Part shown: in pieces, positions 1 through 64,000 of the stretch
How the letters are laid out: the number at the start of each line of letters is the position of its first letter
Position numbering within the stretch: position 1 is the first letter of the stretch
From: an uncultured Dehalococcoidia bacterium
Lineage (GTDB): Bacteria; Chloroflexota; Dehalococcoidia; Lucifugimonadales; UBA3495
Direction: 5' to 3'
Assembly: GCA_950072105.1 (NCBI GenBank)
Contig: CATMOE010000001.1
Coordinates: forward strand, 96,001-160,000
Length of the DNA stretch: 64,000 bases
Notes under the pieces: model-generated
The model's database searches: none
Seen by the model: only the letters and a program-made list of their open reading frames with translations
Told to the model about the DNA's origin: nothing
Translations under genes and position numbers: made by a program

Positions 1-3000
1 TATTATCGGCGAACCGTGACAACTCGGAAGCTAGGCCTCGTCCTACGTGAATCAGGGTTTGCCGTGTCTGATGCACCAAATAGGTCAGGGCGACAAATAA
101 GAACAAACCGTGGATGCCCAGGTAACGGTGCAGCGGCGTCCGCCACCTCGTCGGCTCCAATCCAGTTTGGAACGTCTCATAAAACTGGTGAAATGGATAA
201 AAAGCTACTACGCTGAGGGCCAAAACGCCCACGACGAGTACCGCCAAGATAGCTAATCTACGCGGGGCCCGTCCCGGACTGAAGTAGACCGCCAACCCCA
301 AGATCGCCACGGTGAGAAGGACGTATGACGGGTAGTCCCAGCTATTTATCACCCACAACGCCCCCAAAGTCACTGCTAAGGCCGCGCTAGTAGCCCACTT
401 CCAGACCAGGCCACTTTGGCGCAACCCTACCACCATGGCCAATCCCAGGCCGATGACCAGCAAGGTGAAGGGCATCACCATCATGTGAGGGTGCAAGTCG
501 GCGAACAAAAAGGTGAAGAAAGGGAACTCGGTGATATGCCAAGAAACGTCCGGAGACCCGGCGATCTTCTCGGGCACCCAAAACGCTAGAGGCGACGGGT
601 CGAAATTGTCCATCGGGGGAATCATCCGGCTGCTTCGCCAGAAGTCGAAGTCGGGAAAGTTCCGGCAATTTTCCACCAAGGACAGGAAGAGCCCGCCGAT
701 CAAGCCGCGGCATACCAGATATTTGTACCAGATACCCTGAGCGATCTGAACTATGCCGTCCAAGTTACCGATGACCGAAACGAATAATCCCGCCGTCAAA
801 CCCGCGCCGATGGGAGTCCATAAAGAGATACGCCAGAACCGACGGCGAGTCCGAATTCCAGCAACCGTGGGTTCCGCGCCGCCGCATATATTAGATCGGC
901 GCGTACCCTCGGCCAGGTTATAGACCAGGGAATAAGCCCCGGAAAAAGTCAACGCGAAAAACATAGGTACGGCCAAGTTGAAGGCCGTAGACGGGACGAT
1001 GCTGGTCACCCGAATCAATCCGGCCAGCACGAAGTAACCCCAATAGTAGTAGTTCATGTAGCCCCCGGCGTACCACGGGTCGAAGGGGGGCAACGACGTG
1101 GAGCGAACTACCGCGTTGAGATAAGCCAGTTCCATAGGCTTTTCCCCGCCCCGGTAAGGGTGCCAAAGGTCCGGGTTCGCCGCCCTTACCACCACGAACG
1201 CCAGAAAAGCCGCCAGAAAGATGAATTCTCCAGTGAGTGCCAGCCGCCAATGTTGGGCGAAGAACCCTCGAATCTCCCGCCATCGGAAGAACAGGACCAG
1301 CCCCGACAAAGAGGCTAACGCCAGTATCCCCAGGTAGATGGCCGCTCGGGATAATTCGAGCCACCCCAGACTAACCAGGAGCCAGGCCACGTAGCTCGCT
1401 CCCAGCAAACCAACGATACGAGCCAGAACGATTCCCCTGTCGGGCAAGGGCCTGAACAGGAACATGGACAGAGGCAACGCCGCAAGGTATATCAACTCCA
1501 CCACCAACAACCAGGCCAGAACGGGCAGCGCGTTGGTCCAACTTTCCCGGAGGATTATGCTAGACCAAGTACCTCCGCCCTGCTGCACCGCCGCTTCATC
1601 CGCCGTCATCAGCAATCCAACCGGTGGCCTTCGGAAGCCTTCCACGCGGAGCCTTGATAACTCCAGCCTTAACTCACCCTCGCTCATCTTGTATTGGTTG
1701 TGAAATATCAATACCTGGGGATGGTCGTAGCCAACCACGTTATCGTCGGCGTACCCCAGGTCTAGCTTCAGAAGAGCGTCTTGGTCCGGCGCCGTCGGTC
1801 TCGGGGAAGGGAGACCGGCCCTTTTGAACGGATTGTCTTGGAAGGAGATTCCCAACAACCTGGGATGGGAAGTAAATCTTCGGTCCAGCAGATAACCTAA
1901 CTCTCCCTCGAATAGCTTCCGATAGTAGGAATTGCTCAGTGGGTACCGATCCGGGGCACGGGCCACGCTACTGTATGGACGGTTGCTGTAGAAGACCACG
2001 TATTCGGCTTTCGAGAGGCGCTTGGCAAGTTCATTCATCTTTTCCCGGTCGTCCGGTTGGTTGTACACCGGGAACTGCCAAACGTCATAGCCATACAGGT
2101 TGGGAATAAATTCATCCCAGTGGTTATCGCTGACGATCTTTGAACCGTAGGCCACGTTCTGGTTGATCCAACGAGAGGCCGCCACCGCCGGATGGTCGTT
2201 CGCGTAAACCATCTGGAAGGCCAAGGAATAAAATGCGGTGGACACCACCACCAGCCCCAACAATAACCACGCCGCTTTGGTCGACTGGGAACGCAACCAT
2301 TGCATCATCGGGAAATCGATCTGCCTGTTCCTAACGGCCGGTGGCCGGGTCCGGATGTAGGAAAACCGCCGGGCGAAGTCCACCGTCCAAAGGAGCATCC
2401 GGGCGCCCATCAATATAAGAAAAGGCGTCAATGGGAACATATAGCGCTGGAATTTCACCTCGAAGCTCTCGAGAAACAGGAAGGTGGGAATCACCCAAGC
2501 CAATACCAAAAGATCGGCCCGTAGATGGCGTCGCTGGGTCACCACCAAAACGGCGGTGAAGGGGACCGCCAGCCAAGCCACCGCACCCAGGGGCAACCCA
2601 AGTCCCCAAAGGGCAACCTGCCGGATCTGGTAAATGAAAGCCGGAGTGTCGATGTACTGAATGGTAAAGGGAAGGGTGCCGGCCTCACGGGCCATATCGA
2701 CCTGGCTCCCGATTCCGTCAAATAAAGCGTTATAGTCCAGCAAGGCGTAGGGAGCGGACAAGATCAAAACACCAACGGAGATGACACCGGCTAATGCGGC
2801 ATGACCAACAACTGGGATCACCGCACGGGGCGTGATGCGTTTCCAACGGCCGCCAACCGAATCCAGCAAGATGTACAAGTAAGCCAGAGTCAGGGGCAGC
2901 AGAAGCGGCAGAATATTAACCTTTGGCGCCAGGGCCAACCCCACGAAAAGGCCAAGTAGCGCCGAGTCCCGCAGACGCCGGCGTTCCACCATGCGCAACA

Positions 3001-3589
3001 TCGCCCAGAAACTGGCCAAGGTGAACAGCACGGAGAAGGTTTCCGGCCGGTAGAAATGGCTGTTCTGTACGTGTATCACCGCCAAGGCGGCCAGGCCGGC
3101 CGCCAGCAACCCGACACCCAGGCCGTACATCCGGCGGCCCACCAGGAATAACAGGAGCACCGACCCCACGTCGGCCAGAGCGGACAGCGGCCGTCCCACG
3201 TATCGCATATCCAAGGCTGAAATATCGGTGAACAGCTCTATAGCCGACCGAAAGAGAACCATCACGTAGATAAGGATGCTGCCCAAGGGGAACCAGTGGG
3301 GGTTCAGGGGGCTGCGCTCTGCGTCCAGGAAAACGCCGGGGCTGGGAAGGCCGCCTACGGTTTCCGGGTATTGCTGTACATACCCGCACCGGCCATAGCC
3401 CGCCTTTTCGATCAAGACATCGTACATACAACCGGCGCGCATGTAGATATCCCGTTCGTCGGGGTGGAACAGGTTCCCATCGTCCCAGTTGACCCCATGC
3501 AACCGTAGGCCAAGGGCAACCAACAGAATCAGGGCAAGAACCAAGAAGGCCCAGGGTAACCGGCCGGGAAAGTGAAGCCGTGGTGTCAT
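1..3589 (-). CDS. Large membrane protein: N-terminal GT-C (PMT/GT39-like) glycosyltransferase fused to DUF2298 (Chlor_Arch_YYY) domain; runs off the left edge
   Basis: Not in the ORF track (no stop inside window). Manual translation from ATG 3589: MTPRLHFPGRLPWAFLVLALILLVALGLRLHGVNWDDGNLFHPDERDIYM; near 460-540 HITEFPFFTFLFADLHPHMM, matching the motif in the paralog at 41206. Only segments were translated by hand. Confidence 0.85.
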   Translation of the reverse strand, partial: MTPRLHFPGRLPWAFLVLALILLVALGLRLHGVNWDDGNLFHPDERDIYMRAGCMYDVLIEKAGYGRCGYVQQYPETVGGLPSPGVFLDAERSPLNPHWFPLGSILIYVMVLFRSAIELFTDISALDMRYVGRPLSALADVGSVLLLFLVGRRMYGLGVGLLAAGLAALAVIHVQNSHFYRPETFSVLFTLASFWAMLRMVERRRLRDSALLGLFVGLALAPKVNILPLLLPLTLAYLYILLDSVGGRWKRITPRAVIPVVGHAALAGVISVGVLILSAPYALLDYNALFDGIGSQVDMAREAGTLPFTIQYIDTPAFIYQIRQVALWGLGLPLGAVAWLAVPFTAVLVVTQRRHLRADLLVLAWVIPTFLFLESFEVKFQRYMFPLTPFLILMGARMLLWTVDFARRFSYIRTRPPAVRNRQIDFPMMQWLRSQSTKAAWLLLGLVVVSTAFYSLAFQMVYANDHPAVAASRWINQNVAYGSKIVSDNHWDEFIPNLYGYDVWQFPVYNQPDDREKMNELAKRLSKAEYVVFYSNRPYSSVARAPDRYPLSNSYYRKLFEGELGYLLDRRFTSHPRLLGISFQDNPFKRAGLPSPRPTAPDQDALLKLDLGYADDNVVGYDHPQVLIFHNQYKMSEGELRLELSRLRVEGFRRPPVGLLMTADEAAVQQGGGTWSSIILRESWTNALPVLAWLLVVELIYLAALPLSMFLFRPLPDRGIVLARIVGLLGASYVAWLLVSLGWLELSRAAIYLGILALASLSGLVLFFRWREIRGFFAQHWRLALTGEFIFLAAFLAFVVVRAANPDLWHPYRGGEKPMELAYLNAVVRSTSLPPFDPWYAGGYMNYYYWGYFVLAGLIRVTSIVPSTAFNLAVPMFFALTFSGAYSLVYNLAEGTRRSNICGGAEPTVAGIRTRRRFWRISLWTPIGAGLTAGLFVSVIGNLDGIVQIAQGIWYKYLVCRGLIGGLFLSLVENCRNFPDFDFWRSSRMIPPMDNFDPSPLAFWVPEKIAGSPDVSWHITEFPFFTFLFADLHPHMMVMPFTLLVIGLGLAMVVGLRQSGLVWKWATSAALAVTLGALWVINSWDYPSYVLLTVAILGLAVYFSPGRAPRRLAILAVLVVGVLALSVVAFYPFHQFYETFQTGLEPTRWRTPLHRYLGIHGLFLFVALTYLVHQTRQTLIHVGRGLASELSRFADN

Positions 3590-3704
3590 CGCACCTCGCA
3601 CAGCTACACGCTCAGCCAATGACCACTTGTGGATTCATCGAGAAAATAAAAGGCGGCATGGATCGGGCTAGATCAGGCAAAGATGAGCTCCATCGATGGG
3701 TTCG

Positions 3705-3753
3705 CAAAAGGGGCTGGACATTCACCATCTCCGGCGTTGACCAGCCCCTTTGC
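3705..3753 (-). terminator. Stem-loop downstream of gap
   Basis: gcaaaaggggctgg ... ccagcccctttgc inverted repeat with a long loop. Confidence 0.4.
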
Positions 3754-3789
3754 CATTCCCCGTTTAAATATACGATGCGAGAAGGGAGC

Positions 3790-4803
3790 TTAGATGCCTT
3801 TGTCGGCGATCAAAGCGCATAGATCGGCGGTGCGGCAGGAGTAACCCCATTCGTTGTCGTACCAGCCCATGACTTTGACCATACGGCCCTGCATAACCAT
3901 GGTGGAGAGTCCGTCGATGATGCAGCTATGGCTGTTTCCTTTAAAATCGGAGCTGACCAGCGGCTCATCCGAGTATTCCAAAATACCCTTCATCTTCCCA
4001 TCGGCTGCTTCCTGGTAGGCCGCGTTTATCTCGTCCACGGTTACGTCGCGGGACACCGTGGCGACGAAGTCGGTGATCGATCCGGTAATGGTCGGTACCC
4101 GGAACGCTATGCCGTCAAGTTTGCCGTTCAACTCAGGCAGAACCAAGCCCACGGCCCTGGCGGCCCCCGTCGAAGTCGGGATGATGTTGGCGGCGGCGGC
4201 CCTAGCGCGCCGTAAGTCGGAGTGGCGCTGATCCAAGATGGCTTGGTCGTTGGTGTAAGAATGGATGGTGGACATGACGCCGTGTTCCACGCCGAAGGAG
4301 TCGTGCAGCACCTTGACCATAGTGGCGAAGCAATTGGTGGTGCAAGAGGCGTTGGAGACGATCTTATGATTAGCTCCATCGTATAGATGCTCGTTGACAC
4401 CTAATACAATGGTCAGGTCCTCGCCTCGGGCCGGCGCTGAGATAATCACTTTTTTGGCGCCGCCTTCCAAGTGCCCGCCGGCTTTTTCCGCGTCGGTGAA
4501 TAGCCCCGTGGATTCAACCACCAGGTCCACACCCATCTCGGACCAGGGTATCTTCGCCGGGTCTCGCTCAGAGAAGACCCGTATGCTCCGGCCGTCGACT
4601 ACCAAGTCCCCGTTGCTGGCCTCCACGTGGCCGGGATATCCGCCATAGGTTGTGTCGTATTTGAGGAGATGGGCGTTGGTCTTGGCGTCGGTCAGATCGT
4701 TTACCGCCACTATTTCCAACTTGTCCGGATATCTCTCTTTGGTTGCTCGTAGGACCAAGCGTCCGATTCTACCGAATCCGTTGATGCCCACTCGAGTTGT
4801 CAA
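3790..4803 (-). CDS. gap: Type I glyceraldehyde-3-phosphate dehydrogenase
   Basis: [28 protein letters not shown] motifs; TTG start at 4803 preceded by GGAGG. Confidence 0.98.
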
Positions 4804-5118
4804 TTCCCACCTCCACAATCTTGGCAACGGCGCCGGTTATTGAGCCCAGCTGGCCTGCCGGAAACCTGGCACTCATACCCCACAGGATAGCCCGTATATA
4901 ATACCCGCTTATCCATGGGTTGTGAAGTTGGGAACGTGCCTGATATGAGTATGGGTAGAGTCCGGCACTTCACTCCGATATAATCGGTTCGGAAAGCTTG
5001 ATCTGGTCAAGTTTGTCCCAAGTCGTATCATTGAACAGTTGACCAACGAGCTGTTCTAAATCGTGGGATACCCAGATTGATTCTGTAGGCTTATCAATCA
5101 ATAAATCGGAGGTTCGAC

Positions 5119-5988
5119 GTGGCATTACAACAAGTCACCAGCAACATATTCGCGGACACCGGCCGGATGGGTTGTAACTTTGGGTTCCTCACCACTTCCG
5201 ACGGGGTCGTCATGTTCGACAGTCCCCACCGCCCGACCGACGCGATGGAACTGAAGGCGGAGATCGCAAAGAGGGGAGAGCTGCGTTACATCATCAACAC
5301 CGAACCCCACGGCGATCACTGGACCGGGAACGCGTTCTTCGACGTGCCGGTCATCGCCCAGGAAGGTGTGCGGCGCCGCATCCTAGAAACCGACATGGCT
5401 TCGCACATCCAGAGAGTATCCGGCTTCGGACCCGACGAACCCAAATTGATGGAAGGCTACACGCCCAACGCCCCGGTTATCACCTTCAAGAATGGCATGA
5501 CCCTGAACGTTGGCGACCACACAATCGAGATGATTCACATGCCCGGGCATACCGCCTACCAAGCAGCCATATGTATCAAAGAAGAAGGCGTGGTTTGGAC
5601 CAGCGACAACATATTCAACAAGGTCCAGACCTACATCCAGGAGGCGAGCCCAGACGAATGGCTGACGACGATCGCGGCTCTGCGGCGGTTGGACGAGGAA
5701 ATCTTCGTACCGGGCCACGGCCTGTTGTGCGACAAAGGCTATCTGGACGAACAGGGGTCCTATATCCAAGAGTGGAAAGACTATGTTTGGAATGCCGTCG
5801 AGCGCGGAGTAACCAAGGAAGACGCGATCTACAGCCTCACCGACAAGATCGCCCGCTATCCCATGGAGTCCCCTCATCAGGATAACCCGGCGGTGAACCG
5901 GATGAACGTGGCCAACCTCTACGACTTTCTGACCGGAAACTGGAAGCCATCCAACCCCCAGTCCCCGCCACCCCCGGAAAACCGATAA
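5119..5988 (+). CDS. MBL-fold metallo-hydrolase (cyclase/glyoxalase II-like)
   Basis: NTEPHGDHWTGN variant of HxHxDH, PGHT, VPGHG; GGAGG RBS. Confidence 0.88.
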   Translation: MALQQVTSNIFADTGRMGCNFGFLTTSDGVVMFDSPHRPTDAMELKAEIAKRGELRYIINTEPHGDHWTGNAFFDVPVIAQEGVRRRILETDMASHIQRVSGFGPDEPKLMEGYTPNAPVITFKNGMTLNVGDHTIEMIHMPGHTAYQAAICIKEEGVVWTSDNIFNKVQTYIQEASPDEWLTTIAALRRLDEEIFVPGHGLLCDKGYLDEQGSYIQEWKDYVWNAVERGVTKEDAIYSLTDKIARYPMESPHQDNPAVNRMNVANLYDFLTGNWKPSNPQSPPPPENR

Positions 5989-6032
5989 CGGAATCTCTTC
6001 TTCTGTAGCGGGAGAGGGCCGGTGTGAAGACT

Positions 6033-6116
6033 TTCACCCCCACTCTAACTCTCCCCAAAAAGGGGAGAGGACAAATCCCTTCCCCCTCGACGGGGGAAGG
6101 TTAGGATGGGGGTGAT
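6033..6116. repeat. REP-like inverted doublet (CACCCC..CTCTCCC..GGGAGAGG family)
   Basis: ttcacccccactctaactctccccaaaaaggggagagg ... ccttccccctcgacgggggaaggttaggatgggggtga between convergent genes; related unit at 27084. Confidence 0.75.
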
Positions 6117-6174
6117 TCGCTGCTTTGGAATCTCGGCCCCTGGCGGATAAAAATTCCGGTAGACCGCCCGGGTA

Positions 6175-7500
6175 TCAAACCCCCTTGAGATGCCGAAAGG
6201 CGTCACGCCCGGCATACCTGGCCGAGGAACCCAGCTCCTCCTCGATGCGCAGCAACCGGTTGTACTTGGCCACCCGGTCCGACCGTGCGGGCGCGCCGGA
6301 TTTGATCTGCCCAACGTTCCAAGCCACGGCTAGGTCGGCTATGGTAGTGTCCTCGGTCTCTCCTGAGCGATGACTCACCACCGCGCCCCAGCCCGCGTCT
6401 CTGGCCAGGGTCAATGCCTGGAGGGTTTCGGTGAGAGTGCCGATCTGATTGGGCTTCAATAACACCGCATTGGCCGCCCGGCTGTCGATGCCTAGTTGGA
6501 TGCGGCTGGTGTTGGTGACCAACAGGTCGTCGCCCACCAACTGCATGGTCTCCCCCATGCGTTGGCTCAGTTGAGACCAGCCATCCCAGTCATTCTCGTC
6601 CAGCCCGTCTTCGATGCTGATAATGGGATATTCCTTAGCCCAACGGGCGTAGATATCGCCCATCTCTTCCGCGGTAAAACTCGTGCCTTCCCGCTCCAGC
6701 AGGTATTTGCCCAGGCGTTCTTGGAAAAGTTCGGAAGCAGCCACGTCCAGGGCCAGATAGACATCCCGTCCCGGAATATACCCAGCTGTTTCAACCGCCT
6801 TCAGGACCAATTCTAGAGCGTCTTTATTCGAAGGCAGGGTGGGAGCGAATCCCCCTTCATCGCCCACGTTCAGGTTATGTCCACCTTCCCGTAGCAAACC
6901 CCTAAGGGCATGATAGATGTCCGACCCGGCTCGGAGGGCCTCGGCGAAGGTTGATACGCCCACCGGAGCCACCATGAATTCCTGGATATCGGTGGAGTCG
7001 GATGCATGGGCGCCGCCGTTTAGGATGTTGAACATGGGCACCGGCAGGCTTACTTCGCCCCCACCGGCAAGATAGCGCCACAAGGAAACGCCTTCGCCAT
7101 CGTTTTGGACGGCGGCGCCGGCTTTTGCCACGGCCATGGACACGGCAAGGACAGCGTTGACGCCTAAGTTGCTTTTATCAGGGGTGCCATCGAGTTCGAT
7201 GAGACGCTGGTCGATACCTTCCTGGTCCGACGGAGACCGGCCTACCAGGGATGGACCCAGCAGGTGGTCGACGTTCGCCACCGCCTTTAAGACCCCGTTG
7301 CCCCGGTAACGGTCCAGGTCCCGGTCCCTCAATTCCCAGGCTTCGTGACTTCCGGTGCTGGCGCCGGAAGGGACCGCCGCGTGAACCGTGACACCATTGG
7401 AGAGGGTAACCTCCGCTTCCACAGTAGGATTGCCTCGTGAATCCAGAACTTCCCTGCCGCGAACGCCGGCGATCGTTGCTCCACCGCCGTGACTCACCAT
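6175..7500 (-). CDS. eno: Enolase (phosphopyruvate hydratase)
   Basis: [50 protein letters not shown]; start uncertain (ATG 7500 or upstream GTG 7557). Confidence 0.97.
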
Positions 7501-7599
7501 GGGATTGCCGTCGGGGGGGAAATAGCCAAATAGGTCATGATCTGTCTCACCCTCCACCCACCAATATCGGTTCGGAACAGATATATCTTACGACGAGCC

Positions 7600-8088
7600 T
7601 TAAACGAACCGTGCCTCCGCCGCCGCGATCGCCTTCTCCACGGCGTCCACCGGGTCAGACGCTTGAATCATGGCTTTGTCCACCGGCTGGCCGTCCCCGT
7701 TTCGGGATAGCGGCCAGGTATTCAGGGCAACCACGGGTATGCCGTCACCCAAAGCGTGTGCAATCTCCGACAGAGTTCCGAAAGCGCCGCCGATGGCGAT
7801 CACGGCATCTCCGGTGTGGACCACAATCACGTTTCGCGAAAAACCCATGGTGGTAACAATCGGAATGTCCACATAGGAGTTGGCGTCCCGGCTTGAACGT
7901 CCCGGTAGTATGCCGATGGTGGTCCCACCCGCCGATTTAGCACCCCGGCAGGCCGCTTCCATGATGCCGCTAAGCCCGCCGCAGACCAGGCCAACACCGC
8001 GATTGGCCAGCTCCCGGCCAACTTCTTCAGCCAATCGAATATGATCAGGATTGGTGGGACTGCTGCCGCCGATGACCGCTATAATCAT
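7600..8088 (-). CDS. TIGR00725 family (LOG/SLOG Rossmann-like) protein
   Basis: IAVIGG, LVCGGLSGIMEAACRGAK, RNVIVV, GGAFGTLSEIA. Confidence 0.88.
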   Translation of the reverse strand: MIIAVIGGSSPTNPDHIRLAEEVGRELANRGVGLVCGGLSGIMEAACRGAKSAGGTTIGILPGRSSRDANSYVDIPIVTTMGFSRNVIVVHTGDAVIAIGGAFGTLSEIAHALGDGIPVVALNTWPLSRNGDGQPVDKAMIQASDPVDAVEKAIAAAEARFV

Positions 8089-8130
8089 TTTTCCAAATCC
8101 ATCTCAGCAACTCTTGCCGCCCGATCGGAA

Positions 8131-9633
8131 CTAAAGACCGGGCAGAATTGCATGGCTGGCCGCGTCAATAACGGCCAAGAATGGCGCCGGGTAAACTCCC
8201 ACCCAGAATACCCCCACCAGGCTAACGCTCTGAACCATGAGGATCAAAGGCGAAGTGGAAACTTCCGGACCGGTGGGGATGTAGACTTCTTCTCCAGCGA
8301 TCGCCTCCGCCACTTCTTCCACGGGGCGGATGTACATCTGTCGAATGACCTGTAAATAATAATACAAGGAGATCAAGCTGCTGAAGATAGCCAATCCGGC
8401 CAACCAGAGTAGTCCTTGGCTGGCCAAAGCGGTGAAGAGGTAGAACTTGATCGTGAACCCGGCGAAGATCGGCATTCCGCCGAGAGAGAACAATCCGATG
8501 GCGATGGTCGCCGCCAAGAATGGCTGTCCATCGGCCAATCCCCTAAAGGCCGAGATGTCTTCCCGTCCGGTCATATTGAAAAAGGAAATCAACCCGGCGA
8601 ACACCAGCATGTTGGTCAGCGAGTAACCCACCAGGTACAGCATCACACCACTGGCCGGGAGTATGGAGTCCGCGGACAACGCCGCCACGCCGGTCAGGAT
8701 TATGCCGACTTGGCCGACGCTTGAGTAAGCCATCAATCGCTTGATGTTGTGCTGCGCCAAGGCGACCAAGTTCCCTGTCAGCATAGTTATCGCCGCCATC
8801 ACCGCTACGACGATCCGCCACTGGTCGGCAGCGGGCAAAAATCCTTCGGAGAACAACCGAAGCACCAGGGCGAAAGCGGCCGCTTTTGAGCCGATGGCCA
8901 GGTATGCGGTCACCGGGAAAGGAGCCCCTTCGTAAACGTCGGGCGCCCACATATGAAACGGTACCGCGGCCAGCTTGAATCCCAGTCCCACCAGAATCAA
9001 GGCCATGCCGACCCACAACGCCGGGCTAACATCGCCGGTATTGGCCAAAGCGGCGCTGATAGAGGCGAACTGGGTCACTCCCAGAGTGCTGTAAACCATG
9101 CTGACGCCGTAGAGCAAAACGGCCGACGAGAACGCTCCGATGATGATGTACTTCAGACCGGCCTCGTTGGACTTGGCCTCGTTCCTAGCGTAGGCCGCCA
9201 GCACATAGAGGCAGAAGCTAAGCAATTCCAGGGAGATGTACGCGGTTAGCAGCTCCCTGGACTGGGCCATCACGTTCATGCCGAGGATGGAAAACAAGAT
9301 CAAACCGTAGAACTCGCCCCGGCTGGTCAGGTTCTTTTCCACGTAGTCCATGGAGCTTAGGATGATGAAGATACCCAGCCCCAGGAAAAATATCTTGAAG
9401 AACAGCGAGAACGCGTCAACGGCCAGTAGACCGCCATACAGAGTCTCGTTTTCACCCCAAAGCATCTTAAGGGAAAGCGCGATCAGTCCCAATAAGCCGG
9501 CGATCGACAACCATCCCAGCAGATTCTTCCGGTTCTGGGGAACGACCAAGTCGACGGCCAATACAAGCAGGGCAAGTCCCGCCAGAGCGAACTCCGGGGT
9601 CAGCAGTTGTAGATTAGCGGTTAAGCCGGGCAT
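8131..9633 (-). CDS. nuoN: NADH-quinone oxidoreductase subunit N
   Basis: SNEAGLKY, GFKLAAVPFHMWAPDVYEGAP, IKRLMAYSS; operon position. Confidence 0.96.
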   Translation of the reverse strand: MPGLTANLQLLTPEFALAGLALLVLAVDLVVPQNRKNLLGWLSIAGLLGLIALSLKMLWGENETLYGGLLAVDAFSLFFKIFFLGLGIFIILSSMDYVEKNLTSRGEFYGLILFSILGMNVMAQSRELLTAYISLELLSFCLYVLAAYARNEAKSNEAGLKYIIIGAFSSAVLLYGVSMVYSTLGVTQFASISAALANTGDVSPALWVGMALILVGLGFKLAAVPFHMWAPDVYEGAPFPVTAYLAIGSKAAAFALVLRLFSEGFLPAADQWRIVVAVMAAITMLTGNLVALAQHNIKRLMAYSSVGQVGIILTGVAALSADSILPASGVMLYLVGYSLTNMLVFAGLISFFNMTGREDISAFRGLADGQPFLAATIAIGLFSLGGMPIFAGFTIKFYLFTALASQGLLWLAGLAIFSSLISLYYYLQVIRQMYIRPVEEVAEAIAGEEVYIPTGPEVSTSPLILMVQSVSLVGVFWVGVYPAPFLAVIDAASHAILPGL

Positions 9634-9639
9634 CTGATC

Positions 9640-11151
9640 CTACACTCCGGGGAGGGCGTCTACGCTGACATTGATGAGCCGCAGCAAGGGCTCGGGCCAG
9701 ACACCCACGAATATAATGATTAATACGAAGGCGCCGCCCACCGCCTTCTCCACGGGACTGGCATCGGTGAGATGCTCCCATCTGGCATCTGACTCCCCCA
9801 AAAACGTGAGGGCCAGCAGCCGCAAGATGTAAACCGCCGTCAACGCCGCGCCGATGACGGCCAGAATCGCCAATGGTAAATAGGTGCGGAAGGCCCCGGT
9901 GAACACCATAAACTCGGCGATGAACCCGCTCAATCCGGGCAGACCCAACGAAGCCAGTCCGGCGATCGCGAAGAAGAAGCCCGTGACCCCCATGCGGCTG
10001 AACAACCCCTTCAGCGCATATATGTCGCGGGTGTGGGTCCGGTCATAGATCGCCCCAACCAAAAGGAACATGAGGGCCGTCATTATCCCGTGGGAGAACA
10101 TCTGGAGCACGGCCCCGCCGACACCGATGCGGTCCAAGGTGGCGATACCCATCAGAACGTAACCCATGTGGCTAACGCTGGAGTAACCGATAATATACTT
10201 GAGGTCAGTTTGGGACATGGCCGACACCGCGCCGTAGAGGACGTTGACCGTGCCCAGCGTGATCAATACGGGCATCCAGTTTTCCGCGCCCTCGGGGACG
10301 ATCACCATGCCAACCCGGATGATGCCGTAAGCCCCTAGTTTCATCAGCACTCCCGCATGCAACATGCTGACCGCCGTGGGCGCTGACACGTGCCCGTCGG
10401 GGGACCAGGTATGGAAGGGCCACATGCCTGCCAGGACGCCGAAACCGACCATGAACAGAGGGAAAACCCAGGTTTGAAACTCCTCGCTAAGCTGGCCTGC
10501 TTCGGCCAACCTGCCCAAGGTCTCCATCGAGAAGGTGGGGAACCCGGATTCGGCCGCCCCCATGTATACCGCCAGGATGCCGATCCAAACCAACACACTA
10601 CCGGCCACGAGGAACAGAAACAACTTCGTCGCCGCGTATTCTTTGGCCCGGAAGAAAGTCCGGAAGTCGGTGGAACTACCCCATACGCCGATGAGTAGGT
10701 ACATCGGCAGCACGGCCAGTTCGTAGAAGAAAAAGAGGAAGAACAGATCCCGCACCGCGAACGTCCCAAAGACACCCGTACCCAATGCCAGCAACAGAAC
10801 GAAGAAGTCCCGAGGCCGGTAGACGATGTTCTGAGAGACCAGCACGCCACCCAACAGAATGATCCCGTTGAGCAAGATCAAAAGAGCGCTTATCCCATCG
10901 ATCCCCAGGGACAGATTGATGTCCAGCGGGGCGGGAAGCCATAGATAGCTGTCCTGGAATTGGAACCCACCCGCTCCATAGTCGTACCGGAGGAAGATAT
11001 ACAGGGAAAGCGCGAAGCACAGTCCGGCGACGACGATGGCGAAGTACCAAACGTCCTTCTGACGGTCGGCCGGCATGAACATAGCCGCGATCGCTCCCGC
11101 CAAGGGAACGAAGATGATCAGCGCCAGAGCTATTTGGTCAAAGTTTTCCAT
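9640..11151 (-). CDS. nuoM: NADH-quinone oxidoreductase subunit M
   Basis: FFFYELAVLPMY, PFHTWSPDGHVSAPT, MLHAGVLMKLGAYG, GLPGLSGFIAE. Confidence 0.96.
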   Translation of the reverse strand: MENFDQIALALIIFVPLAGAIAAMFMPADRQKDVWYFAIVVAGLCFALSLYIFLRYDYGAGGFQFQDSYLWLPAPLDINLSLGIDGISALLILLNGIILLGGVLVSQNIVYRPRDFFVLLLALGTGVFGTFAVRDLFFLFFFYELAVLPMYLLIGVWGSSTDFRTFFRAKEYAATKLFLFLVAGSVLVWIGILAVYMGAAESGFPTFSMETLGRLAEAGQLSEEFQTWVFPLFMVGFGVLAGMWPFHTWSPDGHVSAPTAVSMLHAGVLMKLGAYGIIRVGMVIVPEGAENWMPVLITLGTVNVLYGAVSAMSQTDLKYIIGYSSVSHMGYVLMGIATLDRIGVGGAVLQMFSHGIMTALMFLLVGAIYDRTHTRDIYALKGLFSRMGVTGFFFAIAGLASLGLPGLSGFIAEFMVFTGAFRTYLPLAILAVIGAALTAVYILRLLALTFLGESDARWEHLTDASPVEKAVGGAFVLIIIFVGVWPEPLLRLINVSVDALPGV

Positions 11152-11158
11152 GCTATCC

Positions 11159-13096
11159 CTAGGACACCGACCTGAACCACCAGAAAATGGACAGGGCTAT
11201 CGTGCCTAGCACCATTCCCATGGCGTAACTATAAACATGACCGGTCACGTGCAGTCGCATGGCAACCCCTAGCCGATGGACTGAATTGGCCGGCCCGTTA
11301 ACGGCCAGGTCGTTGATAACGATGCGGTCGAACAAACCGATGAAATTCGCGAAGACCAGCACCACTCGGTCCACCGCCCACTGGTAGGCCTCGTCAAAGT
11401 AGTACTTGTTCTCCACCACTGGGATCAAACTACCCAATCTCGCCCGGAATCCCTCCAGGGAGACGCGATCTTTAATGTACACCAGATACCCAAGGATAAA
11501 CGCACCCACCGCCAAGATTATAGAAAGGATGCCCAACCACCAGTTGAAGTGGAAGCCCTCGGCCTCGTGGAAAAATAAGAAGCTGCCGATGCCTTGGTAG
11601 CTGCCCGGCCAGTTGAAGCTGACGAAACCAAAAACAGCCGCCAACACTCCCAGCAGGGCCATCGGACCTATCATCGACGCCGGAGATTCATGGGCATGCT
11701 CCATCTCTTGACGCAAGTTACCAAAGAAGGGCACGAACATCGCCCGGGCCATGTACATGGCGCTGAGGAACGCCGTCAGCAGAGCCAAAATGATGAAGGC
11801 CGGGTTAAGGTGTTCGTTCACCGCCAACAGGATCTCGTCTTTGCTCCAGAACCCGCTTAGGATAGGAATCCCACCCAGGGACAGCGCCCCTAGGGAAAAG
11901 AGAAAAGCCGTCATGGGCATCACTTTACGAAGTCCGCCCATCTTCCTGATGTCTAGCTCATCGGTACCGTGCATGACGCTCCCAGCACCCAGGAACAACA
12001 ACGCCTTGGCAAAGCCATGGGCCAACAGGTGGAAGATTGCCGCAGTGTAACCGAATGCCCCCAGGGACAGCATCATCAATCCCAAATGGCTGATGGTTGA
12101 ATAAGCAAGGATTCGCTTCAGGTCCACCGAAACCAGGGCGATCGTCGAGGCCATCAAGGCGGTGATGAGACCGACGATCGCGACCACTAATAGGGCGTCG
12201 CCGTCGTAGGCGCTGAATATGGGGTAAACCCGGGCTACCAGGAATACACCGGCCACGACCATTGTGGCGGCGTGGATCAGGGCGCTGACCGGGGTTGGGC
12301 CCTCCATGGCGTCGGGCAGCCACACGTGGAAGGGGAATTGGGCGGACTTGCCCATCGCCCCAAGGAACAGCAGCAGGGCCGCGACAGTGGTAACGCCCTC
12401 GGACATCGCCCCACTGCTAACCGCCTCAAAGGCGTCGAACATGCTGAAGGTGCCCACTTCCCGCCAGATCAGCAGGATACCAATGAGCATTCCCACGTCG
12501 CCAATACGGGTGACGATGAAAGCTTTTTTGGCCGCTTCCTTGGCTGCCGGTCTTTCGTGCCAGAAGCCGATCAGCAGATAAGAACAGATCCCCACCAACT
12601 CCCAAGCTACGTAAAGCAACAGGAAGTTGTCGGCCAAGACCAAGGTCAACATGGCGGCGGCGAACATGGCGTGGACGGCATAATACCAGCCGAACCGGGA
12701 GTCGCCGCGCATATATCCCAGGGAATATATCTGGACCATCAGAGCCACGAAAGTAACCAGACCCAGCATGGCCAACGTCAGCGGATCTACGATTATGCCC
12801 CAGGTCAGGGCAACGCTGCCGGCCGCCCCGGCCAGACCGGCATGGAACCAAGCCATCTGGTAATGGCAGGTCAGGGTCCCCGTATGTGAGCTTACTAAGC
12901 AGTTTTCCGTGCCGGCGCCCGCCCCCAGGAAACCGGCGAACACCCACCAGAACATGGCAAAACCGGCGGCAATGGCCAAGATAGCCAAGAACGATCCACT
13001 TCCCGGCAAGACCCGTCCCAACACCACGATCAACGGGGCGGCGGCAAAGCTGAACACGGGAATCAGCCAGGCCCACTCCATACTAAGCGCCCCCAT
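11159..13096 (-). CDS. nuoL: NADH-quinone oxidoreductase subunit L
   Basis: WELVGICSYLLIGFW, GKSAQFPFHVWLPDAMEGPTPVSALIHAATMV, GFWSKDEIL. Confidence 0.97.
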   Translation of the reverse strand: MGALSMEWAWLIPVFSFAAAPLIVVLGRVLPGSGSFLAILAIAAGFAMFWWVFAGFLGAGAGTENCLVSSHTGTLTCHYQMAWFHAGLAGAAGSVALTWGIIVDPLTLAMLGLVTFVALMVQIYSLGYMRGDSRFGWYYAVHAMFAAAMLTLVLADNFLLLYVAWELVGICSYLLIGFWHERPAAKEAAKKAFIVTRIGDVGMLIGILLIWREVGTFSMFDAFEAVSSGAMSEGVTTVAALLLFLGAMGKSAQFPFHVWLPDAMEGPTPVSALIHAATMVVAGVFLVARVYPIFSAYDGDALLVVAIVGLITALMASTIALVSVDLKRILAYSTISHLGLMMLSLGAFGYTAAIFHLLAHGFAKALLFLGAGSVMHGTDELDIRKMGGLRKVMPMTAFLFSLGALSLGGIPILSGFWSKDEILLAVNEHLNPAFIILALLTAFLSAMYMARAMFVPFFGNLRQEMEHAHESPASMIGPMALLGVLAAVFGFVSFNWPGSYQGIGSFLFFHEAEGFHFNWWLGILSIILAVGAFILGYLVYIKDRVSLEGFRARLGSLIPVVENKYYFDEAYQWAVDRVVLVFANFIGLFDRIVINDLAVNGPANSVHRLGVAMRLHVTGHVYSYAMGMVLGTIALSIFWWFRSVS

Positions 13097-13101
13097 CCGA
13101 A

Positions 13102-13134
13102 AGCTGACCGCTGATAGCTGATAGCTGACAGCTA
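13102..13134. repeat. Heptamer tandem repeat (AGCTGAY-type)
   Basis: agctgacc gctgata gctgata gctgaca gcta between nuoK and nuoL; same motif recurs at 27601, 27711, 41145, 63972. Confidence 0.75.
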
Positions 13135-13135
13135 A

Positions 13136-13465
13136 TTACCATTTCATCAGGTCCACTTCATCCACGTTTACCGAGCCCCGGTTGCGGTAGATGCGCAGAA
13201 TTATCGCCAGCGCCAACCCCAACTCGGCGGCCGCCACGGTGATCACGAAGATGGCGATGATCTGGCCATCGAAGTTGGTGAATGCTTCCCCAACGCTGCG
13301 GTAGCCCAAATGGGAGGCAGCGGCGATCAGATTTATGTTCACGGCATTGAGCATCAACTCGATGGACATGACGATAAGGACGGCGGACCGGCGCGCCAGA
13401 ACACCGTACATCCCTATGACAAATAGAGCCGCGCTTAGCAACTGAAAGTAGACTAGATCAACCAC
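13136..13465 (-). CDS. nuoK: NADH-quinone oxidoreductase subunit K
   Basis: [25 protein letters not shown]. Confidence 0.96.
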
Positions 13466-13468
13466 GGG

Positions 13469-13957
13469 TTAGGTCCCTTCCTCGTTTTCCCGGGCAATGA
13501 TGATCGCCCCGATAAGCGCCACCAGCAGGACGAGGGAAGCTATCTCGAAGGGAATAGCCCATCTGGTAAACAATGAGTTGGCCAGATCGGTCAGCGCCGG
13601 GTTGTGAGGCTGGGTATCGATCGCCGCTTTCGTCCAAAACGACCCAGCCAGCACGGCCAGCGTGGCTACCGACGCTACCGCGGCCAATGGCCACTGCCGG
13701 TTATCGGTGATCCGGGGATATTCGGCGGTGCGGGTGAGCATGATCGCGAACAACAGGACGATGGTTATTGCCCCGCCATAGATGAGAACCTGAACGATGG
13801 CCAAGAATTCAGCGAACAGGATCAGGTATATCCCGGCCACCGCCAGCAACGACAGAAGCAGCGCTAAGGCGGCGTGCACCACGTTTCTGGTGGCCACGAC
13901 ACCCAGACCTCCGCCCAAGGTCAATACCGCCAATACGATGAACAATATCCAAGACAT
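13469..13957 (-). CDS. nuoJ: NADH-quinone oxidoreductase subunit J
   Basis: AEFLAIVQVLIYGGAITIVLLFAIML, PFEIASLVLLVALIGAI. Confidence 0.95.
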   Translation of the reverse strand: MSWILFIVLAVLTLGGGLGVVATRNVVHAALALLLSLLAVAGIYLILFAEFLAIVQVLIYGGAITIVLLFAIMLTRTAEYPRITDNRQWPLAAVASVATLAVLAGSFWTKAAIDTQPHNPALTDLANSLFTRWAIPFEIASLVLLVALIGAIIIARENEEGT

Positions 13958-14176
13958 CTCTACGCGGCCAACTTAGCGAAAGAATGAACGTAAGACATCA
14001 CAACGACAGGCGGCGCTCCAAAAACATAATGAATGGAGATCAATCTTGACCGGACTCCCCTCATGCAGTCACCCAGTACCGGGCAAATAATGAGCCACCT
14101 TATAGGCGGCTCCGGAAACAATTGCTTGTTGATCGAAGGCCATTCGGCGTCACGATATAAGGCTGCTCCACTGTTT

Positions 14177-14752
14177 TCAAGAAGATGATTCCGAACCTTC
14201 GGTTTCCCCATCGCCGGCCACGGCCGGTGCGGCCTCCGGTTCTGGTTTGGCCCGTTTGGTGGGTGGGATCCAGCCGGTCTCCCGTTGAAATTTGGTCCCG
14301 ATCTCCAGAAGGACCGGGAGGTTGACCCGGTCACCGTTGCGCTTGAAGGTACTCATTTCGTGCTCGTGACTCATCACGATGGCGTCAAAGTTGCACACCT
14401 CGACGCAGATCCCGCACAGTATACACCGGTTGAGATTGATTTCGAAGCTGTCTACGATCTTTCTACGGGTGCTCTTCCCTTCTTGTTGGAGTGGGTTGTC
14501 CTTCATCGTCGCCGTCATGCACTGGGTTGGGCAGTGACGGATGCAGACCATGCAACTGGTGCAGAATGGCTCCTCTATTTCGCCGTCCCACGTCAGGGCC
14601 GGGAAACCCATAAACCGGTCCTGCACCGGGGTGGGAGCCTCTTCCCGCTTCCAAAGCGTTCCCGTCGACGGATATTGGCGCGTCACCGGACTGCGCAACC
14701 CGTTCATGGTGGAGACCAAGGTCAACAAGAGACCTTTAATGCTATTTATCAT
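14177..14752 (-). CDS. nuoI: NADH-quinone oxidoreductase subunit I
   Basis: Two CxxCxxCxxxC motifs (CTSCMVCIRHCP, CILCGICVEVC); VTRQYP. Confidence 0.93.
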   Translation of the reverse strand: MINSIKGLLLTLVSTMNGLRSPVTRQYPSTGTLWKREEAPTPVQDRFMGFPALTWDGEIEEPFCTSCMVCIRHCPTQCMTATMKDNPLQQEGKSTRRKIVDSFEINLNRCILCGICVEVCNFDAIVMSHEHEMSTFKRNGDRVNLPVLLEIGTKFQRETGWIPPTKRAKPEPEAAPAVAGDGETEGSESSS

Positions 14753-14782
14753 CAGTTATTCCTGCGTGCCATGGTGCACCCC

Positions 14783-15922
14783 TTACTGGCCGGATCGGGA
14801 TTGGAGGGCTAGGTACCTGGCTCGCACCTGAGCCGCCTGGCTGGCCGGTCCCGCAAAACGCCGGTAGATCGCGTATCCCACCACCGCCAATCCGGCCAGG
14901 GACATCAGGGTCAACGTCCACGGGGGCAATCCGTAGAAAAGGTACACGGCGGTGATGACGATGGCATAGAACGATAATGGGACCATCACCTTCCAGGCAA
15001 AGGCCATCAACTGGTCGATGCGCAGGCGCGGGAACGTTCCCCTGATCCAGAAGATCACCAGTATCACCGCGTACACTTTGGCCAGGAACCAGATAATTTC
15101 CCAGTTGCCCGTCAAGAAGGGACCAGACCATCCTCCCAGGAACAGCAGAACCGTCAGGGCAGCCACGGCGAAAGTGTTGATGTATTCCGCCAGGAAGAAC
15201 ACCGACCAATGGGCGCCGCTGTACTCGACGAACGGGCCGCCCACGATCTCCGATTCGGCAAAATAGATGTCGAAGGGTGTTCTGCCGACCTCCGCCAGCC
15301 CGGCGATGAAGAAAATCACCAATCCCAGGGGAAACACCAGGACATAGGGATAGGAACTTTGCTTCTCCACGATCTCGACCATGTTCAAAGACTGGGCCAG
15401 CATGGCGACGGCGATTACCACCATGATTACCGGAATCTCATAGCTGATCAACTGGGCCGCCGCCCTGAGACCTCCCAGGGTTCCGTACTTGTTGGCGGAC
15501 CCCCAACCGGCCAGCACCAGGCCAAGGATTCCCACCACGGAAAACGCGATTATGTAAAACAAACCCAGATCGCCCAGGTTCTTCAATACCAGATTCCCAG
15601 TGCCCGGGATGGTGACCCAAATCATGAACGCCGGCACGACGACCAGGACCGGGGCTATCCAAAATATGGCTTTCTCCGACGACGTGGGAACAATGTCTTC
15701 TTTGAGGATCAACTTCAGGGCGTCGGCAATCGGTTGCATCAACCCCATCGGGCCGGTCCGGGTTGGCCCCAATCGCCGCTGTAGCCTGCCGAGCAACTTC
15801 CGCTCCAGCCAAGTTAGGGACAATACCACCACCGAAAGGGCGGTGAACATGGCCAACAGCCCGGCTACGATCCAGAAGAGCGTGATCAGGTTAACCGACA
15901 GCAGAGGAATGGGCAGGCTCAC
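14783..15922 (-). CDS. nuoH: NADH-quinone oxidoreductase subunit H
   Basis: ERKLLGRLQRRLGP, QPIADALKLILKED, AQLISYE, RTPFD, FPRLRIDQLM. Confidence 0.97.
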   Translation of the reverse strand: MSLPIPLLSVNLITLFWIVAGLLAMFTALSVVVLSLTWLERKLLGRLQRRLGPTRTGPMGLMQPIADALKLILKEDIVPTSSEKAIFWIAPVLVVVPAFMIWVTIPGTGNLVLKNLGDLGLFYIIAFSVVGILGLVLAGWGSANKYGTLGGLRAAAQLISYEIPVIMVVIAVAMLAQSLNMVEIVEKQSSYPYVLVFPLGLVIFFIAGLAEVGRTPFDIYFAESEIVGGPFVEYSGAHWSVFFLAEYINTFAVAALTVLLFLGGWSGPFLTGNWEIIWFLAKVYAVILVIFWIRGTFPRLRIDQLMAFAWKVMVPLSFYAIVITAVYLFYGLPPWTLTLMSLAGLAVVGYAIYRRFAGPASQAAQVRARYLALQSRSGQ

Positions 15923-17049
15923 CGGTCCACCTCACCCAACACGATATCCAGAGAACCCAGGACCACCACCGTGTCGGCGATCCAAGTGTCCTTCAACAGG
16001 TGCTTGATGGCCGACAAGTTGCAGAAAGACGGCGGGCGAACCTTTAGCCGGTATGGTTTATCGGTGCCGTCGCAGACCAGGTAAACACCGATCTCACCCC
16101 GGGGATTCTCCGTCCTTACGTAAACTTCTCCTTTGGGGGGCCGAGGCAGCCGTCTTCCTAAAGAGGAAGTGACGTTGCCCTTAGGCATCTGTTTCAGGGC
16201 TTGCTCCAGAATCTTCATGGATTCGTACATCTCTTGGACGCGGACAAAATGGCGATCCCAACAGTCGCCGTCCAAACCGGTAGGCACATTAAATTCGAAC
16301 CGCTCATACACCGAATAAGGGTCAGCCTTACGAAGGTCATAGTCCACACCGCAGGCCCGCAGGCAGGGGCCGGTCAGTCCGAAATCCAGTGCGTCTTCCA
16401 CGGATATGGCTGCCACTCCTTTGAGCCGGGCCAGGAAGATCTCGTTAAAAGTCAGGAGCTTATCGGCCTCCTCGATGTCTGCTTGCAGCAGAGGCATCAA
16501 TTCGCCAACCATTTCCTCAAAGTTGTCCGGCAGGTCTTCTTTAAGTCCCCCGATCCTGAAGTAATTGTGCATCATGCGGGCGCCGGAGACGGCCTCGAAT
16601 AAGGACTGGACTCGTTCCCGCCCACGGAAGCAGATCATAGAAGGAGTCATTGCTCCGGCATCCAGACCCATGGTCGCCACGAACAGCAGATGGCTGGCGA
16701 TGCGGTTCAACTCGCACAGGATGACCCGCACGTACTCCGCCCGCTCCGGCACAGTCAGACCCATCAATTTTTCAACGGCGGCGCAATAGACCAATTCGTT
16801 ATTGAAATTGGCCAGGTAATCCATCCGGTCGAAAAGGGTAATGACCTGGTGAAATTGCTCACCTTCGCACAGTTTCTCCGAACCCCGGTGCAAGTAGCCG
16901 ATGTGGGGCTCCACGTCGGTGACCTTCTCGCCGTCAACCCAGAGCACCATGCGAAAAACCCCGTGGGTAGACGGGTGCTGCGGGCCCATGTTAAGCAGCA
17001 TCTCCATGGGTTCACCCCGGGCAACCACTCCAGTCGGGATATTGGTCAT
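15919..17049 (-). CDS. nuoD: NADH-quinone oxidoreductase subunit D
   Basis: NMGPQHPSTHGVFR, GYLHRGSEK, DRMDY, SLDIVLGEVDR; no NiFe CxxC motifs. Confidence 0.97.
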   Translation of the reverse strand: MTNIPTGVVARGEPMEMLLNMGPQHPSTHGVFRMVLWVDGEKVTDVEPHIGYLHRGSEKLCEGEQFHQVITLFDRMDYLANFNNELVYCAAVEKLMGLTVPERAEYVRVILCELNRIASHLLFVATMGLDAGAMTPSMICFRGRERVQSLFEAVSGARMMHNYFRIGGLKEDLPDNFEEMVGELMPLLQADIEEADKLLTFNEIFLARLKGVAAISVEDALDFGLTGPCLRACGVDYDLRKADPYSVYERFEFNVPTGLDGDCWDRHFVRVQEMYESMKILEQALKQMPKGNVTSSLGRRLPRPPKGEVYVRTENPRGEIGVYLVCDGTDKPYRLKVRPPSFCNLSAIKHLLKDTWIADTVVVLGSLDIVLGEVDR

Positions 17050-17129
17050 CGCCTAACCTTTTTCAAGTTTTTAGTATCCAGCATTTTCATTGTTTGTCTG
17101 AAATCCTCTCTCGGGAAATTCCGTTCTAG

Positions 17130-17220
17130 CCCCCTTTTATAAAGGGGGTTGGGGGATTTCGGTCCCCCATCCGCACACCCGGTGCTGGTCCCCATTTATA
17201 AAGGAGGGTCGGGGGGATTT
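17130..17220. repeat. Two direct copies of a REP-like element (CCCCTTTATAAAGGGGG..GGGGGATTT)
   Basis: cccccttttataaagggggttgggggattt (17130-17159) and ccccatttataaaggagggtcggggggattt (17190-17220). Confidence 0.75.
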
Positions 17221-17579
17221 CCCGGCATCAATCCCTCAAGTCCCTCGAGCAACCCCGACTCGCTGTCCAGCATCAAGATCTTAGGTTCCCGGGCCGGAAT
17301 CACGGCATCGCTAACCCAACGGTCCCCGTCATCATAGAATCCTGCTTCTATCAGCACGTCTTCCAAGATTCCCAACCGGTCGCAGTCCTCCAGATAAGAA
17401 CTCACTTCTCGCTGCAAAGCCTCCTTGGCTTCCTCGGGCGTGTCGCCGAACCCAAGCAAAATGAGTTCCGGACAATACGCCTGGTAGGTCTTGCCAGAAA
17501 GTGACTCCTCTACTTGATAAACTACGCGATCTCCGGGCCCATCGCTTTCCCCGTCGTTTACCAACGAGCTCTGCTCCAA
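17196..17579 (-). CDS. Acidic HicB-like fold protein (orphan)
   Basis: YQAYCPELILLGFGDTPEEAKEAL resembles the HicB N-terminal partial RNase H fold; co-oriented within the nuo operon. Confidence 0.6.
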   Translation of the reverse strand: MEQSSLVNDGESDGPGDRVVYQVEESLSGKTYQAYCPELILLGFGDTPEEAKEALQREVSSYLEDCDRLGILEDVLIEAGFYDDGDRWVSDAVIPAREPKILMLDSESGLLEGLEGLMPGNPPDPPL

Positions 17580-17589
17580 TCAACCCCGA

Positions 17590-17835
17590 TTAATCCACAA
17601 ACTCCAATTGCAATTCGGTTTCCTCAGCTACGCCCGGAAATCCGGCGTCGGCCAAAAGCTGCTCCAAAGTGTCCGTACCGTCGTTCTCCTCGATCCAGGA
17701 GCGCATCGTCTGAATCAATTGGTCTTGCGCTTCCTCAACCGACTCGCCAACTCCCTCCAAGGGAAGCTGGTCAACCTTGGCAAGGAAGTGATCGCTGTCC
17801 CAAATCACTCGAGCCGTCAGCATCACCGATTCCAT
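17590..17835 (-). CDS. Small acidic HicB-like fold protein, paralog of the neighbour
   Basis: FLAKVDQLPLEGVGESVEEAQDQL...TLEQLLADAGF; ATG 17835 follows AGGAG and the nuoC stop. Confidence 0.6.
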   Translation of the reverse strand: MESVMLTARVIWDSDHFLAKVDQLPLEGVGESVEEAQDQLIQTMRSWIEENDGTDTLEQLLADAGFPGVAEETELQLEFVD

Positions 17836-17840
17836 CGCGA

Positions 17841-18380
17841 TTAAAACTCCTGATAGTCGTTGAACGGATACTCTTTCCGGCCTGGATACCCTTCGAAACC
17901 TTCGTACAGCAACAAGGGAGATAGATCCGGGTGGCCTTCGAAGTGTACGCCAAATAGGTCGTGGGCCTCCCTTTCGTACCAATCGGCCGCCCGCCAGACC
18001 GAGGTCACCGACGGCAGCGCAGCTGTTTCGTAAGGAACATCGGTCTTGATGACCGCCGTCCGGTCGGGGTCCAAGGAGTGGAGGATATACACGATCTGGA
18101 AATACTCTAGGTAATCCACGCAGGCCAAAAGGGACAGTTGAGACATGCCCAATCTGGGGTCATCTTTGGCCAAACGGCAGGCCCGCTGGACGTCTCCGGG
18201 GCCTATAGTCACCTGGGGGAGATCGTCTAAGGCGCCTGGCCGGGGATTGAAATCTTTGAGGACTTCCTTGAGGACTTCCAATATATCAAGATTTGATTGA
18301 CTGAGGCCTTCGATGGCCACATCGACAACCCCAGCCTCCTCGGAAGCTTGGGTGGCTTCGGGATCGTTATTTTCCACCAC
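17841..18380 (-). CDS. nuoC: NADH-quinone oxidoreductase subunit C
   Basis: [30 protein letters not shown]. Confidence 0.94.
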
Positions 18381-18900
18381 TGCCTTTGGCGTCCTGCATT
18401 ATTTTTTCCTGTAGCTTGAGGATGCCGTAAAGCAGCGCCTCCGGCCGGGGAGGGCAACCAGGCACGTAAACGTCCACGGGAATGATGTGGTCGACTCCCA
18501 TCACAACCGAATAAGACCGGTAGTAAGGGCCGCCGTTGGTGGCGCAGCTACCCATGGCGATGACCCATTTCGGCTCCGGCATTTGCTCGTACAGCAGGCG
18601 GATGGGCTCCGCCATCTTCTTGACCACGGTGCCTGCCACAATCATTACGTCCGACTGGCGCGGCGACGGCCATGTAACAACGCCAAAACGGTCGAAATCG
18701 TGGTGCGCCATATAGGTGGACATCATCTCTATGGCGCAACAGGCTAGGCCGAAGGTCAGCGCCCAAAGCGATGACTTGCGGGCCATCCCGAACAGTTGAT
18801 CCGTGGTCGTAGTAATAACGCCGGGAACTCTCCCTGACGTTGCCTGATCAAAAAGGCTGGCTCCGGGACGGTTGCCCGTACCTAGGGTTATTTCCTCCAT
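18367..18900 (-). CDS. nuoB: NADH-quinone oxidoreductase subunit B
   Basis: [33 protein letters not shown]. Confidence 0.97.
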
Positions 18901-19310
18901 TCAAGGACCCCTTTTCGCCATGCGTATACGATGGCAAAGAATAGGACGCCCAGGAACATTATCATCGCGTAAAACGGTATCACGTTGTTGTAAACGACCT
19001 TCTGTTCCATGAATATCACTGCCCACGGAAACAGGAAAACCGCCTCGACGTCGAAGATCAAAAACAGGATGGCGAAGATATAGAAGCGGACGTTGATGTT
19101 GGACCAGGAATAACTGGTGACAGGAATGCCGCACTCGTACGTCGTGAGCTTTACTTCGGAATGTCGGCGAGCGGACAACAACTGGGAAGTGGCGAACATA
19201 CCCAAGATGGCCACTGCGGCCACGACCGCCGATAGGGCAACCGCCGTCCAGTTTTCAGCAAACAGACCGGGGTTGAAAGCTTGTAGATTAAGGCCAGCGA
19301 TAAACGACAT
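18888..19310 (-). CDS. nuoA: NADH-quinone oxidoreductase subunit A
   Basis: [36 protein letters not shown]. Confidence 0.96.
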
Positions 19311-19371
19311 AGTTTAGCGTTGGAGAAAACTCTGAAAAAACGGTTTATAGGCACGCCTGCCAAGCGTCCAC

Positions 19372-19400
19372 ATGTTAACATCGGGTAGTTGGAGTGTCAA
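19372..19400 (-). promoter_or_regulatory. Sigma70-type promoter of the nuo operon
   Basis: Minus strand TTGACA-17 nt-TAACAT with TGn extension; the -10 lies in the palindrome ATGTTAACAT. Confidence 0.7.
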
Positions 19401-19447
19401 TTCCAAGGGCCGTTTCGGCAGGCTGGTGAAGGCCGTTTCCACAGCTA

Positions 19448-20581
19448 TCAACGCTCTCCACGCAAGGCGGTGGAAGAGATATCGTTGCGGAATCGAGACT
19501 CAGGAATCTCCTGGAACAAGGGACTAAACCCCTGAGGAACATCAACTTCGTCCAACGTATAAAACGCGCCGTTATCCTCCCGGCCCGCCACTAGAAAGCG
19601 GCAGCCAGTAGCCCACATCTCGGCCAGAGCGGTCAGCATGGCCGATGTTTCGCCTCCGTAGTACCTGGGAGCCACCAGCCGGACCGCCGTGTCCCATCCA
19701 ATCACAAAAGCGATGCCGGGAAACAGGCCGGCCTTTTTGCGGAAGGTCTCCGCCCGGGTGAGGACCACCCTATTTTGACCCAAAAACTGCACCAGCCTAC
19801 GCTCCACCTCCTCTTTAGCCAAGGGCGGCTTGTCCACGTTCACCACCGAGATCTCGAAGAAAACTTCCGCCCCCAGCATATCCCCGGCGATGCGGGCCAG
19901 TTCACGATGGCCGTCATGGAAGGGACTGAAAGAGCCCGGTAGCAACGCGCCGCCGACCTTGGCGTCCACTGTCATCTGCCCATCGGTTTCTACCAACACG
20001 CTGTTCACTTCGCCGGATAATAAGCGCGATATAGGGTCGTCGTGCTCCTTCGCACCCGTTATCAACTCGTCTTCCGGAACCAGACCCAGGGAAACATCTT
20101 CCTCTAATCCGCTGGCCGTGGACAGTGCTTGGAGCAACAGCCAGCTCACCACCTCTTCCTCGCCGGCCCGGTCGCGCCGGCCCTTGTCGAATCGAAGGGA
20201 ATAGGTTGCCACGCCGGTTTCGCTCCAAGTGGCGATGCAGCAACGGTGTTCGCCCCGCTTCGGCCGGTCGGTGGCGATGGTGGCGGTGCAACCCAGACCC
20301 AACACCGGCACGGGGCTTTCCCGCATGAGCAACGCCCGGTTGTAAGCGGCCCTGGCCATGTCAGTCGCAGTTTCCACCGATACGAATTGGGACGGCTCAT
20401 GGCCGATAAAGTCGATCATCGACAAGGAGCCGTAGGGGACCACCACCTCCAAAAGGGTGCGGGAGGCCCCCGCCACCCCCAAAAGCCAGGCAACGGCCTC
20501 GCTACCGGCCCCGGCCACCGCCAACACGGCCTGCGGAGGGGAGTCGTGGATCTTTTGCACCAAGTCCCGGAAATCGCTCAT
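19448..20581 (-). CDS. CinA-like N-domain + cytidylyltransferase-like (NadD-type HxGH) protein
   Basis: VAGASRTLLE, ATDRPKRGEHR, PGSFSPFHDGH, NVDKP, GWDT, ISSTALR. Confidence 0.75.
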   Translation of the reverse strand: MSDFRDLVQKIHDSPPQAVLAVAGAGSEAVAWLLGVAGASRTLLEVVVPYGSLSMIDFIGHEPSQFVSVETATDMARAAYNRALLMRESPVPVLGLGCTATIATDRPKRGEHRCCIATWSETGVATYSLRFDKGRRDRAGEEEVVSWLLLQALSTASGLEEDVSLGLVPEDELITGAKEHDDPISRLLSGEVNSVLVETDGQMTVDAKVGGALLPGSFSPFHDGHRELARIAGDMLGAEVFFEISVVNVDKPPLAKEEVERRLVQFLGQNRVVLTRAETFRKKAGLFPGIAFVIGWDTAVRLVAPRYYGGETSAMLTALAEMWATGCRFLVAGREDNGAFYTLDEVDVPQGFSPLFQEIPESRFRNDISSTALRGER

Positions 20582-20603
20582 AGATCAATCCGAATCAAAT
20601 CGT

Positions 20604-21185
20604 TTACGCTTTGGGCTGCCATGGCTTGAAGTCGAGGTTGGGCATGCGCCGTTTGGAGACCTCGATCTCTCCGCTGATCTTTCGGTCCCACTCCTCGTTC
20701 CAAGCAGCCGGAATCTCCCGGCGGGCATCCCGCCAGTACAGCGGCTCGGCTTGAGAAAGAGTTTCTCCATCCAAAACATCGCCCAGGAAACAGGTCATAT
20801 CGCCGCCGTCCATGGCATTCACCACCCGGCAGTCCAGGAAACCCCAACAATCGTCCAAGACTGGGCTGCCCGTTGCCCGCGGCGCGTGAGCCACGCCCAA
20901 CAATTTGTCCCTATCCCTTCCCGATACCAACCCAAAATCATTTATCAGTTCAAGTTGGTCCTGCCGTAGAAAGTTTAGGGCGAAGCACCCGCTGTTGTAG
21001 ATCAGGTCGTGACTATAGTTGGTTTTGTATATCTGAAGCAATACCCGGGGCATATCCGGAACGATGGAAGCCGCCGCGATGGCCACCGCGATCTGGGCGT
21101 TGGACTTGCCTTGCCAGTGGCTGGTAACCGCGGCGATGGGAGACCACAGGCGCCCCATTATCGGCGCGATCCGGGAATATTCCAT
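20604..21185 (-). CDS. Flavin reductase-like family protein
   Basis: FALNFL, FGLVSGRDRDK, TGSPVL, DCRVV..GGDMTCFLGDV. Confidence 0.85.
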   Translation of the reverse strand: MEYSRIAPIMGRLWSPIAAVTSHWQGKSNAQIAVAIAAASIVPDMPRVLLQIYKTNYSHDLIYNSGCFALNFLRQDQLELINDFGLVSGRDRDKLLGVAHAPRATGSPVLDDCWGFLDCRVVNAMDGGDMTCFLGDVLDGETLSQAEPLYWRDARREIPAAWNEEWDRKISGEIEVSKRRMPNLDFKPWQPKA

Positions 21186-21411
21186 GTCGTGCTCACAAGA
21201 GGTACGGGGATCAAGGGCTACGGTCCCGTCGGCATTCGGCCCCTACTTAGAGCCAGCCGCCCATCGAGGTACCCCGAGTGTAGCACCGTGGCTTTCCGGT
21301 GACCAGAGCGACGAGGTCAATCTCCCGGGAATAACTGCTTGACTTCAGGTATACGTACCCGGCCACGCTGAGAAACTTTGAAGATGCGGGAAGCAATTCG
21401 CCTGCGTACTC

Positions 21412-21514
21412 CCGTCATTCCGGCGAACGCCGGAATCCAGGCCGCATTCCGTCTCAGGGGCAAACGCCGCAGAAAAGCTCACAAATCTGAGTCCCGGCTT
21501 CTGCCGGGACGATG
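21412..21514. repeat. REP-like inverted doublet (GTCATTCCGGCGAANGCCGGAATCCAG family)
   Basis: ccgtcattccggcgaacgccggaatccagg ... gtcccggcttctgccgggacga; second locus at 26111. Confidence 0.75.
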
Positions 21515-21530
21515 GGTGGAGTAGTTTTGG

Positions 21531-23246
21531 CTAGGGGACGTCATTCGATCCGGCATAGACCTGGGTACCTGGATGAAACGAGTACCACCCGAACCAATAG
21601 GATGCTCGACTGGGCAGCCTGGCAAGCCGCTCAGTGGGGTTTTCTACTAATACCAACGCCTCTTCCTCGATTTGCCAAGGCCGGTCGTTCATGTCAGTCA
21701 GGGTAATGCTCCCATCCCCAGATCCGGTTCGCGGCAAGCGAAACTTATATGACCCTCTTTCGTAAGCCCGGGCACCCACCTGGTCAGTTGCGACAACCAC
21801 TAATGCTTGTCCCGACACCGTGTCATTGATTACCAGCTCCTTGGACAGTGACTCAAACGGATAAGCCTTGGCTTGCCCATTCAAAATCAACCCTAGGACT
21901 TGGGCTTTTGTGGCCAAAAGCTCGGCGCGTTGGGGGACCGGAAATATGGTGTCCGGGGTATTACGGTAGCGGAAGTATATCGACCGGCGGTCATCCTCGG
22001 GCGCATAGCTGCTGGGCGGATACACCCCGGTTTCGATGCTCAGTACGGTGGTGTCCGGATGAAGCGCCAGCCAGTCGGCCCATGTTGTCAGCGCTACGGG
22101 AATCAGCTCAAGCTTCACGCCGCTGTCGCCCAAAGGTCCCACAACCGGCTCACCTAAGAACTGGTGCCACAACGATTTGGTCCCCCGGTCGTACATCAGC
22201 TTGTTGCTGTGATAAAGCATGCCCGACGTACCGAAACTCAGGACCTCTCCATCTACCTTCGTGGAATACACGATTCCAAAGCCGCAGAGAGTTCAATATG
22301 CGAGGGCGAAGGGAACGCCGCCAAGAACGTCGTTGGCCATCTCGTGGGGGTTTAGGATTCGCAGCGGGTAGGCCCGGTGTTCTTCGTTTATCAAAACGCC
22401 GAAAACCCGGTCCGTGGGCCTCAGATACCTGGCATCCAGAGCGGGAATCGAGGTTGGGTTAATCAGGTCCGGTATGCCATCCTTGGCAACCCCTCCCCCC
22501 ACCGCTTCTTCCAAGCGGATACGAGTTTTCACGCCGTCGTAGAAGAAGGCCCCCATGCCCGGGTCGATGTGGGCCAGGAAGCGGCCTTTCCACTCGGCAT
22601 AGCCCATGGGCGGCTCGATCTCAGGATGGCCGGCCAGCCATACGCTCCACTGCATCCATTCGTTCCGCTCCGTCGAGTCAGGTTTGGCATCGTCGCCAAC
22701 CAATCGATCTAGGTAGGAGCTGTAACTGGCCCGTCCTTCGTAATATATCTGCAGACGCAAGAAGTCGACTAAGATAGGAACGTAGGCGAGGTCACCGGAT
22801 TCCGCCATTTTATCGGCCACATACTCCAGTCCGAGGAGAACCGGGCCGAACCGGGGCATGTCAGGGTCGTCACCAATCTGGTGGAAGATTGGCAGAGAAC
22901 TTAGGGCCGAGGCCAGAAGGGCCTGGTGTTTATCGTTTCCAGGATCGGAGGCCGCCGGGCCGGTGGTGGAAGGTGATGAGAGATTGGGATCAACAACGGC
23001 TACAACGCCACTTGCGGCCGGGTTAGAACGTGTGGCGGTAGGCTCCGCTTGCCTGACGGTAGGCGACGGTCGCGGCGCGACGAGGGTCGGTTCTGGCGAC
23101 GGTACAGTGCTCGCTGGCGCCCCCGTGGAGTTGCAAGCCAAGCTCACAACTAAGAACGCCATAAGCAACAATAAACCGGCGGGCTTCAGTCCAAGCACAA
23201 CCCATCCACGGCTTCTGTATATTATTGCCGGCATCTGTGACCTCAA
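21531..23246 (-). CDS. DUF3179 domain-containing selenoprotein (putative lipoprotein); Sec at TGA 22293-22295
   Basis: ORFs 22293..23246 and 21531..22271 share a frame, joined by FALAY-TGA-TLCGFGIVYST (UxxC at the family CPLC site); KDGIP, HEMAND, FGTSGMLY..NKLMYDR..SLW motifs; downstream hairpin; lipobox-like VSLAC; start uncertain. Confidence 0.88.
22262..22278 (-). promoter_or_regulatory. Putative bSECIS upper stem (DUF3179)
   Basis: mRNA UGGAAU-CGUGU-AUUCCA starting 14 nt after UGA. Confidence 0.65.
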
Positions 23247-23451
23247 AACCTAATCAACCATGCGTTCAGGGGAGATCGGTGGGTTCGGCTTGGGAACGGT
23301 AAAGGGGTTGGTTTCTTGTGCTGGACCGCCTAGCGGGGAGTTTCGCCAAGCGCGGCATCGCTGCTATATATAACGGAAGAATCCGGCTCGCGGTTTCATT
23401 GATGGATGGTGAGGGTGACGGCCGCCAGGTATCCTGATCGCCGATTCAGAC

Positions 23452-24474
23452 CTACCAGTTGGGATTTCGGTCCTCGGAGCTGTTGTTGGTCATGCGCAAT
23501 TGATTGATCCCATTCGATTCCATCACGAAGATCTCCCCTTCTCCGTACAGATGGGATACAAAGGCGATGCGCTTGCCATCACGGGACCAGGAAGGCATCA
23601 GGTCTTCGACCTCGTTGTTGGTTAGCCGGACCTGCTTGGACCCGTCGCCCCGCATGGTGTAAACCTCGGAATTACCGTCCCGGGACGAAACAAATACTAT
23701 GGACTTGCTGTCGGGAGACCAGGAGGCCCCCCGGTCCGAAACGTCGTTCTGAGTCAGACGGATCGACTCAGGTTCGTCTTGCCAGGTGCGTCTTTTCAGC
23801 TTGCTGAGGGTGTAGATCTCCTCCTCACCGCCTTCTCCCCGGACGAAAACAATGTGTAGGCCGTCGGGAGACCAGGAAGGCGAGTGATCGAGGCCGGTGG
23901 TCAGATGAACCAGGTTGACTCCATCCGGGTTGCGCAGCCAAAGCCCCCGTTCCTCTTCATCACCCAGGACGTAAAACACCAGCCATACACCGTCTGGGGA
24001 CCAATCTCCCAATCGTTCTTGGCTATCGTTGGAGGTGATGCGAGTTGGATTGGCGCCATCGGAGTCCATCAGATACAAGTCGGTCTGGCCGTCGCGTTGC
24101 GAGATAAACGCCAGCCTTTTGCCATCGGGAGACCACCGGGGCGAAACGTCATCTCCGGCTTCGTGAGTTAGCCGCGTGATGACCTCACCCTTCCGGTCTA
24201 CCACGTTGATCTCCAGGTCGCCGGATTCGTCCGACAGATACGCTATGTGCTTCCCATCCGGAGAAAGTCTGGGACCGTAGTCGGCGCTACCGTTGTTGGT
24301 CAAGGAAATGGACTCGCCGGATCTTGCGTTAAGCAGGACCACTTCCAAGTCCCCGTCGGCCGACGACACGTACACGATTTCCTGAGATGAAGAGGAAAGG
24401 CAAGCAATGCCCAAAGCTAGGGCGAGCGGAAATAAGATTAATCCGAAAAGACGGGACAAGTACGGCAATTTCAT
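23452..24474 (-). CDS. TolB-like beta-propeller (PD40 repeats) exported protein
   Basis: Repeated WSPDG/SPDGK motifs; N-terminal signal/lipobox-like LGIAC; ATG 24474. Confidence 0.9.
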   Translation of the reverse strand: MKLPYLSRLFGLILFPLALALGIACLSSSSQEIVYVSSADGDLEVVLLNARSGESISLTNNGSADYGPRLSPDGKHIAYLSDESGDLEINVVDRKGEVITRLTHEAGDDVSPRWSPDGKRLAFISQRDGQTDLYLMDSDGANPTRITSNDSQERLGDWSPDGVWLVFYVLGDEEERGLWLRNPDGVNLVHLTTGLDHSPSWSPDGLHIVFVRGEGGEEEIYTLSKLKRRTWQDEPESIRLTQNDVSDRGASWSPDSKSIVFVSSRDGNSEVYTMRGDGSKQVRLTNNEVEDLMPSWSRDGKRIAFVSHLYGEGEIFVMESNGINQLRMTNNSSEDRNPNW

Positions 24475-24823
24475 TCTATATCCCCAGGTTGACTGCCAGG
24501 TGCGGACACCGAGACCGCCGCCCCACACCTAAGATTACCTTGATGTGGATTATATCCAATCACAACGCATCGTTAGCTTGCCGCGAAACACCCGGTTTAA
24601 CCTGAAAAGCCCGGTTTGACGAAAAGCTCTATGTAACCGGCATCTGAGTAGATGCTCGAATACCTACCGGCTGAAAAGGATAGCCGTATCAGTAGCAGTC
24701 TGAACACCGAACGAATAACTATACCTGCTTGTCTCTTGACAGGGCTGGCGGCGTATTTTAGCATCACGGCAACCGGCGAAAGCAGCGACATGGCAATTGC
24801 GTAGCCGCCGATGGAGGTACGAC

Positions 24824-26083
24824 ATGAAGGTATTTATAAACGCAAACTTGATCGACGGCAACGGCGGTCCGGTCATTAACGACGCGGCGGTGTTGATCAA
24901 CGGCGAACGCATTGTATCCGCCGGTCCTCGAGCCGCCGCGACTTGGCCGGACGGAACCGAGGTTGTGGATGTAACCGGGTTGACAATCATGCCCGGCCTC
25001 ATCGACTGCCACGATCACTTGGCTTCCAAGGACTACACAATGGCCAGCCGGTGGGGCCTCACCGAGCCCATATCCCTAGGTTATCTGCGGACGGCCAAGG
25101 CACTGGAAGATACGTTGTTGGCCGGATACACCTGCGTAAGGGAAGCCGGTGGATTGGACATCGGATTCAAACAGGCCATCGAAGAAGGTCTGATACCCGG
25201 ACCCAGATTGGTACTAACGGTGGGAATACTTTCCCCCACCGGCGGCCTGGCCGACCGTCCCAGTCCCTCCGGGCACCACAACCCCTTCCACGTCGACGCC
25301 CGCATCCCCGTAGGAGTGGCCGATGGCCCCGACGGTGTACGGGCCAAAGTACGGGAGATGGCCCGGGTAGGGGCCGACCAGATCAAGTTCGCCACCACCG
25401 GAGGGGCCAGTTCCCGCCCAGGCCACGGCACCATGGATATTGAGTTCGGCAAGGACGAAGTCAAGGCCCTGATCGAAGAGTCGGCGTCTTTGGGCCGCGC
25501 CACCATGTGTCACGCGGTTGGCGGTCCCGGACTGCGCATGGCCATCGAAGCCGGCGCCGGCTCCATCGAGCACGGCTGCTATCTGGCCGATGATCCAGAC
25601 CTGCTGAAAATGATGGCGGATCAGGGCACCTTTTTCGTGCCTACTTTTGAAGTATACGAATTCCACTCCACCGTCAGCGCACCCCACATGATAGCCCGAG
25701 CCCAGGCCTTGATGGATGTCCACCAGGAGAGCCTGCACAAGGCCGCGGAAGCTGGGGTTAGGATAGTCGCCGGTACCGACGCCGGGGGATTCGTTCATGG
25801 GGACAACGCCAAGGAAGTGGAGATCCTGGTAAATCGGGGCATGACCCCCATGCAAGCCATCCAGGCCGCCACCGGCCTGGCCGCCCAGTGCGCCGGTTTG
25901 CAGAAGGACATCGGCACCCTGGAAGCGGGCAAATTTGCCGACCTGCTGATTCTCGACGGAGATCCTTCGAAAGACATCACCATATTGAGGAACCGGGACA
26001 AGATCAAGATGGTGATGAAGGGCGGAGAAGCCTTCGTTAACACAGTGCCGGTTGCAACGGGTTCTCCCCAGCCCGTAAGCTGA
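24824..26083 (+). CDS. Amidohydrolase family protein (Xaa-Pro dipeptidase-like)
   Basis: PGLIDCHDH, IKFATTGG, CHAVG, SIEHG, AGTDAG, GKFADL; GGAGG before ATG 24824. Confidence 0.9.
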   Translation: MKVFINANLIDGNGGPVINDAAVLINGERIVSAGPRAAATWPDGTEVVDVTGLTIMPGLIDCHDHLASKDYTMASRWGLTEPISLGYLRTAKALEDTLLAGYTCVREAGGLDIGFKQAIEEGLIPGPRLVLTVGILSPTGGLADRPSPSGHHNPFHVDARIPVGVADGPDGVRAKVREMARVGADQIKFATTGGASSRPGHGTMDIEFGKDEVKALIEESASLGRATMCHAVGGPGLRMAIEAGAGSIEHGCYLADDPDLLKMMADQGTFFVPTFEVYEFHSTVSAPHMIARAQALMDVHQESLHKAAEAGVRIVAGTDAGGFVHGDNAKEVEILVNRGMTPMQAIQAATGLAAQCAGLQKDIGTLEAGKFADLLILDGDPSKDITILRNRDKIKMVMKGGEAFVNTVPVATGSPQPVS

Positions 26084-26110
26084 CCCTCTAGAGTTCCGGC
26101 AATATCGAAT

Positions 26111-26191
26111 CCGTCACGCCGGCGTAGGCCGGTGTCCAGGATCGCCGCTGTAGAGACGTGTTCTGGATTCCGGCCTTCGCCGGAATGACGG
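26111..26191. repeat. REP-like inverted doublet, same family as 21412
   Basis: ccgtcacgccggcgtaggccggtgtccagg ... ctggattccggccttcgccggaatgacgg. Confidence 0.78.
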
Positions 26192-26254
26192 ATGCGTGAC
26201 TGATACCCTGCCCGGAGATTGGAGCAGGGTTAGGGCTTCCTGTATCATGACCCC

Positions 26255-27016
26255 ATGATTTTCAAAGTCCTAACCCTCTTCCCCGAAGTTTTCCAAGCGC
26301 CCCTGGAGTCCAGCATGGTAGGCCTGGCCCGCCAGCGGGGACTGGTTACCATAGAAGTCACCGACATCAGGTCTTACACCCACGACCCTCACGGGACCGC
26401 AGACGATTACCAATTTGGCGGCGGTCCCGGCATGGTCCTCAAGCCCGACCCCATCTTTGAAGCGGTTGACGACGTTCTGTCCGCCCACTCGGTCGAGCAG
26501 CGCGCCGGCATCCCCATCATATTGACGTCGCCCCAGGGGGAAACCCTGACTCAAGCCATGGCGCAAGAGCTGTCCCTAGCCCCAGAGATCGTGATTATCT
26601 GTGGCCATTACGCCGGGGTAGACGAACGGGTGCGGCAACACCTGGTTAATCGGGAGGTCAGCATCGGCGACTACGTGCTCACCGGAGGGGAGATTCCGGC
26701 CATGGTTCTGATCGACTCGGTAACTCGGCTGATCCCCGGGGTTATTGGCTCCCAAGAGAATATAGAAGAAGACTCCATCACATCGGGTCTGCTCCAGCAT
26801 CCGTTGTACACCCGTCCGGCGGAATTTCGGGGTATGGCCGCTCCCGAAGTGCTACGCTCCGGTCACCACGCCGAAATACTTAAATGGCGCCGCCGAGAGT
26901 CTCTTAATCGCACGTTAGAGCGGCGGCGCGACTTGCTGGACAAAGCTGAACTAACTACGGACGACCTAACTTACCTACGCTCGCTGGGCTACGCCAGGCC
27001 GGAGTCTTCTCCTTGA
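26255..27016 (+). CDS. trmD: tRNA (guanosine(37)-N1)-methyltransferase
   Basis: LTLFPE, DDYQFGGGPGMV, SPQG, CGHYAGVDER, SIGDYVLTGGE, YTRP, SGHH. Confidence 0.97.
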   Translation: MIFKVLTLFPEVFQAPLESSMVGLARQRGLVTIEVTDIRSYTHDPHGTADDYQFGGGPGMVLKPDPIFEAVDDVLSAHSVEQRAGIPIILTSPQGETLTQAMAQELSLAPEIVIICGHYAGVDERVRQHLVNREVSIGDYVLTGGEIPAMVLIDSVTRLIPGVIGSQENIEEDSITSGLLQHPLYTRPAEFRGMAAPEVLRSGHHAEILKWRRRESLNRTLERRRDLLDKAELTTDDLTYLRSLGYARPESSP

Positions 27017-27083
27017 TGGCCCGGCCACATATCGCTCAACCGACGACAATTCCCACCCCGCCTTCGATCTCATCGGCGGCACG

Positions 27084-27119
27084 CCTCTCCCCGAGGGAGA
27101 GGGGCCGGGGGTGAGGGCC
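27084..27119. repeat. REP-like unit (same family as 6033) abutting the thioesterase start
   Basis: cctctccccgagggagaggggccgggggtgagggc. Confidence 0.7.
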
Positions 27120-27120
27120 C

Positions 27121-27600
27121 ATGCCCAAATCTGACTTCAAATTCCAAACATCTCTTCGTGTCCGCTGGATGGAGTGCGATGCCCAAAGCATCGTCTTCAA
27201 CGGAGCGTACATGGACTACCTGGAAGTCGGCCAGTCGGAATACTATAGAAACCTGGGTTTCAGCATCTACAAAGTTGCCGCACAGGGCTACTTCGACACC
27301 GCGGTAGTCAAGGTAGAGATAGAGTACAAGGCCCCCGCCAGGGTTGACGACATGCTGGATCTCCACGTGCGCGTCTCCCACATCGGCAACACCAGCCTGA
27401 TCCTGAACATCGAGATATATCCCCAGGACTCGCAAAACCTCCTGACAACCATTCAGTCGGTCTACGTTGGCTACCATGCCGATTCGGGAAAAACCCGCCC
27501 AGTACCCGATGAGATGCGGGGACTGATCAACCACTTCGAAGAAACCGGCGAAGTTCTCCCGTTGGACCGCTTCCCCGATCTGGCCGCGGCGGCAAAGTAG
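27121..27600 (+). CDS. Acyl-CoA thioesterase (YbgC/FadM, hotdog fold)
   Basis: VRWMECDAQSIVFNGAYMDYLE, YKAPARVDD, IGNTS. Confidence 0.88.
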   Translation: MPKSDFKFQTSLRVRWMECDAQSIVFNGAYMDYLEVGQSEYYRNLGFSIYKVAAQGYFDTAVVKVEIEYKAPARVDDMLDLHVRVSHIGNTSLILNIEIYPQDSQNLLTTIQSVYVGYHADSGKTRPVPDEMRGLINHFEETGEVLPLDRFPDLAAAAK

Positions 27601-27738
27601 CAGCCAGCGGTCAGCTGTCAGATGTCAGGAAGGACGCCTAACCATTGACGATTACCGTCATCACCGATAGACTTAGCGGGCAATCAACGATCAGCGGAAT
27701 CCGGTCAAGAAAGCTGATCGCTGACGGCTGATAGCTTA
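27601..27738. repeat. Inverted pair of heptamer arrays flanking about 80 bp
   Basis: cagccagcggtcagctgtcagatgtcag ... aagctgatcgctgacggctgatagct. Confidence 0.65.
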
Positions 27739-27752
27739 AAGCCACGGACGTT

Positions 27753-28448
27753 ATGGCTCGAATATTCGACCTTCATATCCACACCACCAAGGGCAGCAGC
27801 GATAGCAATCTTTCCCCGGAAGACCTGATTCTGGAAGCCGAACGGCTGGGCCTGCGAGGCCTTTGCATCACCGAGCACAGCGGCCCCTGGGACCCACATG
27901 AATTCCGCCGATTTGCCGACCGTCACAACGTTGTATTAGTGCGGGCCATGGAAGTAGAAACCGACATGGGACACATGCTGGCTTTCGGTATGGACACTTA
28001 CCAACCGGGGTTCCATAAAGCGGAATTGCTGAGCAAAGCATCAAAAGCGACGGGCGGATTTGTTATAACCGCTCATCCTTTTCGGGCCGTATTCAGCCGG
28101 CCGAAGTTCAACCGCCCTTTGCTTTACAAGTCGGTGGACGATGTACTCCCGGAGCAACCGGAAGACGCCCTCGACCATCCCGTATTTAAACTGGTAAATG
28201 CCGTAGAGGTTGCCAACGGTGGGACCGTGGCTGAGGAGAACGGCTTCGCCATGAAAGTCGCCGGCGCCCTCAACCTGCCGGCCACCGGAGGCAGCGACGC
28301 CCATTCGGTTCATGGCCTGGGCCTTTTCGTAACGGCCTTCCGTGACGAGATCAACAACGAAGAAGAATTCCTGGCGGCCCTCCATGCCGGAGCATTCTAT
28401 CCGGCAGTCGGGCTTCGCACCGGGAATCTTCAGCCCTATACGGCTTAG
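27753..28448 (+). CDS. PHP domain-containing protein
   Basis: DLHIHT, CITEH, GHML, AHPFR, GGSDAH. Confidence 0.9.
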   Translation: MARIFDLHIHTTKGSSDSNLSPEDLILEAERLGLRGLCITEHSGPWDPHEFRRFADRHNVVLVRAMEVETDMGHMLAFGMDTYQPGFHKAELLSKASKATGGFVITAHPFRAVFSRPKFNRPLLYKSVDDVLPEQPEDALDHPVFKLVNAVEVANGGTVAEENGFAMKVAGALNLPATGGSDAHSVHGLGLFVTAFRDEINNEEEFLAALHAGAFYPAVGLRTGNLQPYTA

Positions 28449-28583
28449 ATCGTAGCTGGGTTAATAACCGTCTCGGTGGACTAAAGCGGTTGGTTGAGGA
28501 CGGCGTCCTCAGCTCGGTGGGAGAGGCTAACTCGGCGTTCAGTTTGTCTCGTGATGAAGGGGGTACCGGGAGGACCGGCAAAC

Positions 28584-31421
28584 ATGTCATTACTTTCTCA
28601 GACCATTTCGCCTTTTGAGCAGATCTGCGTGGCGCTGGACCTGGAAACAACAGGCCTGGACGAAAATCGGGACACCATCATCGAGGTGGGCGCGGTCAAG
28701 TTCCAGGGCGAAGAGATCATCGACACCTTCCAGACCTTTGTGAACCCCGGGCGAAACATTCCCGAGTTCATCCAGCGTCTCACCCATATATCTCCCAGCC
28801 AGGTTGCCCGAGCCCCCTTCTTCGGCGCCATCGCCGCTGAAGTGGAGGAGTTTGTCGGCGAACACCCGGTGGTCGGCCACAACGTGAACTTCGACTTGAG
28901 GTTCTTGGCCTCCCACGGGTTGACCCTGAACAATCCCACTTACGACACCTGGGACCTGGCATCCATGTTGCTCCCCAATACCATGCAATACTCCTTGGCG
29001 TTTCTCACCACCCATCTGAACGTGTCGCATATCAAGCCCCATCGCGCCTTGGACGATGCCAAGGCAACCCAGGGCGTCTTTGTCGCCTTGCTGCGCCGGG
29101 CCGCCGAGATGGACCCGGGACTGGTGTCGTACATCGTCGGCCTGGCCACCCGAAGCCGATGGTCCATCGCTCCCCTATTGCAAGGGTTAGACCAGGATGT
29201 AACCTCTTCTGCGCCATCGGCCGTGGGGATGACCGGCCTGGACCTTGAAGCCATCGCCAACCGCTTGAGCCGGCCCGAGAAACGTCAAGCCGCCAGCAGG
29301 CTAAGTTCCCTAGATGAAGAACGAATCGCCGGTTTCCTCGGTCCCAAGGGACCTTTTGCCCAAGCGTTCTCCGGGTTTGAGCATCGTCCGGAACAAGAGG
29401 AAATGCTGGCCAGCGTCACTCGGGCCATCTACCAAGGCCGCCATCTGGTGGTGGAGGGCGGCACCGGCGTCGGCAAGTCCATGGCCTACCTGCTCCCGGC
29501 GGTCCTCTACGCCGTAACCCACGGCGGCAGGGTAGTGGTTTCCACCAACACCATCAATCTGCAGGAACAATTGTTAAAAAAGGACATTCCCGCAGTGGTC
29601 CAGATTTTGGAGGGCGCCGGACTAGTGGACGAGGGAGTGATTCAAGCAGCTTCGTTGAAGGGCCGCAGCAACTACCTTTGTCTGAAACGCTGGAACTACT
29701 TGGCCCGCAGTGATAGCCCCAGCGTCGACGACGCCAGACTCCTGGGCAAGACCGGGGTTTGGCTTCAGGACACCCTCACCGGCGACCGTAGCGAGATCAA
29801 CCTGTCAGGACGGGACGCATTCACCTGGAGCAAGGTTTCCGCGGGAGAAAAGGGATGGTGCCCCGGTCTAAGAGACGGCAGTCCCTGCTTCTTGAGGGCC
29901 GCCAGGGAGCGGGCCGAACAGGCCCATATCATCGTGGTAAACCATGCTCTCTTGATGTCCGACTTGGTTCGGGGCGGGAGTTTGATCCCCGATTATCAAC
30001 ATCTGATCATCGACGAAGCCCACAACCTGGAGGACCAAGCAACCAGCCAATTGGCATTTGAGATTTCCTCGGATCATCTGGAAGAAGCCATAGAAAACCT
30101 CAGTCGATTGACGCTGGAACTGAGAATGGCTCTTCGGGCCGAAGGACCGGCTCCGGCAGTTCGGTCGGAAGGAGAAAAAGTAGCGGCCGAAGTTGAAGAA
30201 AAGCCGCCACGGTTACGAGAACTTTGGGCCAGACTCTGGGCTTCCGGAGAACGTTACCTGCAAGAGCAGCGTCGTCATAACTCTGACGACCAGTCCCCAG
30301 TGTTACTCACTCAAGACGACCGCACCACCCAGATCTGGGAAGATTTATCTCTGGCTTGGGAAAACCTGGATGTAGCGTTACTACAAACCATCCAGGGCGT
30401 TTCCAGGATGCACCGCTTCTTGGACACCACCGAATTGCCTGGGGCGGGTGATCAACCTTCCTTGGTGATGGAAGCCGGACAGATGCAAGACAACCTGGAC
30501 CAATTGCGGGACCGGTTAGGGTCGATACTTGGCCCGCCCAACGATGACCTGATTCTTTGGATCGCCCGCGGTCAGGGAAGAACCGAGATCAGCTTCAACG
30601 CTGCGCCCCTCGACGTTGCTCCAACCCTGGAAGACCAACTCTTCGGCAAGAAAGAGAGCGTGGTATTGACCAGCGCCACCCTTAGCACCGACGGTAACTT
30701 CGACTATCTGCGTAGGCGGTCCGGTGTGCCCGCCGACAGTGATGAGTTGCTTGTTGGGTCGCCCTTCGATTACCAGAGAGCAGCCCTATTATTGATCCCC
30801 GAGGATATGCCTCAACCCAACTCCGACGGTTATATCCAAGCCATCTCCCAGGTCTTGATTGACCTTGCCCGGTCCCTTGGCGGCCACACCATGGCCCTCT
30901 TTACTTCTTATTCGTCCCTTCGCGGGGTCAGCCAGAGAGTGCGAGAAGCGCTGCAAGCCCACGACATCGGAGTGATGGCCCAGAGTATCGACGGCTCGGC
31001 GCCCCAACTCATGACCCGGTTCGCCGAAAACCCGAATAACCTGTTGCTGGGCGCCAGCAGTTTCTGGGAAGGGGTGGACATGCCCAACGGCGCGGTCAAG
31101 GCTCTGGTCCTGACTCGCCTTCCGTTCCAAGTACCCACCGACCCTATAGTCCGCTCCCGATCGGCACAGTACGAGGACCCGTTCAAGGAGTATTCCATTC
31201 CTCAAGCGGTGCTCAAGTTCCGGCAGGGGATCGGCCGGTTGATCCGCAGCAAAGAAGACCGGGGAACCATCGTCGTGTTGGATAAGCGAATATCCGGTCG
31301 GTCCTATGGAAAGTCCTTCCTCAAGTCCATACCTGAATGTACGACGCTACCAAGCAATCTGGGGACGGTGGGCACATTGGCGGCCCACTGGATGGGAGGT
31401 GACCGTGCAAATCGTTCCTGA
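28584..31421 (+). CDS. dinG: DnaQ-type exonuclease / DinG family helicase fusion
   Basis: DLETTG and HRALDDA exonuclease motifs; EGGTGVGKS, KGRSNYLC, DEAH, FWEGVD, QGIGRLIR. Confidence 0.92.
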   Translation: MSLLSQTISPFEQICVALDLETTGLDENRDTIIEVGAVKFQGEEIIDTFQTFVNPGRNIPEFIQRLTHISPSQVARAPFFGAIAAEVEEFVGEHPVVGHNVNFDLRFLASHGLTLNNPTYDTWDLASMLLPNTMQYSLAFLTTHLNVSHIKPHRALDDAKATQGVFVALLRRAAEMDPGLVSYIVGLATRSRWSIAPLLQGLDQDVTSSAPSAVGMTGLDLEAIANRLSRPEKRQAASRLSSLDEERIAGFLGPKGPFAQAFSGFEHRPEQEEMLASVTRAIYQGRHLVVEGGTGVGKSMAYLLPAVLYAVTHGGRVVVSTNTINLQEQLLKKDIPAVVQILEGAGLVDEGVIQAASLKGRSNYLCLKRWNYLARSDSPSVDDARLLGKTGVWLQDTLTGDRSEINLSGRDAFTWSKVSAGEKGWCPGLRDGSPCFLRAARERAEQAHIIVVNHALLMSDLVRGGSLIPDYQHLIIDEAHNLEDQATSQLAFEISSDHLEEAIENLSRLTLELRMALRAEGPAPAVRSEGEKVAAEVEEKPPRLRELWARLWASGERYLQEQRRHNSDDQSPVLLTQDDRTTQIWEDLSLAWENLDVALLQTIQGVSRMHRFLDTTELPGAGDQPSLVMEAGQMQDNLDQLRDRLGSILGPPNDDLILWIARGQGRTEISFNAAPLDVAPTLEDQLFGKKESVVLTSATLSTDGNFDYLRRRSGVPADSDELLVGSPFDYQRAALLLIPEDMPQPNSDGYIQAISQVLIDLARSLGGHTMALFTSYSSLRGVSQRVREALQAHDIGVMAQSIDGSAPQLMTRFAENPNNLLLGASSFWEGVDMPNGAVKALVLTRLPFQVPTDPIVRSRSAQYEDPFKEYSIPQAVLKFRQGIGRLIRSKEDRGTIVVLDKRISGRSYGKSFLKSIPECTTLPSNLGTVGTLAAHWMGGDRANRS

Positions 31422-32247
31422 ACAACCGTTGGACATGGTAGCCAGTCTGGAGAGCGGGCAAGCCCACCGCTGGAAAAAGGAGGACGGCTGGCACACCAGT
31501 GTCGTCCAAGGCAACTACATCAAGATACGCCAGACGGACGATTACATCGAGTACCATTGCGCGCCCAACTCGGAAGAGTCGATACTGCCCCTGATGCGCA
31601 GCTATTTCAGGATGGATGACGATCTGGACGACGTCTACTCTGAAATCACCCGGGACGACCGGGTCGCCACCATGGTGGACCGTTACCCTGGGCTGCGGCT
31701 GCTGCGCCAGGAGCCTTGGGAATGTTTCATCGCGTTCATCACCTCCGCCAACTCCAATATCCCCCGTATTCACCAGGGGATGGAAAAAATGGCGGCGAGC
31801 TATGGCAACCCGATCTATATGGACGGGTCAGTGCGTCATGCCTTCCCCAATCCGGAGCAACTGGCCGGCGCCGGGGAGATGGGATTGCGCCAACTGGGTC
31901 TGGGATTCAGAGCGCCCTACGTAGACCAAGCGGCAAAACTAGTCGCCGAAGCCCGTCTGAACCTGGACGTTCTGGTAGACCTGCCCTATGAAGACGCCAA
32001 AGCAAAGTTGATGGAATGCAAAGGAATCGGTCCGAAGATTGCCGATTGCATCGCCGTCTTCTCCTTGGACAAGCTGGAGGCGTTCCCCATAGACGTCTGG
32101 GTGCGAAGAGCTTTAGGAGACTGGTACTTCCCCGGCGAGAAGCCACGCCCGGACCGGGTATTACTTGAGTGGGCTCAAGGCTACTTCGGTCAATACTGCG
32201 GCTACGCCCAGCAATACCTCTTCCACGGCCGGCGGATGGAGAAATAG
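31405..32247 (+). CDS. ogg: 8-oxoguanine DNA glycosylase (Ogg1-like HhH-GPD)
   Basis: ESGQAHRW, GLRLLRQEPWE, SANSNIPRI, GIGPKIADC, FPIDVWV, GYAQQYLF; GTG start after GGAGG. Confidence 0.9.
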   Translation: MQIVPEQPLDMVASLESGQAHRWKKEDGWHTSVVQGNYIKIRQTDDYIEYHCAPNSEESILPLMRSYFRMDDDLDDVYSEITRDDRVATMVDRYPGLRLLRQEPWECFIAFITSANSNIPRIHQGMEKMAASYGNPIYMDGSVRHAFPNPEQLAGAGEMGLRQLGLGFRAPYVDQAAKLVAEARLNLDVLVDLPYEDAKAKLMECKGIGPKIADCIAVFSLDKLEAFPIDVWVRRALGDWYFPGEKPRPDRVLLEWAQGYFGQYCGYAQQYLFHGRRMEK

Positions 32248-32332
32248 CTGGCTGTTCTTCCGGCGAGGTATCAAACTTTCAAGCTTTTCGGCCCGATATC
32301 GGGAACGCCGGACTAGCATTCAACTTATAAGG

Positions 32333-33604
32333 CTACCCGTCTCCGCCCGCGCTTCCTGCGGCGGCGGTTGCCGGGGTCTTTGGCAAGGTGAAAGTGAAGC
32401 TGCTGCCCTTGCCCAGACCGCTCTCCACCCAGATTCGCCCTCCGTGGGCTTCCACTATTCCCAGAACGATGCTCAATCCCAACCCGGCGCCGCCCGAGCC
32501 TCTGGTGCGGGAAGGATCCACCCGGTAAGAGCGTTGGAAAATGTGGGACAACTCGCATTCTGGGATTCCCTCACCGGTATCCTTTACCTCCACCTGGACT
32601 TCCTCGCCCACATCGCGGGCTTGAATCGAGATGGTTCCGTCTGGCGGAGTGTGGCGTAAGGCGTTCTGCACCAGGTTGTAAAGCACCCGCTGCACCCGTT
32701 GTGGGTCAATGTCCACTGGGGAGAGTTCCTCGTCGACCTTGCCGCTCAAGGTGAGTTTTTGAGCACGGACTTGGGCCGACATGCTCTCCAGAGTGTCGGA
32801 GATCAGATCTTGGACCGAGGAAGTTTCTATTCGAAGCTCCAGCAGTCCGGCATCCAACTGGGCCAACTCGAACAGGTCGTTGATGAGCTGGTTCAGGTTC
32901 TCCACCTCGGTCTGGGTCGAGCGCATGTATCGTTTTACCGTCTCTTCGTCTGATACCACTCCATCATTGATGCTCTCCACCATTGCTTGGATAGACGCCA
33001 GAGGTGTTCGCAAGTCATGGGAAACCGCCTGCATCATCTCCCGGCGGTTCCGCTCCAACTCCCGCTCTTTGCTAAAGCTCTCCTCTAATCTTTGGGACAT
33101 ATCGTTAAACGCGGCGGCTAGCTCGCCCACTTCATCTGCCGTCGCCACGGGGACTTTGGCTTCCATGTTGCCGGCATTGAAGCTACGCACGGCGTCCAGC
33201 AACTCATGTATCGAATCGCTGACCGTACGAGACACGGAAAGGGCCACGAAAACCGACATGCCCAACGCAAAAGCCAGCAGACCGCCGAGCAATACCAAAT
33301 CATGGGGAGAGAGGAACATCAAAAACGCGGTAAAGCCCACGTTGAGCAACGCCAGAACCGCCGTCAAGACCGCCATCAAAACGATCTTGGCCCGTAACGA
33401 CCCTATCCAGCCGGGCAGATTCCAGCGGGTCAATCCTAGGGCCGCCGCGACGGTAAGGCCACCGGATGCAAGCAAGAACCCGGCCATCGCAACCAAATCA
33501 CTTAGGGGTGGTCTGAGCAACACTAGAGTGAGCAGCAGCAACAGTCCAGTTAGTCCCACCAACGTAGCCAAGGCCCCGGATATCGCGCGCCAACCCGGTC
33601 TCAT
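32333..33604 (-). CDS. HAMP-domain sensor histidine kinase
   Basis: SHDLRTPL, NLVQNALRH, DTGEGI, GAGLGL. Confidence 0.95.
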   Translation of the reverse strand: MRPGWRAISGALATLVGLTGLLLLLTLVLLRPPLSDLVAMAGFLLASGGLTVAAALGLTRWNLPGWIGSLRAKIVLMAVLTAVLALLNVGFTAFLMFLSPHDLVLLGGLLAFALGMSVFVALSVSRTVSDSIHELLDAVRSFNAGNMEAKVPVATADEVGELAAAFNDMSQRLEESFSKERELERNRREMMQAVSHDLRTPLASIQAMVESINDGVVSDEETVKRYMRSTQTEVENLNQLINDLFELAQLDAGLLELRIETSSVQDLISDTLESMSAQVRAQKLTLSGKVDEELSPVDIDPQRVQRVLYNLVQNALRHTPPDGTISIQARDVGEEVQVEVKDTGEGIPECELSHIFQRSYRVDPSRTRGSGGAGLGLSIVLGIVEAHGGRIWVESGLGKGSSFTFTLPKTPATAAAGSAGGDG

Positions 33605-34295
33605 GCCGGCGCCCCTTCAAACTTGTAGCCACTCCCCACACCGTTTTGATAAACTTTGGCCGTTCAGAATTAACTTCTACCTTTTCCCGGAGACGGCGGA
33701 TGTGTACCGTGACGGTACTTGAGTCGGCGGCAAAGGTGAAGTCCCATACCTGGTCCATCAACTGACTTCGGCTAAAAACCTGACCGTGGTTGGCGGCCAA
33801 GAATCGCAGCAGATCGAACTCCTTGGCCATCAGGTTCACTTCTTCTCCGCCAACGGTTACTTTCCGCCCTTGAGGATCAATGACCATCCCCCCTAAGCGA
33901 ATAGCGTCTCCGGAGACCTGAACGGGCGCGGCATCGACTCGCCGAAGCACTGCTTTGACTCTGGCCACCAACTCCCTTGGACTAAAGGGTTTTACCAAGT
34001 AGTCGTCGGCGCCCATCTCCAAGCCCACCACCCGGTCGGTCTCCTCACCTCTAGCGGTAAGCATGATGATGGGCACCTGGGATTCCCGGCGGAGTTGCCG
34101 GCACACTTCCAGACCGTCTATCGACGGGAGCATCAAGTCGAGCACGATCAGATTGGGGGCCCATTCCCGGGCCAGCCGCAAACCATCCGCTCCGTCGGCT
34201 GTTGATGCCACCTCATATCCTTCGCGGACGAGGTACCGCTCGACTACTTCGGTAACGGTCGGCTCATCATCAACTACGAGTATTCGATTGGCCAT
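33498..34295 (-). CDS. OmpR-family response regulator with an apparent 1-nt frameshift near the C-terminus
   Basis: ILVVDDE, DLMLP, GADDYLVKPF, VTVHIRRLREK, TVWGV then out of frame from the expected GYKF. Confidence 0.9.
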   Translation of the reverse strand: MANRILVVDDEPTVTEVVERYLVREGYEVASTADGADGLRLAREWAPNLIVLDLMLPSIDGLEVCRQLRRESQVPIIMLTARGEETDRVVGLEMGADDYLVKPFSPRELVARVKAVLRRVDAAPVQVSGDAIRLGGMVIDPQGRKVTVGGEEVNLMAKEFDLLRFLAANHGQVFSRSQLMDQVWDFTFAADSSTVTVHIRRLREKVEVNSERPKFIKTVWGVATSLKGRRHETGLARDIRGLGYVGGTNWTVAAAHSSVAQTTPK

Positions 34296-34520
34296 GGCTC
34301 CACAAACTCGCCCTTGAATCAGTCTTTTTAGGTGCGTTTCAGTATACACCGCAGCCCCCAGGCCGAATTTCCATCGAGTCTTGCTTAGAGACGTTACCAC
34401 CTAAACCTTGCCAGGGAATGAAGAATATTACGGAATTATTAACTAGGCGCGAACCAGGCTCAGAAACCTCGAACTGTAACCGCCAATCACTCCGTCCGAA
34501 AGAATTTCCTCACACCGGAA

Positions 34521-34545
34521 AATGTTAAGAATCTCGTAACATTCG
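34521..34545. promoter_or_regulatory. Putative regulator binding site in the divergent intergenic region
   Basis: aatgtta-N9-taacatt inverted repeat; also TAA cores 11 bp apart. Confidence 0.4.
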
Positions 34546-34603
34546 CAATGGTCCGGCAACATCTCCACCGGATACTTGAGCCATACAACCAGGAGGTGAT
34601 GCC

Positions 34604-35761
34604 TTGCTAACCCAAAAAGCCAGACGGATTCTACTCCCCGCAATCTCCGCGTTATTCCTCGCTCTCGTCCTAGCCTGTAGCGCAGAGACCGCTCCTGTAT
34701 CTCCCCAGCGTCAGCCCGTCAAAATTGTGACCGAAGCCACCACACCACAGGAGGTCACTTCGCCAGACACTATGGCAAAGACCGGCGAGTCTATGTCCGG
34801 CGAAACCATGGCCAAGACCGGCGAGTCCATGACCGATGAAACCATGGCCAAGACCGGTGAATCCATGTCCGGTGAAACCATAGAAATGGTTGGCTTCTCA
34901 GGGTACGAGACCTTGGTTCTGAACTTGTTCGATATTCAGCCCTTGCAGAACGGCTTCCACTATGAGGGCTGGGCAATCGTGGACGGAAAGCCCATTTCCA
35001 CCGGGAAGTTCAACGTCGGACCAGGCGGAGAGCTGGTCTCCCTTAACGGGTCGCCGATACCCCAAGGATCATTCGCAACCGGCGTGGACCTGAAAGATGC
35101 TACTGCGGTGATCATCACCATCGAACCCGCCGGAGACAATGACACCATCCCGGCCAGCACCCACTATTTGTCGGGGAGCGTCTCCGAGGCGCAAGTCAGC
35201 TTGAGCATCGGCCACGGCGCCGCTCTGGGCGATGATTTTTCCGGAGCCGCCGGGACTTACATCTTGGCCACGCCCACCGACGGGGACGGCAACAACGAAA
35301 ACAGCGGCATTTGGTTCTTGGACCTGTCAAGCGGAACACCAGCGGTGGGGCTAGACCTGCCAACGCTGCCCGACGGATGGGTCTATGAAGGATGGGTGGT
35401 CATCGACGGAACCCCGGTCAGCACCGGCAGGTTCACTCAGATCGGCCAAGGCGATCTGGCGGCGCCTTACAGCGGACCGGAAAGCGGCCCCTCTTTCCCC
35501 GGTGAGGACTTCCTCTTCAACGCGCCGGAGGGGCTAACGTTCCCGGTGGACCTGGCGGGAAAAGTAGCGGTGATCTCGGTTGAGCCGTCTCCCGACGACT
35601 CACCGGCGCCATTTGCCTTGAAGCCTTTGGTGAGCGTCATCCCCGCAAACGCGACTGACCACTTCAATTATTCCATCGGTACTCCAGAAGCGGCCTTTCC
35701 CAGAGGAAGCGCGAGCATCGACAGTGGCGACATGTCCAAGATAGTTCAAGCCAGCGGTTAG
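34604..35761 (+). CDS. Lipoprotein with Met-rich repeats and duplicated YEGW (RskA/anti-sigma-like) domains
   Basis: Lipobox VLAC; HYEGWAIVDGKPISTGKF and VYEGWVVIDGTPVSTGRF. Confidence 0.75.
   Translation: MLTQKARRILLPAISALFLALVLACSAETAPVSPQRQPVKIVTEATTPQEVTSPDTMAKTGESMSGETMAKTGESMTDETMAKTGESMSGETIEMVGFSGYETLVLNLFDIQPLQNGFHYEGWAIVDGKPISTGKFNVGPGGELVSLNGSPIPQGSFATGVDLKDATAVIITIEPAGDNDTIPASTHYLSGSVSEAQVSLSIGHGAALGDDFSGAAGTYILATPTDGDGNNENSGIWFLDLSSGTPAVGLDLPTLPDGWVYEGWVVIDGTPVSTGRFTQIGQGDLAAPYSGPESGPSFPGEDFLFNAPEGLTFPVDLAGKVAVISVEPSPDDSPAPFALKPLVSVIPANATDHFNYSIGTPEAAFPRGSASIDSGDMSKIVQASG
34769..34876 (+). repeat. 3 x 36-bp in-frame tandem repeat encoding TMAKTGESM(S/T)(G/D)E
   Basis: Directly visible in DNA and protein. 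Confidence 0.9.
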
Positions 35762-35814
35762 TCGAAGATCCGCTTAGACCTGCAGCCTATTCGAAGTAAG
35801 TTCGTCATGCTAGC

Positions 35815-35850
35815 GAAAGGGTCCGCGGAAATCCGCGGACCCTTTTCTTT
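35815..35850. terminator. Intrinsic terminator between convergent genes
   Basis: aaagggtccgcgga-aa-tccgcggaccctttt. Confidence 0.85.
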
Positions 35851-35907
35851 GCTGGATTCAGAATTTCGACCCGAAATAATTTCACTGACTGCTCCGGCCG
35901 TCAGCCT

Positions 35908-36951
35908 CTACCAGTACGGTTTCAGCACTAACTTCCCGAAGAAGTTCTGCCCTTCCATCGCCTGGTGGGCCGCGGCGGCTTCGGCCAGGGGATATACCTG
36001 GTGGACTACCGGGTGGATGACTCCCCGATTGAGCGTTGACGTGATCTCGTGCATGTCCTGCTTGGTGCCCATGAAGATACCGAATATCTCGATCTGCCGG
36101 CTGAACAAAAGCCCCAGATGAAGCTCGGTGCGCAGGCCCGTGGTAGCGCCGCAGATGCCGTAACGGCCGCCCGCCCTCAGGGAACCGAATGCCTTGGGGA
36201 AGAAATCGGCGCCAACGTGGTCAACCACCGCGTCGACTCCCCTGCCGCCGGTTAGTTCTCTGGCCCGTTCGGTGATGTCCTCTTCGTTGTAGTTAATGAC
36301 CTCATCGGCCCCCAATTCCCTGGCCTTGGCCGCTTTTTCCGGGGTGCTGGTGGTGGCGATCACCCGGGCGCCGATGGCCTTGGAAGCCACCTGAATCGCG
36401 GCGGTTCCCACACCGCCGGAGGCGGACAACACCAGCACCGTTTCCCAAGGCTTAAGTTGGATCTTCCGTAGGAGCATGTTCCAAACCGGCAAGTAGGTTG
36501 TTGGCACCGCCGCGGCCATCTCATAGGTAACGTCGTCGCCGATGGCGTGAACGTTGGCCGCTGGAACCGCAACGATCTCAGCGTAGCTGCCATCGATGGC
36601 GCTACCCATGAACTGGGGCCTGGGGCAAAGATCGTCATGTCCCGCCAGACAGGCCTGGCACTGCCCGCAAGTAATCTTGGGGTTGACCAACACCCGGTCT
36701 CCCACGCTAAAGCCGCGCACTTCTGAGCCAACCTCAGTTATCTGTCCGGCGCAGTCGCCGCCTAAGATCAAAGGCGGGGGGAACTCCCGTTGCAGGCCGC
36801 GGTCGCCGTTCCGAGTATAGAGGTCCAGCCGGTTCAGGCTTGATGCCCCTACTTGTATCTTTACCTGCTGGGGCAGTGTAGCCGGCTCGGGCCGTTCGCC
36901 GTGGGTCAGGACTTCAGGCCCGCCGTGGGCCTCTATATATACAGCTTGCAT
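35908..36951 (-). CDS. Zinc-binding alcohol dehydrogenase (MDR) family protein
   Basis: NRLD, ILGGDCAG, CGQCQAC..C, ASGGVG, FFGKLVL. Confidence 0.9.
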   Translation of the reverse strand: MQAVYIEAHGGPEVLTHGERPEPATLPQQVKIQVGASSLNRLDLYTRNGDRGLQREFPPPLILGGDCAGQITEVGSEVRGFSVGDRVLVNPKITCGQCQACLAGHDDLCPRPQFMGSAIDGSYAEIVAVPAANVHAIGDDVTYEMAAAVPTTYLPVWNMLLRKIQLKPWETVLVLSASGGVGTAAIQVASKAIGARVIATTSTPEKAAKARELGADEVINYNEEDITERARELTGGRGVDAVVDHVGADFFPKAFGSLRAGGRYGICGATTGLRTELHLGLLFSRQIEIFGIFMGTKQDMHEITSTLNRGVIHPVVHQVYPLAEAAAAHQAMEGQNFFGKLVLKPYW

Positions 36952-36990
36952 ATAAACGCGTCTCCGAATGTACTAGATGTCCATGCCATA

Positions 36991-37068
36991 GGTGGTTCGA
37001 CGAGTTCACCACGAAGGGAGGCAGTCTTCTTCCCGTTCGTCTTGAGCTTGTCAGAGGACCCTCACTCA
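36991..37068. repeat. REP-like element (GGTTCGACxAGxTCACC..CCGTTCGTCxTGAGCTTGTC family)
   Basis: ggtggttcgacgagttcaccacgaaggg ... cccgttcgtcttgagcttgtcagagga, imperfect inverted repeat. Confidence 0.6.
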
Positions 37069-37096
37069 GGATATTGAAATGACTTCTGGCAAGATC

Positions 37097-37315
37097 TCAA
37101 GGTCTTCGCCCAAAGTAGCAGTCATCACACAGGAACACAATAGCTAAGGCCTCTTCGTGGCTGCCCAGGCGGCCGCACCGGGGCACATCGGTGTCTCTGC
37201 TCCAGGGCTGGTGAAACTTCCCGCCGCACATCTGGCAGGTAGTTTGGTGCACCCCGTCCAGGTCATCGCCGCAGATGACACAAGACTCTGGCTCCAATTC
37301 TTCATTCGTTGCCAA
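37097..37315 (-). CDS. Small Cys/His-rich putative zinc-finger protein
   Basis: CVIC, CQMC, H..C, CDDC; overlaps the cca 3' end with its own RBS (AGGAGAG). Confidence 0.7.
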   Translation of the reverse strand: MATNEELEPESCVICGDDLDGVHQTTCQMCGGKFHQPWSRDTDVPRCGRLGSHEEALAIVFLCDDCYFGRRP

Positions 37316-38621
37316 ACCGCTCTCCTTGAGCCAGAAATTCCTGGGCCATTCGCCTTTCGTCTTCGACAGTGCTGATTTTCCCGTCTAACTTGGCGTTTCT
37401 CAGTTCTTTGAGTATTTTCCCTATCACAGGACCTTCCGGAACACCCAACGCCAGCAAGTCCCGTCCGTTCAGCTCCGGCGACAAGTACCGAAACTCTCTG
37501 AGATAACGTCCCAGCCGCTCTGCCGCCAGCGGTTCATCGGTCACCCCAGCCACCGTCAACACGGCGGCGTCAGTGTATGATTCGACCATTTCAACCACCT
37601 GGGACGCCGAGATCGACTGGACGGCCAATCGCGGTTCTAGTTGCCTTAATTCAACGGTATCCCGGACCAACCGAGCCCAATCTGAGGGCATGTTAAATCG
37701 GCTTATCACCCCTTCTGCATCGCCGGGCGTCAAAGGGTAACTCAGAGCTGACAGGTAAGAAAGCGAGGATCTGCTGCCGGGACTTTCACCGGCGCCGGGT
37801 TTATTGATCGAGTCCCGGATCGATTCTTGCACGATGGCCGCCGATCGTTCCACGGCTTTCGCCTGGGTAAGAGCAGGGTGTATTCCGGCTAAGATACCCA
37901 AACAAACAGACCGGGTAACGGCCAGTTCCGGGCGGTCTTCTTCAAATATTCTCTCCAGCTCATGGCGCAACCGGTCTCCGCTGACGGTGGACAGGCATCC
38001 ATTGACGACGGCTTCTTGGAGTCGGACCAGGGTACCGGCTTCGATGCGAAAACCCAAACGTTGCTCGTATCTCACCGCTCGCAGCAGACGCGTTGGGTCA
38101 TCGATAAAGCTTGCGTCACGCAACACGCGGACCACCCCAAGCCGCATGTCTTCGATGCCGCCATGGGGGTCCAAAATTTCTGGGCTTTCCTGGCCCAACG
38201 GAAGGGCCAGGGCGTTGATGGTGAAGTCCCGCCGGGCTAGGTCGTCGTCGATGCTGGATGGCGTCACGTCAGGAAGGGCGCCGGGGCTGCGGTAGGTTTC
38301 CCGCCGGGCCGTCACTAGATCGGTGGTTGCGTCTTCAATAACCACGGATGCGGTCCCAAAGCTGGGATGGACCACTAAACGGCCATCCATCTCCTCCGCC
38401 AGTCTGGCGGCCAACGACGGCGCGTCTCCTTCCAGAACGAAGTCCAGGTCTTTGATGGGCATTCCCATCAATATATCCCTGACCGGGCCTCCCACCAAAT
38501 ACAACGGAAGGGTTTGTTCAAGGGCTATTTCCCTTAGTTTCAGGAGGACCGAAAGGCTAGCGCCGGTTAAGCTGCGCAGTACAGCGTCAAAGGGGGCATG
38601 GATGTGAAGGGGATTCGGCGT
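37302..38621 (-). CDS. cca: CCA tRNA nucleotidyltransferase / poly(A) polymerase family
   Basis: LVGGPVRD, DLDF, FGTA, RRDFTINA, SFIDDPTRLLRAVRY; start proposed at ACG 38621. Confidence 0.88.
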   Translation of the reverse strand, partial: TPNPLHIHAPFDAVLRSLTGASLSVLLKLREIALEQTLPLYLVGGPVRDILMGMPIKDLDFVLEGDAPSLAARLAEEMDGRLVVHPSFGTASVVIEDATTDLVTARRETYRSPGALPDVTPSSIDDDLARRDFTINALALPLGQESPEILDPHGGIEDMRLGVVRVLRDASFIDDPTRLLRAVRYEQRLGFRIEAGTLVRLQEAVVNGCLSTVSGDRLRHELERIFEEDRPELAVTRSVCLGILAGIHPALTQAKAVERSAAIVQESIRDSINKPGAGESPGSRSSLSYLSALSYPLTPGDAEGVISRFNMPSDWARLVRDTVELRQLEPRLAVQSISASQVVEMVESYTDAAVLTVAGVTDEPLAAERLGRYLREFRYLSPELNGRDLLALGVPEGPVIGKILKELRNAKLDGKISTVEDERRMAQEFLAQGERFGNE

Positions 38622-38642
38622 GGAAAGCCTCCTACTCGCCGT

Positions 38643-38651
38643 ATTATAGCA
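38643..38651 (-). promoter_or_regulatory. Extended -10 promoter for cca
   Basis: Minus strand TGcTATAAT, followed by AGGAGG. Confidence 0.6.
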
Positions 38652-38694
38652 TGGTGGCCGGCAGATCCTTGTCTCGGAACCTGCCTCTAATGCT

Positions 38695-38723
38695 TTGACA
38701 ACGGTACCAGGGATGGATACAAT
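38695..38723 (+). promoter_or_regulatory. Sigma70 promoter for the DsbA-like/rnc genes
   Basis: TTGACA-17 nt-TACAAT. Confidence 0.75.
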
Positions 38724-38753
38724 CCAATCACGAAAACACCAGGAGGTACTATC

Positions 38754-39386
38754 GTGGCAGAGGCAAACTTCACGACTTATTACGATTTTCGTTGACCCTT
38801 CGTGTACAATGCCGCCATGTGGCTGGCAAAAGTTAGGGAAGCTAAGGACGAAGAAATCGAAGTCGATTGGCAACCCTTCTCTCTGTCCCAAGTGAACAGC
38901 GACAAAGAATCGGATATCAAGCTTTGGGAGCAGCCGGAGCATCTAGACGGCTCTGACCATACCTTCTTGGCTCACCGGTCCGGTCTTGCGGCCAAGCGAC
39001 AGGGTAAAGAGGCTTTTGAGTCCTTCTTTATCACTCTGCTCAAGGCACGGCACGAAGACAAAAAGGACCTGAACGACCCAGTGGTTATGGAAGAAGCCGC
39101 AATCACTGCCGGTTTGGATATGGCCCGCTTCCGCGAGGACCAGTCCGACCCTGACCTGCTCCGGGAAATCGGCGAAAGCCACACCAAGGCCATTGAAGAG
39201 GTCGGGGCCTTCGGAGTGCCTACATTCGTTTTTGGGGAAGGCAAGGCTGCTTTCCTTAAGATGTTCATTCCCCCGGACGAACAATGCGCCGAGATTTACG
39301 ATACGCTGATCAAGACCATGAGCGAATTCGCTCACGTGGGCGAACTCAAGCGCCCGCAGCCGCCCTGGCCTCATGGAGTCATCTAG
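38754..39386 (+). CDS. DsbA/FrnE-like thioredoxin-fold selenoprotein; Sec at TGA 38793-38795
   Basis: AGGAGG then GTG 38754: MAEANFTTYYDFR-TGA-PFVYNAAMWL, in frame with ORF 38802; cis-Pro motif AFGVPT; downstream hairpin. Confidence 0.85.
38810..38828 (+). promoter_or_regulatory. Putative bSECIS upper stem (DsbA-like)
   Basis: UGCC-GCC-AUGU-GGC-U-GGCA starting 14 nt after UGA, with a bulged U. Confidence 0.65.
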
Positions 39387-40098
39387 GGAAAAGTCACCAA
39401 CTGCCCAGCTCCTGGAATCGGCTTTAGGATTGAAGTTTCGAGACCGGGAGCTGTTGCGGCAGGCTTTGGTCCACAGGTCCCTACTGAATGAACAGGGGGG
39501 GCAACCTGAGGATTCCTACGAACGACTGGAATATCTAGGAGACGCCGTGCTAGAGCTTACCGTTTCGACGGAGCTCTTCCGGCGTTTCCCCGTTCTTAAC
39601 GAAGGGGCCCTGACCAAACTCAGATCCGCGCTGGTGCGCGGCGAGAGCTTGGCCAAAGTAGCGCGACGATTGAGCCTAGGGGACTTCCTCTTGCTAGGCA
39701 AAGGTGAGGAAAACTCGGGAGGCCGCCAGCGAGATTCCATCCTTGCCGCGGCGTTCGAGGCGGTGGTGGCGGCGGTGTATCTGGACCAAGGTTTCGACGA
39801 GGCAAGCCGTTTCGTGGCCCAGTCTCTGGACCCAGAGTTGCAACAGATCTCCCAGCAGGGCGCTCCTCCGGATAACCCCAAGTCCGACCTCCAAGAGCGC
39901 GTTCAAGCCATCGGTCTTTCAACACCTAAATACCGCCTGGCTTCCTGCGAAGGACCCGATCATAATCCCTTGTTCACTGTGGAAGTTCTAGTCGAAGGCG
40001 AGGTCGCCGGCGCCGGACAGGGAGGCAAGCGCTCCGACGCCGAGCAGTCCGCCGCCCGGGACGCTCTGTGCAGGACGTTCCCGACGCCAAGCTCCTGA
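39373..40098 (+). CDS. rnc: Ribonuclease III
   Basis: ERLEYLGDAVL, AFEAVVAAVYLDQG, dsRBD NPKSDLQE..GPDH..AEQSAA. Confidence 0.97.
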   Translation: MESSREKSPTAQLLESALGLKFRDRELLRQALVHRSLLNEQGGQPEDSYERLEYLGDAVLELTVSTELFRRFPVLNEGALTKLRSALVRGESLAKVARRLSLGDFLLLGKGEENSGGRQRDSILAAAFEAVVAAVYLDQGFDEASRFVAQSLDPELQQISQQGAPPDNPKSDLQERVQAIGLSTPKYRLASCEGPDHNPLFTVEVLVEGEVAGAGQGGKRSDAEQSAARDALCRTFPTPSS

Positions 40099-40179
40099 AA
40101 ATTAAGAACCTGCTCGAAACCCATCGCCGGGAATCAAATATCCAAGTAAATTTTGGTCAAACGAAGGTCCAGCCGCTCA

Positions 40180-41136
40180 ATGCTCAGAATCTTTAAGCGC
40201 AATCGCGATGAAAACAAGAAGCAGACCGCGGATGTGGTTCAGGCCAGCCGGGAACGCTGGTTTGGCCGGATCCTCGGCGTGCTCCGCTCCTCCCGTCTGG
40301 ACGACGCGGTCTGGGAGGAACTGGAGGAGATCCTCATCTCTTCCGACGTTGGCGTGGACGGCTCCCTTAGGATAATCGACGAACTCAAAACCAGGGTGAA
40401 AGAGGAAAAACTTGAAGACCCGGACCAGGTTTTCCAGATCCTGAAAGAATCGCTGGTAAGAGATTTGGAAGAAGGCCTAACCGGCGACCCATGGATGGAT
40501 TCGACGGAAGAGGCATCTCCTTATGTAATTCTGATGGTGGGGGTCAATGGGGTCGGTAAAACCACCAGCATCGCTAAGCTGGCCCACCATTTCAAGCAGG
40601 CCGGCAAGAAGGTCGTCCTCGGCGCGGCCGACACCTTCCGCGCAGCGGCGAAAGAACAATTGGAAATCCTTGCCGAGCGGGTGGGCGTAGATGTAATCAG
40701 CCACGGTTCAGGGGCTGATCCGGGCGCCGTGGCATACGACGCCTACCAGGCCAGCAAGGCCCGCGGCGCCGACGTGCTAATCATCGACACTGCCGGACGG
40801 TTGCACACCAAGTCCAACTTGATGGAAGAACTCCGGAAGATCAACCGGGTACTGCAACGGCTGGAGCCCACGGCGCCTCACCAAGTGATCCTGACCATGG
40901 ACGCTACGACTGGGCACAATGGTCTATCCCAGGCCAAGTCTTTCAAAGAATCGGTAAACTGTACCGGCATCTTCCTGGCCAAGCTGGACGGGACTGCCCG
41001 AGGCGGAATAGTCCTTGCCATCAAGCAGGAGCTGCAGGTACCGATTCTCTTCATCGGCACGGGGGAGGGCCTGGACGATCTGGCGCCCTTCGACACCAGG
41101 GACTTCGTTGACGCATTGTTGGCCCCGGTCAACTGA
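40180..41136 (+). CDS. ftsY: Signal recognition particle-docking protein FtsY
   Basis: [34 protein letters not shown]. Confidence 0.97.
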
Positions 41137-41144
41137 GCCGGGTG

Positions 41145-41170
41145 CTCAGCTATCAGCTACCAGCGGTCAC
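41145..41170. repeat. Heptamer tandem repeat
   Basis: ctcagctatcagctaccagcggtcac. Confidence 0.6.
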
Positions 41171-41205
41171 CCAGTGGCCGTTGGGTAGCCTCTCGTTAAC
41201 GCAGC

Positions 41206-43641
41206 ATGGTTGACGCCGCCATATGGTTTCTGTCCATTGAGATTCTCGGCCTGTTGGCCCTGCCTCTAAGCTTCGTTCTGTTCCACAGGCTGCCCGATCG
41301 CGGATACACCCTGGCCAAGCCCCTTGCGTTGATTCTGGGGTCTTACTCGTTATGGCTACTGGGGCTCAGCCACATCGCGCCAAATACTAGAGCCACGATA
41401 TTTGGGATATTGGTACTGGGCGGCTTGATCGCCGTACTGCTTATCTGGCGGAACCGAGATTCTTTGCTGGCTTTTCTTAAAAGAGAATGGCCCGGCTTGC
41501 TGGCAGCCGAAGGGATCTTCCTGGGCTTCTTCATCTTCTGGGCCTTTATCGTGTCGGAAGTCCCGGCCATCAGCCACACCGAGAAGCCCATGGACTTCGC
41601 GTTTTTGAACGCGGTGCTCCAGAGCCGGTTTTTCCCGGTGGAAGATCCTTGGCTGGCCGGGCAATCCATCAGTTACTACTATTTCGGCCATTTCACCATG
41701 GCATTTTTGACCCACCTCACCGGGATAACTTCCAGCATCGCCTACAACCTATCGGTTTCCTTGGTGCCGGCGATGGCGGCCATGGGCGCATTCGGGCTGG
41801 TCAACAATCTCATCCGCCTTTCCGGAGGCAGCCGGTTGACGGCTCTTGGATTCGGTCTGATCGCGCCTGCCCTACTGCTTCTGGCCGGGAACCTGGAAGG
41901 GGCGTTGGAGTTCATTCACGCCCAAGGGTGGGGCGGCGACGGCTTCTGGGCATGGATCGGAGTGAAGGGGTTGGAAGCGGGCGCGGCCGGGTCTAGCGCT
42001 TTCCCCAACGACTTCTGGTGGTGGTGGCGAGCTACCCGGGTTATAGATACTCTGCAAGCCGGCCTAAGCCTAGACTACACCATCACGGAATTCCCTTTCT
42101 TCAGCTTTATCTTGGGGGATCTTCATCCTCACGTGGTTAGCCTGCCTTTTGTGATTCTGGGCCTATCCCTATGTCTTAACCTCTTCTTGTCCCCAGCCCG
42201 ATTCGGCCCAGCCTGGCTGTGGCGTCACCCGATCGAGTCGGCTGCCATCGCTTTGCTTATAGGCTCACTGGCTTTCATCAACGCTTGGGACTTCCCTCTG
42301 TTGGCGGTATTGTTGTCCATGGTGTTGTTACTCAAGGCATATGGACAGAATGATGGCGACCTTTCGAAGGCCACGGCGCGTTCGGCGTTGATGCTACTTC
42401 CCATATTGTCGGTCGCGGTGGTCTTGTTCCTTCCTTTTTACCTAACATTGGCCAGTCAAGTATCGGGCATCCTCCCGTTAACCGGCGTGAGTACCCGGCC
42501 GATCTCTTTCTTCCTGGTGATGGGCTTATTTTTCTTCCTGGGTGTTTCTTTCTTACTTCGCCAGGTCGGCGGGTTATCTATGCCGGCCCGAAGAGAAGCG
42601 CCTGGCGTTCTGCTCATCCTGGTTGTCTCTCTCATGCCATTAGCCGTCTGGATACCTATCGTGTACTTAATCACTGCGATCAGCGATGGAGCCGCCGCCG
42701 CCATCACCAAAGTCTTAACCCGGACTTTATGGGTCTTACCCGGATTGGCTTTCGTGGCGTTGGCCGGTGGCAGCGCCGCTCAACGTGTCCTGCTCAAGCG
42801 AGACCTGGTGGTGGCCTTTCCCCTTTTATTACTGGCCGCCGCTTTCTTCCTTCTGGTTGGAGTCGAGCTATTCTTCGTCGCCGATGCCTTCGGAAACCGC
42901 ATGAACACCGTGTTCAAAGTGTATTATCAGACTTGGCTATTATTGGCGATAATAGGAGCATATGGGCTGTACTTCTGGTACTCTCACGGCAGGGTGGCGG
43001 CTCAAGCCGGTACGACAAAACAGCGGCGCGCCATCCCCGTCGCTATACGGCGGGCGCTTCGGCCGGGGCGCCTTGCCTGGACAGGGGTCCTGGTTCTGCT
43101 CCTGACAGCCTCAGCCTACTACCCGGTGGGAGCGGTCCTGAACCGAACCGGCATCACAAGTCCGAACCACACGTTTTCCGACAACACGCTGAACGGCCTT
43201 GCATACGTTGCCGATGCCGACCAGGGAGAGTACGCGGCGATCCAGTGGCTTCGTGACGAGGCGCCATGGGGCCGCATCGTTGAGGCGGTTGGCGACGACT
43301 ACTCCGAGTACGGTAGAATCTCCGGAAGCACCGGTCTGCCCACCGTGTTGGGTTGGAAGGGCCATGAGATCCAATGGCGGGGGAACACCCGGCTCCTGGA
43401 CGGGCGGGAAGAGGACATCACCCAGATATTCCAGAGCGACGATCCCCGATTAGTGGGCCGTCTCTTGAAAAAATACGACGTAACCTACGTATACCTGGGC
43501 CGCCGGGAAAAGTCCGCTTACGGCGGTTTGCGCTTGCCGGACCTGGACGGTCTTTTGGAAACCGTTTTCGACCAAGACGGCGTAGTTATATACAAGGTCG
43601 TCTCAGGGGCATTGGGGGAGAACAAAAGTGACTCTGGTTAA
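41206..43641 (+). CDS. DUF2298 / Chlor_Arch_YYY domain membrane protein
   Basis: EKPMDFAFLN, SYYYFGH, ITEFPFFSFILGDLHPH, RMNTVFKVYYQ, TGLPTVLGW..HE.QWR. Confidence 0.88.
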   Translation: MVDAAIWFLSIEILGLLALPLSFVLFHRLPDRGYTLAKPLALILGSYSLWLLGLSHIAPNTRATIFGILVLGGLIAVLLIWRNRDSLLAFLKREWPGLLAAEGIFLGFFIFWAFIVSEVPAISHTEKPMDFAFLNAVLQSRFFPVEDPWLAGQSISYYYFGHFTMAFLTHLTGITSSIAYNLSVSLVPAMAAMGAFGLVNNLIRLSGGSRLTALGFGLIAPALLLLAGNLEGALEFIHAQGWGGDGFWAWIGVKGLEAGAAGSSAFPNDFWWWWRATRVIDTLQAGLSLDYTITEFPFFSFILGDLHPHVVSLPFVILGLSLCLNLFLSPARFGPAWLWRHPIESAAIALLIGSLAFINAWDFPLLAVLLSMVLLLKAYGQNDGDLSKATARSALMLLPILSVAVVLFLPFYLTLASQVSGILPLTGVSTRPISFFLVMGLFFFLGVSFLLRQVGGLSMPARREAPGVLLILVVSLMPLAVWIPIVYLITAISDGAAAAITKVLTRTLWVLPGLAFVALAGGSAAQRVLLKRDLVVAFPLLLLAAAFFLLVGVELFFVADAFGNRMNTVFKVYYQTWLLLAIIGAYGLYFWYSHGRVAAQAGTTKQRRAIPVAIRRALRPGRLAWTGVLVLLLTASAYYPVGAVLNRTGITSPNHTFSDNTLNGLAYVADADQGEYAAIQWLRDEAPWGRIVEAVGDDYSEYGRISGSTGLPTVLGWKGHEIQWRGNTRLLDGREEDITQIFQSDDPRLVGRLLKKYDVTYVYLGRREKSAYGGLRLPDLDGLLETVFDQDGVVIYKVVSGALGENKSDSG

Positions 43642-46228
43642 CCCAACACAACAGTTGGCGTGGCGGGAATGGATCGTCCTATGGCCCGGTTGGCGCCCCG
43701 GCTGGTTCCTGGCAGGATTCATGCTCTTGGCCCTTGTTGCCTTGGTGCTGCGGCTTTGGGAACTGGATGGCCGCACCATGCACTACGACGAAGCCATCCA
43801 TGTCCACTTTGCTTGGAAACTGGCCCAGGGTAAAGAGTTCATCCATTCCCCTTGGATGCACGGACCCTTCCAAGTTGAACTTACCGCCCTGGTCTTTGCC
43901 ATATTCGGCGATACCGACTTCACCGCCCGCATCACCTACGTCCTGTTCGGGACAGCTTTGGTGGGGTTGCCATATTTCCTAAGAGATCACATCGGCCGGA
44001 CCGGAGCTCTGATATCGGCGGTGATGCTGACTCTCTCGCCCACCCTGCTCTACTTCAGCCGCTTCGGCCGCAACGATATCCTGATGGCGTTCTTTGCTAC
44101 CTCTTTGTTTATCCTGATGTGGCGATACATCCACGAGGAGAAAAATCGCTACTTGTACCTGGCGGCAGGAGTGCTAGCCTTCATGTTCGCCAGCAAAGAA
44201 ACCACCTACATGATCGTGCTGATCTATGGCGGCATGATGTTTCTGCTGGCCGTTCCCGACTTAGCCCCAACGATTCTGGGGCGAGCCAAGATATCCCAAC
44301 TGACCGGCCCGGCGGGATTCTTGCTGCTGTTGATCACCCTGACTCTCCCCCAATGGGGCGCTATCTCCGGGCTGGCCCAAGACGCGTTGGGATTGATATT
44401 AGTAAACCCCAATGGAGTATCCGGAGGAATCATCGGCGCTCCTCATTGGGGATCACCCTTCGTGGCGCTGCCCGTCTACCTCGGCCCGTGGTGGTTCCAC
44501 TCCCTGATCATCGCGGCTCTTGTTGCGATACTCGGAATAATCAACCGGCGACTTTCTTCCAAAGCGGTCGTGGGGATAGTCGTCCCATTAGTTTCCATTG
44601 CCGCGACTTGGATCGCTCTTTTCCGCCCCATCGCAGACGCATCATCGTTCGACATCGCAGTGGCGGCCGACCTTGGGATCTCCGGATTATTGGCCGCCGG
44701 CGCCGTGGCAGCCCTGGTAGTCTTGAATCAACCATGGAAACGGGGCGTCTTGCTGCTGCTGGTCCCGGCCATAGCCATGTTCTTGTACCTATCGGTATTT
44801 ACCCCCCTGGTCAACGTGGGGTCGGTGTTACACGATGTACTCCCTTCCGGAATCAACGTGGACGCCAGCGCCAACGCCATTCCGATGAACTTTCTGGTAG
44901 CCGGTGGGCTGCTTCTCGGTTTGATGGCGACGTCCGCGATTATCGGGGTGGCGTGGCTGGGGTCTCGTTGGCTGATCTGCGCCGGCATTTTCTACGGGAT
45001 CTGGGTAACTCTTTACACCACCATATTCAGTAACATCGCCGGAATCTTCAGCGGCTCCTGGCTGGGCATGGGCTACTGGATCGCCCAGCAAGACGTGGCC
45101 CGGGGAAACCAACCCTGGTATTACTACTTCGTCGGTCTTTCCGTGTATGAGTTGTTGCCGGTGGTCTTCGGGGTGGCCGGAGCTGTCTATTTTCTGAGGA
45201 AGGGAGACGTATTCGGCTTGGTATTGGCCTGCTGGGCCGGGTTAACCCTGTTGGCTTACACCATGGCGTCGGAGAAGATGCCCTGGTTGCTGGTAAACGT
45301 TGCCCTCCCCTTTATTTTCCTGTCCGGCAAGTACCTGGGCGACCTGGTTGAAAAGGTCCGGTGGCGCAACATACTTCGCCAGGGCCAGGTGTTCCTGCTG
45401 GTGTTTCCGCCGCTGGTGGCGGTTGCGGCGGTCTATCTGGTCTATCAATTCGTTAATTCCCAAGGAAACCTCCCCGGCGTGCAATGGGCCTTCGTAGGAG
45501 GCACGGCCCTAATGGCCTTGGCAGCGGCGTATCTAATTAGGATCGCCCCAAAACCAACCAGCGGCGGTGTTCTAACGGGATTGGGATTGGCAGTCCTCCT
45601 GCTGGCCTTCGGAACGGTAGGGGCATTTCGGGCCGCGTACACCTACGACGATTTCAACAAGGAGATCCTGGTATACGCGCAAGGCAGCGCCGACCTGCCC
45701 GTCACCTTTGAAAAGCTTCAGAAAAAAGCTTTGCCCGGAAACTCCTCAGACGATCCGGCAGTTCTGGTAGATTACGACATGTGGTACCCATTCCAGTGGT
45801 ACGTGCGGACTCAGCAGGACGACAACACCGTAAGGTTCGACTGCTTCAAGGCCGAAGGGGATGAAGGTTGGAATTCCAGTTGCAAACCCGCGTCGGACAC
45901 CACCGAATCCCAAGCATTGCTCCTGACGGTGGCACACAAGCTAACGAGCATCACTTCGTTGACCAAGTTCCAGAGAGAGGGCCCGTTCTTAGACCTGCTG
46001 TGGTTCCCTGAAACCTACCGCCGTCCCCACGAGAATCGGCAGGACGAGGGGTTCCAGTGGGGCTTCCGCGGCATCCCCAGCAGGAAACAACTGGGAGAAG
46101 ATTTACGTTATTTCGGGGAGGTGGCCACCAGCAAGGAAAAGTGGTCAAAGACGTTAGGCTATATATTGTTCCGGGAACTGGATACCGATTGGTACAAGTC
46201 TGAGTATTACAGCTACTTGCCCAAATAG
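43628..46228 (+). CDS. TIGR03663 family GT-C-like membrane protein (Agl23-like)
   Basis: HYDEAIH, MHGPFQ, YFSRFGRND, ASKE, QPWYYY, EKMPWL, LVYAQ. Confidence 0.82.
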   Translation: MTLVNPTQQLAWREWIVLWPGWRPGWFLAGFMLLALVALVLRLWELDGRTMHYDEAIHVHFAWKLAQGKEFIHSPWMHGPFQVELTALVFAIFGDTDFTARITYVLFGTALVGLPYFLRDHIGRTGALISAVMLTLSPTLLYFSRFGRNDILMAFFATSLFILMWRYIHEEKNRYLYLAAGVLAFMFASKETTYMIVLIYGGMMFLLAVPDLAPTILGRAKISQLTGPAGFLLLLITLTLPQWGAISGLAQDALGLILVNPNGVSGGIIGAPHWGSPFVALPVYLGPWWFHSLIIAALVAILGIINRRLSSKAVVGIVVPLVSIAATWIALFRPIADASSFDIAVAADLGISGLLAAGAVAALVVLNQPWKRGVLLLLVPAIAMFLYLSVFTPLVNVGSVLHDVLPSGINVDASANAIPMNFLVAGGLLLGLMATSAIIGVAWLGSRWLICAGIFYGIWVTLYTTIFSNIAGIFSGSWLGMGYWIAQQDVARGNQPWYYYFVGLSVYELLPVVFGVAGAVYFLRKGDVFGLVLACWAGLTLLAYTMASEKMPWLLVNVALPFIFLSGKYLGDLVEKVRWRNILRQGQVFLLVFPPLVAVAAVYLVYQFVNSQGNLPGVQWAFVGGTALMALAAAYLIRIAPKPTSGGVLTGLGLAVLLLAFGTVGAFRAAYTYDDFNKEILVYAQGSADLPVTFEKLQKKALPGNSSDDPAVLVDYDMWYPFQWYVRTQQDDNTVRFDCFKAEGDEGWNSSCKPASDTTESQALLLTVAHKLTSITSLTKFQREGPFLDLLWFPETYRRPHENRQDEGFQWGFRGIPSRKQLGEDLRYFGEVATSKEKWSKTLGYILFRELDTDWYKSEYYSYLPK

Positions 46229-46430
46229 GGTTTGCCCGTGATAGCCCAAGCAATTCGCCCGAATTCGGAGAGTCCGGGACGGGTATGTCCTTGAGCAGGC
46301 CCGTGAAGCTCCGGTATACTGGGCACCGTATCCTGTGAAGAAGAAGATGAGGAAACGCCGCAAGTTCTGCCGGGACGCCCAGTGACCTTTCCAACTCCGT
46401 TCACGATTATCTTGTCGAGGTATCTAGAGA

Positions 46431-47540
46431 TTGCTGCTTACTAACTGGCGGTTCTGGCTCGCTCTGGTTGTCAGCGCTCTCTTCATGTTGCTGCTGCTCT
46501 ATCAGGTCGACCTGGGCGAGATACGCAGCGCCCTCTTGGAGGCCAATTACCTCTACGTCGCCCCAGCCATCGCTCTGTATTTCGTAGCGGTCTACTTCCG
46601 CAGTGTGCGCTGGCGGTACCTGCTTTCCCCTTTGCGGACATTCCCGGTCAGCCGGCTCTACCCGGTCATAGTGATCGGCTACATGGCAAACAACTTGCTG
46701 CCTGCCCGTCTGGGCGAACTGGTCCGCTCCTACTATCTGGCGCGCCGGGAGAATTTCAACGCTAGCGCGGCCCTCGCCACCATCGCCGTTGAGCGGGTTT
46801 ACGACGGAGTGACCCTCCTGGCCTTTGCCGCCGTGTCGGCGCCGATTTTATTTATGTTGGGCCAGTTCGACGGCGGCGGCGGGATCTCAAGAACTGCCTG
46901 GATACTGGTGGGCGGATTGATGGTGGTCCTGTTCTTGGGCGCCCTGGTGTTTTTAACCTGTCTGGCGGTTATACCTCGGTTCTTGGATTTTGTCCAATGG
47001 TGCACCAACGTTATTCCGGCGCGATGGGGTAGGAACCAGGTGCAAAGTCTGGTGCTGACTTTTGTTGAGGGACTGAAAGTGCTGAGTTCGCCAAGACAAC
47101 ATCTGGCGCTCTTCGTCTTCTCCCTTCCGGTATGGCTTCTGGAAAGCTCCACCTACTATCTGGTCGGCTATGCCTTCGGCATCGACCAGCTATTCAGTTC
47201 GGTCTGGGTGTTCCTGCTTGTAGTGTTGCTACTGACTGCCACGTCAAACCTGGCCACGTCTGTACCCACGGCCATAGGCGGCATCGGCCCCTTCGAGGTA
47301 GTGGCGCAGCAAACCCTGCTGGCATTGGGGGTCGGCGCGTCGGTTGGGGCCGCTTACGCCGGGTTCGTGCACCTGATAGCCCTGTGGCTCCCGGTGAACT
47401 TGGCCGGCCTGGTCCTGGTATGGAAGCAAAACCTATCTATCAAGGAACTAACCGGGGGCGGAGAGATACCCGAACCGTCGCTGGAACAGATCAATCAGCC
47501 CTCGGGACGGACCGGTCAGTCGATGGAAGACGTGTCATGA
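46431..47540 (+). CDS. Lysylphosphatidylglycerol synthase TM / flippase-like (UPF0104) protein
   Basis: RWRYLL, GYMANNLLPARLGELVR, ERVYD, GGIGPFE. Confidence 0.88.
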   Translation: MLLTNWRFWLALVVSALFMLLLLYQVDLGEIRSALLEANYLYVAPAIALYFVAVYFRSVRWRYLLSPLRTFPVSRLYPVIVIGYMANNLLPARLGELVRSYYLARRENFNASAALATIAVERVYDGVTLLAFAAVSAPILFMLGQFDGGGGISRTAWILVGGLMVVLFLGALVFLTCLAVIPRFLDFVQWCTNVIPARWGRNQVQSLVLTFVEGLKVLSSPRQHLALFVFSLPVWLLESSTYYLVGYAFGIDQLFSSVWVFLLVVLLLTATSNLATSVPTAIGGIGPFEVVAQQTLLALGVGASVGAAYAGFVHLIALWLPVNLAGLVLVWKQNLSIKELTGGGEIPEPSLEQINQPSGRTGQSMEDVS

Positions 47541-48868
47541 GAGTAGGCATCATCGGCGGCGGAGCAGCGGGTCTGGCGGCAGCCTACGAACTGACGAAAC
47601 GGGGCCACTACGCTGAAGTTTTCGAGCGGGCGCCCTTTTTGGGCGGACAGGCTTCGACCTTTACGGTGGGCGGAGGCCAACTGGAACGCGGATACCACCA
47701 CTTGTTTGTCAGCGACGTGGCCATTACCGAATTGATCCATGAGTTGGGCCTGGGAGACAAGCTGGCCTGGCTAGAGTCCAAAGTGGGCTTGTATCACGGT
47801 GGCACAATCTGGAGTTTCAGCACGCCCATGGACCTGCTTCGGTTCAAGCCACTGTCCATGCTACAACGGCTCCGGGTCGGATGGTGGACCTTCGTCCTGC
47901 AAAAGACCAAGAACTGGCGCAAGTTTGAGGACGTTACGGCTAGGGATTGGCTGGTCAAGCACATGGGCGCTCAAGCCTATCGGGTTATTTGGGAGCCGCT
48001 TCTCAGGGGCAAGTTCGGCGACTACTACGACCAGGTCAGCATGACTTGGATCTGGGGCAAGATTTACCTCCGGGTCGCCTCCAGGGGCAAGGGTATGCAG
48101 AAAGAGCGTCTGGGCTACCCCATGGGAAGCTTCGGCGAGGTGTTCGACGTGCTTGGGGAGCGGGTTTCCCAGCAAGGCGGCGACGTCCATATCTCCGCCG
48201 GGGTCAACCGGATCCTAGTCGAAGACAACAACGCGACGGGATTGGAGGTGCAACTCTCTGACAGTGAACCCGAATCCAGAAACTACGACGCAGTCATCGC
48301 CACGACCCCATCATATATCTTTACCCGCCTGGTTCCGGACTTACCAGAGGACTACCGGGAAAAACTGGTGAACGTTCAATACCTGTCGGCGGTGCTATTG
48401 ATCTTGGTGATGGACCGGCCGCTGACCGACAAATACTGGATAAGTATCGCCGACCACGACCTTCCCTTCGTGGGGATCATCGAGCACACCAATATGATCG
48501 ACCGGTCCCTTTATGGGGGCCACCACATCGTCTATCTCACCAACTACCCCAGCCGTGAAAGCGAACTATACCAGAAGAGCGCCGAGGAGTTGATGGAAGA
48601 ACTCACTCCCCATCTGCGCCGATTAAACCCCGATTTCGAACTGTCCTGGATACTGGAGTACCACCACCATAAAGTGGACGGGGCCCAGCCAATCATCGGC
48701 ACCAACTATAGCGAGCGTATCCCTGACCACCGGACCCCCATCAAGAACCTGTATCTGGCGAACACAACGCAGATATACCCCGAAGACCGGGGCACCAACT
48801 ACTCGGTGCGCATGGGCCGGCAAGTTGCCCGCATGGTTCTGGAAGACGCCGGTGAGGTAGTCGATTAA
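47537..48868 (+). CDS. NAD(P)/FAD-dependent oxidoreductase (amine oxidase/PPO-like)
   Basis: GGGAAGLAAA, ERGYHHLF, YPEDRGTNYS; ATGA overlap with the upstream gene. Confidence 0.88.
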   Translation: MRVGIIGGGAAGLAAAYELTKRGHYAEVFERAPFLGGQASTFTVGGGQLERGYHHLFVSDVAITELIHELGLGDKLAWLESKVGLYHGGTIWSFSTPMDLLRFKPLSMLQRLRVGWWTFVLQKTKNWRKFEDVTARDWLVKHMGAQAYRVIWEPLLRGKFGDYYDQVSMTWIWGKIYLRVASRGKGMQKERLGYPMGSFGEVFDVLGERVSQQGGDVHISAGVNRILVEDNNATGLEVQLSDSEPESRNYDAVIATTPSYIFTRLVPDLPEDYREKLVNVQYLSAVLLILVMDRPLTDKYWISIADHDLPFVGIIEHTNMIDRSLYGGHHIVYLTNYPSRESELYQKSAEELMEELTPHLRRLNPDFELSWILEYHHHKVDGAQPIIGTNYSERIPDHRTPIKNLYLANTTQIYPEDRGTNYSVRMGRQVARMVLEDAGEVVD

Positions 48869-48993
48869 GTGGCGGCAGTTGCAAAATCCGGCCCACCAAG
48901 TAAAATAGTTGGAGCGGCGCTGTTACGGCGAAGTTACTCTGAAGCCGCAAAGACGCCCAATCATACCCAAGGGCGTCCAGTCCATCATAGTAG

Positions 48994-49236
48994 GTGTTTG
49001 TTGTGAGTGTTGAATCTTCCGAATCCCAATCCGGCAGCCAGTCGCGCCGGGGTTTCCTGGCCAAGATCGGTCTTGGTGTAGCGGCCATCGCCGCGGTATC
49101 TCTGCCGCTCGGCCTGGGCCGAGGTAACCCAAAATCCACGGCCACCCCAGCGTCCCAAGAATTCCCCGGTGAAGACTCCATTTTCCACCCAGCCCAAGAT
49201 CCCCGGTTGGACCCCCGCCGCAACAAGTCCTCTTAG
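48994..49236 (+). CDS. Small protein with twin-arginine (Tat) signal
   Basis: SRRGFLAK followed by a hydrophobic stretch; very short mature part. Confidence 0.6.
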   Translation: MFVVSVESSESQSGSQSRRGFLAKIGLGVAAIAAVSLPLGLGRGNPKSTATPASQEFPGEDSIFHPAQDPRLDPRRNKSS

Positions 49237-49587
49237 AGTCTACGCCAGGATTCCCATGGCAGGTTCGGCAAAGTGGTGCGAGCCGAGGGTCGTCGCTTCT
49301 TGCAGGGAATCTAGCTAACTCGCTCTCAACACTGTCACCCCTCTCCTTCCGCCGAAGGATCGGGGTCTCTGGCCTTCGTTGAGAGCGCCTCCAAGGGTGG
49401 ACAGGCCGTTGGTGCAAGTACTAGACCGTCTTGCTAATGTTACCTGCGATTCCTCGCCGCCCTTCAGCGGAAGGGCTGGTGTCGGAATGACGAAGAGCGT
49501 GGCCGAAGGCTGGCGATCCTATCTTCGGAGCACTGACAGGTTGGCGCACTCAGGCGATCCACCACCATCAACTCAACCCGCAACCGG

Positions 49588-51300
49588 CTAACGCCGCCCA
49601 AACTCCCGTTCCATGTGGAAAGAGCTGAAATGGAGCATGGTGGGACGGCCATGGGGACAGGTGTGGGGATTGGTGGTGGCCTCCAACTGCTCGAGCAGTG
49701 ACCGCATCTCGGCTTCGCTGAGGGACTTTCCCGCCCTGATGGCGCTGTGGCAAGCGATGGACGCGGCCAATATGTCCTCCTGTTGCCGTAGCAATCCCTC
49801 GAACGCCACCATATCCAGAACGTTGAGCAGCCCTTGTCCGGGGTCCTGTTCGCTTAAGATGCTAGGGACCGCCCTAACCAGGTAGGAATCGACGCCGAAG
49901 GGCTCTAACCGGTACCCGTAGTGGGTCAGCATCTCTTGGTTTTTTTGCAAAACCTCAAGCTGGGCTGGAGACAAGTCAACCATGGCGGGTTCTAGCAAAC
50001 TCTCGGCGGGCCGCTCGGCGTCCTCCTTGGCCTGAATCCTGTCGAATAAGATCCGCTCGTGGGCCGCATGCTGGTCCACTAGGAACATCCCGTCCGGCCC
50101 TTCAGCTACGATATAAGTCAGCTTGACTTGGCCCACGACCTTCAGCGGAGGAGGAGCGGCGATGGACGCCGCCGCGTCAACCGGCCCAGAGAACGTCCCC
50201 TGCTGTTGGCCGGAGAAAACGGTGCGGGGGAAATAGGACTGGCTCCCCACCGGATACGGATTCATCGCGGAAGAAGAGCCGCTGGGCGACTGTAGCGGCG
50301 GTACCGGCGAGTCGGCGATCAGCGCGGCTCGAACCGTTCGCTGCAACGCGGAAAAAACCTTTCCTTCCTGGTGAAACCGTACTTCGCGCTTCGCCGGGTG
50401 GGAATTAACGTCCACATCGCTGTAGGGCACGGTCAAGTTGATAGCGGCTAAAGGAAAACGGCGCTCCGGCAACAGCCCATGGTAGGCCTCCTCCAAGGCG
50501 AAGGAAAGCATGCGGCTCTGGATCCACCTGCGGTTGACGAAGAACGCCATGTAAGTCCGGTTGGAGCGATGGAGATTGGGGGCGCTGATGAATCCGTCGA
50601 CGCCGTAGCCGTTCTCCGGGTCTTCGCCGTGAACCTCCAGCATATCCTCGGCCGCTTCGGAACCGTAGACCGCCAACAGCGTTTCCCGGGCTTGGCCGTT
50701 GCCCGAACTGGTTAGCGATCGGCGCCCGTCACTGACCAATTGAAAAGCAACGGACGGGTATGCTAGGGCGTATCGGGCCACTAACTCTTGAACCCGCCCT
50801 GTCTCGGTAGAATTGGACTTCAGGAATTTACGGCGGGCCGGCATGTTGCCGAACAGATCTGAGACCTCCACCGTGGTGCCCACTGGACATCCCTGGGCGC
50901 CATTCGCCGACCTGATGCCCCAATCGATGGCGATGCGCTGTCCGGAACCGGACTGAGGCGGACGGGTGGTCATGGTCAGCCGGGAAACAGCGGCAATACT
51001 GGGCAAGGCCTCACCCCGAAACCCCAGGGTCGCGATGGCGTCGAGCTGCTCTTGGGACTGAAGTTTGCTGGTGGCGTGGCGGGCGAAGGCGGTTTCCAGC
51101 TCGGAAGGAGTGATTCCCTCTCCGTCGTCGGTGACTCGAATTCTTTCGGTACCGCCGCCGGCGACCTCAACGACTATCCGGGAAGCGCCAGCATCCAGAG
51201 AGTTTTCAACCAGCTCTTTTACCACCGACGCGGGTCGTTCTATAACTTCCCCGGCGGCGATCTTGCTGGCCAGGTCCGGTGGGAGCACCTTGATGGGCAT
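49588..51300 (-). CDS. mutL: DNA mismatch repair endonuclease MutL
   Basis: IAAGEVIERP, GFRGEAL, DQHAAHER, ACH, CPHGRP. Confidence 0.97.
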   Translation of the reverse strand: MPIKVLPPDLASKIAAGEVIERPASVVKELVENSLDAGASRIVVEVAGGGTERIRVTDDGEGITPSELETAFARHATSKLQSQEQLDAIATLGFRGEALPSIAAVSRLTMTTRPPQSGSGQRIAIDWGIRSANGAQGCPVGTTVEVSDLFGNMPARRKFLKSNSTETGRVQELVARYALAYPSVAFQLVSDGRRSLTSSGNGQARETLLAVYGSEAAEDMLEVHGEDPENGYGVDGFISAPNLHRSNRTYMAFFVNRRWIQSRMLSFALEEAYHGLLPERRFPLAAINLTVPYSDVDVNSHPAKREVRFHQEGKVFSALQRTVRAALIADSPVPPLQSPSGSSSAMNPYPVGSQSYFPRTVFSGQQQGTFSGPVDAAASIAAPPPLKVVGQVKLTYIVAEGPDGMFLVDQHAAHERILFDRIQAKEDAERPAESLLEPAMVDLSPAQLEVLQKNQEMLTHYGYRLEPFGVDSYLVRAVPSILSEQDPGQGLLNVLDMVAFEGLLRQQEDILAASIACHSAIRAGKSLSEAEMRSLLEQLEATTNPHTCPHGRPTMLHFSSFHMEREFGRR

Positions 51301-51309
51301 GGCAGCGCC

Positions 51310-51747
51310 CTAAAAGAGAGGTATGGTGGAGCCCTTGGCTTTGTACTGACGGTCTTCCGACGACCCGGTTGCGACGACGTCGGCAATGATCTGGTAGATG
51401 CGGTCCATTTCCTGGTCTACGCTTCGTTTGAAGAAGTACGGCGGAACCCACACGCCGCTAAAAGCAGCGACGATCTCGGGATAGTCGTCGATGACAAAAT
51501 CGGGCTCGAAGGGAACACTCAGTTCTTCCAGTCGCTCGTGGAAATGGTGGGTGGGCTTTTCGTACACGCCGCTGATAAGAGGTTCCAGGTTATGCTTTTT
51601 CACCACTTCCCAGCGCTCTCCCATCCCGGACCAGATGTAGATCTCGTGGCCGTCGTCCTTTATCTTTTGTAGAGTCTCCATGGTCCCTGGGCGGAGACTA
51701 TCGTCAAGCCCCAAGATAGTGTAGTCAACGTCGAAAAATATCTTCAT
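51310..51747 (-). CDS. Minimal HAD-superfamily hydrolase
   Basis: FFDVDYT (DxDxT), IWSG, K, VIDD. Confidence 0.75.
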   Translation of the reverse strand: MKIFFDVDYTILGLDDSLRPGTMETLQKIKDDGHEIYIWSGMGERWEVVKKHNLEPLISGVYEKPTHHFHERLEELSVPFEPDFVIDDYPEIVAAFSGVWVPPYFFKRSVDQEMDRIYQIIADVVATGSSEDRQYKAKGSTIPLF

Positions 51748-51888
51748 GGGCGAGTGTGGGGCCTTCTTTCAATGGCAGAATTGGGAACCGGATAATGTGA
51801 TTATATCGTAACCTCCGCTGCGAATACAGTGCAATTCAGCACCGAAAATTGCTTGTTGTCTGAGATGCAACGCCAAATTCGGCAACTG

Positions 51889-52242
51889 CTATTCCGCCAG
51901 GGCAGCTTCCACCGCCTTGATATTCGCGCCCACCAGCAACTTTCCATCCATGTGGACCAAGGGGCGCCGCACCAAACGGGGTTCTTGCAGCATCAAGGAC
52001 ACCATTTCCGCGTCGGAGAGCTCCTTACCCGCCAATCCCAGTTTTTTTAGGCTGGGGCTCCGGCTGGCGAACATCGCGGATATCCCAGTGCCTTGAGCCA
52101 ACTCCAACAGTTCCGATTCCGAGAACGGTTCTTTAAAGTAGTCCCTTTCTTCCAACTGGACGCCGTTTTGTAAGAGCAACTCTCTTACCTTTCGGCACGA
52201 CGATCAACGAGGCCACCAATAAAAAGAGGCAGTTTTGCTCAT
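51889..52242 (-). CDS. ArsC/Spx family selenoprotein; Sec at TGA 52204-52206
   Basis: GGAGG then ATG 52242: MSKTASFYWWPR-TGA-SSCRKVRELL, in frame with ORF 51889..52179; EPRLVRRP motif; downstream hairpin. Confidence 0.9.
52162..52196 (-). promoter_or_regulatory. Putative bSECIS (ArsC-like)
   Basis: GCCG-AAAG-GUAAGAG-AGUUG-CUCUUAC-AAAA-CGGC; upper stem starts 15 nt after UGA. Confidence 0.72.
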
Positions 52243-52327
52243 GGTTCCTCCATCTAAGGCTAAATAGATCAAGGTCCGCCGATTATCCTACTCCGTGTGA
52301 CCGGCTCCGGGATGTTGTTCGTGATGG

Positions 52328-54967
52328 TTAAGCGGGGCCCTCCGGGTTGCGAGCTTTCTGCTGCAATTCATAAAGCCGGTTTATGGCCTCCAGCGGCGTC
52401 AAGTTGGGAATGTCCAACGCCTTGACCTCGTCGGCCAGGGCCTGTGCCGGATTGAACAAATGCATCTGCAGGTCCGGCTCCCGGCGGTGGGTCTTTCGGC
52501 TGACGGGATGTCCGTCCCTGTGGTTGCTTTCCTCAAGCTCAGCCAGCACTTCCCAAGCCCGGTTCACCACGCCGTTTGGCAGCCCGGCCAGGCGGGCCAC
52601 GTGCACTCCGTAACTCTTATCGGCGCCCCCTGGAGCGATGCGGTGCAGGAAGATCACGTCGCCATCCTCCTCAGCCACCGCAACCGTGAAGTTGCGCACC
52701 CCTGGCAGGGTGTTCGCCAACTGAGTCAACTCATGATAATGGGTAGCGAAGAGGGTTTTGCAGCCCAACCGGGGGTCGTTGTGCAGATGTTCGATAACCG
52801 ATTGGGCGATGGCCATTCCGTCATAGGTGCTGGTGCCCCGGCCTATCTCATCCAACACCACCAACGACCGTGGCGTGGCCTGGTTCAAGATCGCCGCCGT
52901 CTCCACCATCTCCACCATGAAAGTTGACTGGCCGGTGGTCAGGTCGTCTTGTAGTCCAACCCGGGTGAAAATCCGGTCCACCAAGCCTATGACCGCCTGG
53001 GTAGCGGGTACGAAGCTGCCGATCTGGGCCATCAGTATGATGATTGCCGCCTGCCGTATGAATGTCGACTTTCCGGCCATGTTGGGTCCGGTGAGGACGA
53101 TAATCTTGGCGTCGCCGTTGGACAGATAAACGTCGTTGGGCACGTAGCCGCCCGGAGGCAGAACACCCTCAACCACCGGATGGCGCCCGTCCTTGATATC
53201 TATGACATCGCCCATGTCCAGACTTGGCCGGACGTAGCCGTTGCGCACCGCTATTTCCCCCAAGCCGGCAAATACATCCAGCTGGGCTATGGCGGCAGCC
53301 AATCGGGAGATGGCGGCCCCTGATTCGCTGATCTGGCGGCATACCTGCCGGTAAAGGGTTTTCTCCAACTCATCCAGGCGCTCCCGGGCGTTCAGCACCA
53401 GAGACTCATACTCTTTTAGCTCCGGTACGATATATCGTTCGGAGTTGACCAAGGTCTGACGGCGGATGTATTCCTCGGGGACCTGGGCAACATTGGCTTT
53501 GCTGACCTCGATGTAGTAACCGAACACCTGGTTATACCCGACTTTCAGGCCCCTCAACCCGGTGCGTTCCCTTTCTTTCAGTTCCAGTCCGGCAATGTAG
53601 CCCCTGGCGTCCCGGGAGGCCTTTTTAAGTTCATCCAGCTCGGGAGAAAAGCCTTCCCGAATCACGTTCCCCTCGCCCACCGCGCCGCTCGGTTCCGGTG
53701 CTATGGCGCTTTCGATCAGGGAGCCCACTTCCGGTATCGGAGACAATTCCCGGCTCAACCAGGCCATGGAAACGTCTTCGCCACCGCCAGTCTGGGAATG
53801 TTCCGTCTCCAAACCAAGGCCGAGTTGTTCCACCAGTCCGGGCACGGCATCGAGACCATGCTTTAAGGCCAGCAGCTCCCGGGGTACTACCATCCCGGCG
53901 TTTATCCGGCCCAAGATCCGCTCCATATCGGGGACTTGGGATAGAAGGGAGGAGGTATTGGCCCGGCGAAAGCCATCTTCGAAAAAGTATCCCACCGAGT
54001 CCAAACGGCGGTTCAACTCCTCCAGTTCCAGCAACGGCTGGCCCAACCAGCGGCGCATTAACCTACCGCCCATGGGTGTCTTGCTCAAGTCCAACGTTGC
54101 CAGCAATGACAATTCTTTGTTTTCCGCCCGGCCTGCCGCGAACAGCTCCAGGTTGCGCCGGGTTTGGCTGTCCAGGATCATATAATCCGAGGCGTAGTAA
54201 ACGGCCAGGTTGGCTAGTCGCAGATTGCCGGACTTTTGGGTTTCTCCCAGGTAATCTACGATGGCCCCAGCGGCCCGCACCGCCAAAGGCAGATCTTGGC
54301 ATCCGAAGGACTCAAGAGAAACAACGCCGAAGTGGTCCAACACAGCCGATTTAGCTCCTTCGTATTCGAAGCAGGACGGGTCCAAGAGAGTTGGCTCTCC
54401 ACGAATACCAGCCAATGGTGGCAGGGGAGCCGATTGGGACGGGTCATCAGGTCGGGGCGCCAGCACCTCGGAGGCGGCTATGCGTTCCAGTTCCGGAGGT
54501 AATTGGGACCGGTCGAGTTGAGCGGCGGCGAACTCGCCGGTTGTAACGTCCACGTAGGCTAATCCGGCCGAATCGCCCTCGATAACCACCGAAGCCAGGT
54601 AGTTGTTGGTATTTTGGTCGAGAAGGGACGACTCCAACACCGTGCCTGGCGTTACCACCCGCACCACTCCGCGGTCGACCAATCCCTTGGAGGCGGCCGG
54701 ATCGGTAAGTTGCTCGCAGATCGCGACCTTGTGGCCCTTTTTTACCAACCGGGCCAGGTAGTTCTCCATGGCGTGGGCGGGTACTCCGGCCATGGGAACT
54801 CTCACGTCTTTACCCATGCTCCGGGAAGTGAGGGTTATCTCCAGGTCTCTGGCGGCGACTCGAGCGTCCTCGTCAAAGGTTTCGTAGAAGTCACCCATGC
54901 GAAATAGGACGATAGCGTCAGGGAAGGAGTGTTTAATCTTGAGGTACTGGCGGCGTATCGGCGTCAC
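52328..54967 (-). CDS. mutS: DNA mismatch repair protein MutS
   Basis: FRMGDFYE, TGPNMAGKST, STFMVEM, DEIGRGTST, ATHYHEL, SYGVHVA. Confidence 0.98.
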   Translation of the reverse strand: MTPIRRQYLKIKHSFPDAIVLFRMGDFYETFDEDARVAARDLEITLTSRSMGKDVRVPMAGVPAHAMENYLARLVKKGHKVAICEQLTDPAASKGLVDRGVVRVVTPGTVLESSLLDQNTNNYLASVVIEGDSAGLAYVDVTTGEFAAAQLDRSQLPPELERIAASEVLAPRPDDPSQSAPLPPLAGIRGEPTLLDPSCFEYEGAKSAVLDHFGVVSLESFGCQDLPLAVRAAGAIVDYLGETQKSGNLRLANLAVYYASDYMILDSQTRRNLELFAAGRAENKELSLLATLDLSKTPMGGRLMRRWLGQPLLELEELNRRLDSVGYFFEDGFRRANTSSLLSQVPDMERILGRINAGMVVPRELLALKHGLDAVPGLVEQLGLGLETEHSQTGGGEDVSMAWLSRELSPIPEVGSLIESAIAPEPSGAVGEGNVIREGFSPELDELKKASRDARGYIAGLELKERERTGLRGLKVGYNQVFGYYIEVSKANVAQVPEEYIRRQTLVNSERYIVPELKEYESLVLNARERLDELEKTLYRQVCRQISESGAAISRLAAAIAQLDVFAGLGEIAVRNGYVRPSLDMGDVIDIKDGRHPVVEGVLPPGGYVPNDVYLSNGDAKIIVLTGPNMAGKSTFIRQAAIIILMAQIGSFVPATQAVIGLVDRIFTRVGLQDDLTTGQSTFMVEMVETAAILNQATPRSLVVLDEIGRGTSTYDGMAIAQSVIEHLHNDPRLGCKTLFATHYHELTQLANTLPGVRNFTVAVAEEDGDVIFLHRIAPGGADKSYGVHVARLAGLPNGVVNRAWEVLAELEESNHRDGHPVSRKTHRREPDLQMHLFNPAQALADEVKALDIPNLTPLEAINRLYELQQKARNPEGPA

Positions 54968-55069
54968 TGTCCACCCGTGCCCAGCGGTTTACACCAGTCA
55001 TTCTACCCCACCCGGAGCCCGCTAAGATACCGTAAGTTGGCGACGATGCCGCTACGATCGCCGGAGATC

Positions 55070-55099
55070 AAAAAACCGGGGGCGTTTCGGCCCCCGGCT
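55070..55099 (-). terminator. Intrinsic terminator after the FNR gene
   Basis: Minus strand ccgggggc-cgaaac-gcccccgg followed by TTTTTT. Confidence 0.85.
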
Positions 55100-55133
55100 A
55101 TCCAAGTCTGGGAAGGTTGCTTGATGAAGCCGG

Positions 55134-55901
55134 CTATTCTTTCCAGAACCGTTCTTCTTTGAACATCCACCCCTTGGGAACAACCTTGTCCTTCACGTCG
55201 GAGATCATACCCGGGTGGCCGCAGGCGTATAACATGGTATCGTCCTGGGGCAGATTCAACCGCTCCAGGACATCCTCGGCTATTGCGTTTGCCCGGCCTT
55301 TGGCCCCATCCCACCCGGCATTCCGGTCTTCATTGGGACGGCTGACCGTGGGGACAAACTGAATGTGGTCCGGATATTTTGCCGCGAACTCCGCCAATTC
55401 TTTGTCGTAAACAAACTCGTCCTGATAGCTGGCACCCATAAGCACGTAGAACTTGTGGTCGCGGATACCCTCGTTCACGTAGCTGCGGATCATGCCGATC
55501 GAGGGTGCTACTCCGGTGACCGTGGACACCATGAAGTGATGGTGGACATTAGGGTCCATGATGAACAGACCCTTTGCCCGGGGACGGACCGACATCTGGT
55601 CGCCGATCTTCATCCGGTGCATCCGGGGCGTTAGCTCTCCTTCCGGCACCACTTCAACGAAAATCTCCAGTAAGGGCTCGTGGGGAGCGGATACGATGGA
55701 ATAAGCCCGTTCGATCCCTTCCAGACCGAGCGTACAGTATTGTCCGGCTTTGAACTTGAGGGGCCCCTGCTCCGGCTCTAGCTTGATCACAAACAAGTCT
55801 TCGGTGATATCGGTGCGCTCCACCAGAGTCGCTTTGGGCAGGTTAGGAAGCGCCCTCACTCTGGGTGATTGGGCGCTACCTCCGGTTGACTGGCTTACCA
55901 T
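55134..55901 (-). CDS. fpr: Ferredoxin/flavodoxin-NADP+ reductase (bacterial FNR family)
   Basis: FKAGQY, RAYSIVS, GELTP, TGVAP, CGHPGM, ERFW; AGGAG before ATG 55901. Confidence 0.85.
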   Translation of the reverse strand: MVSQSTGGSAQSPRVRALPNLPKATLVERTDITEDLFVIKLEPEQGPLKFKAGQYCTLGLEGIERAYSIVSAPHEPLLEIFVEVVPEGELTPRMHRMKIGDQMSVRPRAKGLFIMDPNVHHHFMVSTVTGVAPSIGMIRSYVNEGIRDHKFYVLMGASYQDEFVYDKELAEFAAKYPDHIQFVPTVSRPNEDRNAGWDGAKGRANAIAEDVLERLNLPQDDTMLYACGHPGMISDVKDKVVPKGWMFKEERFWKE

Positions 55902-56054
55902 CAAGAACTCCTTAGATCGGCTAACGACATCTGTCGTACCCACGAACTACCAAGTTTACCCCAAAGGCGATCAAGCCGATTCATGCACCCGAACGGGCGG
56001 ATAAATAAATTGGTTCAACCCCAATGGCCGAAACCAAACCTCTTTGCCGGCCTG

Positions 56055-58895
56055 TTAGCTCGAGCCGTTGCTTCCGGCTTTCACCACCTTGGCGGGCCGA
56101 ATATCCAAACCCGGAACATTAGATGCCGGGTCAGGGTCTTTACTGTCTTGCAAGTCCACCGCCAACTGGCCGAATAACGAAGTGACGGCAACGACTCCCG
56201 GTGGGACCGAATCAACCAACCGGGCCTGCCCCGTCAGGTCGCCTCTCTGGGTGAGCACCTCAACTTCATCCCCTTCGCCGATCGACCACGCGGCGGCGTC
56301 GGAGGCGTTCAACTCCACCCACTCCTGCCGCTGTATGCGGTTTCGCTTTCCTTCGATGATTTCCATGTCCCGATGGTTCTGCAGCAGAACCCGCCCTGGA
56401 ACCAATAAGAATGGATATTCGGAATCGTCGGCCGGCTCGGCAGCCCGGAATTCGGGAGTGGCCGGGTCGGCTTTCCTTTCTTGGAAACCTTCAACGTACA
56501 ATGTTTCGGTACCCGGGGCGCCGGGTTCTTGGCAGGGCCACTGGATACCTCGGTATTCCCTGCTGGAATGGAGTACTTGGGTTGGCTGGGGGCTTTCCAG
56601 ATTGGTCCTTAGAACCAAACGGCTTTCCTCTTCCAGGCGCTTGTAGGACACCCCCGCGTAGATGGGACTCAGGCGGGCGATCTCGTCCATGACTTGACTG
56701 GGCGAATGGTGGTCGAACCCCGATGCTCCCATTCGACGGGCCAATTCGCAGATCACCCAGCTTTCCGGACGGGAGTCGTTGTTCTTCACTTGAATGGAAG
56801 CCGTTAGCCGTTGAACCCGGCGTTCCAAGTTGGTGAATGTCCCCTCTTTCTCAGCGAAAGTAACTCTGGGCAAAACGACGTCGGCGATCTCGGCCACCGG
56901 ACTCAAAAAGGTGTCGTGAACCACCAAAAAGTTCAACTCCCGCAGAGCCGACAGCCCATCGCCCAACTTTCCATTGCTGAAATTGGCGCTGTCGCCAATC
57001 ACCATCATTGCCTTGATACGTCCTTCGGCAGCTCCACGGATGGCTGCGGCCAGGCCAAGCCCCGGATTGGACGGCAATGTGATTCCCCAGGCTTCCTCGA
57101 ACATTTGACGGGCATTTTCGTCGCCAACCGGCTGGTAACCGGGAAGCCGCCCAGGCACGCAGCCAACGTCCCAGGCCCCCTGCTCGTTGGCCCCTTGCCT
57201 CATGGGATAGATGCCGGACCCCGGTTTCCCTAGATTGCCGGTCACTAACACCAAGTCGATCAACGCCCGGACACAGTCCTGCCTTAAATCAACCGAGACG
57301 TTGTCCAGAGCGTAGACCACCGACGCCGATTCAGCTTGGCCGTAAAGCCGGGCGGCCTCCGCGATGTCATCCAGCGAAACTTGGGTTATCTGGACGATCT
57401 GGTCCATGTCCAGATTATGCAGCGCGTAGTGGACCGTTGACGGACTTTCACAGTTCTCTTCCAGCCACTCGGGATTTTCCAATCCTTGGTCGATCAAAGA
57501 CCGGAGTACGCCACCAAGGAGGAGCAGTTCGGTTCCGGGCGCCGGACGCAACCAGACATCAGCGTAACGGGTCAACTCCACTTCTCGAGAATCGATGACC
57601 ACCAGTTTGGTGTCGCGCTTGGCGGCCCGTTTGATCGGCACGCCAACTACGTTGTGTTCTTCGGTAACGTTGGAGTTGAACACCAAGATGCAACCAGAAT
57701 TCTCAAGGTCCCAGATAGGATTGGTGGCCGCGGCGTAGCCAAGGGCGTTCTCCAAGGCTTCGACCAACTCCGGTTGCACATTAGATGTTTGGTCCACGTT
57801 ATTGGTGTTCATCACCACTCGGGCGAATTTTTGGCCCAGATAGTGCTCTTCGTTGGTGCTCTGAGGCGAAGTAAGCAGGGCGAACGTGTCGCCCGTATAC
57901 TCGGAAAATCTGGTCGATACCAGGTCCAGGGCATCTTCCCAGGTAGCCTCTTCCAGTACTCCGTTGCGGCGGATTAACGGTTTGCGCAACCGATCGGAGC
58001 TGTTGACGTACTCCAGGCCGAATTTGCCTTTGAAACAGGCCTGGCCCCGGTTGGCCGGCGAGTTGAGGTCTGGTACGGCCCGAATGAAACGGCCTGCGGA
58101 GTTAATCTCCAGGTTGAGCTGGCAGCCAACGGGACAATGGGGACAGATGGTGCGCTCAACTCGGGCTGCTTTCTCCCACTTGTGGTCACGTTCCACCAGA
58201 GCGCCCACCGGGCAGACATCTATGCAGGCGCCGCAGAACTCACACCCCGATTCCAGCAGAGACGTCCCGAACGATGTGCCCACCAGCGCGGAGCCGCTCC
58301 TCTCTGTGAAACAGATCGCGTCGTCGCCCCGCAGTTCCTCGCAAGCCCGGACGCAACGGCCGCAGACGATGCACAGGTTGTAATCACGGTCGTAGAAGGG
58401 GTCGGCGACTTCCAAGGGAATCTGGCGGTACTTGTAATCCAGGGGTGACTCCAGGTTCATGCCCAAGTAGCGGACGGTGTCCTTGAGCTCGCACCGCTCG
58501 TTCTTGGGACAGGTGACGCACCGGTCGTTGACCGAAACGTGGCGGAGACATACGTCGTTTGGTCCGCATATTTCGACCCGGTGGCAGGTAAGACAACCGT
58601 CGGGATGCTCTGCGATGAGCATCTCCATCACCGACCGGCGCAACTCCAGAACGTCGGGGACTTCGTTGCGGATCTTCATGCCGTCCGCGACTGGTTGGAC
58701 ACAGGCGGCGGGATAACCGCGGCCTCCTTCAACGCCGACCACGCACATCCGGCAGGCGGCAAAGGGCTTCATGCCGGGATGGTAGCAAAGATACGGGATG
58801 TACACCCCGGCTTCGATAGCCGCTTCCAGGATCATCTTCCCTGGTTGGGTGATTATCTCAACCCCATCAATGGAGATGGTTATGTCATCTGCCAT
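56055..58895 (-). CDS. nuoG: NuoG / formate dehydrogenase alpha-like Fe-S protein with degenerate Mo-bisPGD site
   Basis: N-terminal 2Fe-2S motif (C..CRMC..C), HxxxCxxC, CIVCGRCVRAC/CEFCGACIDVCP, CPHCPVGC..C; NNVDQTSNVQP in place of NNVDxCARx(C/U)H. Confidence 0.8.
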   Translation of the reverse strand: MADDITISIDGVEIITQPGKMILEAAIEAGVYIPYLCYHPGMKPFAACRMCVVGVEGGRGYPAACVQPVADGMKIRNEVPDVLELRRSVMEMLIAEHPDGCLTCHRVEICGPNDVCLRHVSVNDRCVTCPKNERCELKDTVRYLGMNLESPLDYKYRQIPLEVADPFYDRDYNLCIVCGRCVRACEELRGDDAICFTERSGSALVGTSFGTSLLESGCEFCGACIDVCPVGALVERDHKWEKAARVERTICPHCPVGCQLNLEINSAGRFIRAVPDLNSPANRGQACFKGKFGLEYVNSSDRLRKPLIRRNGVLEEATWEDALDLVSTRFSEYTGDTFALLTSPQSTNEEHYLGQKFARVVMNTNNVDQTSNVQPELVEALENALGYAAATNPIWDLENSGCILVFNSNVTEEHNVVGVPIKRAAKRDTKLVVIDSREVELTRYADVWLRPAPGTELLLLGGVLRSLIDQGLENPEWLEENCESPSTVHYALHNLDMDQIVQITQVSLDDIAEAARLYGQAESASVVYALDNVSVDLRQDCVRALIDLVLVTGNLGKPGSGIYPMRQGANEQGAWDVGCVPGRLPGYQPVGDENARQMFEEAWGITLPSNPGLGLAAAIRGAAEGRIKAMMVIGDSANFSNGKLGDGLSALRELNFLVVHDTFLSPVAEIADVVLPRVTFAEKEGTFTNLERRVQRLTASIQVKNNDSRPESWVICELARRMGASGFDHHSPSQVMDEIARLSPIYAGVSYKRLEEESRLVLRTNLESPQPTQVLHSSREYRGIQWPCQEPGAPGTETLYVEGFQERKADPATPEFRAAEPADDSEYPFLLVPGRVLLQNHRDMEIIEGKRNRIQRQEWVELNASDAAAWSIGEGDEVEVLTQRGDLTGQARLVDSVPPGVVAVTSLFGQLAVDLQDSKDPDPASNVPGLDIRPAKVVKAGSNGSS

Positions 58896-58917
58896 GGATA
58901 CTACTCCGGTCCGTTTT

Positions 58918-58935
58918 CACCGCAGAGACGCGGAG
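58918..58935. repeat. Left arm of 18-bp inverted repeat flanking the GxxExxY gene
   Basis: caccgcagagacgcggag. Confidence 0.85.
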
Positions 58936-58952
58936 GATATTATGAGTTCCCA

Positions 58953-59339
58953 TTATTCATCCAATCCTAAAACGACCCTTTTTATACCTTGTTTCAATGC
59001 CGCTACGTTGAAGTTCATCAACAGCCCTACTTTCCATCCGCCAAGCCTTAAGTAGGTTAACAGTTGAGCTTGGTGAATAGGTAATAATCGGTCGACCGCT
59101 TTTATCTCGACAACAACCGTGCCAGCAACTAGCAGATCTAGCCGGTAACCGCAGTCCAGCCTTATGCGTTTGTAGTTTACAGGCAGATGACGTTGCCGAT
59201 CGAACTGAATTTTTCGCAAATCTAATTCCCTGCACAAACATTCCTCGTAAGCAGATTCAAGAAGTCCCGGCCCAAGCGCCCGGTGAACTTCTATACCAGC
59301 TCCAATCACGGTTTGTGTAACCTCGTTTACACTAACCAC
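58953..59339 (-). CDS. GxxExxY protein (PD-(D/E)XK nuclease-like, PDDEXK_3)
   Basis: [44 protein letters not shown]; visibly more AT-rich than flanks. Confidence 0.93.
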
Positions 59340-59347
59340 TCTGCGAA

Positions 59348-59365
59348 CTCCGCGCCTCTGCGGTG
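59348..59365. repeat. Right arm of 18-bp inverted repeat flanking the GxxExxY gene
   Basis: ctccgcgcctctgcggtg; 17/18 match to the reverse complement of the left arm. Confidence 0.85.
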
Positions 59366-59376
59366 TATCTGTCGCG

Positions 59377-61110
59377 TCACCTGCGGCTAGACACTGGCGA
59401 GAATCGGGGGGCCGAGCACACTTCGGTGGGGCAGCGCCGGTTCAGGATGTGGGTTTCAAACTCTTCGCCGAAATAACGCAAGGCCGAGGCCACCGGGTTG
59501 AAACCGAGTTGGCCGTGCCCGCAAAGGGAACCGGCCTGCATATCTTGACCCACTTTACGCATCAGGTCCAAGTCCTCTGGAACACCCTCCAAACGGCAGA
59601 TCCGCTCCAGCACCTCTAACAAGTGGCTCATCCCCATCCGGCAGGGGAAGCATTTCCCGCAGGACTCGTACTGGCAGAAAGCGATGAGGGCCCTGGTTAA
59701 GTCGACGACACAATTGTCTTCATCGGCGGCGATGACTCCCCCTGAGCCCAGAATAGCACCGGCGGTTCTCAGAATATCAAAGTCCAGCACGATGTCTATG
59801 TTATCGGCGCCCAGCACTCCACCCAACGGCCCGCCGGTCTGCACAAATTTCAGCGCCTTTCCGTCCGGAACGCCTCCGGCCGCCTGGTACAGCACGTCCT
59901 TCAGATTGATGCCCAGAGGCACTTCAATCATACCCGTGTATTTCAGGTCGCCGGTCAGGCAGATTATTACGGTTCCAGTGCTCTTGTCATGGCCGATACC
60001 GGCAAACCACTCGCCTCCCTTGGCGATAATTTCCGGGACGTATGCCAAGGTCTTCACGTTATTGATGTTACTGGGTTTGCCGAACAGACCGACCGCCGCC
60101 GGAAAGGGCGGGCGGTATCGGGGCATCGCCCTTTTCCCTTCGATGGCCTCCATCAGGGCGCTCTCCTCTCCGGCCACATAGGAGTCGCCGGTCAAGGCCA
60201 CTTCCAGATGGAAACTGAAATCGGATCCGAGGATGTTCTCACCTAAGAAGCCCATTTCCTGGGCCTGGACGACAGCGGCTCGAGCCCGGTCTATGGGTCC
60301 GTCGTGGCCGTGACGGATAAATATATAGGCGTGGCTGGTGCCCGTAGCGTAGCCCGCCAGAATTATCCCTTCAACCAAAGTCTGTGGGTCGCTCTCCAGA
60401 ATAGCTTTGTCGTTGAAGGCCCCCGGGTCCCCCTCTTCGCAGTTGCAGAGTATGTATTTCTGCGGCGCGTTGGATCCGGCTAGGAACCCCCATTTCACAC
60501 CCGTGGGGAAAGCCGCGCCGCCTCGGCCTCGCAGACCCGAGGTTTTCACGTCCTCCAGAACCTCTTCCGGAGTCATCTCCGTCAAGGCCCGGTTCAAGGC
60601 GTGGTAACCACCGTAGGCGATGTACTGATGGATGTCCCCAGGGTCGATGGTCCCGGCGTTTCGCAGCGCCACCCGATTCTCCAGCACCCGCATGGGATGT
60701 TGGTTAAGATCCGGTATCCCGGCCAATGTGGAATCAACTTCCTCATCCGGCCCGCCGGCCGCCAGGTAGCCAAGCGCCAAGTGAGCCAGCGGGCTTCCTC
60801 CGGCAACATGATTAGACACGATCTCGGCAGCCATATCAGGGGTCACATTGCCGTAAAAAACCCTTGGTCCGCCGGGAAGCTGGACATCCACCAGCGGTTC
60901 CGCGAAGCATAGGCCCAAGCAACCCACCTGACTCAGCTGGGCGGCAACGCCGTTCTGCTCCAAAGCAGCTTCGATGCTTGCGATAACGGCGTCGCATCCG
61001 GCGGCCTTCCCGCAAAGGGCCGTACCGACCCTTATCCAAGGCTGGCCTCCGGCAGTTAACTCCTCCCAGCGCTGCTGGCTTTCGGCGGCAATCTCCTCGA
61101 AACTAGCCAT
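59377..61110 (-). CDS. nuoF: NuoF/HoxF-like FMN/NADH-binding subunit with N-terminal thioredoxin-like 2Fe-2S domain
   Basis: [49 protein letters not shown]-terminal GCLGLC. Confidence 0.9.
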
Positions 61111-61576
61111 TCTGTTCCGCCAGCAATTCAGCGATCCTTGCCTTGGCTGATTCCGGAGTCGCGCGGCCGATCAAGTGATGGTCGATAGCCATTACCGGGG
61201 CTTGGGAGCAGGCGCCCAGGCAGGTGTTGTAGCGGAGTGTCAGCCGCCCGTCGGAAGTATCGCCTTCCGTTTCAAGGCCGCTGGCCTGCAACGCCGCCTC
61301 GATCAGCGGCATGGCGCCGACCAAGTGGCAAGAAGCGCCCCAACACACCTCAACCTGGTGCAAGCACGGTGGTTCGAAACGAAAGTTGGGATAGAAGGAC
61401 GCAACCGCCCAGACTTCATTGATAGTGGAACTGGTGAAAGCCGCTACCTCTTCAATCCCTTGTTTGGGGATGAAGCCAAGTTCGTCCTGGACGGCTAGAA
61501 GGGTGGAAAGAACGGTGACAGTGGGCTGGGATTGGCGGTGCATCGCGTCGGCTATGCGGGGTTTCAGCCCATCCAT
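61103..61576 (-). CDS. nuoE: NuoE-like 2Fe-2S subunit
   Basis: VASFY, VCWGASCH, CLGACSQAP. Confidence 0.9.
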   Translation of the reverse strand: MDGLKPRIADAMHRQSQPTVTVLSTLLAVQDELGFIPKQGIEEVAAFTSSTINEVWAVASFYPNFRFEPPCLHQVEVCWGASCHLVGAMPLIEAALQASGLETEGDTSDGRLTLRYNTCLGACSQAPVMAIDHHLIGRATPESAKARIAELLAEQNG

Positions 61577-61778
61577 TTACCGGGCTCCCATGAAAAAGTT
61601 GATAGAGGAGGTTGAACCAAAATCATGGACTTCGTGAATTTGGTAACAATCCGGATTTATGGTACCACAGCCCCAATTGGCGTTCAATCGAATGGCACTC
61701 AGCTTACACGAAATAAGGGGCGGGAAAAACGCCGCCCCTTTGGACGCCAAGTTGAAACCTGCGGCCAGATTTAGAAGG

Positions 61779-62348
61779 CTAGACTGCCTGCTTGGCTGCG
61801 CTGCCCACCAAGATACGCTCTACATCCGGAGCGATCTCAGCGGCCCGCTGCTTGCACTCTTCATCAGTCAGGCTTGACAACGGATGTTGGGCAACCACGA
61901 ACTCGTAGTCCGGGACGCCCATCATCCGGACCATGGCCTTCGCCGTGGGCAGGAAAACGTGGGTGATGATAGACGCGGTGGGGATGCCCAGGCGCTCCAT
62001 CTCGATACCGTCGTGCACACTGCACGAACTGCAGGACCCTCAATCACCTATCCCGGTGATCAGCACATCCACCTTATCCATAAGTTCTTGGACGACTTCT
62101 GGTTTGGTGGGCAACGAGGCCGAATGCTTGCTAAGCATTATCACGTCTTTAAGGTCGTATTTCTCTTTGAGAATCACGGCCAATTCTTGAAGAACCTTGT
62201 CCGAGTTGGCTTTGTGGTTTTCCAGCAAGCCCAGGGTCTTGCCGCTAAGTTCGCTGGGCCGGTCGTTCAGGTGGAACTCGCCAGAGGAAAGGTCGGTCCC
62301 CCTGGGATTCACCAAACGCATATCCCTAACCGTTACAGTCTCCGCCAT
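61779..62348 (-). CDS. UGSC family selenoprotein; Sec at TGA 62040-62042
   Basis: ORFs 62040..62348 and 61779..62018 share a frame: ITGIGD-TGA-GSCSSCSVHDGIEMERLGIP; NHKANSD, QHP motifs. Confidence 0.9.
62011..62027 (-). promoter_or_regulatory. Putative bSECIS upper stem (UGSC)
   Basis: UCGUGCA-GUG-UGCACGA starting 12 nt after UGA. Confidence 0.7.
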
Positions 62349-62447
62349 AGTCCCTCCTTATGTAATGCCGCCGTTGCCCGGGCACATTAATTTGGACTGC
62401 TCATAATCTTACACAGCGGCTCAGATTTTGCAAGGAGATGAGCCTCG

Positions 62448-62645
62448 CTATTCGCTCACATGCTCATAAGAAAAGTGGGGAACATCAGTACGGTCCTTGG
62501 CATGTTCGATAGTCATAGCACAGATATTTCCGTCGCGGTCCAGATCCAAAAGTGTGTTCTCATCCAAATCTCTAGTCTCCGCGATGTCCGCGGGTTTAAA
62601 TTCAATATACAACGTATCTGTTTCTTGGAAATATTTGATTTTCAT
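62448..62645 (-). CDS. DUF2283 domain protein (putative antitoxin)
   Basis: IKYFQETDTLYIEF..LLDLDRDGNI..TIEHA. Confidence 0.82.
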   Translation of the reverse strand: MKIKYFQETDTLYIEFKPADIAETRDLDENTLLDLDRDGNICAMTIEHAKDRTDVPHFSYEHVSE

Positions 62646-62878
62646 AGAGTGAACCTACGATCAAAAAATGCGTTATGAACTGTCTCTCCATCAGCCAAAA
62701 GAACAACCCGGAGGAAACGACCTCCCATTTCTTCAATCGCCGCCCAGCGCCTAATCCGGCCATCCGCCTGTACGACTTCCCTGACCGGGTGCTCTACAAC
62801 TCGTAAGAGCCACTCTGGCCTTATCAATACCCGGTCGGGACGGTCCTGTATTGACAGAAAATACTGGGTGAACTTCAT
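62642..62878 (-). CDS. Putative RelE/BrnT-like (DUF4258-like) toxin
   Basis: 78 aa, QADGRIRRW..RFLRVVLLADGETVHNAFFDR; ATGA overlap with the DUF2283 gene. Confidence 0.65.
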   Translation of the reverse strand: MKFTQYFLSIQDRPDRVLIRPEWLLRVVEHPVREVVQADGRIRRWAAIEEMGGRFLRVVLLADGETVHNAFFDRRFTL

Positions 62879-62914
62879 CCATGTTGCCCATGTTGCCGGT
62901 TAAACATTGCTAGT

Positions 62915-63955
62915 TCATCCCCCCGGCACATCCACCTTCCGTGTCCGTATCCGGTAGCCGGTGGTGTCGATGATGGCGCTGTTGCGGCCGCCGGTGCCGC
63001 CGCCCATGACTATCCAGATATCGTCGGCTTCCCGGGCACACCGGCGCACCAATTGGTCGTCTCCCGGCTTCTCCGGTCCTTGCGCCACTCCCAGCCGGAT
63101 CAGTTCGCTTAACGGCCGGGTGGCGTTCTCTATCAGATAGTCTTGCATGCCACGGCGGGTCCAACCGTCGTCTTTGAGGGTGATGGCATGCTCCGGGCCG
63201 ATGACCACGACCCACTGGGCCGGGAACCGCCAAGCCAAGCAGGCCGACTTCAGGGTGTCGGCCAAAGAGGCGAGAATGGACTCCCCGGTGTGCCCGTAGG
63301 CGTTGTTGACGGTGATGGGATTGTAGGCCACCGCCACGGTGACGCAGCTATCTTCGGATTGGAAGCCCCGGCTGACGTGGAGGCCGCCCCACGGCGAATC
63401 CTCCTCGTTCTCGGCGATGCATAGCGTATATTTGGCGGGATTGCCCAGGGTCCCCCGGTCCAGCACGCCGGGCCGGGCGTCGAAACCGTTCATGAAGCAG
63501 AGCCGGATGGACCTGCCCAGGCAAGCGTTGGCCCGGAACCCGGGGCCGAAAAGACCATCCTTGGAGTTCATTCCGATCTGTTCCCGGATGGGACCGTTGA
63601 CGATCATCAAGATGGCTGGGGAACTGGTGGAAGCGGAGGCCATGTGGACGAAGTTCTTCTCCTCCTCAAGGGTCCGCAGGGTTGTAACCAGTACCGGAAA
63701 GTATTCGGGCAAGCATCCAGCCATCACCGCGTTGGCGGCGGCGTTCTCGGAGGTAAGCACCCGGTTGCGCATCTCCAGGGACAGCAGTTCCTCTTCCCCG
63801 GTCATGCCCACATATTCCAGCATCTCCCGCACCTTGTATTCGACGGGAGGTACCACCGGCAGGCCGTCGCTCCAACCCAACCGATAGCATTCTTCAATAG
63901 CTTCGATGGTATCGTTGGGTTCGACCTGGCCGGATCTTTCCAAACCTGTAACCAT
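62915..63955 (-). CDS. Conserved protein of the DGLPVVPP family, usual neighbour of UGSC proteins
   Basis: GWSDGLPVVPP, ANAVMAGCLPEY, VNGP, FRANA, AENEEDSPW; GGAGG RBS. Confidence 0.8.
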   Translation of the reverse strand: MVTGLERSGQVEPNDTIEAIEECYRLGWSDGLPVVPPVEYKVREMLEYVGMTGEEELLSLEMRNRVLTSENAAANAVMAGCLPEYFPVLVTTLRTLEEEKNFVHMASASTSSPAILMIVNGPIREQIGMNSKDGLFGPGFRANACLGRSIRLCFMNGFDARPGVLDRGTLGNPAKYTLCIAENEEDSPWGGLHVSRGFQSEDSCVTVAVAYNPITVNNAYGHTGESILASLADTLKSACLAWRFPAQWVVVIGPEHAITLKDDGWTRRGMQDYLIENATRPLSELIRLGVAQGPEKPGDDQLVRRCAREADDIWIVMGGGTGGRNSAIIDTTGYRIRTRKVDVPGG

Positions 63956-63971
63956 GGGTATCCTCCAAATA

Positions 63972-63999
63972 AAGCTATCAGCTTTTAGCTACCGCTTAG
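63972..63999. repeat. Degenerate heptamer repeat
   Basis: aagctatcagcttttagctaccgcttag. Confidence 0.5.
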
Positions 64000-64000
64000 A

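What the first reader, a model, noticed from the sequence alone, without database searches (positions are those of the whole stretch)
21531..62348. Four hidden selenoprotein genes in 41 kb sharing a common SECIS geometry
Seen: four unrelated genes each have an in-frame TGA exactly at a thiol-redox Cys position (DUF3179 UTLC 22293; DsbA-like UPFV 38793; ArsC/Spx USSC 52204; UGSC UGSC 62040). Each is followed after 14, 14, 15 and 12 nt by a 6-7 bp stem whose loop contains GU (CGUGU, AUGU, AGUUG, GUG). Known: bacterial Sec insertion uses a hairpin just 3' of UGA, and E. coli SelB binds a GU in the apical loop. Inference: this organism has an unusually selenoprotein-rich redox proteome with a lineage-specific SECIS consensus, which standard gene callers would split or truncate.
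Basis: partly seen in the sequence, partly recalled or inferred. Interest (0 to 1): 0.85.

Follow-up and report, generated by a model that had tools for sequence, protein, structure and literature searches.

The report
Four known-family selenoproteins in SAR202
Four genes of this marine SAR202-type bacterium carry an internal TGA "stop" that is very likely read as the rare amino acid selenocysteine; all four protein families and the RNA signal are already catalogued, and the notable part is that the genome is predicted to hold about 60 such genes although it looks oxygen-breathing.

Summary
Observation confirmed. The four TGAs are in frame, family matches run across them, and homologs of three have Cys at that column. 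The TGA is kept in every aligned relative (30/30, 30/30, 30/30, 80/80). Synonymous change is suppressed inside each hairpin, with compensatory pairs in three. The genome has selA, selB, selD and tRNA-Sec and still uses TGA as a common stop. Relatives are Dehalococcoidia/SAR202.

All four families (DUF3179, DsbA-like form 2, ArsC/Spx-like, UGSC) are in published selenoprotein tables. Four genes in 64 kb is not a cluster.

Richness is supported: I count about 61 candidate genes (92% complete assembly; published record 63), about five in uncatalogued families. A 2026 database table already lists close Dehalococcoidia with 49 and 46. The scan found the same kind of thing before on another SAR202-type genome (e1-4772596). 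Real, mostly known; the open lead is a near-record selenoproteome in a predicted aerobe.

The parts
21531..23234 (-). DUF3179 selenoprotein gene, UxxC; start most likely ATG 23234 (GAGG 7 nt upstream), TTG 23246 or GTG 23198 possible; N-terminus looks like a lipoprotein signal (by eye)
22293..22295 (-). In-frame TGA (predicted Sec), column is Cys in 102 of 103 database homologs that span it
22262..22278 (-). Predicted SECIS hairpin, 6 bp, loop CGUGU (30/30 relatives)
38754..39386 (+). DsbA-like (form 2, DxxUP) selenoprotein gene, 210 aa, single active-site Sec, upstream of rnc and ftsY
38793..38795 (+). In-frame TGA (predicted Sec14); Cys in PDB 7dk9 and in 9 of 10 full-length database homologs
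38810..38828 (+). Predicted SECIS hairpin, 7 pairs with one bulge, loop AUGU (14/30) or GUGU (16/30)
51889..52242 (-). ArsC/Spx-like selenoprotein gene, 117 aa, UxxC, between mutS and mutL
52204..52206 (-). In-frame TGA (predicted Sec13), aligned to the first Cys of the Spx CxxC
52170..52188 (-). Predicted SECIS hairpin, 7 bp, loop AGUUG (26/30), with compensatory changes
61779..62348 (-). UGSC-family selenoprotein gene, 189 aa, UxxCxxC, one of 12 paralogs in the genome, upstream of a nuoEFG-like cluster
62040..62042 (-). In-frame TGA (predicted Sec103), kept in 80 of 80 relatives
62011..62027 (-). Predicted SECIS hairpin, 7 bp, loop GUG (80/80), nearly invariant at synonymous sites

Best explanation
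The four genes are intact, unrelated redox-protein genes whose in-frame UGA is very likely decoded as selenocysteine by the ordinary bacterial SelB/SECIS system, as part of a predicted selenoproteome of about 60 genes in a SAR202-type Dehalococcoidia genome. Shown: the TGAs, their position at the catalytic Cys column, their conservation, the hairpins, and selA/selB/selD/tRNA-Sec in the genome. Inferred mechanism: SelD makes selenophosphate, SelA converts Ser-tRNA(Sec) to Sec-tRNA(Sec), and SelB binds the loop G(U/G) about 20-24 nt after the UGA with its last winged-helix domain and delivers the tRNA; the common geometry simply reflects this one SelB. Inferred protein roles: the selenolate replaces the attacking thiolate. 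DsbA-like: cytoplasmic one-Sec thiol-transferase/reductase like Rv2466c or the Deinococcus protein 7dk9. ArsC/Spx-like: glutaredoxin-fold UxxC redox switch or reductase. DUF3179: likely exported, lipid-anchored UxxC redox protein on a predicted Rieske-like scaffold without a cluster. UGSC: likely a GrdB/PrdB-like substrate-attacking subunit (UxxCxxC) working with a neighbouring 350-aa partner.
For: Machinery over curated cut-offs: tRNA-Sec 66.4 bits, selA (13), selB (14), selD with its own TGA (15); selD over cut-off in 57 of 60 genomes searched, own included; selB in 99 of 151 genomes of the class. SelB C-terminus matches the solved SelB SECIS-binding fragments 1lva/2uwm, 2ply, 1wsu (E 6e-24), with the last helix-wing stretch nearly identical. 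Aligned codon TGA in 30/30, 30/30, 30/30 and 80/80 loci (each set includes the best hits only; the three sets of 30 include the own gene). One TGA inside 51 of 53 DsbA matches and 50 of 50 ArsC matches. Cys at the column: Spx CTSC (48), 7dk9, 9 of 10 full-length DsbA homologs, 102 of 103 DUF3179 homologs. Non-modal synonymous codons inside vs outside the hairpin: 4/150 vs 247/761, 15/86 vs 263/725, 22/171 vs 261/644, 2/400 vs 775/2757. Compensatory U-A to C-G swaps: 9/30 DUF3179, 10/30 DsbA, 6/30 and A-U to C-G 2/30 ArsC (94). TGA is still a normal stop: 317 of 1160 long ORFs. UGSC vs GrdB/PrdB profile: probability 83%, E 8.5e-6 over 38 columns around the Sec. DUF3179 model pLDDT 91, best matches Rieske domains, Z 8.2, rmsd 3.5, 97 aligned.
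Against: No protein-level evidence: Sec incorporation and all enzyme roles are untested. The DsbA hairpin fails my implementation of the published model (G is third in the AUGU loop) and the DUF3179 hairpin is weak alone (-4.3 to -5.7 kcal/mol). The outer DsbA and DUF3179 pairs are broken in several relatives. The UGSC hairpin is invariant, so it shows no covariation. The ArsC/Spx protein is just under the TIGR01617 cut-off (73.9 vs 75.05) and far under NF041106 (31.6 vs 85); DUF3179 and DsbA hit no NCBIfam model. Relatives are kin and not independent. The genome count is my own heuristic, partly selected on hairpins; 15 of 61 genes had no spanning match in the fetched part of G007; the assembly is 6% contaminated. 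The Rieske Z is at the tool's stated 'common arrangement' border and Foldseek gave no hit at E<=0.001. The UGSC fold search gave only generic Rossmann-like matches.
Confidence: 0.96

Rival explanations
1. The lineage uses its own SECIS consensus (12-15 nt spacer, 6-7 bp stem, GU loop), distinct from other bacteria.
For: All four window hairpins fit it and only 1-3% of control positions do; loop G positions across the genome are somewhat narrower (17-28 nt) than the published 16-37 nt.
Against: Only 32 of 62 candidate UGAs fit it; selD's loop starts 27 nt out; GG loops make up 18 of 52; no stem consensus. The published model already says 'a single G, often followed by G or U' in a small loop. 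SelB's RNA-binding end looks standard.
Confidence: 0.1
2. TGA is generally reassigned (Trp or Cys) or leaky in this organism.
For: One DsbA and one DUF3179 database homolog carry Trp at the column, probably a gene caller's use of another code (inference).
Against: 977 of 3525 called genes end in TGA (a few dozen are the Sec genes); the only TCA-anticodon tRNA is tRNA-Sec; TGAs sit at Cys columns with selected hairpins.
Confidence: 0.01
3. The genes are pseudogenes or split genes, or the TGAs are sequencing errors.
For: Most database records are truncated at these sites.
Against: The same TGA is kept across genera and families at 41-98% protein identity; contigs of four RNA-library runs carry no listed difference over the UGSC gene.
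Confidence: 0.01
4. The genes are real but the high genome count is inflated by assembly contamination and false positives; the true number is nearer 45-50.
For: 6% contamination; 13 of 61 lie on contigs under 15 kb; a smaller relative, G007, has only about 23; two entries look like fragments (C25-46186, C9-11142) and two rest mostly on hairpin and coding signal (C2-6274, C70-12915).
Against: No two genes exceed 84% DNA identity; same-genus genomes have 10 and 8 UGSC copies vs 12 here; a close named relative has 49 from known families alone; my scan misses some genes (membrane proteins, C-terminal Sec).
Confidence: 0.25

Closest known systems
Bacterial Sec recoding, bSECIS consensus model (described in PMC13188914 section 5; original Zhang and Gladyshev 2005, not read)
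   Same: Hairpin right after the UGA, small loop with G followed by U or G, spacing inside 16-37 nt, SelA/SelB/SelD/tRNA-Sec
   Different: The DsbA hairpin has G third in its loop in 14 of 30 genomes; the DUF3179 hairpin is weaker than -7.5 kcal/mol alone. Neither defines a new class.
DUF3179 domain-containing selenoprotein (PF11376, UxxC/T; PMC13188914 Table 1)
   Same: Domain, UxxC motif, one Sec
   Different: About 250 extra N-terminal residues with a likely lipoprotein signal; predicted twin Rieske-like fold not found in print but noted often by this scan
DsbA-like protein form 2 (PF01323, DxxUP; PMC13188914 Table 1); structural relatives 7dk9 and Rv2466c
   Same: PF01323 domain and D-x-x-U-P motif
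   Different: Representative sequence of the table not compared; no resolving Cys (UPFV)
Arsenate reductase 2 / arsenate reductase-like selenoprotein (cd03032, UxxC, GOS PMC2398784; NF041106 in PMC13188914)
   Same: ArsC/Spx fold, UxxC
   Different: Scores 31.6 vs cut-off 85 on NF041106 and is closer to TIGR01617 (Spx/MgsR), so it may be a separate branch; activity unknown
UGSC-containing selenoprotein (NF041046, PF24696)
   Same: Over both cut-offs; UGSC motif
   Different: 12 paralogs in one genome; my model is Rossmann-like with GrdB/PrdB similarity, not thioredoxin-like as the GOS paper supposed
Selenoprotein-richest bacteria (BSepDB Table 2, PMC13326102)
   Same: Dehalococcoidia UBA1141 (49 genes; its UGSC protein is 98% identical) and another Dehalococcoidia genome (46; 82%, L042) are in the top ten
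   Different: The table counts known families only and, in the passages read, does not name SAR202 or discuss aerobes; my count here is about 61 vs the record of 63

Membership tests
Bacterial selenoprotein gene | In-frame UGA inside a conserved coding region | tested here: met
Bacterial selenoprotein gene | Cys at the same column in homologs | tested here: met
   ArsC; DsbA; DUF3179. UGSC: only TGA seen here; Cys homologs from print
Bacterial selenoprotein gene | selA, selB, selD, tRNA-Sec in the genome | tested here: met
Bacterial selenoprotein gene | Conserved hairpin just 3' of the UGA | tested here: met
Bacterial selenoprotein gene | Selenium in the protein | not testable with these tools
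   needs 75Se labelling or mass spectrometry
General bSECIS model | Loop 3-9 nt, G in first two positions, 16-37 nt from UGA, stem 4-16 bp, energy <= -7.5 | tested here: inconclusive
   My implementation passes 3 of the 4 window genes (DsbA fails on G position) and 58 of 62 genome-wide, but also 30-47% of controls; bSECISearch itself not run
   32 of 62 candidate UGAs; GG loops in 18 of 52
DUF3179 selenoprotein | PF11376 with UxxC/T | tested here: met
   243 bits vs 27; UTLC
DsbA-like form 2 | PF01323 with DxxUP | tested here: met
   64.7 bits vs 25.6; DFRUP
DsbA-like form 2 | Orthology to the table's representative MDP6049977.1 | not tested
   sequence not on hand
Arsenate reductase-like selenoprotein NF041106 | Score over the curated cut-off | tested here: not met
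   31.6 vs 85; works like an ArsC/Spx UxxC protein, not filed under this model
ArsC/Spx-type selenoprotein (GOS 'arsenate reductase 2', cd03032) | ArsC/Spx domain with UxxC | tested here: met
   PF03960 67.3 vs 24; Spx best PDB hits; cd03032 itself not available
UGSC family NF041046 | Score over cut-off with UGSC motif | tested here: met
   145.2 vs 125
Rieske [2Fe-2S] domain (for DUF3179) | CxH and CxxH ligand boxes | tested here: not met
   UTLCG and no second box among invariant columns; fold likeness only

The most novel reading that the evidence does not exclude
Dark-ocean SAR202 (group III type) are oxygen-respiring heterotrophs with a selenoproteome at or above the bacterial record (60 or more genes here, in a 92% complete assembly), including several uncatalogued families and an expanded UGSC/GrdB/PrdB-like reductase set. 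That contradicts the stated rule that aerobes rarely keep selenoproteins, and makes SAR202 a likely main source of the marine UGSC selenoproteins and a major selenium user of the deep sea.
Probability: 0.45. Interest if true: 0.6.

Novelty: new member of a known kind. Interest (0 to 1): 0.33.

Why it matters
The four genes themselves matter for annotation: gene callers cut them at or before the catalytic residue, so SAR202 redox proteins are stored without their active site. The larger point is the genome-wide one. A 2026 review states that the richest selenoproteomes are anaerobic and that aerobes rarely retain selenoproteins. This genome has an aa3-type oxidase over cut-off and 117 luciferase-like monooxygenase matches, the mark of SAR202 group III, yet about 61 candidate Sec genes. 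If confirmed, selenium supply could limit growth or cultivation of an abundant deep-ocean clade; the SAR202 cultivation paper's main text has no word beginning 'selen'.

Tried and rejected
General TGA reassignment, pseudogenes and a physical selenoprotein cluster were rejected (neighbours are nuo, rnc, ftsY, mutS/mutL). The DsbA-ArsC spacing of about 13-16 kb recurs in many relatives, which I read as ordinary core gene order. A first all-against-all search of TGA windows was swamped by shadow frames and was replaced by a gene-call filter. Doubtful candidates left out of the count: C7+62751 (deiodinase-like, weak hairpin, short), C6+86824, C96+9562, C20-3241, C53+18420, C37+9136, C122-2988, C21-22148, C161+3459, C18-54872, C24-22587. 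The molybdopterin protein at 56055-58895 has no in-frame TGA. UGSC has no PDB sequence match at E<=1 and no specific fold match; DUF3179 has no Foldseek hit at E<=0.001. RNA-library contigs cover the UGSC gene in 4 of 4 runs laid and much of 38400-52400, but contigs cannot show transcription or level, and parts of the mostly silent-looking stretch are covered too, so this is not used as expression evidence. I did not find the two-UGA MerT-like gene that another note reports. No covariance model was built, because pair counts and pattern tests answered the question. The last 0.3 Mb of G007 was not examined, so its count is completed only for DsbA and ArsC. BSepDB Table S2 (family representatives) was not in the stored part of the supplement, so 'uncatalogued' rests on the 119-family table of PMC13188914 and NCBIfam.
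Full report
Observation. Read as U they give a DUF3179 protein (571 aa from TTG 23246; ATG 23234 is the likelier start), a 210-aa DsbA-like protein, a 117-aa ArsC/Spx-like protein and a 189-aa UGSC protein. Pfam matches span each TGA. The hairpins have the reported spacers, stems and loops. A pattern built on that geometry passes 8/500 TGA stops, 8/500 TAG, 5/500 TAA and 13/500 Cys codons drawn from called genes of 150 codons or more, so four of four is not chance.

Organism and machinery. The best GTDB relatives of the UGSC protein are titled Dehalococcoidia, Chloroflexota or SAR202 (80 loci kept of 117). The genome (4.08 Mb, 164 contigs, 92% complete, 6% contaminated) has tRNA-Sec, selA, selB and a selD with its own TGA, all over curated cut-offs. 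selD is over cut-off in 57 of 60 genomes of the family and order, selB in 99 of 151 of the class. The SelB C-terminus matches the solved SECIS-binding fragments, most closely in the last helix and wing; that these entries are Moorella SelB is recalled, not from a call. TGA remains a stop: 317 of 1160 long ORFs and 977 of 3525 called genes end in it.

Conservation. Searching 60 genomes gave matches in 53 (DsbA), 50 (ArsC) and 37 (DUF3179); the 30 best loci of each were fetched. The aligned codon is TGA in 30/30, 30/30, 30/30 and, for UGSC, 80/80. Synonymous variation drops inside the hairpin: 0.03 vs 0.33 (DUF3179), 0.17 vs 0.36 (DsbA), 0.13 vs 0.41 (ArsC), 0.005 vs 0.28 (UGSC). Compensatory swaps occur in three hairpins; the UGSC one is invariant; outer pairs of DsbA and DUF3179 break in some genomes. 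Cys stands at the column in Spx structures, in 7dk9, in 9 of 10 full-length DsbA homologs among 120 listed (one Trp) and in 102 of 103 DUF3179 homologs that span it (one Trp; 17 of 120 start after it). The other 110 DsbA records are shorter and mostly start just after the UGA, which confirms the truncation claim.

Genome-wide count. I trained a codon model, removed shadow frames, screened TGAs for coding signal and hairpins, and checked them against paralogs, against 2.34 of 2.64 Mb of a relative (G007) and against Pfam/NCBIfam. I kept 61 genes (63 UGAs): UGSC 12, PrdB-like 4, GrdB 3, GrdA 1, DUF3179 3, DsbA-like 3, ArsC/Spx 1, glutaredoxin-DinB 2, UXX-star-like 1, SelW-like 3, Prx/Trx-like 6, deiodinase-like 1, BtuF-like 2, AhpD 1, OsmC-like 5, rhodanese 4, SelD, ferredoxin-thioredoxin reductase-like, MerB-like (two UGAs), CC/Se, and five not matched to a row of the 119-family table: a periplasmic-binding-type protein (label from another note; no family hit here), a thiolase-like protein (two UGAs), a CoA-binding protein, a small HExxH protein and a methyltransferase with N-terminal UGA. 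Forty candidates were scanned against the libraries (35 kept, 5 dropped); the other kept genes were assigned by similarity to scanned paralogs or in their own calls. Forty of the 61 have a TGA-to-TGA match in G007, 6 a Cys match only, 15 neither in that search (two of these 15, DsbA and UXX-star, are matched). Eleven doubtful candidates were dropped (see Tried and rejected). No paralog pair exceeds 84% DNA identity. G007 has about 23 such genes, and UGSC copy number runs from 1 to 22 in the family, so richness varies. Four genes per 64 kb is expected about once in this genome.

SECIS consensus. The Sec set was partly chosen on hairpins, so its pass rates are inflated, which makes the 32 of 62 more telling. 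The loop G lies 17-28 nt from the UGA and is followed by U (31), G (18) or A (3); stems have no shared sequence. The review describes exactly this: a G, often followed by G or U, in a small apical loop 16-37 nt from the UGA. One small deviation: the DsbA loop is AUGU here and in 14 of 30 genomes, with G third.

How the proteins likely work (inferred). In each, Sec takes the place of the attacking Cys. The DsbA-like protein has no export signal and no second Cys in the motif, like 7dk9, and likely acts as a one-selenol transferase or reductase. The ArsC/Spx-like protein has UxxC and is closest to Spx/MgsR models; redox switch and reductase are both open. The DUF3179 domain models at pLDDT 91 as an all-beta fold whose residues 33-145 match Rieske domains (Z 8.2, rmsd 3.5, 97 aligned; most top rows are Rieske), with weaker matches for 199-301; it lacks the Rieske ligand boxes. 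UGSC models as a Rossmann-like alpha/beta domain with Sec at a strand-helix turn and aligns with this genome's GrdB/PrdB-like proteins around the UxxCxxC motif (probability 83%, 38 columns). Nine of the eleven other copies lie beside a 340-363-aa gene and one is fused to a long C-terminal part (judged by size and look only); here that gene would be 62915-63955.

What is known. PMC13188914 (passages; section 7 parts 1-2 of 3) lists DUF3179 UxxC/T, DsbA-like form 2 DxxUP, arsenate reductase-like UxxC and UGSC. PMC2398784 (passages) lists 'arsenate reductase 2', cd03032, UxxC, and 255 UGSC sequences in ocean DNA. PMC9312934 and PMC1976440 (passages) agree. PMC13326102 (parts 1-2 of 6, passages, supplement searched but cut) ranks Dehalococcoidia UBA1141 (49 genes) and another Dehalococcoidia genome (46) in the top ten, record 63. 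Searches for SAR202 with selenoprotein (0 papers), SAR202 with selenocysteine (3 listings, none on this by title), Dehalococcoidia with selenoprotein (9 listings) and DUF3179 with Rieske (0) found no paper that discusses SAR202 selenoproteomes; subscription papers are not covered. PMC10444878 and PMC5395668 (passages) describe SAR202 as aerobic organoheterotrophs, group III with over 100 flavin monooxygenases, and do not mention selenium in the main text. This genome has cytochrome c oxidase subunit I over cut-off and 117 PF00296 matches.

Verdict. The finding is real and the Sec reading is near certain, but the families, the mechanism and the lineage's richness are in print, and the lineage-specific SECIS is not supported. 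This scan has already reported the same pattern in another SAR202-type genome and most of the uncatalogued families of this genome one by one. What remains is the sum: a near-record selenoproteome in a predicted aerobe. Interest 0.33.

Noticed in passing
L012:466-600 and 1495-3360 (G000:C10 near 42575 and 43603): A 36-codon duplicate of the selB 5' end lies about 1 kb upstream of the intact selB, with a 246-aa unrelated ORF between them; looks like an insertion that duplicated its target.
   Followed up: no
G000:C23:17631-22111: Array of 29 tRNA genes on one strand in 4.5 kb, likely of mobile origin.
   Followed up: no
L366 (G000:C116:5083-5307) and L295 near 8600-8777: 75-aa glutaredoxin-like gene with a C-terminal U-E-I-G-stop and a hairpin over the stop (UXX-star-like, under the cut-offs); the N-terminal CxxC here is UxxS with its own hairpin in G007.
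   Followed up: partly
L338, L321, L322, L318, L319 (G000 C28, C13, C45, C31, C140): GrdA plus three GrdB and four PrdB-like selenoprotein genes, normally Stickland-type anaerobe enzymes, in a genome with an aa3-type oxidase.
   Followed up: partly
L349 (G000:C3:29330-29764) and C124:2578-3012: OsmC-like proteins with the UGA at the C-terminal Cys position, not the UxxT first Cys of the published family; TGA also in G007.
   Followed up: partly
L327 (G000:C70:12286-12921): Methyltransferase with a UGA at codon 3 in a UxxC motif and a hairpin; not checked in relatives.
   Followed up: no
L342 (G000:C18:31962-33164): Sodium/proton antiporter fused to a rhodanese domain with CxU.
   Followed up: no
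L345 (G000:C4:82049-82462): Peroxiredoxin-like gene (TxxU) whose TGA is kept in G007 at 77% identity but has no hairpin under any of my three models: possible non-standard SECIS.
   Followed up: partly
window 62915-63955: 346-aa gene with no Pfam or NCBIfam match upstream of the UGSC gene, separated by a short small-gene region; likely the UGSC partner.
   Followed up: partly
window 49360-49495: Loose ends of contigs from several RNA-library runs pile up at 49363, 49448-49450 and 49491-49492, suggesting a short element shared with other organisms or loci.
   Followed up: no
G015: A family member with 22 UGSC matches in 2.8 Mb (7% contaminated).
   Followed up: no
window 8131-19310 and 56055-61576: The nuoA-N cluster lacks nuoEFG; nuoE-, nuoF- and nuoG-like genes lie 37 kb away, just downstream of the UGSC gene.
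   Followed up: no
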